Shown piece by piece: positions 1-64,000 of a stretch of 64,000 bases of DNA. How positions within the stretch are numbered: position 1 is the first letter of the stretch; each line of letters begins with the position of its first letter. The stretch is from contig NC_073391.1 of the NCBI RefSeq assembly GCF_028641065.1, positions 5,580,001-5,644,000 of the forward strand, written 5' to 3'. Under the pieces are notes generated by a model. That model was not told the origin of the DNA. It searched no databases and saw only the letters and a list, made by a program, of their open reading frames with translations. Made by a program: the position numbers and the translations under genes. The DNA comes from Leucoraja erinacea (lineage: Eukaryota).

Positions 1-319
1 CACAAAGGCTAAACAGGGATATTTATAGGTGCCAATCATCTGCTTTGTTTAGGATGGTTTTGAGCTTCCAGGAGATGGTTGTTACCCATCCAGATCATTC
101 TTCTCACCTTCTACTGGTGGTAAGAGCATGGGGTTTGGAGGTGGTGCCAGGAGGTGAGTCAACTGCAGCAGGAACCCTCACCTCTGCTCTGCCCACGGAG
201 CCATGGTATTCATTGTCTGGGGAACCTACTGGAGATAGTCACTGTCTTGTGGCATCAATGTTACTTGTCTAAATGGTGTTTGGATCTTGCTGAATACATG
301 CAAGGGATGCTTCATTGAC

Positions 320-556
320 TGAATGAATGAATGAATGAATGAATATTTTGTTGTCACATATGACAAGCCACAGTGAAATTCTTTGCATGCATGCCCAAGG
401 TATACAATAATCACCCTATAAAGAGAGCCAACAAAGTTACAAAGTATCCCGTGCCACGTCCACCTTTGTTCTTTTGTTCTCCCTCCCTCACAACAACCCC
501 TTCATCCCCCTCCCCCTCACGGCAGTCTCCCCAGGCCGGGTCCTCCTTTGTTCCAC
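320..556 (-). mobile_element. 3' fragment of a non-coding retroposon with Rex1/L2-type tail and (TTCA)n end
   Basis: Minus strand ends ...aatttcactgtggcttgtcatatgtgacaacaaaat(attc)n; similar to 56150-56530. Confidence 0.55.
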
Positions 557-884
557 CCTCGAAGAGTTGTGAATGGAATTGACTTTAGCCAAATGTCCAC
601 TACTGGGTTTTTAATTGAATGAAGGTCACTGAAGAAGCAAGTGTAGATTTTGGACCTTTAGAAAACTACCCTAGAGCAGGGATGATTCATGTCAGACAAC
701 CTCAGCCACCTTCCTGTTCATGGAACACTATGCTATTTATGTTTTTCCCTGTGATGCTCATTGCCTGGGGTTTTATCAGAAACTTTAAAGCCGCAAGTGA
801 TCATCTGTTAACTTGATGTCAGGGTAGTTGCTCTCATCTCACTTTTACAATGAAGCTATTTGGTGTCAGCTTGGGCCAACATTG

Positions 885-1085
885 AGTTGTAAACACACTG
901 TTGGAGGAACTCTGTGGGTAAGGCAGCGTGTGTGGTGAGGAAGGTTGGCATTTCAGATCACCACTCCCAAAGCAGAGTCTCAAACTGAAATGTCGACAAA
1001 TTTATTTCTCCCACAGATGCTGCCTGACCCGTAGAGTTTATCTAGTGTTTTTTTTTTGCTCCAGATTCGAGCATCCACAGTCTTG
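885..1085. mobile_element. Old palindromic Penelope-derived mini-element
   Basis: Degenerate tgttggaggaactc..gcagc arm followed by inverted cagatgctgcctgaccc..gcatccacag arm. Confidence 0.5.
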
Positions 1086-1184
1086 TTTATTAACAATCCA
1101 GGCTCAACACATACTGGTCATTGGTGAGTGAGTTATTGACGAGTTGGTGTTGCTTCTGTGACATCACTCTGCAGAAGTGGAATC

Positions 1185-1340
1185 CACTGTGGCGGATGCT
1201 TAGGTTAACTTTTATGTGGTTGCTGCTTGCTTTTGGCTTGTTGCTTTTCACTTTGTATGGCTGCATGGTAACTCAAATTTCACTGTACCTTAATTGGTAC
1301 ATGTGACAATAAACTGACCTTGAAACCTTGAAATCTTGAT
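1185..1340 (+). mobile_element. Retroposon 3' tail (Rex1/L2-type stem-loop plus (CTTGAAA)n)
   Basis: gtatggctgcatggtaactcaaatttcactgtac..gtacatgtgacaataaa; closely similar to the tail at 9487-9560 (-). Confidence 0.6.
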
Positions 1341-2030
1341 GTTCATAAGTGATAGGAGCAGAATTAGGCCATTTGGCCACCATTCAATCATAGCTGATCT
1401 ATCTTTCCCTCTTAACCGCATTCTCCTGCCTACTCCCCATAACCTCGGACACCCTCAATAATCAAGAATCGATCTCTGCCTTAAAAATATCCATTCATTT
1501 GGCCTCCACAGCAGTCTGTGGCAACGAGTATCACAGATTCACCACACTCTGAGTAAAAAAAAATCCCCCTCATCTTCTTCCTAAAGGAACGTACTTTATT
1601 TCTGAGGCTATGACCTGTGGTCCTAGACTCTCCCACTGATGATGGAGGATTGACCAATTCAGCAATGAGTTGTAATGGATTTGTTCTGCTTTTTAGACTA
1701 AGTTATGCCTGTTGGGTATTTCTACCTTGTAAGGCAGGTATCGGCGTTGCAGCTGAATTTAATCAGCTTGGCTGGTTATTCTGCTAGTTCTGATGTAGAG
1801 ATCTTCTGTACTACAACTGGGATGTTGTGTGGTCCCACAGCATTTGCTATATCCATTGCTCCCATGATATCATATGGACTGAATGCATTGGATGGAGGAG
1901 ACTGGATTCTGCCATGGTGAAGATCTCAGGAGAAAAACAATATGAAATATTTACTCAATGCTTTTGGCTGAACATTGTAGACGCTTTAACCTTTTCTTTG
2001 CAACTTGTAAGAATTGACCCTACTCTGAAA
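1341..2030 (-). mobile_element. CR1/HER1 LINE fragments (3' end and degenerate RT region)
   Basis: Reverse complement of the CR1 3' end seen at 10150-10512. Confidence 0.7.
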
Positions 2031-2687
2031 ATAAATTAATAAATAAATAAATAAAAATCAGGAGGGGGAAAAGGTTCAGATCTAGATTCAGGTTAATATA
2101 TTCATGTGCACTGAGGTACAGTGCAAGAGATAGCTATGGAAGATAAATGAACAAGATATAAAAGTACACTAAAGGGAAGGGAGAATATGGCCCCTCAGAA
2201 ACCATGAACGTGGACAAAAATGCTGGAGAAACTCAGCGGGTGAGGCAGCATCTATGGAGTGAAGGAATAGGTGACGTTTTGGGTTGAGACCTTTCTTCAG
2301 ACTCAACGTGGCTATGAATATGTGCAGCTCTATGAGATGGGCAAGGACCTCAATGGGTATTTCTCCTTTGTCTACCTTGGAAAAATACATGAAGACTAGG
2401 AAACTTGTGACAGATAACAACGATGTCTTGAGGACAGCCCATATAATGGTCAAGGGATGGTGGGCATCTGAAGGCATATGAAGGTGCGTACATCTCGTGA
2501 TCGGATATATCTGAGGACACTATGGGCAGCTAGAGAAGAAATTGCAGGAGCCAGTGGCTGAGATGTATGAATCATCATTAGACAGGTAACTGGAGGCTGG
2601 CTAATCTTATGCCTCAATTTAAGATGGCTACAAGGAGAAGCCTGGGAGCTACAGACCGGAGAGACTAAGATCTGTGATAGGAACTTG

Positions 2688-3013
2688 TGGCCCTGTCCCA
2701 CTTAGGTGATTTTTTAGACGACTGCCGACAATGGAATTCACCAAAGTCAGCACCGGCAACAACCTACGACACCTGGCGACAATCTACGACAGCACCTACT
2801 TCAATCTACGCTCATTGGCGTCAAACCCATCGTCGCTGAAAATGTTTCAACATGTTGAAAATCCAGTGGTGACCTGAAAGACGCTACAACTCTTTGGGCG
2901 ACTGAGGAGACGACTCACGACCATACAGACACCCCGGCAACCACTGGCGACCATGTGGCCACAGCCTAGTCACCTGTAGTCTCCTAAACAATCACCTAAG
3001 TGGGGCAGACCCT
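2688..3013. mobile_element. PIF/Harbinger-type MITE, family A, inserted in a degenerate CR1
   Basis: TIRs tggccctgtcccacttaggtgatt / aatcacctaagtggggcagaccct; flanks TTG/TTA. Confidence 0.75.
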
Positions 3014-4133
3014 TTACTGGTGAGGATTCTGAGGGATTGGATAGACAGGGCCTGATTAAGGATAGCCAGTGCAGGGATGATTTTATAGAGGTATATAAAA
3101 TCATCAGGGGAATTGATAGGGTGAATGGACAATGTCTTATGCTGAGGGTAGTGCAATCAAGAACCAGAGGACATAGGTTTAAGTTGAGAGGGTAAGGTTT
3201 AATAAGAACCTGAAAGGCATCTTTTTTACTGAGAGTTTTAAGATATGAATTGAGGCAGGTAATATAACAGAATTTAAAAAAAAACCCACTTGATCAGGTA
3301 CAGTACATGGATAGGAAAGGTTGATAAAGAGATGGGCTAAACATGTACAAATTGAAGTAACTTAGATGGGGCATCTTGGACAAATCAGACCAAGGGGCCT
3401 GTTTCCATGCTGTGTGGCATTATGACGTAATTAACTGTTAATTATTAAATTCACATAAATTAAAAATATATATAATAATATAAAAAGCACCACACATTAT
3501 AGATCAACTGACGATTAATCTCTCGTTGGAACTTTTGTTCGTGGATGACTTCATGAAGTGATGGGGCTGGGGAGACCACAGCTAGAGTTCTGTCTGCATA
3601 TTTGATCTTTGATACAAAGATCTGCAGAGAGAGTATTTTTGGAAGAGTACACGTGTGATCTAGGATTTACAGTAAAGATTCTCCAGATTTATTCTTGGGC
3701 TGAGGTCATTAAGCAGACTAGAGTTGAGAAGAATGAAAATTTAAAACAGGGCTCGACATAGAGGGAAAAGAGGAAGAGTGTAGGAAGGAACTGCAGATGC
3801 TGGTTTACACTGAAGATAGACAAAAAATGCTGGAGTAACTCAGCGGGACAGGCAGCGTCTGTGGATAGAAGGAATGGGTGACGTTTCGGGTTGAGGCTCT
3901 TCTTCAGACAAGGGGAAGATATTTCCCCCAGGCGGGATCTCTGTATCTCGGTCTCGCAGTTTAAAAATAAGAGGTCGACCAATCATGAGTGGAACGAGAT
4001 TAAACTAGAGACGATCATAAATCTTAGGAATTCATAATCCATGAGGGCTGTGGTCACCTATATTTTCTGGGACATGATACTAGGGGTGAGAAGCAGGGTC
4101 ACCTTGTCGTCGTGGAGAAGCTTGTGTGGTCCT

Positions 4134-7100
4134 CCTGTGGGACTCTATAGTCAGGAGGTCGGATAGGCGATTCTATGGACGCAGACAGGAGACCCGGATG
4201 GTAGTTTGCCTCCCTGGTGCCAGGGTCAGGGATGTGTCTGAACATGTCCAAGATATCCTGAAATGGGAGGGAGAGGAGCTTGAGGTCGTGGTACATATAG
4301 GTACCAACGACATAGGTAGAAAAAGAGAAGAGGTCCTGAAAGAAGAATTTAGGGAGTTAGGTTAGGAGAGTTAAGGAGAAGGACTGCAAAGGTAACAATC
4401 TCAGGATTACTACCTGTGCCACGTGACCACTGTGGACAAGACTGTACTGCCAGACTCAATAACAACTTCATCAACAAGTTCGCTGATGACACAACAGTGG
4501 TGGGTCTCATCACTAACAATGATGAATCGGCGTACAGGATGGAGGTGGAGCTGCTCACAGGTTGGTGCAAATCCCACAACCTCATTCTTAACGTGGGAAA
4601 AACTAAGGAGATGGTGGTTGACTTCAGGAGGGCGGGGAAACAACACCATACACCTCTGCACATCGACGGAGCTGATGTGGAAAGGGTCAGCAGCATGAAG
4701 TTCTTAGGACTACATCTGTCTGATGACCTGACGTCCACGGCCAACACCACAGCTCTGGTCAAGAGAGCCCAGCAGCGACTTCACCCTCTCCGAAGACTAC
4801 GTAAAGCAGGCCTCCCCACCACACACCTACGGACTTTTTATAGGGGGACAATCGAGAGCACACTGACATACGGCATCACTTCCTGGTTCGGGAGCTGCAA
4901 AGCGTACGAACGGCACCAACTGGACAGGATAGTGAAGACCGCAAGCAGGATTATTGGTGCTCCACTCCCCTTCCTGCTGGACATATACAGGAAGAGATGT
5001 ATCAACAGAGCCATCTCCATCATCAAAGACCCTTACCACCCATCGCATGACATATTCTCCATCCTCCCATCTGGGAAGAGGTACAGGAGCATTAGCTGCA
5101 AAACCAGCAGGATGCTCCTCAGCTTCTTCCCACAGGCTATAAGACTGTTAAATGGACTTTGCCCCCTGCCAAGTATCGCGCACAAACCCCCACACTGCAG
5201 CAGAGCCACTGTTGTGCCGCTGCCGGTCGGAACGGCTGTTGAATGTTTAGTAGAGTGTTAAATTTGTTCATGACATGTATTTTTTAATTTTAATTCCTAT
5301 CTATTTTTTAATGCAAACTGAATGGACACTGGTTGAGCAACGTTTTTTTTGTTTCCTCTGGGTATGCGAATACTCAGGAAATTACAATAAAGATATACAA
5401 TACAATACAGTGAGAGTAGGAATGGAGCGAGGTGGAGGATGAATGCGTGGATGAGGGACTGTTGCAGTGGGTATGAATTTAAGTTTCTGGATCATTGGGA
5501 CCTCTTTTGGGGAAGGTGCGACCTGTACAGAAAGGACGGGTTGCACTTGAACTCGAGGGGGACCAATATCCTGGTGGGGAGATTTGCAAAGGCTACTGGG
5601 GAGATTTTAAACTAGAACGGTTGGGGGGAGGGACTCAAATTGGGAAAGCAAGCAGTCAATGTGTGAGGCAGGAGGCAGAGAAGGGTAGCACTCTGACCCA
5701 AAATGTAGGGTAGAAGGAAGAAAAAGACAATAAACAGAGAATAAGAGAGGGTGGGTTTCTTAAATGTGTATATTTTAATGCTAGGAGCATTGTAAGAAAG
5801 GTGGATGAACTTAGAGCCTGGATTGTCACCTGTAAGTATGATGTTGTGGCGATCAGTGAAACATGGTTGCAGGAGGGCTGTGATTGGAAACTAAATATTC
5901 CAGGATTTCGTTGCTTCAGGTGTGATAGAATTGGAGGGGCAAGAGGTGGAGGTGTTGCATTGCTTATCAGGGAAGATATTACAGCAGTGCTTTGGCAGTA
6001 TAGATTAGAGGGCTCGTCTAGGGAGGCTATTTGGGTGGAACTGAGAAATGGGAAAGGGGTAGCAACACTTATAGGGGTGTATTATAGACCGCCAAATGGG
6101 GAGCGAGTACTGGAAGAGCAAATATGTAAGGAGATAGCAGATATTAGTAGTAAGCACAAGGTAGTGATTGTGGGAGATTTCAATTTTCCACACATAGACT
6201 GGGAAACACATTCTGTAAATGGGCTGGATGGTTTGGAGTTTGTAAAATGTGTGCAGGATAGATTTTTGCATCAATACATAGAGGTACCTACTAGAGAAGG
6301 GGCAGTGCTGGACCTCCTGTTAGGAAATGAGACGGGTCAGGTGGCAGAGGTATGCGTTGGGGGACAGTTCGGGTCCAGTGATCACAATACCATTAGTTTC
6401 AATATAATTATGGAGAGGGTCAGAACTGGACCTAGGGTTGAGATTTTTGATTGGGGAAAGGCTTGTGGAGATGCGAAGGGATTTAAAAGGAGTAAATTGG
6501 GACATTTTGTTTTATGGGAAAGATGTGGAAGAGAAATGGAGGACATTTAAAGGTGAAATTTTAAGAGTACAGAATCTTTATGTCCCTGTTCGGTTGAAAG
6601 GAAATATTAAAAATTGGAAAGAGCCATGGTTTTCAAGGGAAATTGGACACTTGGTTCGGAAAAAGAGAGAGAGATCTACAATAATTATAGGCAGCATGGA
6701 GTAAATGAGGTGCTTGAGGAGTATAAAGAATGTAAAAAGAATCTTAAGAAAGAAATTAGAAAAGCTAAAAGAAGATATGAGGTTGCTTTGGCAAGTAAGG
6801 TGAAAGTAAATCCAAAGGGTTTCTACAGCTATATTAATAGCAAAAGGATAACGAGGGATTAAATTGGTCCATTAGAGAGTCAGAGTGGACAGCTATCTGC
6901 AGAGCCAAAAGAGATGGGGGAGATATTGAACAATTTATTTTCTTCGGTATTCACCAAGGAGAAGGATATTGAATTATGTGAGGTAAGGGAAACAAGTAGA
7001 GTAGCTATGGAAACTATGAGATTCAAAGAAGAGGAAGTACTGACACTTTTGAGAAATATAAAAGTGGATAAGTCTCCAGGTCTGGACAGGATATTCCCTA

Positions 7101-8639
7101 GGACATTGAGGGAAGTTAGTGTAGAAATATCAGGGGCTATGACAGAAATATTTCAAATGTCATTAGAAACGGGAATAGTACCGGAGGATTGGCGTACTGC
7201 GCATGTTGTTCCATTGTTTAAAAAGGGTTCTAAGAGTAAACCTAGCAATTATAGACCTGTTAGTTTGACGTCAGTGGTGGGCAAATTAATGGAAAGGATA
7301 CTTAGAGATAATATATATAAGCATCTGGATAAACAGGGTCTGATTAGGAACAGTCAACATGGATTTGTGCCTGGAAGGTCATGTTTGACTAATCTTCTTG
7401 AATTTCTTGAAGAGATTACTCGTGAAATTGATGAGGGTAAAGCAGTGGACATTGTATATATGGACTTCAGTAAGGCCTTTGACAAGGTTCCTCATGGAAG
7501 GTTGGTTAAGAAGGTTTAATTGTTGGGTATTCATCGTGGAGTAGCAAGATGGATTCAACAGTGGCTGAATGGGAGATGCCAGAGAGTAATGGTGGATGGC
7601 TGTTTGTCAGGTTGGAGGCCAGTGACTAGTGGGGTGCCACAGGGATCTGTGTTGGGTCCACTGTTGTTTGTCATGTACTTCAATGATCTGGATGATGGTG
7701 CGGTTAATTGGATTAGTAAGTATGCAGATGATACTAAGATAGGTGGTGTTGTGGATAATGAAGTAGATTTTCAAAGTCTACAGAGAGATTTATGCCAGTT
7801 TGAAGAGTGGGCTGAAAGATGGCAGATGGAGTTTAATGCTAATAAGTGTGAGGTGCTATATCTGGGCAGGACAAATCAAAATAGGACGTACATGGTAAAT
7901 GGTAGGGAATTGAAGAATGCAGTTGAACAGAGGGATCTGGGAATAACTGTGCACAGTTCCCTGAAGATGGAATCTCATGTAGATAGGGTGGTAAAGAAAG
8001 CTTTTGGTGTGCTAGCCTTTATAAATCAGAGCATTGAGTTGGGATGTAATGTTAAAATTATACAAGGCATTGGTGAGGCCAATTCTGGAGTATGGTGTAC
8101 AATTTTGGTCACCTAATTATAGGAAGGATGTCAACAAAATAGAGAGAGTACAGAGGAGATTTACTAGAATGGTGCCTGGGTTTCAGCAACTAAGTTACAG
8201 AGAAAGGTTGAACAAGTTAGGTCTTTATTCTTTGGAGTGCAGAAGGTTAAGGGGGGATTTGATAGAGGTCTTTAAAATGATGAGAGGGATAGACAGAGTT
8301 GACGTGGATAAGCTTTTCCCACTGAGAGTAGGGAAGATTCAAACAAGAGGACATGAGTTGAGAATTAAGCAACAGAAGTTTAGGGGTAACATGAGGGGGA
8401 ACTTCTTTACTCAGAGAGTGGTATCTGTGTGGAATGAGCTTCCAGTGGAGGTGGTGGAGGCAGGTTCGTTTTTATCATTTAAAAATTAATTGGATAGTTA
8501 TATGGACGGGAAAGGAATGGAGGGTTATGGTCTGAATCCAAGTAGATGGGACTAGGGGAGATTATGTGTTCGGCACGGACTAGAAGGGCCGAGATGGCCT
8601 GTTTCCGTGCTGTAATTGTTATATGGTTATATGGTTATA
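4134..8639 (+). mobile_element. CR1/HER1 LINE, 5'-truncated in ORF1, with near-complete disrupted ORF2 (APE and RT)
   Basis: ORF1 esterase-like DSIVR..VCLPGA..HIGTND; APE YFNARS..SETW..YYRPP..GDFN..SDH; RT YRPVSL, QHGF, DFSKAFD, SGVPQGSVLGP, YADD; (TTATATGG)n tail; TGGTCCT at 4127-4133 and 8640-8646. Confidence 0.95.
4428..5408 (+). mobile_element. Rex1/Babar-like LINE 3' fragment nested in CR1 ORF1
   Basis: Stop-free KFADDTTVVGLI..LNVGKTKEMVVDFRR..LPSGKRYRS..SFFPQAIRLLN; (ATACA)n tail; host ORF1 reads through across the insert (PVPRD|SESRN). Confidence 0.9.
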
Positions 8640-9486
8640 TGGTCCTGAGATCCTGAGAGCGATGCCGTCTGGAGCTATGCTCCTGGTAGGGTCACCCATG
8701 GCGGTAAGGTTGAAGGGGAGGTCTATAACAAAGAAAAGTCCAACCAAGACCTCAATGGTGGAACAGGCGGAGGTTGATGGCTGACTTTAGTGGAACGTCA
8801 CAACGGCTGGGAAGGCGGATGAAGGCTGCAGCAGAAAAAGGTCCCCGGTTGTCTTGGATTCCATGCCACTGGATCCTGACCCAGATCTGTCAAGGACCGT
8901 GGGGTGGCTGTCTGTGCACCAGTCTCCCCACGTTAGACAAAGTCACGCACAGGCATCCTCCATATAGAGGACAGTCATACATTTTTCGAGTGACTGCCGA
9001 TAATGAAGAAGCACATATATAAGACAATTCTGAATTTCAAGACCAATTAGAACAGAGGGTGGCAGCAGTTGAAAATTTAATCTCCAGATATTATTTCCAG
9101 GTTGCTTTTGAGTGCACGTGCAGCAATTTAATATATTGGCTCTGAAGACCGACTTGGGTGTATTAATTGCCAGGTCTCATTCGAAATGCACAAAATGGTC
9201 TCCCACCAAGCTCCCTGGCACACTAGCAACCTATTCCATTTTCTGAGTACAAATGACTGCAGGTCAGCAAAACATCTACCTAATGTGACAATATATATTT
9301 AAAACCAAAATGAGTCATAGGCCTACGTCCATTAAACAATCTCTGAAGATTTTGTTGGGTAGGAAGGAAGTTCTATTTCTAAGCTAAATACCATCATGCT
9401 TGGAGGAACTATGCAAAGATTGTTAACAGGACAAAACTGATACGCAGGCCCTAGAAACAAGGCAGAATAATGGACGTGGTTGCAAA

Positions 9487-9995
9487 TTCAAGTTCAAGTC
9501 ACATTTATTGTCACATGCAACAATTGGTGCAGTGAGATTTGAGTTACCATACAGCCATACGAATAAAAAGAACGCAACACACGATAGAATTTAACATGAA
9601 CATCTCCACACAGCGGAATCAATGTTTTCCATTGTGAGGGTAGAGCAGGCCCAACACTCCGGAGCTCCAACACAGGCGATCCCCGGTAAGGCATTGCCCC
9701 GCTCCATGATGGAATTCAGTGCTGCACCGATACTGAAGCTCTGGCTGGTCTGCGGCAGGAAAGGCCACGCTAATCCAGTTGGTAGGCCGCGAGGAGGTGA
9801 GGGGGTGAAGATGCGACTCTGAGAAAAAGAGGCATCCTCGACCAGGTAGTGACTGAGAAAACGGTTTCCCCCTTCACCCCCCACATAATAAAGAATAAGA
9901 AACCTCCAAAACCATACTTTTGACACTAAAAATAACAAAAACGGTGAAATGACAGACAAACTGCTGGCGAGGCTGCCGCGTGCGGTGCCACCCAA
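9487..9995 (-). mobile_element. Non-coding retroposon with GC-rich head and Rex1/L2-type tail
   Basis: Tail tgtgacaataaatgtga(cttgaa)n; same architecture as 62697-63462. Confidence 0.65.
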
Positions 9996-10149
9996 TGACA
10001 CAAGGGGTCAAACTGGGAATTAATACACCGGGATATGTGTGTTTTAAGGATTGATGGCAATACATAGGTGGTGAGGTAGCACTGTTAAAACAGATGAAAT
10101 AAGATGAGCTGAGAGTGATGATGTAGGCTCAGAGTGATCCAGGCACCAC

Positions 10150-10512
10150 TTAAGGGGTTGGACAGGCTAGATGCAGGAAGATTGTTCCCGATGTTAGGGA
10201 AGTCCAGGACAAGAGGTCACAGCTTAAGGATAAGGGGGAAATCCTTTAAAACCGAGATGAGAAGAACTTTTTTCACACAGAGAGTGGTGAATCTCTAGAA
10301 CTCTCTGCCACAGAGGGTAGTTGAGGCCAGTTCATTGGCTATATTTAAGAGGGAGTTAGATGTGGCCCTTGTGGCTAAGGGGATCAGGGGGTATGGAGAG
10401 AAGGCAGGTACGGGATACTGAGTTGGATGATCAGCCATGATCATATTGAATGCCGGTGCAGGCTCGAAGGGCCGAATGGCCTACTCCTGCACCTAATTTC
10501 TATGTTTCTATT
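10150..10512 (+). mobile_element. CR1 3' fragment
   Basis: RTRGHSLRI..FFTQRVV region; 3' hairpin gggccgaatggcctactcc and TTCTATGT tail. Confidence 0.85.
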
Positions 10513-10994
10513 TGTGGAGGTAAAAAATAGCAATGAAATGAAAAACCTGTAGGATAGGATATGAAACTAAAAATATATGTGTATTAAAAGCACAATGCTA
10601 TAGTTAAGTAATTATTAAGGAATAGATATGAGTTTAGTCCTCATGTGGGTCGGGTTGGTCAAGTTGGAATGAATACCTGTTACAACCAAATCATAGAGTG
10701 TATTCGGATAGTTTCCCGGAGAAATATGTTATGGGATCAAATAGAGAACAGGATCTGCATCTGGCAATGATGACTGCGGTAACTTGGACCTTGGATTTGG
10801 TAATAATGACTGAGGCACCTTCAATAAATAACCTTAGGGTAAAGGATCCCCTGGGATGCAATGATGATCATTTGAAAGATTTTTGCATTCCGTTTGAGAG
10901 TAAGAAAATTTGATTGGAACCAAATGTGTTTGATTGCAATAAAGGAATTACAATGGAAAGTAGACTGAACAAACAGTTGAGCAAGTACGACAGA

Positions 10995-11655
10995 AGAAAG
11001 CTAATGGAATGTTGGCCTTCATAACGAGGATTTCAGTATAGGAGTAAAGAGGATCTTCTGCATTTGTATAGGGCTCTGGTGAGACCATATCTGGAGTATT
11101 GTGTACAGTTTTGGTCTCCTAATTTGAGGAAGGACATCCTTGTGACTGAGGCTGTGCAGCGTAGGTTCACAAGATTGATCCCTGGGATGGCGGGACTGTC
11201 ATATGAGGAAAGATTGAAAAGACTAGGGTTGTATTCCTTAGAAGGATGAGGGGTTATCTTATAGAAACATATAAAATTATAAAACGACTGGACAAGCTAG
11301 ATGCAGGAAAAATGTTCCCAATGTTGGGCGAGTCCAGAACCAGGGGCCACAGTCTTAGACTAATGGGGAGGTCATTTAACACTAAGGTGAAAAAAAAACG
11401 TTTTCACCCAGAGAGTTGTGAATTTATGGAATTCCCAGCCACAGAGGGCAGTGGAGGTCAAGTCACTGGATGGATTTAAGAGAGAGTTAGATAGAGCTCT
11501 AAGGGCTAGTGGAGTCAAGGGATATGGGGAGAAGGCAGGCACGGGTTATTGATAGGGGACGATCATCCAAGATCACAATGAATGGCGGTGCTGGCTCGAA
11601 GGGCTGGCTCCTCCTGCCCTTATTTTCTATATTTCTATGTTTCTATGTTTCTATA
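10995..11655 (+). mobile_element. CR1 3' fragment
   Basis: [26 protein letters not shown]; (TTCTATGT)n tail. Confidence 0.88.
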
Positions 11656-12723
11656 TTAGAAGACAAGATAAGACAAGACAGGACAGGAAGCAGGAAACAT
11701 TTAAGGAGGGAATACATGGCACTCAGCAAAAAAATATCCCATCAGGAGAAAATGTCCAAGGGAGGGATGGATCAACCTTGGTTAACTATGGGTGGTAATG
11801 AGGGTATTAAGCTGAAGCTCTTGATTTGAACTGGTGTCAAGGGTCATGGAGAGAAGGCAGGAAAATGGGATTAGGAGGCAGAGATCAGCCATGATTGAAT
11901 GGCGGAGTAGACTCGATGGGCCGAATGGCCTAATTCTACTACAGCTTGTGAACTTGTGCAGGTATATAAGGAGGCAAATGTTCACAAAGATCTGAAAACT
12001 AGGATAAATTCAGAGCTCAGCAAAGGAGAACAATAAAGAAAGTATAGAGAGAGAAGATAAAATATGAGGGCAAACTAGTGAGGAATATAAGAAGGACAAC
12101 CAAACTCATTGTGAGGTTTTCACATCACAAGACTGGTGGAATCTACCCTCAATCAGTACAGCGTTTTCTCACATCACTTCAGTATTCTGCAGTGTATCTC
12201 AGCAGAAGTTACAGACAGACCTTTGCAACAAAGGAAACTGCCCACAGTCTTTGGAGATTTTGCGGAATTGTTAAAATTTGGTATTATACTTGCATATCTA
12301 TATATTTCTACTTTCTGTCACTCATTTACCAACCCTCCAGCAGCCAATGCTCATCATTATGCTAGCAGTCAGCTGGAACAAACAAGGATAGAATCCAAAA
12401 TATCTAACCTGTAGCTAGGCCCTCAGAGGCTTGATCACCCAGCTATAAACATGTCTGGAGCTCGCAAAGTAGCAGCACAAATCTTCTGGTGACTGTGCCG
12501 AAACTTGTACAAAAAATAGAATTGATGAAGTTCACGGCAGTTTAATCACCTAGTCACAAAATAAATCAAAAACTATGTTTTTTTTAGAATTCAAATCATC
12601 CTTTGAGGCATATTTCCATATTGGTCAATTAACACTTTTTGTTATAGCTATGTTATCAAATTACTATTGAACAGTAAATTGGATGACTAGCTTCAAAGAC
12701 ATAGGCACCATGAACATCTATCC

Positions 12724-12993
12724 GGCACGGTGGTGCAATGGTAGACCATGGCCGCTTGTCTCTATGGAGTTTGTACGTTCTCCCTGTTTTCTCCGAGATC
12801 TTCAGTTTCCTCCCACACTCCAAAGACATAGAGGTTTGTAGGTTAATTGGTTTGGTATAAATGTAAATTGTCCCTGGTGTGTGTAGGAAAGTGTTTGTGT
12901 GCGGGGATCGCTGATCGGAGTAGACGCGGTGGGCCGAATGTCCTGTTTCCGCGCTGTATCTCTAATTTAAACTAAACTAAACTAAACTAAAAC
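12724..12993 (+). mobile_element. HE1-type tRNA-derived V-SINE (internally deleted)
   Basis: A-box-like ggcacggtggtgcaatggtag, V-domain gtttcctcccacactccaaagac, LINE-derived tail and (CTAAA)n. Confidence 0.8.
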
Positions 12994-13069
12994 ATAATAG
13001 ATAATCCAACCTATGATGATAGTGGAATACTAGAAACATGAGGTCAGTGGTTGTGGGCCTAGTTGCTAG

Positions 13070-13324
13070 CACAGCGGCACAGCAGGTTCGATCCTGACCA
13101 TGGGTGCTGTATGGAGTTTGAAAGTTCTCCTTGTGACCCCATGGGCTTTTTCTGGGTTCTCCAAAGATATACAGGTTTGTAGGTTATTTGGCTTTCGTAA
13201 AATTATAAATAGTAAATTTTTCCTAGTGTATAGGATAAGGTTAGCGTGAGGTGATCGCTGGTCGGAGCAGACTCGGTGGACCAGAGGGCCTGTTTCTGCG
13301 CTACATCTCTAAACTGAACTGAAC
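13070..13324 (+). mobile_element. HE1-type V-SINE (degenerate)
   Basis: B-box ggttcgatcc, V-domain remnant, gggcctgtttc..ctctaaact tail. Confidence 0.75.
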
Positions 13325-14304
13325 AATCATGGTAGTTGCTAGTGGAGCTGCAACAGACTGCTATTATTTTTTTTAGTGACGAGTTTAACTAGCTTTGGAA
13401 GACTAATGAAGCCATTCACAAGCATTTCCTGTTCAAGCTGCTGGCTCATCTTTCGATACTTAATATTGTTTTTTTATTATCAGTGCATTGTTCACTGAAT
13501 GGAAGGAATGCCAGAGCAATCCCAGAGCTGCCTGGTTCTGTAGTTTAGTATTTAACACCAAGGTAATGTACTATTTATCATGGCTGGGAGAGCAATTGCG
13601 ACATAAGCATTAACGTTTGGGAGGTATAAGGAGGCCACATTATACTCTGGTGACAGCCCATAATGGAAATCTTGAGGATATTACAATTCTGACAGCCAGA
13701 CCTTGTTCACTGTTTTCTCCACAAGCTGTCCTGCAGCAGCAGGCTGCAAACCATGCTACCGAAACTCACGCTGTTCCCTAGAAACATCTACAAAATTCAT
13801 TCATGACTCCTCGTATTGGCATCGGTCTTCATTTGTTCTGTTCTATCAGTGGAGTCTCTTGACCCATGGAGGCTGTTGTTACTTCTTGTAAATTACTATT
13901 CATCCAAAAATGAATTCCTTCTTGGGAAAGGCATAACGTGCACCAGTAACAGGGATACAAGTCAGAAGGAAGGAAACTGGAGGTTCGTAATTATCCCCGG
14001 AAAGCATTCATTATAATGCCACTTGGATCTCAGTGAAATAAAAATCAAACTAAAAAATGAGGTAAGACCCAAAAAGCTGGAGTAACTCAGCGGGTCAGAC
14101 AGCATCTCTGGAGAAATAGAATAGGTGACGTTTCGGGTCAATCAAAATAAAAACATGGGAAGAACATATTTAACATAATTAACACTTCTGGAGATGATAT
14201 TTTATCAGATTTCTTTTGAGTAGATCTTAATGATTTGGGGATAATCTTTTTTGTTTTGGTTTTTAGTTGCAAGTTATGAAGCTGATTATACCAGCTTCCT
14301 GTTT

Positions 14305-15185
14305 AAGAAAGAACTGCAGATGCTGGAAAAATCGAAGGTAGACATAAATGCTGGAGAAACTCAGCGGGTGAGGCAGCTTCTATGGAGCAAAGGAATAGGC
14401 GACGTTTTGGGTCAAGACCCTTCTTCAGACTGATGTTGTGGGGGGGGGGAAAGAAAGGAAGAGGCGGGGACAGTAGGCTGTGGGAGAGCTGGGAAGGGGA
14501 GGGAAAGGAGGGAGAGAGCAAGGACTGCCTGAAATTGGAGGTCAATGTTCATACCGCTGGGGTGAAAACTACCCAAGCAAAATACGAGGTGCTGCTCCTC
14601 CAATATGTGGTGGGACTCATTCTGGCCATGGAGGAGACCCCGAGCAGAAAGGTCGGATTCGGAATGGGAGGGGGAGTTGAAGTGCTGAGCCACCGGGAGA
14701 TCAGGTTGGTTAATGTGAACTGAGTGGGTGTGATGGATGAAGTGATCGCCAAGCCTGCGCTTGGTCTCACCGACGTAGAGCAGTTGACACCTGGAAAAGC
14801 GAATGCAATAGATGAAGTTGAAGGAGGTGCAGGTGAACCTCTGCCTCACCTGGAAAGACTGCTTGGGTCCTTGGATGGGGTCAAAGGGGGAGGTAAAGCG
14901 ACAAGTGTAGCATTTTCTGCGGTTGCAAGGAAAAGTACCAGGGGAGGGGGTGGTTTGGGTGGGAAGGGACAAATTGACCAGGGAGCTACAGAGGGAGCGG
15001 TCTCTGTGGAAAGCCTAAAGGGAAGGAGATGGGAAGATGTGGTCATGGTGGAATCCCATTGGAGGTGGTGAAAATGTCAGAGGATTATGTGCTTATGTGA
15101 CGGCTGGTAGGGTGGATGGTGAGGAGAAGGGGGACTCTTGTCCTCATTACGAGTGGGGGGATGAGGAGTGAGCGGGATATAGAGG
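14305..15185 (-). mobile_element. Penelope-like element 3' part: GIY-YIG endonuclease and pseudo-LTR
   Basis: PGTFPCNRRKCYTC..FTCTSFNFIYCIRFSRCQLLYVGETKRRL..VAQHFN, a GIY-YIG domain with a Cys-rich linker as in Neptune-type PLEs; followed by the hammerhead-like motif at about 14400-14431. Confidence 0.9.
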
Positions 15186-15226
15186 AGCGGGATATACCTA
15201 GCTGGTTTGTTGCTGGGCAAACCTTA

Positions 15227-15469
15227 AGGCCTGTCCCACTTGGGCGTCATTTGCACATCACGCAGTTGGCTTGCGAAGATTGTGTGAATCCCAAAATCCT
15301 TGGGCGCTGTGCGCGACCGCACATCACTGCTTACTCCCCCCCGCCTCACCACGCGCCATGCACGCATAATGCATGCCATGCGCAAGTCACAACGTGCATG
15401 TCGTGCATCGTGACGTGTAAATGATGTCGCATAAATGACACGCAAATGACGCCCTATGGGACAGGCCCT
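15227..15469. mobile_element. PIF/Harbinger-type MITE, family B
   Basis: TIRs aggcctgtcccacttgggcgtcatttgc / gcaaatgacgccctatgggacaggccct; TTA on both sides. Confidence 0.8.
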
Positions 15470-15559
15470 TTAGATTCTCTTGAAATGCCGTACAGGCATC
15501 ATTCATGTCCTATTTGACTGTATTCACAAGACACACTTTTGTCTCTGAGACACATCAGT

Positions 15560-16560
15560 CATAGATAGAGTCATAGTCATACAGTGTGGAAATTGGCCCT
15601 TTGGCCCAACTTGCCCACATTGGCCAACATGTCCCAGCCATACTAGTCCTACCTGCCTGCTCACTGGCCCATATTCCTCTAAACCTGTCCTACCCACGTA
15701 CCTAATTTGTTCTTGAATGGTGTGATAGTCCCTGCCTCAACTACCTCATCTGGCAGCTCGTTCCATACACCCACCACCCTTAATCACATGTGTATAATTG
15801 GGAGTTGATGCCAAGAATAGTTTAATGGGCTAAAATCACAAATTTTTCAACAGACCATCCATCACATCTTGTTGTGCAGGTGGGGTTAAAGTCACAGGCA
15901 CAGATCATGAATATAAGTAATTTAATATTATCATAAAATTAAAGTTATTTTATCATCCACTATTTATTTATTTTCAGCCATCATTACAATAGACAATAGA
16001 CTATAGGTGCAGGAGTAGACCATTCAGCCCTTCAATGTGATCATGGCTGATCATCCCCAATCAGTATACCGTTCCTGCCTTCTCCCGTATCCCCTGACTC
16101 TGCTATTTTTAGAGCCCTATCTAGCTCTCTCTTGAAAGTATCCCTCTGAGGCAGAGAATTCCACAGACTCACCTCTCTCTGTGAGAAAAAGTGTTCCTCA
16201 TCTCCGTTCTAAATGGCTTACTCTTTGTTCTTAATCTGTAGCCCCTGGTTCTCGACTCCCCCAACATCGGGAACATGTTTCCTGCCTCTAGCAGGACCAA
16301 ACCTTAACAATCTTATATGTTTCAATGAGATTGCCTCTCATCCTTCTAAACACCAGAGTGTACAAGCCCAGCTGCTCCATCCTCTCAGCAGATGACAGTC
16401 CCGCCATCTCGAGAATTAACCTTGTAAACCTACGCTGCACTCCCTCTATAGCAAGAATGTCCTTCCTCAAATTAGGGGACCAAAACTGCACACAATACTC
16501 CAGGTGTGGTCTCAGTAGGGTCTGTACAACTGCAGAAGGACCTCTTTGCTCCTATATTCG
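15560..16560 (-). mobile_element. Two CR1 3' fragments (about 15560-15780 and 15986-16560)
   Basis: [24 protein letters not shown] on the minus strand; (CTATGACT) and (TATTGTC) tails. Confidence 0.8.
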
Positions 16561-16773
16561 ATTCCTCTTACATTATAAGTTCCTCCATTTTCTCCTTCAC
16601 TGGTGTCTATGTTCACTTTGGCCGTCATGATGCTTTAAGACCAATGAAACATGAAACAGGAGTAGAAGAGTTGAAGTACTGTTTGAACCTGCTCCACCAT
16701 TCTTTAAAACCATGGCTGAGCTGTTCATTTACTTCAACTCACTCGGCAGCTCTGTCCACATAACCCTTGATTG

Positions 16774-19700
16774 TACTTCGGAGTCACGTGAGTGACTACG
16801 TGAAGAGCCCGCTCAGCACGCATGCGCGGCATTGCGTTCAGCAGTGCAACAGCGGCCGCATCGGGAGTCAGGCGCTCCCGCTACAGATTGAAAGAACGGA
16901 CCGTCAGGTAAGTACCCTGAGGTCGGGTTTCTTTCACAGGAGAGCCTTCTGCTTTCTTTTACAGGCAGAGAACAAAGGCTCTTGAACAAACCTGTCCCCC
17001 GCTCGACTCCAACGGAGGAGCGTTCCATCTGGGGGGGGGGGCAGCAACAGGCGGTAGGACCGCTTACCCGGCGCTCCGCCATCCCCGACACCGTGCCGAG
17101 GCCAGTCCCGCTAGCCCCTGAGCAGCGGACTGGTTGTATAGCCACCAGGAAGAGCATCCGGCCGGTGGTTTCCGACTTGTCGGACGGGGACGTCTCACCA
17201 CCCGTTCAGGGGAGAGCCGCATGGAGCGGCTCCTGGAGCAGGTGCTCCAGCGAGACGCGCTGCGTGAGGAGCAGTCTCGCAGGGGGAGTTCAGGCACTCC
17301 CTCCACAGTGCTTTGTGCACTGGCCATCGCTTCCTCCTCACCCGAGGGCAGCTTTGGCGACCAGGACTGGGCTGGTCAGGAAGAGGGGTCGCTGGCTGCA
17401 GAAGTCGGGAGTATGCAAGGGGTGCAGGACCAGGAAGAGCTGCTGGGTGCGGTGGACCGCTACGTGGCAGCCCCATGTGCAGGAAGGCCATTAGAGCCTA
17501 AACTAGCGACCAGCATTAACCACTCCAACAGGCTCTACAGGAGCAGGTGGTTAATGAGGCCTTAGAATTTTACACAGCTCCAAAAAACCTCTCCTAAACA
17601 GCTCCAAAAGTCTCTCAAAGTGCCGGCTGTCAACAACCAAATCTGGGGGCACGTCGGGCCAAATATTCGGAATCAGGAGCTGAAACTGCAGCGGATCCTC
17701 AGGCTCCTGACGTCAGCCATCACATCATTTGCTCATTCTGTGGACAATACGGAGATGACCACAAACCAATTCTCGCACTGTTGTGCAACACGCAGTTCGA
17801 GATAAATAACCTCCATAAAGAAATATAAGACCTGCCCTAAATACAAAATTTGCGGGGTTGTGCAAAACCCCAGCCACTGAGCCAGACACATTGCTCTTTG
17901 GCAAAGACCTCACGAAAAAAGTAAAGGATGTGGAAGAGGCCTCTAAAAAACTTTCGGTCTCATGAGGGCAGGCCTCGGGAGGAGCAAACCCAAAACAACA
18001 ATACCCAAGCGGCTGCACCCCATCGCGTCCACCAGTCAACGTCTATCCTATGGGACTGATGAAAGCTCAGGGTCCGCATATCACCACCTGAAGTCTCTTT
18101 TAGAGCAAGGCCCAGAGCGGACCCCATGGAAAATGCGCCACCCCCAAACATCACCGCCACATCAGACAACGCGCAAGACTCGCTGGTCTGGGAAGGGACA
18201 GAAGAAACACCTATAACCATGGAGGTAGGTGGGTCTGGTTCCTACCAGCATATAAAAAGTAGGGGCGCAATACTAACGGGGGAAATTACACCTGTTTAAG
18301 GAAGCATGGGAGTCTATCACGAGTGACAAGTATATACTCAATAGCATTGGTGGATACAAAATACAATTTAAACTAGAAAAATATACACTAAAACTAAAAA
18401 AGATGGTGGATGTCGCATCATCATTGACTTAACTTCACTAAATATGTATGTCAAGTTTTACATTTCAAAATGGAAACGTTTGTTACTGCCAAACAACTGA
18501 TTTCCAAAGGATACTTCATGGCAAGCATTGACCTCAAAGATGCTTAATATTCAGTACCCCTTCACAAGGATCATCGCAGATACCTGAAATTTACCTGGAT
18601 GGGGCAGCTATGGCAGTTTAAAGCATTACCCAATGGCTTAACATCAGCCCCAAGATTATTCACCAAGATACTAAAACCAGCCCTGGCAATATTAAGAAGC
18701 CAAAAACATATGGTCATGGCATATCTTGATGATATCTTATTAGTAGGCAAGACCATGAAATTGGCATATCAGCTGTGTCAGCTAACAAACAATTGTTCGA
18801 AACCTTGGGATTTGTCTTACATCCAGATAAATCTAAGTTGAAGCCATCTTGGTCTACTTGGGCTTCACAGTGAACTCAGCCCACATGTCTGTAACTTTGC
18901 CAAAAGACAAAACAACTGAATTGGCACAATCATGCAACAATTTAATGGTCAACGAGCGACCAACTATTCGACAAGTAGCAAGAGTAATTGGGAAAATGGT
19001 AGCAGCATTTCCGGCTACACAATTTGGACCTTTGCATCAAAACTAACAAAGAGCAAAGGTACAGGCACTAAAATGGCATGCAGGTCATTATGATCGTATC
19101 ATGAAATTACCCACTGAAGCAATATCAGAACTACAGTGGTGGGCAGAAAACGTTTGGCATAGTTTCAGCCCTATCATCATCATTAACCCTACTTTAGTTA
19201 TCCAAACAGGTGCCAGTGCTCAAGGCTGGGGAGCGACTAACTCCATATCCAGCACAGGTGGTAGATGGACTAATCTAGAGTCATCATTACTACTTACACT
19301 GGGCATTAACTATCTAGAGATGTTGGGTGCCTTTTATGGTTTATAAGCATATGCGTCCAATATGCATCACTTGCATGTACGGTTGCAAATATACAATACT
19401 ACGGTGGTGGCCTACATTAACCATATGGGCGGCATAAAATCGATATCATGCAACAAATTGATCAACACAATTTGGCAATGGTGTGTCGAAAGACATATTT
19501 GGCTATCAGCAACTTACCTGCCAGGTAAGCTAAATACAGTGGCAGACACCAGCTCACGCAAATTTAATGACAACACCGAATGGATGTTAAACCCCAAAGT
19601 GTTTGCAAAGATTATTAAGCAATATGGCACGCCAGATATCGACTTATTTGCATTAAGGCTAAATCACCAGATACCTATGTATGTCGCTTGGGAACCAGAC

Positions 19701-21304
19701 CCTGAGGCAGCAGCGGTAGATGCGTTCGCGCTGGATTTGGGAAATTTCTTCTTCTATGCATTTCCTCCCTTCTGCCTCATCAGCCGTGTACTACGCAAAA
19801 TTCAAATAGACCCTGGTTCAGGTATTTTGACAGTTCCCGACTGGCCTACACAGCCATGGTTCCCATTACTCCATGACATCCCTCCGCACATCCACAAGAA
19901 AACAGTACTTGTCCAGCATCAAAAAGTGGGAGAAGTACTGCTTGGATACAGGGACCACCTTCTCAACTGCTACAGTTACCAACGTACTGGAATTCCTGGT
20001 GAACCTTCACCACGATGAAGGACTCAGCTACAGTGCCATCAACACAGCTAGAAGTGCCCTGTCTGTCTATTTAGAACAAGCTCCAGGACAACAGGCCATG
20101 GGGTCCCACCCGCTGATGGTCAAACTAATGAAGGGTATTTACAACTCTAGCCCCCCTAGACCAAGGTACACCCATATATGGGATGTCAGTGTGGTCCTGA
20201 CATACCTCAGGGGATGGCCACCAGCCAGATCCCTCAACTGGAACAATCGATGCTCAAAACACTCATGTTGATGGCACTTGTATCTGCACAGAGGGTCCAG
20301 TCACCACACCTACTGCGACTGGACAACATGATCACAGCTCCAGACCAGATCTCTTTCATTATCCAGGGACTGATCAAACAGAGCAGACCAGGAACACCTA
20401 ATCCAGTCGTGGAATTCCGGGCTTACCCGCCAGAACCACGGTTATGTGCCATGACCCCACCTACTGTCCTACATAGACACAACCAAAAATATTCGAGGGA
20501 GTGAAAAAGCCTTATGGGTCAGTCATAAAAAACCTTATGGTCGGGTGACGAGCCAAACCGTTTCGAGATGGCTCAAGCAGGTGCTAAAAGCTGCTGGGAT
20601 AAACACTAACATGTACAAATCTCACTCCACCAGGGCAGCATCCACGTTGACGGCCAAAAGAATGGACATGCCTATAGACCACATCCTGGTTACAGCAGGA
20701 TGGTCGGGGGAAAGAACTTTCAGAACTTTTTATAATAAGCCGTTGGCAAAACCTACTTTATTTGCAGAAATTTTTTTACAGACTGCAAATATTTAATTTA
20801 AGCCCAGGGGAGCAATTTAATTTCTTTGTTGTTATTGTTAAAAAATACCATTGTGTTTTTCTACAAACAGATTCATTGGTTGATTACGATAACACACTTC
20901 CTCCCTCAAGGACTTCGGCAGTGAGTGAAGTAATAACTGTTACACGGTTTGAAATCACAGAGCTTTAAAGTCTTCACGTAGTCACTCACGTGACTCCGAA
21001 GTAAAATAGTAAGATTAAACGAGAACTTACCAGTTTGAAGTTTGATCTGTATTTTATGAGGAGTTACGATGAGGGATTACATGCCCTCCGCTCCCACCCT
21101 CAATAATATGGGTCAAACTGATAAACTGATGTCTTTTTCTTTACTATGTTTACTTCAATAACTGTCTATCTGTGATTCCACACCGCTGCTTTGAAGTATG
21201 CCGCGCAAGCGTGCTGAGGGGGCTCTTCACGTAATCCCTCATCATAACTCCTCATAAAATACAGATCAAACTTCAAACTGGTAAGTTCTAGTTTAATCTT
21301 ACTA
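16774..21304 (+). mobile_element. DIRS1-type tyrosine-recombinase retrotransposon, both ends intact, ORFs disrupted
   Basis: Inverted LTRs (ctacgtgaagagcccgctcagcacgcatgcgcggcat vs atgccgcgcaagcgtgctgagggggctcttcacgta). Gag-like region about 16980-18220; RT LPNGLTSAPRLF, AYLDD; RNase H ASAQGWG, INYLE, NTTVVAYINHMGG; methylase-like IDLFA..YAFPPF; recombinase HSTRAAS..AGWS..FY. Confidence 0.95.
20971..21080. other. DIRS internal complementary region (ICR)
   Basis: 20971-21003 is the reverse complement of the element's 5' end (16774-16806); 21007-21080 is the near-exact reverse complement of its 3' end (21231-21304); joined by AAA. Confidence 0.93.
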
Positions 21305-21765
21305 TTGTACACTGCACGAAAAACGATCGCAGCCTCAAACATTCTTAATGACTCAGTCATTCGTGGCTGCAATATTAACTGAAGAAATTATTGATCACAG
21401 TTCATTGAATTTATACTGCACAAGGAATACATCTGACGTATCATTTTTAAGCCGGGCAAGGTCTTCAATAGGATCTCGCCAGAACAGCAAATTCTGTTTA
21501 TATGGCACCATGGTGTGGAACCCCCCCCCCCATCCTAAAATGCTTTCCAGAGCTCTGAGGAAAAGCAAACTCAAATCTAATCTATTTCAATCCCTGCTCC
21601 AAGTTCAATCTCCAGGCACAAACTATTAATGACTCTGATACCATTCCTTCCAGGAGCATTACTGAAAAAATGATTTGCATTTAATTATAGAGAATTCAGT
21701 GTTCACTGTACTAGCATATAATCTCACATCCTCAATAATGTAAGGAACATTTCTTATACATTATG

Positions 21766-21857
21766 AAAAAGTTCAGATAACATAATAGTATTTATTTTAT
21801 ATATTTATATATATATAAATATATAAAATAAATATTATTATGTTATCGTAACTTTTT
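21766..21857. repeat. 92-bp AT-rich palindrome
   Basis: Spacerless, centred at 21811/21812; I count 3 mismatched pairs out of 46. A decayed direct copy of the right arm follows at about 21858-21895. Confidence 0.85.
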
Positions 21858-22435
21858 ATATATAAAATAAATGTTATTATGCGATCTTAACCTTTCCTTA
21901 TATATTTTGTATTTGATCAGAAGTCTCACAACTGTATCCTTTGTACAACTACAGTGCCAACTACAGTGCTGTAAAAAACAATGCCTTTTGCAGACTGTTC
22001 AGATTCTGACAGCCCTCCAGAGGGCTGGGAACCAATGATAAAGTAAAGGAAGCACAGGTTGACTTTTTGCATTGTAACCTTGTCATAAGAAATAACATCT
22101 TGAAAAGGTTTAGCATTAGCAATTAGGGTGACTTGATATGGCAGCACTGGCCTCCTGTGTGGGAGATGAGATTTGTCATTTGGAGTGTCCTTACAAAGCC
22201 ATTTCTTACCTAACTATTTTGCAAATAACGTGAGCTGTCAGAAGCCTAAAGGAGAAAAATTGAATTCCACTAGCTTGACAGTAGCTGTAAAAATGTTAAT
22301 CTGAAGGTCATAGGCAGATATCACTTTCTTTATATTTGCGATGTGCTGCTTTATAAATTGGACAATTTTATCTTTGAATAACTGCTTTGTGTTTCTATCA
22401 ATAATTCACTCACACATAATTCCTGCCATTTTCAG

Positions 22436-22735
22436 GGCTTGCTTCTGTTCTGTGATGTTGTGGAGGCCACTATGGAAAAGAGACAGCTACCCAGCAGAAA
22501 ATATGACGCCATGGATCATTTCCAAAAATGCTTTCTGATTCTAAAATTAGACAAAGGACTTGTGGACAAGAGAGACCACAGCCTGGCCTCGGGGTCTGCA
22601 GTGAGACTGACTGATAAGGGAACAGAAGACGAAAACAAGACGATGATTAAAGGCTGGAAGGCTATCCGTGTCGATCTGGTTATTGTGCCTCCTCAGCAGT
22701 TTGCCTACGCATTATTAGGATGGAGTGGTTCGAGA
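22436..22735 (+). CDS. DNTT: TdT (DNA nucleotidylexotransferase) internal exon, equivalent to mammalian exon 9: Loop1, SD1, third catalytic Asp and GW motif
   Basis: Acceptor ttcctgccattttcag|GGC and donor AGA|gtgagt, phase 0/0, 300 nt. Encodes GLLLFCDVVEATMEKRQLPSRKYDAMDHFQKCFLILKL...WKAIRVDLVIVPPQQFAYALLGWSGSR, matching the recalled TdT segment GLLLYYDLVE..PSRKVDALDHFQKCF..WKAIRVDLV..ALLGWTGSR. DHFQK favours TdT over Pol mu (DAFER). RVD Asp codon at 22673-22675. Confidence 0.95.
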
Positions 22736-22929
22736 GTGAGTAGACATCTTGTTAAGTTGCATTTTAAAGCTATAAACAATGAAATAGATACCCATCTCAC
22801 TTTAACCAACAGGACACGTAGACTCATATCACACTCAATAAATCTATTAATGGCTCAGGAAACATATCACATCTCAAGGTTTACTTTGTTCCAGCTAGCT
22901 CCTCACCCTAACTCCTGACACCAAAGTGG

Positions 22930-23177
22930 TTTATGTGTAGGAAGAAACTGCAGATGCTGGTTTAAACCAAAGATAGACACAAAATGCTGGAGTAACTCAG
23001 CGGGACAGGCAGCATCTCTGGAGAGAAGGAATGGGTTACATTTCAGGGCGAGACCCTTCTTCAGACTCATGTCAGGGGAGACCAGTTTGAAGAAGGGTCT
23101 TGAACCAAAATGTCACCCATTCCTTCTCTCCAGAGATGTTGCCAGTCCCGCTGAGTTGCTCCAGCATTTTGTGTCTA
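22930..23177. mobile_element. Palindromic Penelope-derived mini-element
   Basis: Two inverted pseudo-LTR arms; TSD ACCAAAGTGG at 22920-22929 and 23178-23187. Confidence 0.85.
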
Positions 23178-23669
23178 ACCAAAGTGGATGATATTTTTCG
23201 AACCCCTGCACAATGTCAATTTCAACTTGGTCATGAGAGAAGTTGTATGAAGAAAAATCAGGGACAGAATTAACAGCTTGGCTTAGACTGGAGTGAATGA
23301 TGAAAACCAACATGGATTTGTTAAAAGGCAATTCGTGTTGAGCTAACATGATAGAATTTTTGAAAATATTACAGAGAAAATCAATGGCGTAAATATTGTT
23401 GTTGTAGAGTACATGGACTGTCAAAAGGCATTTGATAAGTGGCCACATAATGGACCTGTCATTATCATTGTAGATTGTCGAATAAAAGGGGTTGCAGCAG
23501 CAGGGATAGAAAATGGGCTGATCGGAAATAGAACATAATAGCAACAAGGGGAAGAAAATGAGAAAGCAAGAATAAGCTTAAAGATAAGAAAGTCTACCCT
23601 TGTAGAACTGGTTTTGGGACTGCTCAGTGGATTGCAGAGCAAGGACAGTCAACTGTGGTGTCTCCCAGG

Positions 23670-24118
23670 TCATAGAGTGCAGCTTGCATAGATACAGCAG
23701 CAAACAGGCCCTTCGGCCCAACTTGCCCATACTGGCCAAAATGTCCCAGCTACACTAGTCCCACCTGCTCGCGTATGGTCCATATCCCTTCAAACCTGTC
23801 CTGTCCATGTACCTGTCTGACTGTTTCTTAAAGGGTGGGATAGTTACTGCCTCAACAAACTCCTTAGGCAGCTTGTTCCATGCACCCACCACACTTTGTG
23901 TGAAAAAGTTACCCCTCGGATTCCTATTAAATCGTTTCCACTTCACCTAAAACCTATGTCCTCTGGTCCTCGATTCACCTACACTGAGCAAGAGAGTCTG
24001 TGCATCTACCTGATCTATTCCTCTCATGATTTTACATACCCATATAAGATCACCCCTCATCCTCCTACGCTCCAAGGAGTAGAGTCCCAGCCTATTAAAC
24101 CTCTCCCTATAACTCAGG
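23670..24118 (-). mobile_element. CR1 3' fragment
   Basis: RFNRNPRGNFFTQSVVGAWNKLP. Confidence 0.85.
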
Positions 24119-24119
24119 T

Positions 24120-25550
24120 GTATAGTTTAGTGTAGTTTAGTTTAGTTTATTATCGTAATGTACAAAGATACAGTGAAAAGCTTTTGTTTGAGTGCTATTC
24201 AGTCAAAGAAAGGCTATACATGAATACAGTCAAGTCCTCCACACAGCAGATAAAGGATAAAGGCTGCAACATTTAGAACAAAGATATAACGTTGAAATCC
24301 GAGAAAGGTCTGATTAAAGAGAGTTCAAAGGTCTCCAATGAAATAGATGGGAGGTCAGGACCGCACTCTAGCTGATTAGAAAACCATTCAGTTCCCTGAT
24401 AACAACTGAGAAGAAACCGTCCCTGAATCTGGAGGTATGCCTTTTCAAACTTCTGTACCTATTCCCTGAGTAGATTTGCTGCTGATATTTATACCAAGAA
24501 ACTTGAAGTTTTCGACCATCTCTACTTCGGTGCCATCAACTTAGACTGGGCTGTGTGTACTGCTTCAGTTCCTGAACTCAATCACAATCTCCTTTGTCTT
24601 GCTGACATTGAGGAAGAGGACATTAATTTGTCACCCATCCTCACGGATTGTGGTCCGTGGGTCAGGAAGTCCAGGATCCAGTTGCAGTGGGGAATTCTGA
24701 CTCCGAGTTCCACAAGGTTAGAGAGATATAGAAACATAGAAATTAGGTGCAGGAGTAGGCCATTCGGCCCTTCGAGCCTGCACCGCCATTCAATATGATC
24801 ATGGCTGATCATCCAACTCAGTATCCCGTACCTGCCTTCTCTCCATACCCTCTGATCCCCTTGGCCACAAGGGCCACATCTAACTCCCTCTTAAATATAG
24901 CCAATGAACTGGCCTCGACTACCCTCTGTGGCAGAGAGTTCCAGAGATTCACCACTCTCTGTGTGGAAAAAAGTTCTCCTCATCTCGGTTTTAAAGGATT
25001 TGCCCCTTATCCTTAAGCTGTGACCCCTTGTCCTGGACTTCCCCAACATCGGGAACAATCTTCCTGCATCTAGCCTGTCCAACCCCTTAAGAATTTTATA
25101 AGTTTCTATAAGATCCCCTCTCAATCTCCTAAATTCTAGAGAGTATAAAGCAAGTCTATCCAGTCTTTCTTCATAAGGCAGTCCTGACATCCCAAGAATC
25201 AGTATGGTGAACCTTCTCTGCACTCCCTCTATGGCAATAATGTCCTTCCTCAGATTTGGAGACCAATTCAGATGAGCTTGGATGTGATAATGGTATTGAA
25301 TGCAGAGCTATAATCAATGACTAGGAGTCTGACCCAGGTGTCCTACTTATCCAGGTGTTCTAGAGATGAGTGTAGGGCCAGGGTGGTGGCATCAGCTGCG
25401 GACCTGTTGTGGCGGTAGGCAAACTACAGTGGATGAAGGCTGCTTGGTAGACTGGGGTTAATGAGTGCCCTTACCAACCTCTTGAATGACTCCATTATGG
25501 TGGAGGTAAATACTACTGGACTGTAGTCATTAAGGTGTGAGATTTTGGCT
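24120..25550 (-). mobile_element. Degenerate Rex1/Babar-like LINE interrupted by a CR1
   Basis: CNWILDFLTHGPQSVR; NDYSPV and DYSSAFNT-like segments at 25270-25540; (CTAAA)n tail. Confidence 0.7.
24727..25268 (-). mobile_element. CR1 3' fragment nested in Rex1
   Basis: QRRFT..LYSLEFRRLRGDLIETYKI; TTCTATGT tail; close to 10150-10512. Confidence 0.9.
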
Positions 25551-26029
25551 CAGTATTGGATCACTGTTTTTTTTTTAACATCTATCAATTATTTGGATTT
25601 GACTGTACAGGCACAATTAAAAAAGAATACAAAAAACAGAAAGATAAATGTAACAAATTATGTGGGAGAAAGATACATTTCAATTAAATATGGACAGGCT
25701 GGTGCAATATGAGGGTTGGTGGCAGTAAATTTTAGTGCTGAGAAATGTGAAGGATGTAAAGAGGAAATATAAGTTGGAGGGTCAAACAAAAAAAGGGGTA
25801 CAAGAACAGATACATTCGAGGAGGGGCTGGGGGAGGGGTGGTATACGTGCGCAAGGCATTGAAAATAGGCAGGCAGGTGAAGAAAGTGGTTAAAATGCAT
25901 TATTAAAGACATAAGGTAAAAGAACAAAAACAAATCGTTCTGAACCTTCATAAAAGAAAGTTGATTTGGCCAGAGGTAGAACATTGTAAAGGTCATTGTA
26001 AAGGTTACAATCGTAAAGGTTACCATCGT

Positions 26030-27915
26030 AAAGGTAATGCTACAGTTGTGTTTATTTTTTTTAATTTATTTATTTATTTATTTTTAAATATTTTATTTTA
26101 TTAGAAGTAAGCACAGTCATATGGCACCAAAGTGCCTAATATATATTTTCATAATACATTTTATGTACAACTTCTTTTTTTTTTGTTACATTGAAAAAAG
26201 ATGAAAATAAGAAAAAGAAGTTAGATAGTAAAGGATCGAAAGATGTGAAATATATAGTGTGTGAAGAAAGAAAACGAGTAAGTGAAGAAAGCTGAGAGAG
26301 AAAATAGTGAAAAGAAAAGGAGATCATTATTTATAGTCTTGACCAACCCTCGTCCAGTCCTGAAACAGTTATTTTTTACAATTGTGTTGCACCATATGAT
26401 TCCAAAAAAACGACGAATGGAGACCAACTCGTTATGAATTGGTCTGATTTATCCATTAGGAGGAATCGCATTTCCTCAAGATGAGCGGTGTCCAACATAC
26501 TTGCAATCCACTTGCAATGCTACAGTTGTTATGAGAGATTTCAACATGCAGGTAGACTGGGAAAATCAGGTTGGTACTGACCCCAAGAAAGGAAGTTTGT
26601 AGAGTGCCTCTGCGATGGATTCTTAGAGCAGCTTGTATTGGAGCCTACCAGGGAGAAGGCAATTCTGGATTTAGTGTTATGTAATGAACCGGATTTGATA
26701 AAGGGAACGAGGTTTAAGGAGCCATTAGGAGGTAGTGACCATATTATGGTAAGTTTTAATCTACAATTGGAGAGGGAGAAGGGTAAATCGGAGGTGTCCG
26801 TGTTACAGTTGAACAAAGGGGACTAGGGAGCCATGAGGGAGGAGCTGGCCAAAGTTGACTGGAAAGATACCCTAGCAGGGATGACAGTGGAACAACAATG
26901 GCAGGTATTTCTGAGAATAATACAGAAGTTGCAGGATCAGTTCATTCCAAAGAGGAAGAAAGATTCCAAGGGGAGTAAGGGGCGACCATGGCTGACAAGG
27001 GAAGTCAGCGACAGTATCAAATTAAAAGAGATGAAGTACATAGCAAACATGGCAAAAGTTGAAGAAGAACATAGCAAAGTTGAGTGGGAAGCAAGAATAC
27101 CGGGAGAAAAGATGAGGTACGAAGGTAAGCTAGCCAAGAATATAAAGCAGGATAGTAAAAAGCTTCTTTAGGTATGTGACGAGGAAAACATTTGTTACGA
27201 CCAAAGTTGGACCCTTGAAGACTGAGAAAGATTAGTTTATTATGGGGAACAAGGAAATGGCAGATGAGCTGAACAGGTACTTTGGATCTGTCTTCACTAA
27301 GGAGGACACAAATAATCTTTCTGATGTACGAGTGGCCAGAGGATCTGGGGTGACAGGAACTGAAGAAAATCCACATTAGGCAGGAAATGGTGTTAGATAG
27401 ACTGATGGGACTGAAGGCTGATAAATCCCCTGGGCCTGATGGTCTGCATCCCAGGGTACTTAAGGAAGGGCTCTAGAAATCGTGGATGCATTGGTGATAA
27501 TTTTCCAATGTTCTATAGATTCAGGATCAGTTCCTGTGGATTAGAGGGTAGCTAATGTTATCCCACTTTTTAAGAAAGGCGGGAGAGAGAAAACAGGGAA
27601 TTATAGACCAGTTAGCCTGACATCGGTGCTGGGGAAGATGCTGAAGTCAATTATAATGGATGAAATAGCCACACATGTGGATAGCAGTAACAGGATCGGT
27701 TCAAATCAGCATGGATTTACGAAGGGGGGGGGGGGGGGGGGGGCTTGACTAATCTTCTGGAGGGGGGGAGAGAGAAAACAGGGGAATTATAGACCAGTTA
27801 GCCTGACATCGATGGTGGGGAAGATGCCGGAGTCAATTATAATGGATGAAATAGCCACACATTTGGATAGCAGTAACAGGATCGGTTCAAATCAGCATGG
27901 ATTTACGAAGGGGGT

Positions 27916-27955
<40 letters not shown>

Positions 27956-27961
27956 ATGCCA

Positions 27962-27997
<36 letters not shown>

Positions 27998-29330
27998 TGG
28001 GGGGAGGGGGATCATGCTTGACTAATCTTCTGGAATTTTTTGAGGATGTAACTAGGAAAATGGACAAGGGAGAACCAGTGAATGTAATGAATCTGGACTT
28101 TCAGAAAGCATTTGATAAGGTCCCACATAGGAGGTTAGTGGGCAAAATTAGGGCACATGGTATTGGGGCTGGAGTGCTGAGATGGGTAGAAAATTGGTTG
28201 GCAGACAGGAAACAAAGAGTAAGGATTAACGGGTCCCTTTCAGAATGGCAGGCAGTGACTAGTGAGGTACCGCAAGGCTTGGTGCTGGGACCGCTGCTAT
28301 TTACAATATACATCAATGATTTAGAAGAAGGGATTCAAAGTAACATTAGCAAATTTGCAGATGACACAAAGCTGGGTGACAGTGTGAACTGTGAGGAGGA
28401 TGCTATGAGAATGCAGGGTGACTTGGACAGGTGGGTGAGTGGGCAGATGCATGGCAGATGCAATTTAATGTGGATAAATGTGAGGTTATCCACTTTGGTA
28501 GGAAAAACAGGAAGGCAGATTTTTATCTAAATGGTGTCAAGTTAGGAAAAGGGGAAGTACAACGGGATCTGGTGGTCCTTGTTCATCAGTCAATGAAAGT
28601 AAGCATGCAGATGCAGCAGACAGTGAAGAAAGCGAATGGCATGTTGGCGGCCTTCGTAACAAGAGGGGTTGAGTATAGGAGCAAAGAGGTCCTTCTGCAG
28701 TTGTACAGGACCATAGTGAGACCAAACCTGGAGTATTGTGTGCATTTTTACACCCCTAATTTAAGGAAGGACATTCTTGCTATTGAGGGAGTGCAGCGTA
28801 GGTTCACAAGATTAATTCCCGGGATGGCGGGACTGTCATATGCTGAGAGAATGGAGCGGCTGGACTTGTATACTCTGGAATTTAGGATAAGAGCGGATGT
28901 TATTGAAACATATAAGATTATTAAGGGTTTGGACACGCTAGAGGCAGGAAACATGTTCCCGATGTTGGGGGAGTCCAGTACCAGGGGGTAACTGGATGTA
29001 GGCTGATATGCACCATCGACATCCAGGGGGCCACCGTTTAAGAATAAGGAGTAAGCCATTTAGAATGGAGATGAGGAAACACTTTTTCTCACAGAGAGTT
29101 GTGAGTCTGTGGAATTCTCTGCCTCAGAGGGTGGTGCAGGCCGGTTCTCTGTATACTTTCAAGAGAGAGCTCTCAAAGACAGCGGAGTCAGGAGATATGG
29201 GAAGAAGGCAGGAACGGGGTACTGATTATGGATGATCAACCATGATCACATTGAATGGCGGTGCTGGCTCGAACGGCCGAATGGCCTACTCCTGCACCTT
29301 TTGTCTGTTGTCCATTATGTCCTATTGTGA
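26030..29330 (+). mobile_element. CR1 LINE (APE C-terminal half and RT) with nested L1 and an internal duplication
   Basis: EPTREKAILDLVL..SDH, DFQKAFDKVPH, VPQG, FADD, LEYC; (TATTGTC)-like tail. Confidence 0.9.
26050..26515 (-). mobile_element. L1-like LINE 3' end with A-rich tail
   Basis: 14-bp TSD AATGCTACAGTTGT (26036-26049 and 26516-26529). Minus strand encodes KWIASMLDTAHLEEMRF..FITSWSPF, resembling fish-type L1 ORF2 C-termini. Confidence 0.8.
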
Positions 29331-29406
29331 GCATCATACTTGCTCAACAGTGTGAAGGCATGTGTGATCTTGTTAGCTCTCCACTCAGCTCAAGAGTAGA
29401 AGCAAA

Positions 29407-29610
29407 GTATTGCAGATGCTGGTTAATACATAAAAGGTCACACAGTGCTGGTGCAGCTCAGCAGGTCAGGTCAGGCATGCATTGGTCATGTATCGGGTTG
29501 AGACCCTTCTTCAGGCCAATGACGGGCTTTGACCCGATACATCACATCCATATTCTCCAGAGATGCTGCCTGACCTGTTGAGTTGCTGCAGCACTTTGTG
29601 TGGCCTTTTA
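29407..29610. mobile_element. Older palindromic Penelope-derived mini-element
   Basis: tgcagatgctgg..gagacccttcttcag arm, then inverted gacccga..gatgctgcctgacc..cagcactttgtgt arm. Confidence 0.7.
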
Positions 29611-29649
29611 CGTAGTAATCAGATAAGGTGGTCAAAAATACCGATTAGT

Positions 29650-30225
29650 TCAAGTTCAAGTTCAAGTGAGTTTATTGTCATGTGTCCCAGATAGGACAAT
29701 GAAATTCTTGCTTTGCTTCAGCACACAGAACGTAGTAGGCATTTACTACAAAACAGGTCAGTGAGTCCCTATACCGTTATATAAATATAAACACATGAAT
29801 AAATAGACTGATAAAGTGCAAATAACAGATAGTGGGTTATTAATGATCAGAGTTTTGTCCGAGCCAGGTTTAATAGCCTGATGGCTGTGGGGAAGTAGCT
29901 ATTCATGAACCTGGTTGTTGCAGCCTTCAGGCCCCTGTACCTTCTACCTGAAGGAAGCAGGGAGATGAGTGTGTGCCCAGGATGGTGTGGGTCCTTGATG
30001 ATGCTGCCAGCCTTTTTGAGGCAGCAACTGTGATAAATCCCCTCGATGGAAGGAAGGTCAGAGCCGATGATGGACTGGGCAGTGTTTACTACGTTTTGTA
30101 GTCTTTTCATCTCCAGGGCGCACAAGTTGCTGAACCAAGCCACGATGCAACTGGTCAGCATGCTCTCTACTGTGCACCTGTAGAAGTTAGAGACAGTCCT
30201 CCTTGAGTCTTCCTTGACATTAATC
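29650..30225 (-). mobile_element. Rex1/Babar-like LINE 3' fragment
   Basis: LTSCIVAWF..IIKDPHHPGH..LPSGRRYR..PTAIRLLN; (CTTGAA)n tail. Confidence 0.88.
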
Positions 30226-30601
30226 TGCAGTTCTTTGTTTCGACTCTTGATTTTTAACCCTCTTAACTCTCATGATGCTTTTGAGGGAGCAGAACAGATT
30301 TGCTTAGAATTATTCCTGGGATACAGGACTTCAGTTATGTGGATAAACTAGAGAAATAAAACAGAGATGATTTTGAGGTGTTCAGGTAATGCCATTTATA
30401 ATCGTTTTGCACCGAAACAAGAGTGGATAAAACAAGAACTATAGGACATAGAGGCAAAGTGACAAAAGAACCAAAAACACAATGAAGACCATTTTGTATA
30501 TGGAGTGAAAGGTCAGGCTCTGGAATAAATGTTCAAGGTTGGTGGTGGAGGTAGTTTCAATGTTCACAATCCAAATAAATATTACATTTTAAAATATGGT
30601 G

Positions 30602-31051
30602 CGGCATAGTGGTGCAATGGTCGAGTGCTGCCTTACAGAGCCCAGGGACCCAACTTCAATCCTGACTATAAGCATTGTCTGTGTGGAGTGTGTATGTTCA
30701 CCCTGTGACCGCGTGGGTCTTTTCTGGGTGCTCCGATTTCCTCCCGCATTCCAAAGTCGTCCAGGTTTGTAGGTTAATTGCCTTCGGTAAAAATTGTTAA
30801 ATTGCCCCTGGTGCGTAGGTTAGTGTACAGGGTGATCGTTGGTCGGCGTGGACGCATAGCATAGAAACATAGAAAATAGGTGCTGGAGGCGGCCGTACGG
30901 CCCTTCGTGCCAGCACCGCCATTCATTGTGATTATGGCTGATAGGTCCCAATCAATAAACCGTGCTTGCCTTCTCCCCATATCCCTTGATTCCACTGGCC
31001 CCTTGGTGGGTTGAAGGGCCTGTTTCCGTGCTGTATCCCTAAAGTCTAAAG
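30602..31051 (+). mobile_element. HE1-type V-SINE interrupted by an antisense CR1 tail (about 30855-31003)
   Basis: tRNA-like head and V-domain; SINE tail resumes at ttggtgggttgaagggcc. Confidence 0.8.
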
Positions 31052-31606
31052 TATCTGAAAGGAAATAAATTGCAGGGGTTATGGGGAACAGAATGGAGGT
31101 GTGGGGTAAACTGGACTGTTCTTATATGTAGTGAGTACAGATCCAAGAGGCTGAATGACCTCCCCCGTGTGTAACCATTCTGCAAATCTGTGAAAGGTAA
31201 CGTGTAGGAAAAGCAATTTGATGTAAATCTGTATTTTGACCACCTAAATATGGATTGAAGCAGCAGTGAAAATCCATTTAGGACAGACAGTCACATTGAA
31301 TAATTTGATGCAAATAATTGAAATGCAGTCAGGCACATCTAATCTACACCTACATAGTACTTTGGCCAAAGAATAAAATAAATCTTCCGCAGACATTCCA
31401 CTGACATAGCTGGCTGACATTATTTTTTAATAATTATTACCCTAACAATTTAAAATTATATAGCAGACAGAAATCAAATTTTAGAACTTTTCGCACTTAA
31501 CTTTCTAAAGAATAGTGTCAGTTTAATTTGCACTGCAGAATCTCAATGCATGCAAATTATGTTACATTTCTACATCACACCTAGTTCTTCTGAATTTATG
31601 ATAGCG

Positions 31607-32700
31607 AAGATGATTGTGAACGATTGCAGCAGGATCTGGATCGATTGGCCAGATGGCGGAGGGATGGTTGATGGAATTTAATACAGACAAGTGTGAGGTT
31701 GCATTTTGGAACGTCGAACAAGGGCAGGACCTACACAGTAAATGGTATCCACTGGGGAGTGTTGTAAAGAGCAGAGAGATCTAGGAGTACAGCTGCATGG
31801 TTCTTTGAAGGTCAAGTCGCAGGTAGATAGGGTGGTCAAAAAGGCTTTTGCCACTTTGGCCTTCATCAGTCAGAGGATTGGGCATAGAAGTTGGGAGGTC
31901 ATGTTGCAGTTGTATAAGACGTTGGTGAGACCACTTTAAAAATATTGTGTTCTTGGCACCATGTTATAGGAAATATATTGTCAAGCTTGAAAGGGTTCAG
32001 AAAAGATTTATGAGGATGTTGCCAGGACTAGAGGGTGTGAGCTAGAGGGAGAGGTTGAGTAGGCAGGGTCTCTATTCCATGGAGCGGAGGAGGATGAGGG
32101 GGGATCTTATAGAGGTGTATAAAATCATGAGAGGAATAGATCAGGTAGATGCAGTGAGTCTCTTGCCCAGAGTAGGGGAATCGAAGACCAGAGGACATAG
32201 GTTCAAGGTGAAGGGGAAAAGATTTAATATGAATCCGAGGGGTCACTTTTTTACACAAAAGGATGATGGGTGTATGGGAAAAGCTGCCGGAGGAGGTAGT
32301 TGAGGCTGTGGGACTATCCTATCGTTTAAGAAACAGTTAGACAGGTACATGGATAGGACAGGTTTGGAGGGATATGGCAAATTGCAGGCAAATTGGACTA
32401 TCTTTCCAATAACACGGTGCCCAGAAATGAACACAATACAGTAAAGTGGTCTCACCAATGTCTTATACAACTGCAACATGACCTCCCACCTTCTATATGC
32501 AATACTCTGACTGACGAAGGCTAATGTACCAAAAGCCTTTTTGACCACCTTATCTACCTGCGATTTGACCTTCAAGGAACCATATACCTGCACTCCTAGA
32601 TCCCTCTGCTCTACAACACAGCCCTGAGCAATGCCATTCACTGTGTAGGTCCTGCCCATGTTAGACTTCCCAAAATGCAACACCTCATATTTCTCTGTGG
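31607..32700. mobile_element. CR1 fragments in opposite orientation (+ about 31607-32385; - about 32398-32700)
   Basis: Both encode EQRDLGVQ..VVKKAF..LQLYKTLVRP. Confidence 0.85.
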
Positions 32701-33180
32701 TCCTCTCTACAAAAAAAATGAGTGTCAGATAATCTAAGCTGATGTGTAAATTCAATTGCCGCATGGTTTCCGCCAAGCAGGAAAGTTAAAGTAGCTGAAG
32801 GTCAAGATAAAATTGCATTAGTCACTTTTTGAGCTAATAGTTCTATAATTTGCATACATTATAATGGCTTTCTTCCACTTTAGACAGACATTAAATCCAA
32901 TCAATTTTGTGAGTGGTCATGAATAGTTAGGTTTCCTTATTTTTAACTGTGAATACTGGGTAGCTGGAGTTGAAATTAACCCTTGCAAATATCAGAACAA
33001 GAGATACTTGCAAGTTTTCCCATCAATATTTGATTCAGAGCAGCACAGAGAGACTTAGGAATAAGTCATCAGCTTACAATCTTGGCAGGTGTTTTGTCTT
33101 GTAGTTTAAGAATTTGAATAGGTTGACTCGAGAAAAAAATCTCATTAAATAATTAGTGAAGATATTTTCCTTCTCCAAAC

Positions 33181-34030
33181 TGTCTACGATGCCCTACCAA
33201 GCCCAGCAAACCTCCATGTCTGGGGAAAAAGCAAGACACCTTCCTACCCACTTTGCTCTAGAAGAGCATCACTAGAACATCTCCTCAGCAGCTGCCCAAA
33301 GTCCCTTGGGGAAGGTCGCAATCGGTGGCGCCATGACCAGGTGCTCAAGGTGGTTGCTGAGAGCATAGCCACTGCCATCGGTAACAGCAAACACCACCAC
33401 ACCCCAAAGAAATCAATCACTTTTGTCAAAGCTGGAGAAAATCCTCAACCAGAACCAAAAACTAGGATGGGCCTCCTCTACACAGCCACTGACTGGCAGC
33501 TGCATGTCAATGTGGGCAAACAGCTGAAATTTCCACAGCACATCACAGCAACATCACTCCGGCCAGACATGATCATCACCTCCGAAGTGACAAAAAAGCT
33601 GATCATTCTGGAGCTGACAGTGCCCTGGGAAAAGCGTATTGAAGAGGCTAATGAGAGGAAACGTGCAAAGTACCAAGAACTGGCGGAGATGTGCCAAGAC
33701 AGTGGCTGGAAGACAAACTGTGAGCCCATAGAGGTGGGCTGTAGAGGCTTTGCAGGACGCTCACTCTGCAAAGTCCCCAACCAGTTGGGCATTATGGACC
33801 TGGCAAAGAAGAGGGCCATTCAGTCCGCATTGAAGCCGCAGAGAAAGTCACTAGGTGGCGTTAGATTAAGAGGGCTGATCCGTGGGCGGTTGCTGCTGGG
33901 ACACAAGTCGGGGCCTAATCAACCCCGGCTGGGTCGCCTGGGCGAGGGTGTCTGATGTTGTGAGACCCAAAATACCTGATGACCCCAGGTCACATCAATG
34001 AGGATACATCCCAGCGCATCTAGATGTATC
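33181..34030 (+). mobile_element. Hero-clade (R2 group) non-LTR retrotransposon 3' fragment: zinc knuckle and restriction-like endonuclease
   Basis: YDALPSPANLHVWG..LEHLLSSC..WRHDQVL..LRPDM..ILELTVPWE..KRAKY..PIEVGCRGF. Confidence 0.88.
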
Positions 34031-34814
34031 TTTAACACTAAATCTCAGTTATTTTACTTGTTTTGCTTGCAGACCATTTATTTGAGCAAATAGTCCATTG
34101 CACTATTTTTGTAATCATTCTTTACGTTCATTCATTCCCGATCTCCAAGAAAGTTGATGAGGACAGGGCCATGAATGTAGTTAATATGAGCTTGTGACTT
34201 ATATGACCTTTGATAAGGTTTCACATGGAAGACTGCTGTGGACGATTATATTGCGGGGGATCCAGGATCTAATTAAATAAATATTGCCTTTAATGATGAA
34301 GATAGAGGATAGTGGTGAAAGGATGTTTTTGGTCTGGAGGACTGTGACTATTGGTGTGTCTCAGGGATCAGTGTTGACTCATTATTTTTTGTCATCTATA
34401 TCAATGATTTGAATGAGAATGTATTAAGTGTGTTAGTAATTTCTCAGATTATTCCAAAACTGGTGTATTGTAGACAGTGAAGATGGTTAGTTAAGGCAGG
34501 TACTATAACAACATTTATAAGATACTAGACTAAGTGGGACCTGTTGGGTCTAATGTTCACACGGGAGGGCTGGTCCCCCGACGCAATATTCCACCTCTCC
34601 ACCAATTATAATATTGGTGGCCAGTGGGGGGGGGGGGCTTTCTGGAGAGCAGGTATGGGTGTTGTTGACTGCAGGGACTACTGGTATCCAGAGGGCTAGT
34701 ATGGACATTGTGGGCCAAATGGTTTCTTGGGGTGGCAGCTCAGTCCCTCAAGCCTGATGTGTTGGCAGCTCATTCACGGCTGGTGGGCTGGCAGTTAATT
34801 CACGGCTATTCCTT

Positions 34815-35075
34815 GAGTGCAAGGCCACCAAATTCAAATCCATTTTCCAACCATTTCGAGCAGGGTGCAAGGCCACCAAATTCAAGTGCAGTTTCTTACC
34901 TCTTCGAGCAGGGTGCAAGGCCACAAAATTCAAATGCAGTTTCATACCATTTCATGCAGGGTGCAAGGCCAGCAAATTCAAATGCAGTTGCAGTTTCATA
35001 CCATTTCGTGCAGGGTGTAACGATACCACATTCAAAAGCAGTTTCATATCATTTCATGCAGGGTGCAAGGCCACC
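34815..35075. repeat. About 5 copies of a 48-bp unit inside the Helitron
   Basis: Unit cagggtgcaaggccaccaaattcaagtgcagtttcataccatttcgag; 16-aa periodicity in ORF 34708-35079. Confidence 0.85.
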
Positions 35076-35426
35076 ATAAAAACCACACAAAACACAGTTC
35101 AGTAGGCATTCAGTGTGTTCAGTTGATTCACAGCTCAGACAGAGTTGTGATCTCTCCCTCCCCCATCATGCAGATACTTAGCCACACCCACTTCTGGGTT
35201 TTATAATCCCTCCCCCTTCCACCGGAAAAGGTGTGGCCTTCATGGCGTGATTGACAGGAAAGAGATTCTCAACATTATTTAAACACTAATAACACTTTTA
35301 TTTTTTAATTGATGGGAAGAATGCTCTGCACCTGATCAGCGGAGGGGGACTGAGTAAGATGGTAGCGTTTTACATAAAATCAATATAGTGCAAACAGGAA
35401 GTTGTCAAATTTAGACAATCAACCCT

Positions 35427-37610
35427 TTGCAGTGCCTTTTCACTTCAACCCAAACAACCATTAGCAGTGCATTTTTACTTCAACCCAAACAACCATTTGC
35501 AGTGCATTTTTACTTCAACCCAAACAACCATTTGCAGTGCATTATTACTTCAACCCAAACAACCATTTGCAGTGCATTTTACTTCAACCCAAACAACCAT
35601 TTGCAGTGCATTTTTACTTCAACCCAAACAACCATTTGCAGTGCATTTTTACTTCAACCCAAACAACCATTTGCAGTGCATTTTTACTTCAACCCAAACA
35701 ACCATTTGCAGTGCATTTTTACTTCAACCCAAACAACCATTTGCAGTGCATTTTTACTTCAACCCAAACAACCATTTTCAGTGCATTTTTACTTCAACCC
35801 AAACAACCATTTGCAGTGCATTTTTACTTCAACCCAAACAACCATTTGCTGTGCATTTTTACTTCAACCCAAACAACATTTGCCCATTTTACTTCAACCC
35901 AAACCACCCCCCAAACATTTGCAGTGCATTTTTACTTCAACCCAAACAACCATTTGCAGTGCATTTTCACTTCAAACCCCCCCCCCCCAAACAACCATTT
36001 ACAGTGCATTTTTACTTCACCCAAACAACCATTTGCAGTGCAACTTCAACCCAAACAACCATTTGCAGTGCATTTTTACTTCAACCCCCCCCCAAACAAC
36101 CATTTGCAGTGCATTTTTACTTCAACCCAAACAACCATTTGCAGTGCATTTTTACTTCAACCCAAACAACCATTTGCAGTGCATTTTTACTTCAACCCAA
36201 ACAACCATTTGCTGTGCATTTTTACTTCAACCCAAACAACCATTTGCAGTGCATTTTTACTTCAACCCAAACAACCATTTGCAGTGCATTTTTACTTCAA
36301 CCCAAACAACCATTTGCAGTGCATTTTACTTCAACCCAAACAACCATTTGCAGTGCATTTTTACTTCAACCCAAACAACCATTTGCAGTGCATTTTTACT
36401 TCAACCCAAACAGCCATTTGCAGTGCATTTTTACTTCAAACCAAACAACCATTTGCAGTGCATTTTTACTTCAACCCAATCAACCATTTGCAGTGCATTT
36501 TTACTTCAACCCAAACAACCATTTGCAGTGCATTTTTACTTCAACCCAAACAACCATTTACAGTGCATTTTTACTTTAACCCAAACAACCATTTGCAGTG
36601 CATTTTGCTTCAACCACAAACAACCATTTGCAGTGCATTTTTACTTCAACTCAAACAACCATTTGCAGAGCATTTTACTGCAACCCAAACAACCATTTGC
36701 AGTGCATTTTTACTTCAACCCAAACAACCATTTGCAGTGCATTTTTACTTCAACCCAAACAAACAACCATTTGCAGTGCATTTTTACTTCAACCCAAACA
36801 ACCATTTGCAGTGCATTTTTACTTCAACCCACCATTTGCAGTGCATTGTTACTTCACCCCAAAACCCATTTGCAGTGCATTTTTACTTCAACCCAAACAA
36901 CCATTTGCAGTGCATTTTTACTTCAACCCAAACAACCATTTGCAGTGCATTTTACTTCAACCCAAACAACCATTTGCAGTGCATTTTTACTTCAACCCAA
37001 ACAACAACCATTTGCAGTGCATTTTTACTTCAACCCAACCCCCCCCCCCCCAACAACCCTTTGCAGTGCATTTTACTTCAACCCAAACAACCATTTGCAT
37101 TTGCATTTTTACTTCAACCCAAACAACCATTTGCAGTGCATTTTTACTTCAACCCAAACAACCATTTACAGTGCATTTTTACTTCAACCCAAAACCCCCC
37201 AAACAACCATTTGCAGTGCATTTTTACTTCAACCCAAACAACCATTTGCAGTGCATTTTAACTTCAACCCAAACAACCATTTGCAATGCATTTTTACTTC
37301 AACCCAAGTGCATTTTTACCCCCCCAAACAACCATTTGCAGTGCATTTACTTCAACCCAAACAACCATTTGCAGTGCATTTTACTTCAACCCAAACAACC
37401 ATTTGCAGTGCATTTTTACTTCAAACCAAACAACCATTTGCAGTGCATTTTTACTTCAACCCAAACAACCATTTGCAGTGCATTTTACTTCAACCCAAAC
37501 AACCATTTGCAGTGCATTTTTACTTCATCCCAAACAACCATTTGCAGTGCATTTTTACTTCAACCCAAACAACCATTTGCAGTGCATTTTTACTTCAAAC
37601 CAACCATATT
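35427..37610. repeat. 35-bp minisatellite, about 60 copies
   Basis: Unit TTCAACCCAAACAACCATTTGCAGTGCATTTTTAC; gives a 35-aa periodic translation in all three + frames. Confidence 0.97.
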
Positions 37611-40600
37611 TTCATTTTCAAACCACATTAAGGGCACTCACAGTTGAGTAGACATGTGTTCATTGTTATTCAGAGATCAGAGAGACGTGACCCTCTGGCT
37701 TCCTCCATCTTGCAGAGACTGAGTGCGGCACATCACTTCCTGGTTTTATAGTCCCTCCCCCGCCCTCCAGCAGGGGCAGCAGAGAGAATGGCTAATTTTT
37801 TTAAAACATTAATATGTCTCTGATTTTTCATCCATGGGAAAAATCCTCTGATCCCGGAAGGCGGACGGGGGCTCTGAGCGAGGTGGCCAAAAATGACGGC
37901 CGTAGGTGACGGCGTTCTCTCGGAAATCGCAGCACAGTGAGTCAAAAGCGGTCAAGATCAGATTTTGAGTAATATAGATTTGGCCAGATGCATGGAAAGG
38001 TTTAGAGGAATATGGGCCAAATGGGGCAAGCTTGGATGGGAATCTTAGTCAGCATGGACATTGGAATCGAAGGGCCTTTTTGCATGAATCTGATCTTTTT
38101 CTTCACTCTGAGGATAACAATGCCACTTACAATGCCCACATTGAATGTCCATTCTTAATTGTCCTCTAGAACTGATGTTAAGCCAGCTTTTTGAACCTGT
38201 GAGGTGATGATACTCTCATGGTAGGAAGTTCCAACAGTTTGATTATAGAGAGTTGGGTGACTGCTGTCGCCCTAAGATAATGCATTACTTGGAGGGTAAA
38301 TTACAGTCAGTGGAGTTCCAATATATCTGTTGCCTTCCATGTGGCACCTAAACTGCTGCATATCCACAAAACACTTTGTAATTCTCTCTTTCGATTTCCA
38401 GGCCCACCTCTATTTCTTTTTGAAATGCCTGGCTTCATTCCATTTTATAGATTTGTGTATTTTTCCCAAACTATTTAGTTCCTTTTCTCTATGCCTCCAT
38501 TAGTTTGGCATTGATTCCATTGTTGTTTCCTTTTTCCATGTTGTATTAGCCTTTGTGACTATTTCTTTCTTGTCTCTTCACATTTCTGCTTTTCCTCTTG
38601 TTTCACTCTCAGTCAGTTAGCCAAAGCACAGAGGATTGCTTGTAAGTGCATAACGAACATCGCAAATTAAATATAGTGTCGTGCAGTGAATTGAAAATCT
38701 CTGAGGCACTTGGAAAATTTTGCAGTGGTCATTTAGGTTGAGTTCCTGCCAACAGTTATGCTCCACTGAGCAGATACTCCAGAATGTTTCTACTTGTGCC
38801 CTTTTGTTTAAGGCACAAAATGGCTTCAAAAAGTAGAAGATTGCTACAAAAACTGGGACATTTGCCAGGTATAATGATTGTCCAGTCAGTTCACCTTGAC
38901 ACTATTTTTGACTCACTTTTATTTTACAAAGGCAACAAAGGAGAAGGTATATATTGTGCAGCATAACAGATGGTCAAGGGATGAAGTACAGACATGTTCA
39001 AGTCCTTGATTGCTTTGGGACTTGTAGTCCTTGAGTGATGACATGGTCTGTACTTGTTTGATCCATTTTTCAGCCGATTCTAGCCATAACCCATAAAAGG
39101 TGACATTGTTGTTTACTGAAGCAGTTTGTTACTTGTTAGTGGCAAGGATATTGGCAAGCAAAATAAGAACAAAAATAACCAAGGAAATATAAAATGTCAT
39201 TTTCTTCACAAATTATTCATTAAGTGATCAGTAATGGCCTATATTTGTGAACAATAGAAATAGAAGACACATTCTGGTTTCTCTTCTGCTGGTAACTTCT
39301 ACATTAACAGTAGGACCAATGCTCAGCACGAAAAGGCAACATTTATCACTTACTTAATAAAACTATAATTTATTTAAAAGTCAATCTAACTCTTTGCTGC
39401 CACTTGGAATGAACCATTGCAGTCTGTATATTTTAAGCTTATATTTTAACCATCTCCTTAGCTCTCATGTTTGCTTAGAATACATGAAAAAGCTCATCAT
39501 ACCAAATTGAAGTGCCTCAGATTACATAATGCTGTTGCAGGGTAGATTCAATTTCGTAATTGCTTCAACATCTTGCATTCTGCTACCTGGTTATCAGCTT
39601 CCAAATTTGCACTTATCACACAGAAGGACAAATGTGATTCATTTTAATTAAAAATAAAACTGATGCCAGGAGCATTCTTCAGAACGTCGAAGAGAAAGTA
39701 AAGATCTTTGATGACCTCAGCCACTGAGGATCAATTAAAATCATAGAAATCAAACAAGCAGTAACTAGTCTGCAAAGTACCTACTGTCGCAATAACAATG
39801 TCATGGTACAGTTTGGAAACTGTTCTTTTAATGCACATTCTCATTAAATGCCAGCAAAGATACTTATAACTTAACCAACTAAGTTTAATGAATTGTTATT
39901 AACGGTACACTGCACATTGTTATTGAACTTTAGCTGTCCAATTTCAAATTAGTTCAAATTGCAGGTTGCAGAATTTTGATCAAATATGTGAGCCACATCT
40001 AACCATAACTGTAATTTTAGACTAATATTTTACTCTAATGTTATTGCATTTTGACACAATGTTTGTAGGTCTTGATTTTTATTTTGATCAAAAGCTGCCT
40101 TGATCATGAAGGCTGGTTTCCACTAGTGGGAAAGTCTAGGACTAGGGGTCATAGCCTCAGAATTAAAGGACGTTCCTTCAGGAAGGTGATGAGGAGGAAT
40201 TTATTTTGCCTGAGGGTGGTGAATCAGTAGAATTCTTTGACACAGGAGTTTGTGGAGGCCAAGTCAATGGATATTTTTAAGGCAGAGATAGATTCTTGAT
40301 TAGTATGGGAGTCAGGGGTAATGGGGAGAAGGCAGGAGAATGGGAGGGAGAGATAGATAGATCAACCAAGATTGAATGGTGGAGGAGATGTGATGGGCCG
40401 AATGGCTTAATTCTGCTCCTATCATCAGCCTTGTCTCGCCTCAGCTCCCGTTTGGAATTTTGCTCTGTTGTCCAAGACTACAATGATGTTTGGACCCATG
40501 TGATCGTAGTGGAATCCAAACTGAAATAATTGATAAGGATATTGATGAGCATCTGCTTCTTGCTAGCAGCATCAACAATCCCTGCCACCAATTTGATGGT

Positions 40601-40804
40601 GCTTGAGAGGTCACTGATCGGGATATCATTTGCCAGGCTGGATTTGTTCTGGTTTCTGTTTATGGGATACACCTGGGCAATTTAACACACCTTGGCTAGA
40701 ACTACCGCTAGGTCTGTAGCACCTGTCTCAATCACTGCAGCCTGGATTTTTCTTCAGGATCCATATGCGGATCCATATGCCTGGGAAATTATAGTGTCTA
40801 ATAA

Positions 40805-41030
40805 TGCCCCTGTCCCACTTAGGAAATCTGAACGGAAACCTCTGGAGACTTTGCGCCCCACCCAACGTTTCCGTGCGGTTCCCGGAGGTTGCAGGTGGTT
40901 GCCGGAGGTTGCAGGTAGTGGAAGCAGGTAGGGAGACTAACAAAAACCTCCGGGAACCGCACAGAAACCTTGGGTGGGGCGTAAAGTCTCCAGAGGTTTC
41001 CGTTCAGGTTTTCTAAGTGGAACAGGGGCA
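40805..41030. mobile_element. PIF/Harbinger-type MITE, family C, with 86-bp inverted arms
   Basis: 40805-40890 inverted at 40945-41030; TAA on both sides. Confidence 0.88.
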
Positions 41031-41505
41031 TAACATTACATTTTGGTGCACTATAAGCCAGCAAAATCAAACTGAGGAGTAATTGGGGACTGATCATGGA
41101 CTCAATGCTCTTCTCAATGGATCCTTTGTGTGTTTGGCACAATAAAGCACAGATGACTTCAGAAATGGAGCATTCATGTTATTCAATGAACCACTTCCTA
41201 GATTTTAATTTGCTTGTGTGTGGCTGTGGATGTCCATATTTGGGAACCCACCAATAAATATTTATTTACCTGGCCTTCTCTTTCCTTCCTTCCACTCTCC
41301 CTCCCTCCCTCCCTCCCCCCCTCCCTCCCTCCCTCCCATCTCAACCCTTTGGCTCAAGCCTTCCCCACAGATCTGTCAACTGGCCTTCAACACCAACAGT
41401 TATCCAGCAGCCCCCACACTACATTAAACGCCAGCCTCTCTGATTGGCGACATCTCCCTTACTGCTCTCTCCTTCCCCAACCACAACCAGCAACCATCTG
41501 CATGA

Positions 41506-41626
41506 GTATGCTGGTTTAAATCGAAAATAGACACAAAAGACTGAAGAAGGGTTTCGACCTGAAACGTGCTTCTCTCCGGAGATGCTGCCTGTCCCGTTGA
41601 GTAACTCCAGCATTTTGTGTCAATCT
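41506..41626. mobile_element. Penelope-derived mini-element
   Basis: 13-bp TSD ACCATCTGCATGA (41493-41505 and 41627-41639); short inverted arm plus CTGAAGA..GAAAC motif. Confidence 0.85.
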
Positions 41627-41820
41627 ACCATCTGCATGATACCCCTCGACATACCAGCCAGGTTCCAACCTACCACTGCCTGGCCTGGCTGATGCCATCC
41701 AGTCCTGATGACTACACTTTCCAATAGCAGTCCAAGACCTCCCCAGCCCATCCTCATCTTCATCCTCATCCTCATCTGATTGCAACCCAATAATTCCCTG
41801 TGTACGTTCCATTGGACATT

Positions 41821-42126
41821 GTCACAGTGGCGCAGCGGTAGAGTTGCTGCCTTACAGTGCTTGCAGCGCTGGAGACCCGGGTTCGATCCCAACTATGGGT
41901 ACTGTCTGTACGTTCCCCCCGTGACCTGCATGGGTTTTCTCCGAGATCTTTGGTTTCCTCCCATACTTCAAAGTCATACAGGTTTGTAGGTTAATTGGCT
42001 TGGTAAATGTAAAACTCTCCCTAGTGGGTGTAGGATAGTGTTAATGTGCGGGGATCGCTGATCGGAGCGGACACGGTGGGCTGAAGGGCCTGTTTCCGTG
42101 CTGTATCTCTAAACTAAACTAAACTA
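41821..42126 (+). mobile_element. HE1-type V-SINE, near full length
   Basis: A box tggcgcagcgg, B box ggttcgatcc, V-domain, CR1-like tail and (CTAAA)n. Confidence 0.88.
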
Positions 42127-42400
42127 TAATTGGTGTTTTGTAGCAGAGGCCCATGATGAAAATGATAATTGATCCACCTGCGCTGATCGTGTAACTGGGC
42201 GACTTAATGCACCTAAATATTCGACATTCAATATCTCAGATAAATCTTGCGTGCATATTTTTTTTTCTAGACATTATATAAACTAGATCAAATTTGCTGT
42301 AGACTAGCATCTCTGATGTGGAACAGGGAGACTGGCCGTTTCAAGCTGATGATGGTAACATATGTACCATCATAACCCTGTCACTGGGGACACAGAGTTA

Positions 42401-42728
42401 AGGGGCTGTCCCACTGTACGAAATAATTCAAGAGCTCTCCCGCGTTTAAAAAAAAAAAAAACTTGTGGTAAGCATGTAGAATGTACGTAGCAGGTACGTC
42501 GGAGTTCAGGACGTCTCTTAGCGGCTCGTAACGCTAACGGCAGGTACTCGGGAAATGCGGTGAAGACTCGTGAAATGCGTGAAGATTCGTGAAGATTTTT
42601 CAACATGTTTGAAAACATCCATGAGAGCCCCGAGTACCTACGAGCGGCTATTACCATAATTCTCTGAGTTCGAATCAGGGGAAATTCGGGAGATCTCTTG
42701 AATTAGCTCGTACAGAGGGACAGCCCCT
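42401..42728. mobile_element. PIF/Harbinger-type MITE, family D copy 1
   Basis: TIRs aggggctgtcccactgtacga / tcgtacagagggacagcccct; TTA TSD. Confidence 0.88.
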
Positions 42729-42919
42729 TTACAGTTTTGGGCCAAGATGCTGGAGAAAACACATGTTTATTCAGAGAGTAGTTATGATCCATAACTCACA
42801 GCATGTAAAGGATGGAAACTGAATCAATCTTAAAGGAGTATTGAAAAACCATTTGAATGATAATTTGCAGGGCTGTGAGAAAGGAGTGAGGGCGTGGGGC
42901 TGATAGGAATGTTCTATTG

Positions 42920-44265
42920 TTTCAATTCAATTCAATTCAGTTTTATTTGTCATATGTAGGTTAACACAGGGTCAACGGTACGATGAAATCTGTTTGACAA
43001 GACAATGGGTCACCTCAGCAATAATATAACAAGGATAAAATAAGATAAACGTGACATTAGTAAGGTAAAAAGACAATCATAAAATAATCAACATATAGAT
43101 GATGTGAAATGTGTTTACGAGTTGAGAAGCCTGATGGCCTGATGGTAAAAACTGTTTTTAAGTCTGGTGGTACGTGCAGCCATGCTCCTGTATCATCTGC
43201 CTGACGTTAACAAGGAGAACACTCTGCGTGCTGGGTGGCTGTGGTCGTTGATGATGCTGTGTGCCTTCCGCAGGCACCACCGGTGGAAAATGTCCCGAAT
43301 GGCCGGGAGACAGTTGCCAGTGATGTGCTGTGCCGCCTTCACCACTCTCTGTAGTGATTTGCGGCAGAACAGTTCCCGTACCAAACTGTGATGCAGCCCG
43401 TCAGCAGATTCTCGATGGTGCAACTGTAGAAGTCTGTGAGGATGCTGGCGTTCATGCCAAACCTCCTCAGCCTTTCAGGAAAAAGAGCCGCTGGCGGGCT
43501 TTCTTTGTTACTGTGTCCGTGTGCAGTGTCCAAGAGAGGTCCTCAGTGATGTCACACCGAGGAACTTGTAGCTGCTGACCCTTTCAACCTCAGCATCACC
43601 GATGTGGATGGGGAGGTGTCCACTCCCCTGCTGTCTCCTGTAGTCCACGATCATCTCTTTAGTTTTGCTGACATTGAGAGAGAGGTTATTTTCCTGGCAC
43701 CAGCTGTTAAGTGCCTTTACCTCCTCTCTATAGGGCGTCTCATTATTGTCTGTGATGAGGCCCAGGATGGTCGTGTCGTCAGCAAACTTTAAGATGATGT
43801 TTGAGCTATGCTTGGCAGGACAGTTGTGCGTTAACTTGGAGTACAGGAGAGGACTGAGTACACAGCCCTGTGGTGTGCCTGTGTTGAGGATCAGTGAGGA
43901 AGAGGTGTGGCTGCCAATATTCACCACCTGGGGCCTGCCCGTCAGAAAGTCGAATATCCAGCCGCAGATGGAGGCCTCCAGTCCAGGACATAGGAGCTTG
44001 GGGACGAGCTTTGAGGGAATGTTGGTGTTGAATGCCGAGCTGTTGTCAATGAAGAGCATTCTCACATATGTATTTCCTTTGTCCAGGATGGTGGGCGCAG
44101 TGTGTGTTGCCATGGCGATGGCATAGTCCGTGGCCCAGTTTGGTCTCTATGCAAATTGAAGAGGGTCCAATGTGTGAGGGAGAGAGGAGCAGATGTGAGT
44201 TTTGATTAGTCGCTCGAAGCACTTCATGATGACTGATGTCAGTGTGACAGGACGGTAGTAGTTTA
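42920..44265 (-). mobile_element. Rex1/Babar-like LINE 3' portion
   Basis: [44 protein letters not shown]; (AATTG)n tail. Confidence 0.92.
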
Positions 44266-45286
44266 CTGATGGGCTGAGTGGTCTTTGCTATTACAAACGT
44301 ATGATTCTACAATTTTCATACTCCATCAAATCCTGGACAATAATGGACAAGTGAATATGTTAACTAACTACAATAGACAATAGACAATAGGTGCAGGAGT
44401 AGGCCATTCGGCCCTTCAGCCATTCGAGCCCTTTGAGCCAGCACCGCCATTCACTGTGATCATGGCAATACAGAACATAAAGTCGTGAATTTCAATCCAT
44501 GCTGACAAGACTGCCTTCACCAGACATGCAACACAGATAAGTGGTGAACATGGAAGACAGCGGAAGAGAAAACATGTTTCCCCTAAAACACAAGCTTCAC
44601 TTTGGCAAAATGGCAGAGGGAATACAAATTCCACAAATCGGACAATCAGGCTTGAAGTAGCATTGTTCAGCAAATAATCGCGCCTGGGCTTGCGGCTGCC
44701 CTTTGTAAATGGCTACTCAGCCAGTGAAGAGCGGAGCTGTTAAAGACATAATAACAGTGGACCGACCTGCTCAATTATAATAATTTGGGGGGCAGGAATG
44801 AGGCCAATACATACTTGCAGCATGATAAAAAAAAAAGCAATTAACTCTAATGGAAATCTGAATTCAGCACAATGTGTACTAAGGGGCTTGCTGTCTGAAT
44901 CCACAGGGTTTGTGTACTTAGAGGGGGTGGGAGGGGATTGGCATCTATGATTAACTGGGGACAGGTCTCTAAATTAAAACAGCTTAGTTTTATCTTTATT
45001 TTCACTGACGTTCCATACTTCAGCATTCGTGGTGTCCAACCAGAAATTCCTGCATAATCTAAAAAACACTTGATGTCAGAGATTAAGGTAGATAAATTTA
45101 TACCATAGGTGTGAAATAATGGATTCCTGTCTTTGAAAGCTGAGAGTTGTGGTGCTGCTTATTTTAATGTTAAATTCCCATGTATCATTACTGGCACCTC
45201 AAGAGCATCAAAGAAGCTTCTGTGGCAGCAGGCAGAGGTAGCTGTAAATCACTAATTATGCAGCGTTTAGCTTGGCTGGGTGGACA

Positions 45287-45435
45287 NNNNNNNNNNNNNN
45301 NNNNNNNNNNNNNNNNNNNNNNNNNNNNNNNNNNNNNNNNNNNNNNNNNNNNNNNNNNNNNNNNNNNNNNNNNNNNNNNNNNNNNNNNNNNNNNNNNNNN
45401 NNNNNNNNNNNNNNNNNNNNNNNNNNNNNNNNNNN
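45287..45435. other. Assembly gap (149 N)
   Basis: Run of N. Confidence 1.
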
Positions 45436-45699
45436 TCTCTTATGTAGAATTTTTTTTAGTGATTTTGAATATAAATCTGAAATACATAATAAGATATGTT
45501 AGTCTATAGTACTGTCAGAATGACAAACAAATGTGAAGAGCAAACGCACTTTTGTGTGCATGTTGATGGATCCAGCCCCACCTCAACATCACTCCTGGTG
45601 GAGGCAGATACGACATTGGCATTTTAGAGGCTTTAGATAGGCATGTGGAAGTGCAGGGAATAGAGGGATATGGATCATGTACAGGCAGATGAGATCAGT

Positions 45700-45861
45700 G
45701 TAAGGAATGGGTGATGTTTCAGGTCGTGACCCTTCTTCAGATTAATAGACCTGAAATATCACCCATTCCTTCTCTCCAGAGATGCTGACTGTCCCCCCAC
45801 TGAGTTACTCCAGCTTTTTGTGTCTATCTTAGATTTTAAAGAGCATCTGCAGTTCCTACAC
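45700..45861. mobile_element. Palindromic Penelope-derived mini-element inside a CR1 tail
   Basis: 11-bp TSD ATGAGATCAGT (45689-45699 and 45862-45872). Confidence 0.85.
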
Positions 45862-45942
45862 ATGAGATCAGTTTAACTTGGCATCATGTTCGGCACAAAC
45901 TTTGTGATCAGAAGGGCCTGTTCCTGCACTGTCCTGTCCTCT

Positions 45943-46150
45943 GTAGGAAGGAACTGCAGATGCTGGTTTAAACCGAAGATAGACACAAAAACCTGGAGTA
46001 ACTCAGCAGGACAGGCAGCATCTCTGGAGAGAAGGAATGGGTGACGTTTCGGTTCTGAAGTAGGGTCTTGATCCGAAACATCACCCATTCCTTTGCTCCA
46101 GAGATGCTGCCTGTCCCGCTATGATACTCCAGCTTTTTGTGTCTATCTTC
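45943..46150. mobile_element. Palindromic Penelope-derived mini-element
   Basis: Two inverted arms meeting at gtgacgtttcgg|ttctgaagtagggtc. Confidence 0.85.
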
Positions 46151-46569
46151 TGTACTGTTCTATGTTCTGTCCCGTTCCAAGTGGCCGCTAATATAGAGAC
46201 TGCAAAACAATCTCTTGTTTTCTTGAATGAGAATGTATTCAACTATGACTCAATAAAGAGTAGGTTCAAATATTAAATATCAATAGTATACTTCCCTGCA
46301 AGAAAAATGACAATGAGTCTTCAATGTAACTAAATAATCCGCAGGTGAACAGTCAAATAAGACCACCATGGCGAATGATTGAGGGAAGTGATGCAGAGGT
46401 GGAGCTGTATCATCACTTGGGTTAGGGTTCCGTCATTGTATACGTGGAAGTGCATCCGTTATTTACACCTAGGATGTAAGTTGCTTGGTTCCATTTTAAT
46501 GATGTACTTTCGCTTTAATCTACATGGTCCTGGTTTCCCAGGAAATCCAACAAAAAAAGGTTGAAGGAA

Positions 46570-46702
46570 CAGTCTGAAGAAGGGTCTCGACCTGAAACAT
46601 CGCCTATTCCCTCTCTCCATAGATGCTGCCTCACCCGCTGAGTTTCTCCAGCATTTTCTGTCTACTTTCGATTTTTCCAGCAACTGCAGCTCCTTCTCAA
46701 AC
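46570..46702 (+). mobile_element. Penelope pseudo-LTR fragment beginning at the hammerhead motif
   Basis: gtCTGAAGAagggtctcgacctGAAAcATC followed by the pseudo-LTR body. Confidence 0.82.
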
Positions 46703-47729
46703 AATAAAAGGTTGTATCTTTCCATAAATGAAGCTCTACTTGTGGGTCAGATGGAGCGGCATAATCTTATCAGACACATTCCAATGAACACTGAGCAATT
46801 TTTTCCTCCCCTCAATACCAATCGACAATCAAGAAACCCTGCATCACTGAAGGCTGATTTCTCTGTCAATCGCTGAATTTAGGCAAAATCCTATCTTTGA
46901 TACCACTCCCTGCCCCCAAATCTGCTGACCACTTGTAATTAGCAAGTATCTGTGGTCACAGGCAGTGCCTCATCCATGCTTTTGTCAGCTCTTCACATTA
47001 AACCTCAGACTATTTCTTGCAATCCTGTTGCACCATTAAGTTTAATCAGTAGGTTTCTAGATTGACTTTAAAAAATCAACAGACAGAAATAATAGATTCA
47101 TCAGGGTGTTAAGGAGACGGTTCTGCTGGTCATACAGCTGTTTGAAGAAATATTTGAATTTTCAAGAAATTGTATTAGCGTTATAAAATCTTCACAAGTG
47201 CTTTACAGAATTGTTATCAATCAGAATTAGCCGCATGAGGCGAATATGAAGTGTGTGACAGAGCATGATCAAAGATAGATTTTAATAACTACATTGAAGG
47301 ACAAGAGAAGTGAATGGGCTTCACAGAGGGAATGCCAGAGATTCAGACTTGACAACTAAAGACATGGCCACCAATTGTTAACAAATATGTTTTTGGCTAG
47401 ATCTGAAGGGGCACATATATCTTGATGTAAATCTATAGGTGATTACAGAGATTGGGAGATGCGAGTCTCTAATGGGATACAAATAAGGTTGGCAAGGATA
47501 GAAGTGTCTGGAAAGGAAGCTTGGTGCAAGAGACAACACAGGCAGCAGAGCATTGGAAGGTTTCACATATGTGGACAACTGAATGAGGTCGTGGAAATGT
47601 GTTGGAGCAGTAAGGATTAGAGGATTGGTAAGGACAATTCTCCCAGCATCAGAAGATGTGAAGCAGGGTGGAGCAGGTCAATAAGAACACCTCTCACGGC
47701 AACTGAAGATGAACAAAAAAATAAATAAA

Positions 47730-48770
47730 TAAAGGTCATAAGGTCATGTGATAGGAGTAGAATTATTCGATTTGGCCCATCAAGTCTACTCTGCCATTCA
47801 ATCATGACTGATCTATCTCTCCCTCCTAACCCCATTCTCCTGCCTTCGCCCCATAACCTCTGGCACCTGTACAAATCAAGAAATTATCTATCTCTGCCTT
47901 AAAATATCCACCGACTTGGCTTCCACAGCCTTCTGTGGCAAAGAATTCCACAGATTCACCACCCTCTGACTAGAAATTTCTCCCTATCTCCTTCCTAAAA
48001 GAAACTGTCTAATTATGAGGCTATGACCTGTAGTCCTAGACACTCCCACTAATGGAAACATTAGTGGATAAAGCCTTTTATTATTCTGTATGTTTCAATG
48101 AGGTCCCCACTCATTCTTCTAAACTCCAGTGAGTACAGATCCAGTGCCGACAAACGCTCATCATAGGTTAACCTACTCATTTCTGGGATCATTCTTGTAA
48201 ACCTCCTCTGGACCCTCTCCAGAGTCAGCACATCCTTCCTCAGATATGGTGTTCAAAATTGCTCACAATATTCCAAATGCAGTCTTACCAGCCCCTTATA
48301 GAGCCTCAGCATTACATCCCTGTTTTTGTATATAAGCCCTCTTGAAATAAATGCTAGCATTAGGTAGCTTTCTTTACTACTGATTCGACTTGCAGATTAA
48401 CGTTTTGGGAATCCTGCACCAAAAACCTACGATTCCTGGATTCTCTCCTCATTTAGAAAATAGTCAATGCCTTTATTCCTACTACCAAAATGCATGATTC
48501 CACACTTTTACTACACTATATTCCATCTGCCACTTCTCTGCCCACTCTCCCAACCTGTCCAAGTCCTTCTTCAGAGTCCCTGCTTTCTCTACATTACCTG
48601 CCCTTCCACCTATTTCGTATCATCCACAGACTTGGCCACAAAGCCTTCAGTCCACTCATCCAAATCATTAATATACAACGTGAAGAGTAGCGGCACCAGC
48701 ACCGAGCCCTGCGGAACTGCGCTAATCACTTGCAGCCAACCGGATGAAGCTTCCTTTTTTGCCATTCAGC
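47730..48770 (-). mobile_element. CR1 3' fragment (RT C-terminus to tail)
   Basis: Reverse-strand AVPQGSVLVP..VAKSVDD region through to the 3' hairpin. Confidence 0.85.
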
Positions 48771-49699
48771 TAACCTGATAGTCTGTTCTCACAGTGGTAA
48801 AAATAGGTGGAAATACTGACAACATGGATATGTAACAACTCCGGCATGAGGTTTGTGAAACCTACTGAGATATGTAGTAGATGGGCCAAGGCAGGTAGCA
48901 ATGAGTGGTAAGTCATCTCTCCACTTGTGAACACTGGTGCAATGGCCTTGAATATTGTTATAGCTTATGGGCAGGATAGAGGATAACATCCAACAATCAT
49001 CCTTGGTATACACTGGCAGAAGGGAAGTCATTCTAAGTGATTTCTTTAGCAATGCCTGCATGAACAAAATTGGAGAGAAAATCCTGCGAATATTCAATAT
49101 GTCAGGCAGCATTTGTAAAAAGAGAAAAATAATTTCAGGTTGAAACTATTATTAGAAGTCATCAGATCTATGATGACGTTTTATCAACCTGAAATATAAA
49201 TGCTGATTTACTGTCCACAGATGCTGCCTGACCTGCAAATATACTCAACATGTTAGCTTTCATTTCAAGTTTCTTGTACCTGCAGTTAGAAAAAAATGAG
49301 TGCATAATTTGTTACATATCCAACCAAAGATGATAGTTGGGGCAACTGTGTAAAAAAATGAAGAGGATGTTGCCAGGACTCGAGAGTGTGAGCTATAGGG
49401 AGAGGTTGAGTAGGCTGGGACTCTATTCTTGTGCAGGAGGATGAGAGGTCATCTTATAAGGGACTGTGGTAACGGTGAAATCGACAGAAGGATGGAGGGT
49501 TGGGTGTGTATGCGTGCTTTGTCTGTGTTTTTTATTTATTTGCTTATCTTTATTATTTTACCGTGGATGTTTCGTTAGCTTTAGAAATGTTTGAATGCTG
49601 CACTGACTGGCTGACATTTTAAATTTCGTTGTACATGGCCCATGTTACAATGACAATAAAGAATAAAGAAAGAATAAAGAAAGAAAAGAAAGATAGAGG

Positions 49700-50725
49700 T
49701 CATAGACTCCTAGAGTCATAGATTAATACAGTGTGGAAATAGGCCCAACTCGCCCACACCGGCCAACAATATCCCAGCTACACTAGTCCCACTTGCCTGT
49801 GCTTGGTCCATAACCCTTCAAACCTGTCCTATCCATGTATCTGTCCAACTGTTTCTTAAATGATGGGATAATCCCAGACTTAACTACCTCCTCTGGCAGC
49901 TTGTTCCATACACCACAACCCTCAGTGTGAAAAGGTTACCTCTTAGATTCCTATTAAATCTTTTCCCCTTCACCTTGAACCTATGTCCTCTGGTCCTCGA
50001 TTTCCTTACTTTGGGTACTCTGGGTAAAATACTCTGTGTATCTACCGGATCTATTCCTCTCATGATTTTATACACCTCTATAAGATTACCCCTCATCCTC
50101 CTGTGCTCCATGGAATAGAGACCCAGCCTACTGAACCTCTCCTTAGAGCTCACACCTTCTGGTCCTGGCAACATCATCATAAAACTTTTCTGAACCCTTT
50201 CAAGCTTGCCAATATATTTCCTATAACATGGTGCCCAGAACTAAACACAATATTATAAATGCAGTCTCACCAACGTCTTATACAACTGCAACATGACCTC
50301 CCAACTTCTATACCCAATGCTCTGACTGATGAAGGCCAAAGTGCCAAAAGCCTTTCTGACCACTTTATCTATCTGTATAAAATCATGAGAGGAATAGATC
50401 GGGTAGATGCACAGAGTCTCTTGCCCAGAGTTGGGGAATCGAGCACCAGAGAACATAGGTTTCAGATGAAGGGGAAAAGATTTAATATGAACCTGAGGGC
50501 GAACTTTTTCACACAAAGGGTGGTGGGGGTATGGAACAAGTTGCCAGAGGAATTGGTGTGGCAGGGACTATCATAACACTGAAGAAACAGTTAGACACGG
50601 ATAGGACAGGTTTGGAGAGATATGGGCCAAATGCAGCGCGGGCAGGTGGGACGTGTAGCGGTGACATGTTGGCCGGTGTGGGCAAGTTGGGCCAAAGGGT
50701 TTGTTTCCACGCTGTATCACTCTAT
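49700..50725. mobile_element. Divergent pair of CR1 3' fragments (- about 49700-50370; + about 50372-50725)
   Basis: Both carry YKIMRGID..LPRV..TR.HRF..KGKRFN.NLR. Confidence 0.85.
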
Positions 50726-51240
50726 GCCTCCAGGATGGATAGATTATCTTTACTGCAAATAACATAGGAAGTTATTTGTGGTTATTCTAAGAGCTGTGGT
50801 GGGGATAGGGATTTGATAGGATACATTCAATTAAATAATCCAAGGTTTGAATGGCTGACCAGGAAGGAAAGAGATGTTGAAAATTAGTCTAAATTTGCAA
50901 ATGCTGAGATATCATGTAAAATAGTGCTGGCGTCAAATTTAACACGCCTCACCAGATGCTTTAGCAAAGAAGTAACATAATAACCTTGAAGAGCCAAAAG
51001 GGGAATGAAGAATTTGTGCAACATCTTTGTTTATAACAGTCCCTCACCACTTGTGCTGACTCTGTCGTTGCACAAGATCAGAAGGCTACAGAAGATGGTC
51101 TTTTTCCACATTCCACCTCAAAGTTTATGGAAACTACTGGCTCCCATCAATGGGATCGGAACGTAAATCACTATCCACCTTTACTGAATAGTTAATTCCA
51201 TCAAATGAAAGGGAAGATAAACCAAGGAGAATTAAACAAA

Positions 51241-51474
51241 AATGTGCAGGAGGGAACTGCAGATGCTGGTTTACACCGAAGATAGACACAAAATGCTGGA
51301 GTAACTCAGCGGGACAGAGAGCATCTCTGGAGAGAAGGAATGGGTGACGTTACAGGTCAAGACCCTTCTTCAGACTGTCTGAAGTAGGGTCTCGATCCGA
51401 AACATCACCCATTCCTTCTATCCAGAGATGCTGCCTGTCCCGCTGAGTTACTCCAGCATTTTGTGTCCATCTTA
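51241..51474. mobile_element. Palindromic Penelope-derived mini-element with two abutting hammerhead-like motifs
   Basis: Centre cccttcttcagac-t-gtctgaagtaggg; 13-bp TSD AGAATTAAACAAA (51228-51240 and 51475-51487). Confidence 0.9.
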
Positions 51475-52606
51475 AGAATTAAACAAATTTATTTTCTGCA
51501 TTGTGGGAAGTATATTAGTAATAAAAGGCAACTGTGCTATTGTCCATTCAATTGCACCTTCTCAACTACATTGATTACCTTTGACAGCTACACACATCTA
51601 CACAGAGGAAAATTAAATAATGTGCAAGAGCTAGTATAATTAAGGAGATTAAAGTCTTCCCATGCGTAGGTGACTACTCCTCAAAATGGAGCCATGTGTC
51701 AAAAGTCACAATGATTTACTGAAGATAAATTTCCATGTAACATCTACTGAAATAAGTAGTTCAGGTCAAATCACTTTTCCTTAATTTGTAACTATAGTAA
51801 TACCACAAGAACTTGCCAGCACTTAAGCGACATCTTCAGACTAATGGGAGGCACAAAGTAATTTCAGTTGACACTTGGCAACAGTAATAACTGCAACAAA
51901 GCTTCATACACTGTATCCCGTACCGGTGAACTCTAATTCATTCAAGACTGTTGTTATTAACCAAAGTTAAAATGCAGAGTTATTACTATTTTTTGAAGTC
52001 GGGTTATTGGAGCATTTCTTTGCAAGTGTGAAATCTGTCACTTGTCGTCTGGCAGATGAACCTAAATTTCCCAAGACTTCGGTTTTTTTTCCAGTAAGCA
52101 CCAGCATTGATTTAATGAGCATCTGTTCTTGTTGCAGTTGTGTTTTTGTTTGTGGACTGCTGTTATGCTGCCTTATCCATAGCATCTGCTGCAGTTTGAA
52201 GTTATAATTGCTGCAGAGCTTTTGAAACATACACTTTCTATTCGATCCAAGAATTTCATCCAACAATTCATCAATACATTAACAGTGTTTTTAGGATTCG
52301 TAACTGGTTTCAGCTGAGTTCAGAATAAGTGCATTGCAACAATCAATTTAAAAAAAAATGTGTTACTTATATATCTCAAGGAATCAACGGAAATCACAGC
52401 AGCTACAAATGCCTGACTACTACTCAGAGTCCAGTTATTTTAATTATGTTTTCAAGTATAGCAGCCCTCAATATGGGAGATTAGCAGTGAAAATATAATT
52501 AAGTATCTCAAATTTTGTTGAGAGCTACAGGTATAGATTCTGTTCCAAAATGGTGCCCACTTTGTGGCAAGAATGGCAGCTTGCATCAATGCTCAAGCAG
52601 TTAACA

Positions 52607-53616
52607 TCTATATAATTAAAAGTCTAAACTTGACCACTTCTTGTTTGTACTGTATATTGCTTTTAGATAAAAGGCTGCCACTTACGGCTCTGATCTTTGG
52701 CCACCTTACTCAGAGTCCCCCTCCGTTCATCAGGTGCAGAGGAAGTTTCACATTGATGAAAAATAAAAGAGTTATTAGTGTTTAAAAAATATTGAGATTT
52801 TCTCTCCTGTCAATCACCAGCATGAAGGCCACACCCCTTCTGGTGGGAGGGGGAGGGACATAAAACCCGGAAGTGTGGACATGGCTCAGTCTCTGCAAGA
52901 TGGGGAGGGAGAGATCACGACTCTCAGTCTGAGCTGTGAATCAACTGAACACACTGAATGTCTACTGAACTGTTAGTGTGGTTTTATGTGGTTTTTATGT
53001 GGTTTTATGTGGTTTTTATGTGGTTTTATGTGGTTTTGTGGTGTTTTATGTGGTTTTATGGTGGTTTCACCTTGCTTGAAATGATATGAAACTGCACTTG
53101 AAATGGGTGGCCTTGCATCCTGTCTGAAATAGTATGAAACAGCACTTGAATTTGGTGGCCTTGCGCCCTGCTTGAAAAGGTATGAAAATGCACTTGAATT
53201 TGGTGGCCTTGCACCGTGCTTGAAATGGTATGAAACTGCACGAATTTGGTGGCCTTTCCACCCTGCTTGGTATGAAACTGCACTTGAATTTGGTGGCCTT
53301 GCACCCTGCTTGAAATGGAATTTCAAGGAATAGCCGTGAGTCAACTGCCAGCCCACCAGCCATGAGTGAGTGAGCTGCCAGCACACCAAGCTTGAGTGAC
53401 TGAGCTGCCAGCCCAAGAATCCATTCGGCCCACAATGTCCATACTAACCCTCTGGAAACCAGCCCCTGCGGCCCATAACACCCATACTAGCGCTCCAGAA
53501 GGCACCCCCACCCCCCACTGGCCATCAATATTGGAATTGGGTGAGAGGTGGAATATTGCATTGGGGACCAGTCCTCCCGTGTGAACATGGGACCCAACAG
53601 GTCCCACTTAGTCTAG
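52607..53616 (+). mobile_element. Non-autonomous Helitron (1010 bp)
   Basis: a|TCTATATA ... TGGGACCcaacaGGTCCCA hairpin (53588-53606) ... CTAG|t, no TSD. Contains (GGTTTTATGT)n at about 52977-53062 and 48-bp repeats at about 53065-53312. Confidence 0.92.
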
Positions 53617-53637
53617 TTCTAGATATATGCAGATATC

Positions 53638-55270
53638 TGTCTCAGAGTGTGGTGGCGGCCAGTTGTCTGGATACTTTCAAGAGAGATCTAGATAGGGCTC
53701 TTAAAGATAGCAGAGTCAGGGTATATGGGGAGAAGGCAGGAACGCGATACTTTTTGGGGATGATCAGCCATTGAATGGCGGTGCTGGCTCGAAGGGTCGA
53801 ATGGCATACTCCTGCACCTATTGTCTATTGTCTATTGTCAAGGTAAGTATAAAATGGGTATAGACATTGTCAAGCTGGAAAGGTTCCAGAGAAGATTTAC
53901 AAAGATGATGCCAGGACTCAAGGGCTTGAATTAAAGGGAGCAGTTGAGCAAGCTTGGATTCTGTTCTTTGGAGCGCAGGAATATGAGGGGGTGATCTTAT
54001 TGAGGCATACAAATTATGAGAGGAATAGATCGGGTAAACACACAGAGTCTCCTGCCCAGAGTAGGGGAATCGAGGAACAGAGGACATAGATTGATGGTGA
54101 GGGAGGATAGTTTTAATAGGAACCTGAGGGTAACCTTTTCACACAAAGAGTGGTGGGTAGATGGGATGAACAGCCAGAGGAGGTAGTTGAGGTAGGTACT
54201 ATTGCAAAGTTTAAGAAACATTTCGACAGGTACATCAAAATAATAGGTTTAGAGGGAAATGGGCCAAATGCAGCCTGGTTGTACTAGTACTAGGACATAT
54301 TGGTTGGTGTGGGCAAGTTGGACTGATGGGCCTGTTTCCACGCTGTATTAATCTATGACTCTGGAAGGACACCATAAGATCAATTACTGTAGACCACTGT
54401 TAATGTAAATGAAGCCATAGAGTCACAGATTCATACAGTGTGGAAACAGGCCCTTCGCCCAACTTGGCCACACCGGCCAACATGTCCCAGCTACACTAGT
54501 TCCACCTGCCATGCGTTTAACTCATATCTCTCTATACTTATATTTTTGATGTGCCTGTGTAAATGTTTCTTAAACATTACAATTGTACCTCCTTCAACTA
54601 CCTCCTCAGGCAGTTTGTTCCATATATCTATCACACTCTGTGTGAAAAGGCTACACCTCAGATTCCTATTAAATCTTTTCGCCTTCACCTTATATTCTCT
54701 GGTTTTCGATACCCCTTCTCTGGGCAAGAGACTCTGTGCATCTATTCTTCTCATGATTTGATATACTTCGATAAGATCACCCCTCATCCTCCTGTGTTCC
54801 AAGGAATAAAGTCCCAGCCTGCTCGTCCTCTCCCTATAGCTCAGACCCTCTAGCCCAGGCAACATCCTCATCCTCGTAAATCTTCTCTGTATCTTTCCAA
54901 TTTGACAAACTCTTTCCTATAACATGGCGCCCAGCACTGGACGTAATATTCTAAACATGGCCTCTTATACAACTACAACATGACCTCCTATCTTCTATAT
55001 TCGATACTTTGACTGTTAAAGGCCAATGAGCCAAAAAGCCTTTTTGACCACCATATCTGTCTGTGATGCCATCTTCAAGGAGGCATGTACCTGCCCTCCA
55101 AGACCCTTCTGCTCTACATCACTCCCCAGAGCCCTACCATTCATTTTTGTACGCCTGCCAATGTTAGACTTTCCAATATGCATGACCTTGCATTTCTCTG
55201 TATTAAATTCGATCAACCATTCTTCAGCCCACCTGGCCAACCGTTCAAGAACCTGCTGCAATTTTTGACA
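53638..55270. mobile_element. Cluster of CR1 3' fragments (+ 53638-53840; + 53845-54362; - 54415-55270)
   Basis: LGLYSLEHRRMRGDLIEVY, WAEEWLIEFNTEKC; CR1 3' hairpins and microsatellite tails. Confidence 0.85.
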
Positions 55271-55648
55271 TCTATCGTCACTGTTTTACAATCCTCCACC
55301 TGATGTCATCTATTAACGTTGCACTGCGGAATGCCTGGGCACTTCAACAATGCCTGTTGAAGATTCAATTCTTGCAAATAATAGTTAACTGTTTTCTACT
55401 AGAGGTAACTACAATGCTGCGAGTGTTTCAATTATTCTTTAAATTTATGAAATCTTGCAGAAAGTGGCAGGGCTAGTACTGAAGGGCTTTGTTCTGACTT
55501 CAAGGCTTGTGTATAAATCGATTGACTCCAGACGTAGGTTTGCTTTCCTTGCTTAACAGCATTACTACAAGATTAAATAAAGGGCACATAGACCAGCGCA
55601 AGCTGCTAAAGACAGTGGATGAGGAGAAGAGATTTTTCAGCAGCCTAA

Positions 55649-55969
55649 AAGCCCTGTCCCACGGTACAAGTTTATTCCAAGAGCTCTCACGAGTTTAAAA
55701 AAAAATCAAACTCATGGTAAGCACGGAGAATGAACATAGCAGGTATGTAGGAGCTTGGGGACGTCTCTTAGCGCTAACGGCAGGTACTCGGGAAGACTCG
55801 CTAACGGCAGGTGAGCACAGGTAGACTCGTGAAGATTTTTCAACATGATGAAAAATGTCCACGAGAGCCCCGAGTACAGACGAGTGGCCATTCCCGTAAA
55901 TCTCCGAGTTCGAACCAGGGCAAACTCAGGAGAACTCTTGGAATGAACCTGTACCATGGGACAGAGCTT
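55649..55969. mobile_element. PIF/Harbinger-type MITE, family D variant
   Basis: TIRs aagccctgtcccacggtac / gtaccatgggacagagctt; body similar to 42401-42728; flanks TAA/TAT. Confidence 0.82.
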
Positions 55970-56149
55970 TATATCTGTCTAAAGTGTTAAGAGATCAAAT
56001 CTCCTGCTTGAACCAACAAGGAACATTAAATGAGACATCTACACTAAATAAAAAAAAACATCCTCACAATAATCTCCCCAACTGCTGCAAACATGATTGC
56101 GACTTCAGAATTGGACAAGGATTTCGGTGATTGGGAACACAAGCAAAAA

Positions 56150-56530
56150 TGAATGAATGAAATGAAAGACAAGTCACAGTGAAATTCTTTGCTTGCACAC
56201 CCAAGGTATGCAAATAGTTGCCACATAAAGGGCACCACCAAAGTTATAAAGTATCCTGCACCAGGTCCATCTCTCCAGGTCTCCCCCTCCCCCTCCCTCA
56301 TGGTGGTTGCCCCACACCAGGTCCTTCGCTGATCCTCCCCTCGGCAGCAGCATCCTCACTCCCACATGGTCCATCCTCGTCCGTTGACCGGCGCCTTCAT
56401 CGGCCGCTGCACCGACCTCTCCAGTAACGCTGCCGGGTCCTCTCCGGGCGCCTCCATGGCGCCGACGCAGGCTCCAGCCGTGGGCTCTGCAGACCCGCGC
56501 TCCGGGCTCTGGCTTCTCTGTGGCCTTCAG
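56150..56530 (-). mobile_element. GC-rich non-coding retroposon fragment with (TTCA)n tail
   Basis: Shares the ccttgggtgtgcaagcaaagaatttcactgtg tail with 320-556. Confidence 0.6.
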
Positions 56531-57199
56531 GGAGGTGTCTCCTTTGCATTAGAAGTTGTAGGTATGTCCAACGATTTGCATGTTTTCTTACATTATTGCA
56601 TTGAGAGGTTGGGGAGAGAGCGTAATTGAAGTTGTATATTTAAGGAGAGCAGTCCACATTTCACAGCAAGTGCAATGTATTCGTGGCTTTGCAGCTTCCT
56701 TCTCCTCTGTGCAGATCTAATTGATAGTTCTTCTGCTCTTTGCGGATGCCCATAAATTCTGACAAGTTCCATCGGCAACAAGAACTCTGTTGTTTCCCTG
56801 TCTGGCAACAGACCACAGGCAGCAGATCATCCAGGAATTCACCCAATACCCAGGAAGCAGCACAATGATTTCATTCTGCAGCATCCTGTTGTGCCAATGG
56901 ACTGGAGCTGCTGCAACAAAATTAGGCCTGGGAACTGGGTGAAATAGTCTATCCGCTGACCACACGGCTGAAGTACAGCAAAGCGCATGCAGAGGATTGG
57001 GCATTGTACAGCACGCCAGCACATTATCCATGTTCAATTGCCTTGAAAGGTATTGTGTTGCCTTCTGGAAGTGCTTCACTCTGCTTGAACTCATCTGCTG
57101 CTAATTCTGACCTGCACCGTCCCGTTTATTAGTCACGTTTGTCCTTGATTATCTCTGTTGGGAGTTGAGCGATTGTTGGACTGTGAACAGTCAGAGGTC

Positions 57200-57552
57200 A
57201 GAAGGAAACTGCAGATGCTGGTTTACACTGAAGAAAGACACAAAGAGTTGGAGTAACTCAATAGGGCAGGCAGCATCTCTGGAGAAAAGGAATGGGTGAC
57301 GTTATAGGTCGAGACCCTTCTCCAGATTGAGTCCGGGGGTGGAAACGGGAGTTATACAGTAGATGGTGATGTCAGAAATGTTTTTGCATATCTTTCATTC
57401 ATTTGTTCTCCCTACATCACCGTCTATATCTCTCGTTTCTCTTTCCCCCGACTCTAAGTCTGAAGAAGGGTCTTGACCGGAAATGTCACCCATTCCTTCT
57501 CTCCATAGATGCTGCCTGTCCAGTACTCCAGTACTCCAGCACTTTGTGTCTA
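57200..57552. mobile_element. Palindromic Penelope-derived mini-element with longer arms
   Basis: Inverted arms around 57375-57395; + strand CTGAAGA..GAAATGTC at 57460-57487. Confidence 0.82.
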
Positions 57553-57824
57553 TATTCACTGCTGCGGCTGTCCTCATGTGGCATCTGAATCTCCCATCAC
57601 TGAACTAGGCAAGTCATGCAAAATCATTGAACGTCCTGCCGTGTTCCATCTAGGTCCTCAGGACTTGGCTATTGACAATGGCACTCACATCTACATGTCT
57701 TCATTATCTTTGTTGGGTTTATCGGGAGGACCGCTTCCTATTCCACAAAGGCTCCACTGCAGCATCTGAAAAGATCACCCTGTTTGCCAGTATATTCAGA
57801 TCAGAATGAACATTGACTTCTCTG

Positions 57825-58516
57825 TAGGTACACAAAAATGCTGGAGAAACACAGCGGGTGCAGCAGCATCTATGGAGCGAAGGAAATAGGTGACGTTTTG
57901 GGCCAAAACCCTTCTTCAGACTGATGAGGGGGTGGGGGGGGCGAAGGAAGGAAAAAGGGAGGAGGAGGAGCCCGAGGGCGGGGGGATGGGAGGAGACAGC
58001 TCGAGGGTTAAGGAAGGGGAGGAGACAGCAAGGGCTAGCAAAATTCATCACTTCTCTGTTCCAGGTGTCAACCGCTCTACATCGCTGAGACCAAGCGCAG
58101 GCTTGGCAATCGCTTCGCCCAACACCTCCACTCAGTTCGCAATAACCAACCTGATCTCCCGGTGGCTCAACACCTCAACTCCCCCTCCCATTCTGAATCT
58201 GACCTTTCTGACCTGGGCCTCCTTCATGGCCAGAGTGAGTCCCACTGCAAATTGGAGGGGCAGTACCTCATATTTTGCTTGGGTAGTTTACGCCCCAGCG
58301 GTATGAACATTGACCTCCAAATTCAGGTAGTCCTTGCTGTCTGTCTCCCTCCTTCCCTTCCCCTTCCCAATACTCATACAGCCTACTGTCTCCGCCTCTT
58401 CCTTTCTTTTTCCCGCCCCTCCCCACATCAGTCTGAAGAAGGGTCTCGATCCGAAACGTCACCTATTCCTTCGCTCCATAGATGATGCCTCACCTGCTGA
58501 GTTTCTCCAGCAATTT
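57825..58516. mobile_element. Penelope-like element: inverted pseudo-LTR plus + strand GIY-YIG remnant and pseudo-LTR
   Basis: 58050-58516 is the reverse complement of the family at 14340-14810 (LYIAETKRRLGNRF, VAQHLNSPSH). Confidence 0.88.
58431..58462 (+). ncRNA. Minimal type I hammerhead ribozyme motif (best-preserved copy)
   Basis: gt-CTGAAGA-a-GGGTCTCGATCC-GAAA-C-GTC-ac: CUGANGA core, helix II hairpin, GAAA, GUC cleavage triplet. Helix III is reduced to palindromic ACGT. Activity not demonstrated. Confidence 0.7.
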
Positions 58517-59360
58517 GGTCTCCTTTGGAATGATTTCTGCGATTACTTTTACTACCGACTGCTGCTGCAGTACAAATCACACTCAACATCTGTAAACTGG
58601 CTTCATGTGCTTCAGGCTATCTGTAATACAAACCGCTCAGTCTTTGGTCCCTGGCCAAGGCTAACAGGCGTTTAACAGCATGGTTAATATTAACTGCTTG
58701 GCGAAATTATGAAATTGGGCAGGTGGCAGGATAATGGTGCACGGCATGTAAGGAACCAAGGAGTTAATTGTGCATTGAACTCTCCGTACCCATTTGCAGG
58801 AGCTATCCAATTCAGGCCTACAGGGGTTTCTGTGTTTAATAATAATTACCAGACATTATGGTGAAGAATATTTAACATGCTGGTTTACAATAATTATTTG
58901 TCTGATGATGTTCCAACTCCAACTTATATGGGTCAAGTGTTGAATATGCAACAGTTACAGTATTATCGTCAGGTTAGCAGTATTGATGGATCCAAAGAGC
59001 ATTTAGTGAAAAAAGTTACGGGAAATCAATTTTGGCTTGTTTACAGACATATTGAAATGATGTAAATCACGGTGAAACAAAGATATCCAATCCATCTGGC
59101 TGAATGAAAGGTTCGCACAGTATATTTTCCGTAGAGACAATGGCCTAAAAGTTAATTCCTGATCAGTACCGTCAAAATGTATCAAAAGAATATATTCTGT
59201 CTCAAACTTCAACGCAGTTGACGTCCACACCGTGTCATTTCCACTTGAGCTAGTTAACAAGTTGGTCAATAAGTAGCTGCTGAGACCGCACTGCGATGTT
59301 TTAATAACCCGATAAACAACTTCATGCCAAGAGAGCGAATTGACTTTATCAATTTTCTGA

Positions 59361-59492
<132 letters not shown>

Positions 59493-60447
59493 TGACACAC
59501 AACAGATCACATTTTTTTGTTTGCTTAAGTAGTTGCGTTTTAAGGAGATTCTGTCTGAATTATAATGGGGCATAATTTAAAACTCAGTTGACAACTTGAC
59601 TGTGTTAGCAGCCAAATAAAAATACAGATAGATTTGACCAGAGCAATGTCAGTGTCCTCTTGTGCTCATCAAACTAATAGACCTTCCAGTGGTGGGCACT
59701 GGGCATTGGATTACACTGTGAATGGTGATGGAATAGTCTGACAAGCTCACAGGATGCTCTTGCTACGGCTCCAGAGATGTTATTAAGTGAACTCAGAATG
59801 CACTCAAGACCTGTTAAACAGTCAAGTATTTTCTGATGAGGATAGCATTAGATTTTAATGAACTCTCCCAAATGTATGACAATTTATTTTCTTTCCGGAC
59901 AGCCAACATGCAATTATTTGTAGCCCACGGTAAATGGGAAAAGTCAGTGATAACAAATAAGATGATTACTGAGCGATGCACAAAACTCGTGTGCAATTAT
60001 AGTGGTGGGGTGAAGACAGGCATTAATGCAGAAGATGTTTCACAATGCCCAGTTAATACCATTCCTTGTCCCCTTTGCTGTCCTTGATCATTGTGTGTGC
60101 TCACTATTTTAAGGCACATTTATCATGATGGATGAGGTCAATGCAAAAGTTATGGCAAAGGATTAAGCTTGTCTTGGTAGCTCTTTAGCACCCAGACAGA
60201 TACCAAACAAATCTTACAATGGTGGGTTAGTGAGACAGCAACAAGTGGATTGGGATTTGGTTGAACACTATCTCTTTTATAAGTTTTAATTGCTATTTTG
60301 TAAAACCGTGTTTTTTTTTGGAATGATATAATCTTCTAGTAATTTGTCCGATAATATGATTTGTCCTTTAATTACTATGCCATACTGTCTTCATGTTGAC
60401 ATTAATTAACCTGCTGTCAAAAAAAACAATGTGATGATTCTTCTTAA

Positions 60448-60764
60448 AGGGCCTGTCTCGCTGTATGTGGTAATTCAAGAGCTCTCCCGAGTTTAAAAAA
60501 AAATCAAACTCGTGGTAAGCTCGTAGAATGTACGTAGCGGGTACGTCGGAGCTCGGGACGTCTCTTAGCGGCTCGTAATGCTAACGGCAGGTACTCGGGA
60601 AATGCAGTAAACTCGTGAAGACTCGTGAAGATTTTTCAACATGTTGAAAAATGTCCACGAGAGCCCCGAGTACCTACGAGCGGTTATTACCATAATTCTC
60701 CGAGTTTGAATCAGGGGAAACTCGGGAGAACTCTTGAATTAGCTCGTACAGTGGGACAGCCCCA
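60448..60764. mobile_element. PIF/Harbinger-type MITE, family D copy 2
   Basis: Highly similar to 42401-42728; flanks TAA/TTA. Confidence 0.88.
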
Positions 60765-61194
60765 TTAGTCATTGATGATTGCTTATACCTCCCCAATATA
60801 TAATATTTGGTTAAAAATTCTCTGATGAATTTTGCTTTGCTTTGTCTTTCCAATTGTAACAGATCTGAATTATTCTGCAAAATGTTTACTTCATTCTTTG
60901 TCCTTCCTGCACTCGTGATTTTGGTTGTATTTGATTATTGTCAGCAAGATGGACTTACATCTTCTCTTGAGTGATGTTGGGTTTCACAATAGAATACATG
61001 TTTCCCAGTTTTATTTATCGGATTCAACTTGATTACTTGTGGATTTTAATAATATCTTAGATATATCAAAGTCCTTGTCAACAGTGTTCTGGAAACCCAT
61101 CTGGAATTTCCAGTTTTTATTCATGTTATTCAAAATTGGTATTTGTTGTGACTTGTGATAACTCTTCATTGTTAAGTAGGCTGCAGGCTACTAT

Positions 61195-62620
61195 GTGAGT
61201 GCTGGAGAATCCCAATGGGTCAGGCAGCACTTGTGGAAGGAATGGGGAGACAATGTTTTGAGTTGGGACTCTTCTTCAGGTAGATGGAGTAGGACAACCT
61301 GACAAGTGAAGAGTGGAGGAAAGAACTGCAGATGCTGGTTTAAATCGAAATTAGACACAAAATGCTGGAGTAACTCAGCGGGACAGGCAGCATCTCTAGA
61401 GAGAAGGAATGGATGATGTTTTGGGTCGAGACCCTTCTTCAGACAAGTGGATACAGGTGAGAGGGGTCATTGGGAGATGGGTGGACTGACTGAATAAGGC
61501 TAAATGGAGGGATAAGGATAAGGAGGGAAGAGTAAAGCCATGGAAGGGGTCTGGGTGGAAGGAAATGGGGGTGGGGGGGAACAGAGAGGATTAAACGGGA
61601 ACTATATGATTCGGAGGTGGGAGATGAGTATACAAAAGAAACAGGGTGACTCGGGTAGTAAGAGATGGTGGGAGGAATATGTGTACATGGGGATGGGAGG
61701 ACAGTTGTAAGGGGCGGAGTAGTGGGTATTACTTGAAATTGGAGAATTTAATGTTCACACTGTTGGGATGTCAGCTACCCAAGCGGAATATGAAGTGTTG
61801 TTCTGCTGGTTTGCGTGTGACCTCACACTAGCAGTGGAGAAGCCCAAGCACAGGAAGGTCAGTAATGGAATGGGAAATTGACCTCTCTATCTGTGGCTGG
61901 AGCAGCAGCACCTCATGACTTGAGTAGCTCACACCCCATCGTATGAGCATTGAACTTTCCAATTTCAATTAAGACCCCTTCCAAACGCTCCCTCTCTTTA
62001 CCCTGCCCCCTACCCTGATGGGCACACATTTCTCCCACTACCTCCCGTCATCCTAATCATCTTGCTCATCTCCCATCTTCCTTATGCTTATCTCCCATCC
62101 CCGAGTCAAATAATGCCTTTTTATGTTGGAATGAACTGCAGATGCTGGTTCGCTCTGAAGATAGACACAAAATGCTGGAGTAAGTCAGCGGGACAGGCCG
62201 CATCTCTGGAGAGAAGGAATGGGAGGCGTTTCAGGTCGAGACTCTTCTTCCGAATGTTTAGTCTTTCACTGACTTCTGGTCTCTTCTACCCATATCCCTA
62301 CTTCTGGCTTTACATTTCACTCCTTGTCTTATTTTGGTATCTGACATCCCTTTGGCTCCTTTTCATCTCCAGCCAATATCACTTACTGCATCTATCTGCC
62401 AGTCACACCGCCCCAACCTTTACCTGCATATCACTTGTCAGGCTTTGCTCCGCCCTTGTTCTCTGTTCCAGCTTTCTCCCCACTTTCCATCAGTCTGAAG
62501 AAGGGTCCTGACATAAAATGTTGTCTGTCCATTCCCTCCACAGATGCTGTCTGACCCACTGAGTTCTTCCAGCCATCTATTTTTTGCTTAAGATTCCAGC
62601 ATCTGCAGTTTCTTATGTCT
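61195..62620. mobile_element. Old inverted Penelope-like remnant with younger pseudo-LTR inserts (about 61322-61444 and 62130-62252)
   Basis: GIY-YIG 3' remnants in both orientations around 61720-61970; decayed hammerhead motif near 62494. Confidence 0.65.
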
Positions 62621-62696
62621 TGAGACATCAGATGGCAAGTTTTAGATGAATAAGTGCCAGCTTCCATATCTTTAGAGTTTAGAGTTATGTTAGTTT

Positions 62697-63462
62697 GGCG
62701 GCGCCTAACGGCAGCGGCTCGACTACAGTCGTCTGTCTTTTAAAACATTTTTAGTCTTGTTAAATGTGGCTTGAATCTAGTTTTTAATATTTTTTAACTG
62801 TGTATATGTGGGGGGTGGAGGGGGGGGGATGCTGGGGAAACCGTTAATCTTTTCCCTGCACAGGGACCCGACTTTTTCCCTGTCGGGTCTCCGATGTCGT
62901 TGGGCCTAACATCGAGGAGCCGGCGGTGGCCTCCGGCCGGAAATAACCTGAGGGCTCCAGTCGCGGAGCCTGCGGACATGACATCACGGTGCTGGCTGAC
63001 TTCGGTGCGGGAAGAGCTGTGGTGGCGTGCGGCTGCGACATGACTTCGGAGAATTGGAGGCTCCGGCCGCAGGCCCGGTGGACAGGAACATCGGGAGCTC
63101 CAGGTCACTGGTGGGAGACCGCTTTTTGGAGCTCCTCCCGCTGGAATCATGGGGTTTAAAGGACTCGGAGCGGGGCCTAACATCGCCCTGCTTAAACGGC
63201 CACAGGACTTACCATCGCCCGCCGGGGGCTTTAACATCGGAGCCCTAGTTCGCCTTGACGCTGCAGTTGGACTGCTGGACCGCGAGAGAAGAATAAAGGG
63301 AAGAGATAAGACTTTGCTTTCTATCACAGTGAGGAGGTGTTGGAGATTCACTGTGATGGACGTTTATGTAAACTGTGTAAAGTTTGGGTTTTTTTGTAAT
63401 GTAAAAACTGTAGAAAATGCTATTTCGTTCAAACCAAGTTGTTTGAATGACAATAAAAGGCA
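62697..63462 (+). mobile_element. Non-coding GC-rich retroposon with Rex1/L2-type tail, abutting DIRS copy 2
   Basis: ggcggcgcc head, T-rich then G-rich block, atcacagtga..tcactgtgat hairpin, tttcgttcaaac..gtttgaatgacaataaa end. Confidence 0.65.
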
Positions 63463-63465
63463 TTT

Positions 63466-64000
63466 TACTTCGGAGTCACGTGAGTGACTACGTGAAGAAA
63501 CTCGTTCAGCTGCACGTGCATCATTACGTCAGGCGCATTGGTGCAGGCGGCCGGTTGGAGCAGCAGGAGCTCCTCCAGCCCGGTAAGTTTAAACTTCAGG
63601 TAAGCTTGTTTTTCTTACCTGTTTTATTCCTTGCAGGAACCTCTTGTTCCAGAGGCTTCCTGCCGGAGGATTTGCGAGGCCCGACGAGGGAACCAGCTAT
63701 GGGCTGTGGGGAAACCCCGGTTCTTGCCGCAGGTGCGGATAGCTGGGTTGTCGGGTGTCGCGAAGTCGGTCGCTGACGGGTGGTCAGTGACTTCTAGGCG
63801 CTCCGGGTGCCGGGAGGGTTTCCCTCCAATAGGCACATAAACGCTGGGGTTCCCGGGGAGGGGACCTCCAGTAGTCGGGAGCGTTTTTCCTCCGATATAA
63901 ATATAGTTGCCGGGTGTCGGGAGGGTTTTCCCCAATATACATATAGAGGCTGTGGTTCCCAGGTAGGGGAATCCAGTAGTTATGCGGCTTTCAGACCGCA
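63466..64000 (+). mobile_element. Second DIRS element, 5' end (runs off the window)
   Basis: First 33 nt tacttcggagtcacgtgagtgactacgtgaaga are identical to 16774-16806, preceded by TTT; diverges afterwards. Confidence 0.85.

Follow-up and report, generated by a model that had tools for sequence, protein, structure and literature searches.

Short mirror-image repeats in Leucoraja erinacea are stubs of a very abundant Penelope-like retrotransposon and not a separate ribozyme-cut RNA family

The short mirror-image repeats found throughout the window, i.e. the whole stretch of 64,000 nucleotides of Leucoraja erinacea DNA that was analysed, are stubs of a very abundant Penelope-like retrotransposon of a known kind, and not a separate ribozyme-cut RNA family. 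We put at roughly two in three the probability that they are truncated insertions of abundant EN+ Penelope-like elements (PLEs), with palindromic units produced by RT priming on both cut target strands at each insertion.

Alignment to consensuses built in the analysis called 561 arms in a sample of 1.06 Mb of the genome. Twenty-six arms lie in the window, where an earlier note on this DNA had counted more than 15 short pseudo-LTR (pLTR) copies; this is about 406 per Mb, compared with 408 per Mb (245 in 600 kb) in chromosome interiors. The terminal deoxynucleotidyltransferase (TdT) exon at the locus was confirmed, but the locus is not special, as the density in its introns equals the genome average and the repeat family is ordinary in kind. 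Extrapolation gives roughly 0.9-1.2 million arms. The copies are old (mean identity to consensus 86.6%), and this age blurs their ends. Two pLTR subfamilies, a and b, can be distinguished by 19 diagnostic differences between consensuses; they align only from TCAG onward, the upstream sequence being unalignable between them. Arms have 3' ends at two sites, ~+93 (short) and ~+130 (tailed), counted from hammerhead C3. The features of the window are as follows.

22445..22735, plus strand: host TdT exon (E 6.6e-23 to PDB 1kdh).
22930..23177: inverted unit, subfamily b, tailed minus arm -18..+130, short-end plus arm -4..+90; 10-bp TSD at 22920-22929/23178-23187; located ~195 nt downstream of the TdT exon.
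29411..29601: inverted unit, old and decayed (identity to consensus 70-81%), for which no TSD was found.
41506..41626: inverted unit, subfamily b, short minus arm +72..+110 (part of the tail), plus arm -3..+93, with sequence unique to each arm; 13-bp TSD at 41493-41505/41627-41639.
45700..45861: inverted unit, subfamily b, in which the minus arm covers -1..+38 and the plus arm runs from +15 to the end of the tail; TSD of 11 bp at 45689-45699/45862-45872.
45942..46153: inverted unit with a tailed minus arm (+15..+128) and a plus arm covering -1..+98, for which no TSD was found.
51241..51474: inverted unit, subfamily b, with tailed minus arm -4..+130 and plus arm -2..+94, the two meeting at the hammerhead core's front edge; 13-bp TSD at 51228-51240/51475-51487.
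57201..57557: two b arms placed head to head at a wider spacing, with remnants of the 3' UTR; the minus arm is tailed, the plus arm has a short end, and no TSD was found.
2213..2303, minus strand: single pLTR arm, -3..+88, short end.
3778..3909, minus strand: single pLTR arm, -2..+129, tailed.
14065..14139, minus strand: single pLTR arm, +15..+89; TSD of 14 bp with 1 mismatch.
46570..46703, plus strand: single pLTR, -4..+129, a run-off-type stub; TSD of ~14 bp with 1 mismatch.
14300..15185, minus strand: 5'-truncated PLE copy, subfamily a, with RT-end fragment, CX4CX2C linker, decayed GIY-YIG, pyrimidine-rich 3' UTR and tailed pLTR; hammerhead C3 at 14428.
57826..58050, minus strand: pLTR insertion distinguished by a different 3' UTR and bounded by a 10-bp TSD of its own.
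58057..58521, plus strand: 5'-truncated PLE copy, subfamily a, with the GIY-YIG 3' part, 3' UTR and short-end pLTR; hammerhead core at 58433-58460.
61200..62614: cluster of four older arms, of which 61313-61444 is linked to a decayed GIY-YIG at ~61734-61905.

In the long copies, RT motifs together with a GIY-YIG domain at the C terminus are carried by one frame-broken ORF, the single-ORF organisation of EN+ PLEs. The ~135-nt repeat is their pLTR, which follows the 3' UTR in endonuclease-linked copies and precedes the ORF in full-length copies, where it doubles as the 5' UTR (1.06 Mb sample). By our count, direct pLTR sequence stands just upstream of the ORF at 23 of the 30 loci fetched for the 5' part of the ORF, and nine have upstream endonuclease sequence before this 5' pLTR. 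Full-length copies lead from the 5' pLTR through the tail to an ATG at ~+163. The pLTR is also located after the endonuclease, so that the same repeat flanks the ORF on both sides as in the partial tandems of EN+ PLEs, and the PLE origin proposed in the earlier note is upheld. No intact coding copy was identified among the long copies, and the GIY-YIG copy of the window scored E 0.036 against Pfam, below the cut-off. The segment CNRRKCYTC of the long copies forms a CX4CX2C linker before GIY-YIG; a CX2-5CxxC linker between RT and EN marks the Neptune clade and is common to Nematis (PMC8557442). Judging from this linker, the element is probably of Neptune type, as had been suggested. Searches of literature titles and abstracts returned no description in cartilaginous fish; Repbase, Dfam, subscription papers and supplements may contain the family.

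The earlier note had seen in the short repeats a non-coding RNA family of its own, SINE- or retrozyme-like and cut by a hammerhead, which a Neptune element mobilises in trans, and had described the same sequence as joined to a GIY-YIG ORF. The pLTR is indeed linked to that domain, but the joined copies belong to subfamily a and the four units with TSDs to subfamily b. One such copy, placed at 58050-58516, is present at ~58057-58521, but 57826-58050 appears to be a separate insertion independent of this neighbour. Endonuclease-linked long copies exist for both subfamilies, and a separate non-autonomous family is therefore unnecessary. Mobilisation in trans would agree with the vast excess of short copies over coding ones (the 1.06 Mb contain 561 arms but 35 endonuclease loci) and with published non-autonomous pLTR derivatives (10.64898/2026.07.22.740005), MRC1 likewise. 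We nevertheless regard it as very improbable: family-specific internal sequence is absent, junctions are unshared and, in place of a SINE-like master sequence, there are coding copies in both subfamilies and a 5' edge that is the element's own 5' pLTR, the stubs being the 5' end of full-length elements.

Head-to-head pairs (n=104) predominate over tail-to-tail pairs (n=12) in the sample. In the window, six pairs of arms lie head to head no more than 60 nt apart (starting at 22934, 29411, 41508, 45702, 45942 and 51243), in agreement with the inverted arms already noticed there, and the four whole-unit TSDs reported for the window are all exact in length (10, 13, 11 and 13 bp). TSDs were found on 32 of the 104 inverted units against 1-4 in 10 shuffled pairings, and are thus above chance; their length is 8-18 bp with a median of 13, as tabulated for 31 units after removal of one self-match (L128:737) from the 32. 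TSD-bounded inverted units span 101-263 nt. An inverted 5'-truncated copy, a one-sided tail of 30-40 bp and a TSD are thus combined as in EN+ PLEs. Of the 104 inverted units, 37 had at least one end belonging to neither class and were omitted; among the 67 classifiable ones, 56 paired one tailed with one short end (expected 33; p 8e-9), as did 28 of 31 TSD-bounded units. This rule, broken by 11 of the 67, is one for which we found no paper.

The TSDs enclosing whole units could suggest that a pre-formed palindromic unit amplifies as such in a MITE-like manner, but this hardly credible reading is already contradicted by start combinations that are distinct in 55 of 56 units, by TSDs of variable length and by unequal ends. 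Junctions are not common to copies, and two earlier claims are borne out, that the inversion point differs among copies and that the fold-back is made afresh at each insertion. Single priming followed by fold-back, in which the cDNA loops back at the hammerhead-region palindrome to copy itself and the arms become asymmetric through later central deletions, also seems unlikely, although several observations are in its favour. Some junctions overlap perfect palindromes (9-nt and 15/16-nt overlaps), multi-switch hairpins are present in subfamily a, and self-priming has been proposed for rotifer PLEs (PMC3846280). Source variants are common to both arms, a finding that counts for dual priming as well and could partly reflect gene conversion between arms: subfamily b arms are 84.2% identical within units and 80.5% between units (0 of 1000 permutations as high), and 92 of 94 classifiable pairs have arms of the same subfamily. 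However, in 26 of the 56 one-tail/one-short units the arm with the short end extends beyond the tailed arm on the 5' side by more than 10 nt, the reverse being true of 17, and each arm of those 26 has sequence missing from its partner. Neither arm can then have been copied from its partner, a point against simple fold-back; long palindromes are unstable, and asymmetric central deletions after fold-back could mimic such non-nested arms. Fold-back moreover gives no reason for the copy-back to end at +93, a position where 162 non-inverted arms have their 3' end as well (the 251 short ends include 89 in inverted units).

Clustering of 5' ends is seen around the front of the hammerhead core (-9..+5), whereas the scissile bond (+27/+28) shows no such pile-up. 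With long natural references, which ruled out a seed-edge artefact as the cause of this hotspot, 31 of 62 young non-inverted arms reaching +5 stop in -9..+5, and so do 24 of 26 young inverted arms, the other two passing -10. Stops on young arms amount to 2/31 in the next 15 nt upstream and 6/76 in +21..+35. Only 1 of 223 non-inverted arms at risk stops in +27..+30, at or below background, which does not support the earlier description of the short copies as 'ribozyme-delimited'; breakpoints mapped in 1.06 Mb are non-random relative to the motif, but their hotspot lies ~30 nt upstream of the scissile bond. One TSD-bounded copy does begin at +27/+28, as expected of a cut RNA mobilised in trans, but without a pile-up of genomic ends such as retrozyme cleavage would set there, and the breakpoint map already largely refutes that reading.

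Dual priming could be right and the hotspot reflect not an RNA start but an RT road-block (the hammerhead fold or a bound protein) or trimming to a protected edge. Stops smear from -9 to ~+20 and rise through the motif, all subfamilies converge at TCAG and are unalignable upstream, and about half of the non-inverted arms pass through. Yet RT meets the 3' side of the structure first, while stop rates reach their minimum at +21..+35 and their maximum at the 5' edge; extension beyond -10 is very rare among inverted arms (2/26), and start sites within the pLTR are already published for Penelope (PMC2377424) and Chlamys-3 (PMC8557442). We hold this variant to be distinctly unlikely. The hotspot stops are spread over ~15 nt rather than one base, and a cap-G signature at a single start base was sought and is absent (after AG: A 16, T 9, G 7). 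Upstream of the hotspot, nine near-full-length copies run on into endonuclease sequence, which indicates that longer templates exist.

The subfamily consensuses contain a putative minimal type I hammerhead, with conserved core, helix II and no or palindromic helix III, as the earlier note had recognised. The core is covered by 20 of the 26 window arms, but the 28-nt motif as first written has no exact match among those listed, the best being 58433-58460 with 1 mismatch; by our pattern, intact core and 4-bp stem II are retained in 3 of those 20 arms and in 66 of 231 in the whole sample. This fit to the minimal type I hammerhead (PMC4209133) would favour a cut RNA mobilised in trans. On the other side, helix I has only 2 contiguous pairs (strand before CUGA with strand after the cleavage triplet) in place of 4-5 bp, and four folds per subfamily consensus did not give the hammerhead fold. 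An Rfam scan returned no hammerhead model at E<=1 and only sub-threshold miRNA, U6 and S15 matches; the miRNA-family matches of these hairpins call for caution in annotation. In one raw poly(A) run from a related organism, reads on both strands included various loose ends, located at -2/-3 and at the end of the tail, and no site where many molecules begin or end; this fragmented library consists mostly of host read-through and is no cleavage test. Splicing, with the pyrimidine tract and CAG before the core as acceptor and a possible donor at ~+162, was rejected (0 exact junctions genome-wide; one unconvincing 2-mismatch match in fetched DNA), and this 'donor' is better read as the context of the ORF ATG.

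We consider the chances about even that EN+ PLEs integrate by routine dual TPRT, a dimer priming both nicked strands, each at a different one of two fixed starts 37 nt apart on the same uncut RNA, mostly in its 5' pLTR. The GIY-YIG domain would make a staggered cut in the target, and each target 3'-OH would prime at one of two internal RT start sites. An ordinary, uncut element transcript would serve as template, mostly through its 5' pLTR. Were this transcript to start near -5 (TCAGT, initiator-like), cDNAs would run off the RNA 5' end after 90-135 nt. The two antisense cDNAs, made from opposite sides, would be linked in head-to-head orientation, the junction often falling within self-complementary stretches in the hammerhead region, and a tiny or absent second cDNA would leave a plain stub of ~130 nt.

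Published accounts of PLEs already include the inverted pLTR, the tail, the TSD and the minimal hammerhead; a search of titles and abstracts gave no earlier mention of dual priming for PLEs. On the formation of inverted pLTRs and one-sided tails, the sole in vitro study leaves second-strand steps unvalidated. If correct, dual priming by itself would account for one-sided tails, head-to-head inversions and a million tiny stubs, and the hammerhead region would be a 5' boundary and joining surface rather than a cutter. About a million natural copies provide a quantitative footprint (one tail and one short end, non-nested arms, a 5' edge at the hammerhead front, no cut-site ends), which makes dual priming directly testable in the existing assay for Poseidon of Anolis (PAc).

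In L1 twin priming, both target strands prime on the RNA and yield an inversion within one TSD; there the second primer pairs at an upstream site, and the two parts have no overlap. The skate arms would instead both be copies of one segment, started at two fixed sites. Non-LTR retrozymes are likewise non-coding, pLTR-derived, hammerhead-bearing short repeats, but they form head-to-tail tandems with a complete hammerhead per unit (PMC7229834, 10.64898/2026.07.22.740005), whereas the skate units of the window are solo or head-to-head and not delimited by the cut site; a 66-bp tandem array outside the window lacks the CUGA core. Metazoan PLE minimal type I hammerheads share with the skate motif CUGANGA, the extra nucleotide, a G-C-closed helix II, GAAA and a palindromic ACGU replacing helix III, and are mostly solo with some close on opposite strands; their helix I is typically 4-5 bp (2 bp in D. 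virilis, as here), and the skate copies, with their putative ribozyme, are mostly decayed (PMC4209133). The PAc protein, a predicted dimer, cuts and extends both strands on uncut RNA from two internal RT starts bracketing the tail, with no ends at the hammerhead site; that study reports no strand difference in RT start site, and PAc differs in belonging to the Poseidon clade with an ORF from stem II, compared with a Neptune-type linker and an ATG at ~+163 here (PMC11167929). In architecture the skate insertions resemble those of EN+ PLEs, with head-to-head inverted, 5'-truncated pLTRs, a 30-40 bp tail on one arm, a TSD around the whole unit, partial tandems and heavy 5' truncation (PMC3846280, PMC8557442); most skate insertions differ in being pLTR-only, and their numbers suffice to quantify the one-tail/one-short rule and the non-nested arms.

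Alignment to the consensuses of the two sister subfamilies, a and b, of the ~135-nt pseudo-LTR (pLTR) placed 26 arms in the window, including 6 close head-to-head pairs, which bears out the earlier note's account of many short and partly inverted copies. The four clean target-site duplications (TSDs) that it described around whole units are all present exactly as given, and its assignment of the region to the terminal deoxynucleotidyltransferase (TdT) locus agrees with the identity of the host exon. It had also held the two GIY-YIG-joined copies to be of the same sequence: a pLTR is indeed joined to both, but belongs to subfamily a, whereas the TSD-bounded units belong to b. Features of the window are as follows.

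2693-3008, 42397-42732, 55648-55970 and 60445-60767: MITE-like elements, ~320 bp, with TIRs of ~30-50 bp
4353-5261: LINE ORF2 fragment, endonuclease and RT domains (domain matches)
5714-8489: LINE ORF2 fragment, endonuclease and RT domains (domain matches)
14300-15185: endonuclease-linked copy, pLTR subfamily a
19347-20796: decayed tyrosine recombinase frames, phage-integrase type (domain matches)
22445-22735: host exon, TdT
27877-28991: LINE ORF2 fragment
35389-37650: short unit repeated in a long tandem array, with open frames in all three phases
~58057-58521: endonuclease-linked copy, pLTR subfamily a

The MITE-like elements form a second family, unrelated to the pLTR. The region at 19347-20796 is likely a DIRS-type retrotransposon remnant; a frame preceding the recombinase frames resembles RNase H/RT by eye.

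The motif is a candidate ribozyme that conforms to the minimal type I hammerhead described in Penelope-like elements (PLEs) (PMC4209133). Helix II carries a one-sided U-A/U-G change between subfamilies, helix I is limited to 2 bp, and the active fold was not recovered when the subfamily consensuses were folded by energy minimisation. Most arms in the window are decayed: pattern matching found the core and stem II intact in 3 of the 20 covering the core, and Rfam returned no hammerhead match there.

One hundred 10-kb stretches at preset positions, taken together with the window (1.064 Mb of a 2.19-Gb genome), contained 561 arms, which extrapolates to roughly 0.9-1.2 million genome-wide; the density of the window is the genome average. 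Sample-wide, density reaches ~700-750 per Mb near chromosome starts (151 arms in 200 kb) and on small chromosomes (139 in 200 kb), ~1.8x that of large-chromosome interiors (~410 per Mb; 245 in 600 kb). Genome queries with the endonuclease, the RT-upstream part and the 5' part of the ORF gave 84,612, 3,413 and 564 first-look candidates, a steep 5'-truncation gradient in candidates, not copy numbers.

Long copies read RT, CNRRKCYTC linker, GIY-YIG, pyrimidine-rich 3' UTR and repeat. By hand count, the repeat also lies directly upstream, in the same orientation, in 23 of 30 loci fetched for the ORF 5' part, where it includes the tail and extends as far as an ATG at ~+163 (positions count from C3 of the hammerhead core, the C of CUGAAGA being 0); it is therefore both pLTR and 5' UTR. 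Nine of these loci have endonuclease sequence further upstream and are partial tandems. Subfamily b has endonuclease-linked copies of its own (e.g. sampled stretches L030, L103, L129, L019 and L123), so its short units need no separate master, contrary to the proposal of a distinct non-coding family mobilised in trans.

Adjacent arms in the sample form 104 head-to-head, 12 tail-to-tail and 51 same-strand pairs. The 3' ends of arms are bimodal, either short (~+85 to +98) or tailed (+121 to +131), and the difference of 37 nt matches the published PLE tail (PMC3846280; PMC8557442), whose length was shown to be the spacing of two RT start sites (PMC11167929). Of the 104 inverted units, both ends are classifiable in 67, and 56 of these pair one tailed with one short end (33 expected, p 8e-9), the others being 8 short/short and 3 tailed/tailed. 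Mixed ends also occur in 28 of the 31 TSD-bounded inverted units (TSDs 8-18 bp, median 13, 34% GC). The two arms come from one source: they share a subfamily in 92 of 94 classifiable pairs, and identity in subfamily b is 84.2% within units against 80.5% between them (0 of 1000 permutations as high; for subfamily a, 8 units, p 0.02). Start combinations are distinct in 55 of 56 units; since junctions are not shared, units are built at insertion, as the earlier note had supposed in proposing a fold-back made anew each time.

If tail-primed cDNA copied itself back, the short arm should nest within the tailed one. Arm extents contradict this: of the 56 mixed units, 26 have a short arm that extends past the tailed one by more than 10 nt on the 5' side (41506-41626 in the window is an example), 17 show the reverse, and in the other 13 the two arms agree within 10 nt. 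The simplest reading is dual priming, in which each nicked strand would prime at one RT start site and the two cDNAs would then be joined head to head. Some junctions have palindromic overlaps, suggesting that joining occurs through self-complementary stretches of the hammerhead region. Against dual priming, central deletions in unstable palindromes could mimic non-nested arms, and start-site use in vitro is described as without strand preference (PMC11167929). Subfamily a units in stretches L120, L138, L140 and L141 are multi-switch hairpins of at least 3 arms. Their turns, at +5 to +10 and +36 to +40, lie around a 7-bp perfect inverted repeat that extends across helix II.

Arms do end near the ribozyme, as had been noticed, but are not delimited by it. 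The scissile bond would fall at +27/+28, and non-inverted arms stop at 0.11% per nt at +27 to +30 (1/223), 0.2-1.4% from +79 to +12, 3.7% at 0 to +4, 12% at -5 to -1 (the -5 bin absorbing stops to -8) and ~1% upstream of this hotspot. When long natural references were used and arms restricted to those of 90% or more identity to consensus, stops at -9 to +5 numbered 31 of 62 for non-inverted and 24 of 26 for inverted arms reaching +5, against 2 of 31 at -24 to -10 and 6 of 76 at +21 to +35. Among TSD-bounded simple copies, 16 of 45 begin at -10 to +5 (two shuffled controls, 13 hits together, gave 0 there) and one at +27. Transcription of Penelope (PMC2377424) and Chlamys-3 (PMC8557442) starts in the pLTR; by analogy, the transcript would have its start close to -5 within the upstream pLTR, where TCAGT is initiator-like, and internal priming in the 5' pLTR copy would yield 90-135-nt run-off products in cis. 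An RT road-block remains the alternative to a transcript start at this hotspot.

Published work on PLEs already covers inverted pLTRs, the tail, the TSD and the hammerhead, as well as non-autonomous derivatives of the pLTR (PMC4209133; PMC8557442; PMC3846280; PMC7229834; 10.64898/2026.07.22.740005). Literature searches by title and abstract found no statement of the one-tail/one-short rule, none that PLE inversions arise by dual priming, and no earlier description of this family; supplements may bear on novelty, and Repbase or Dfam may hold the family. The one-tail/one-short, non-nested, front-edge pattern is a useful and testable mechanistic footprint.

A 66-bp unit (pLTR +20 to +85, without the CUGA core) forms a head-to-tail array at L138:7043-7445, with periodic matches at L076:2168-2506, L100:740-920, L139 and L140, and is a pLTR-derived minisatellite at several loci. 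These arrays resemble retrozymes in layout but lack a complete hammerhead. The linker of the long copies agrees with the CX2-5CxxC signature that Neptune and Nematis share (PMC8557442). Because 5' ends pile up at -9 to +5 rather than at the cleavage bond, templates were mostly uncut; in PAc, the Poseidon PLE of Anolis studied in vitro, the template RNA is likewise described as uncut (PMC11167929).
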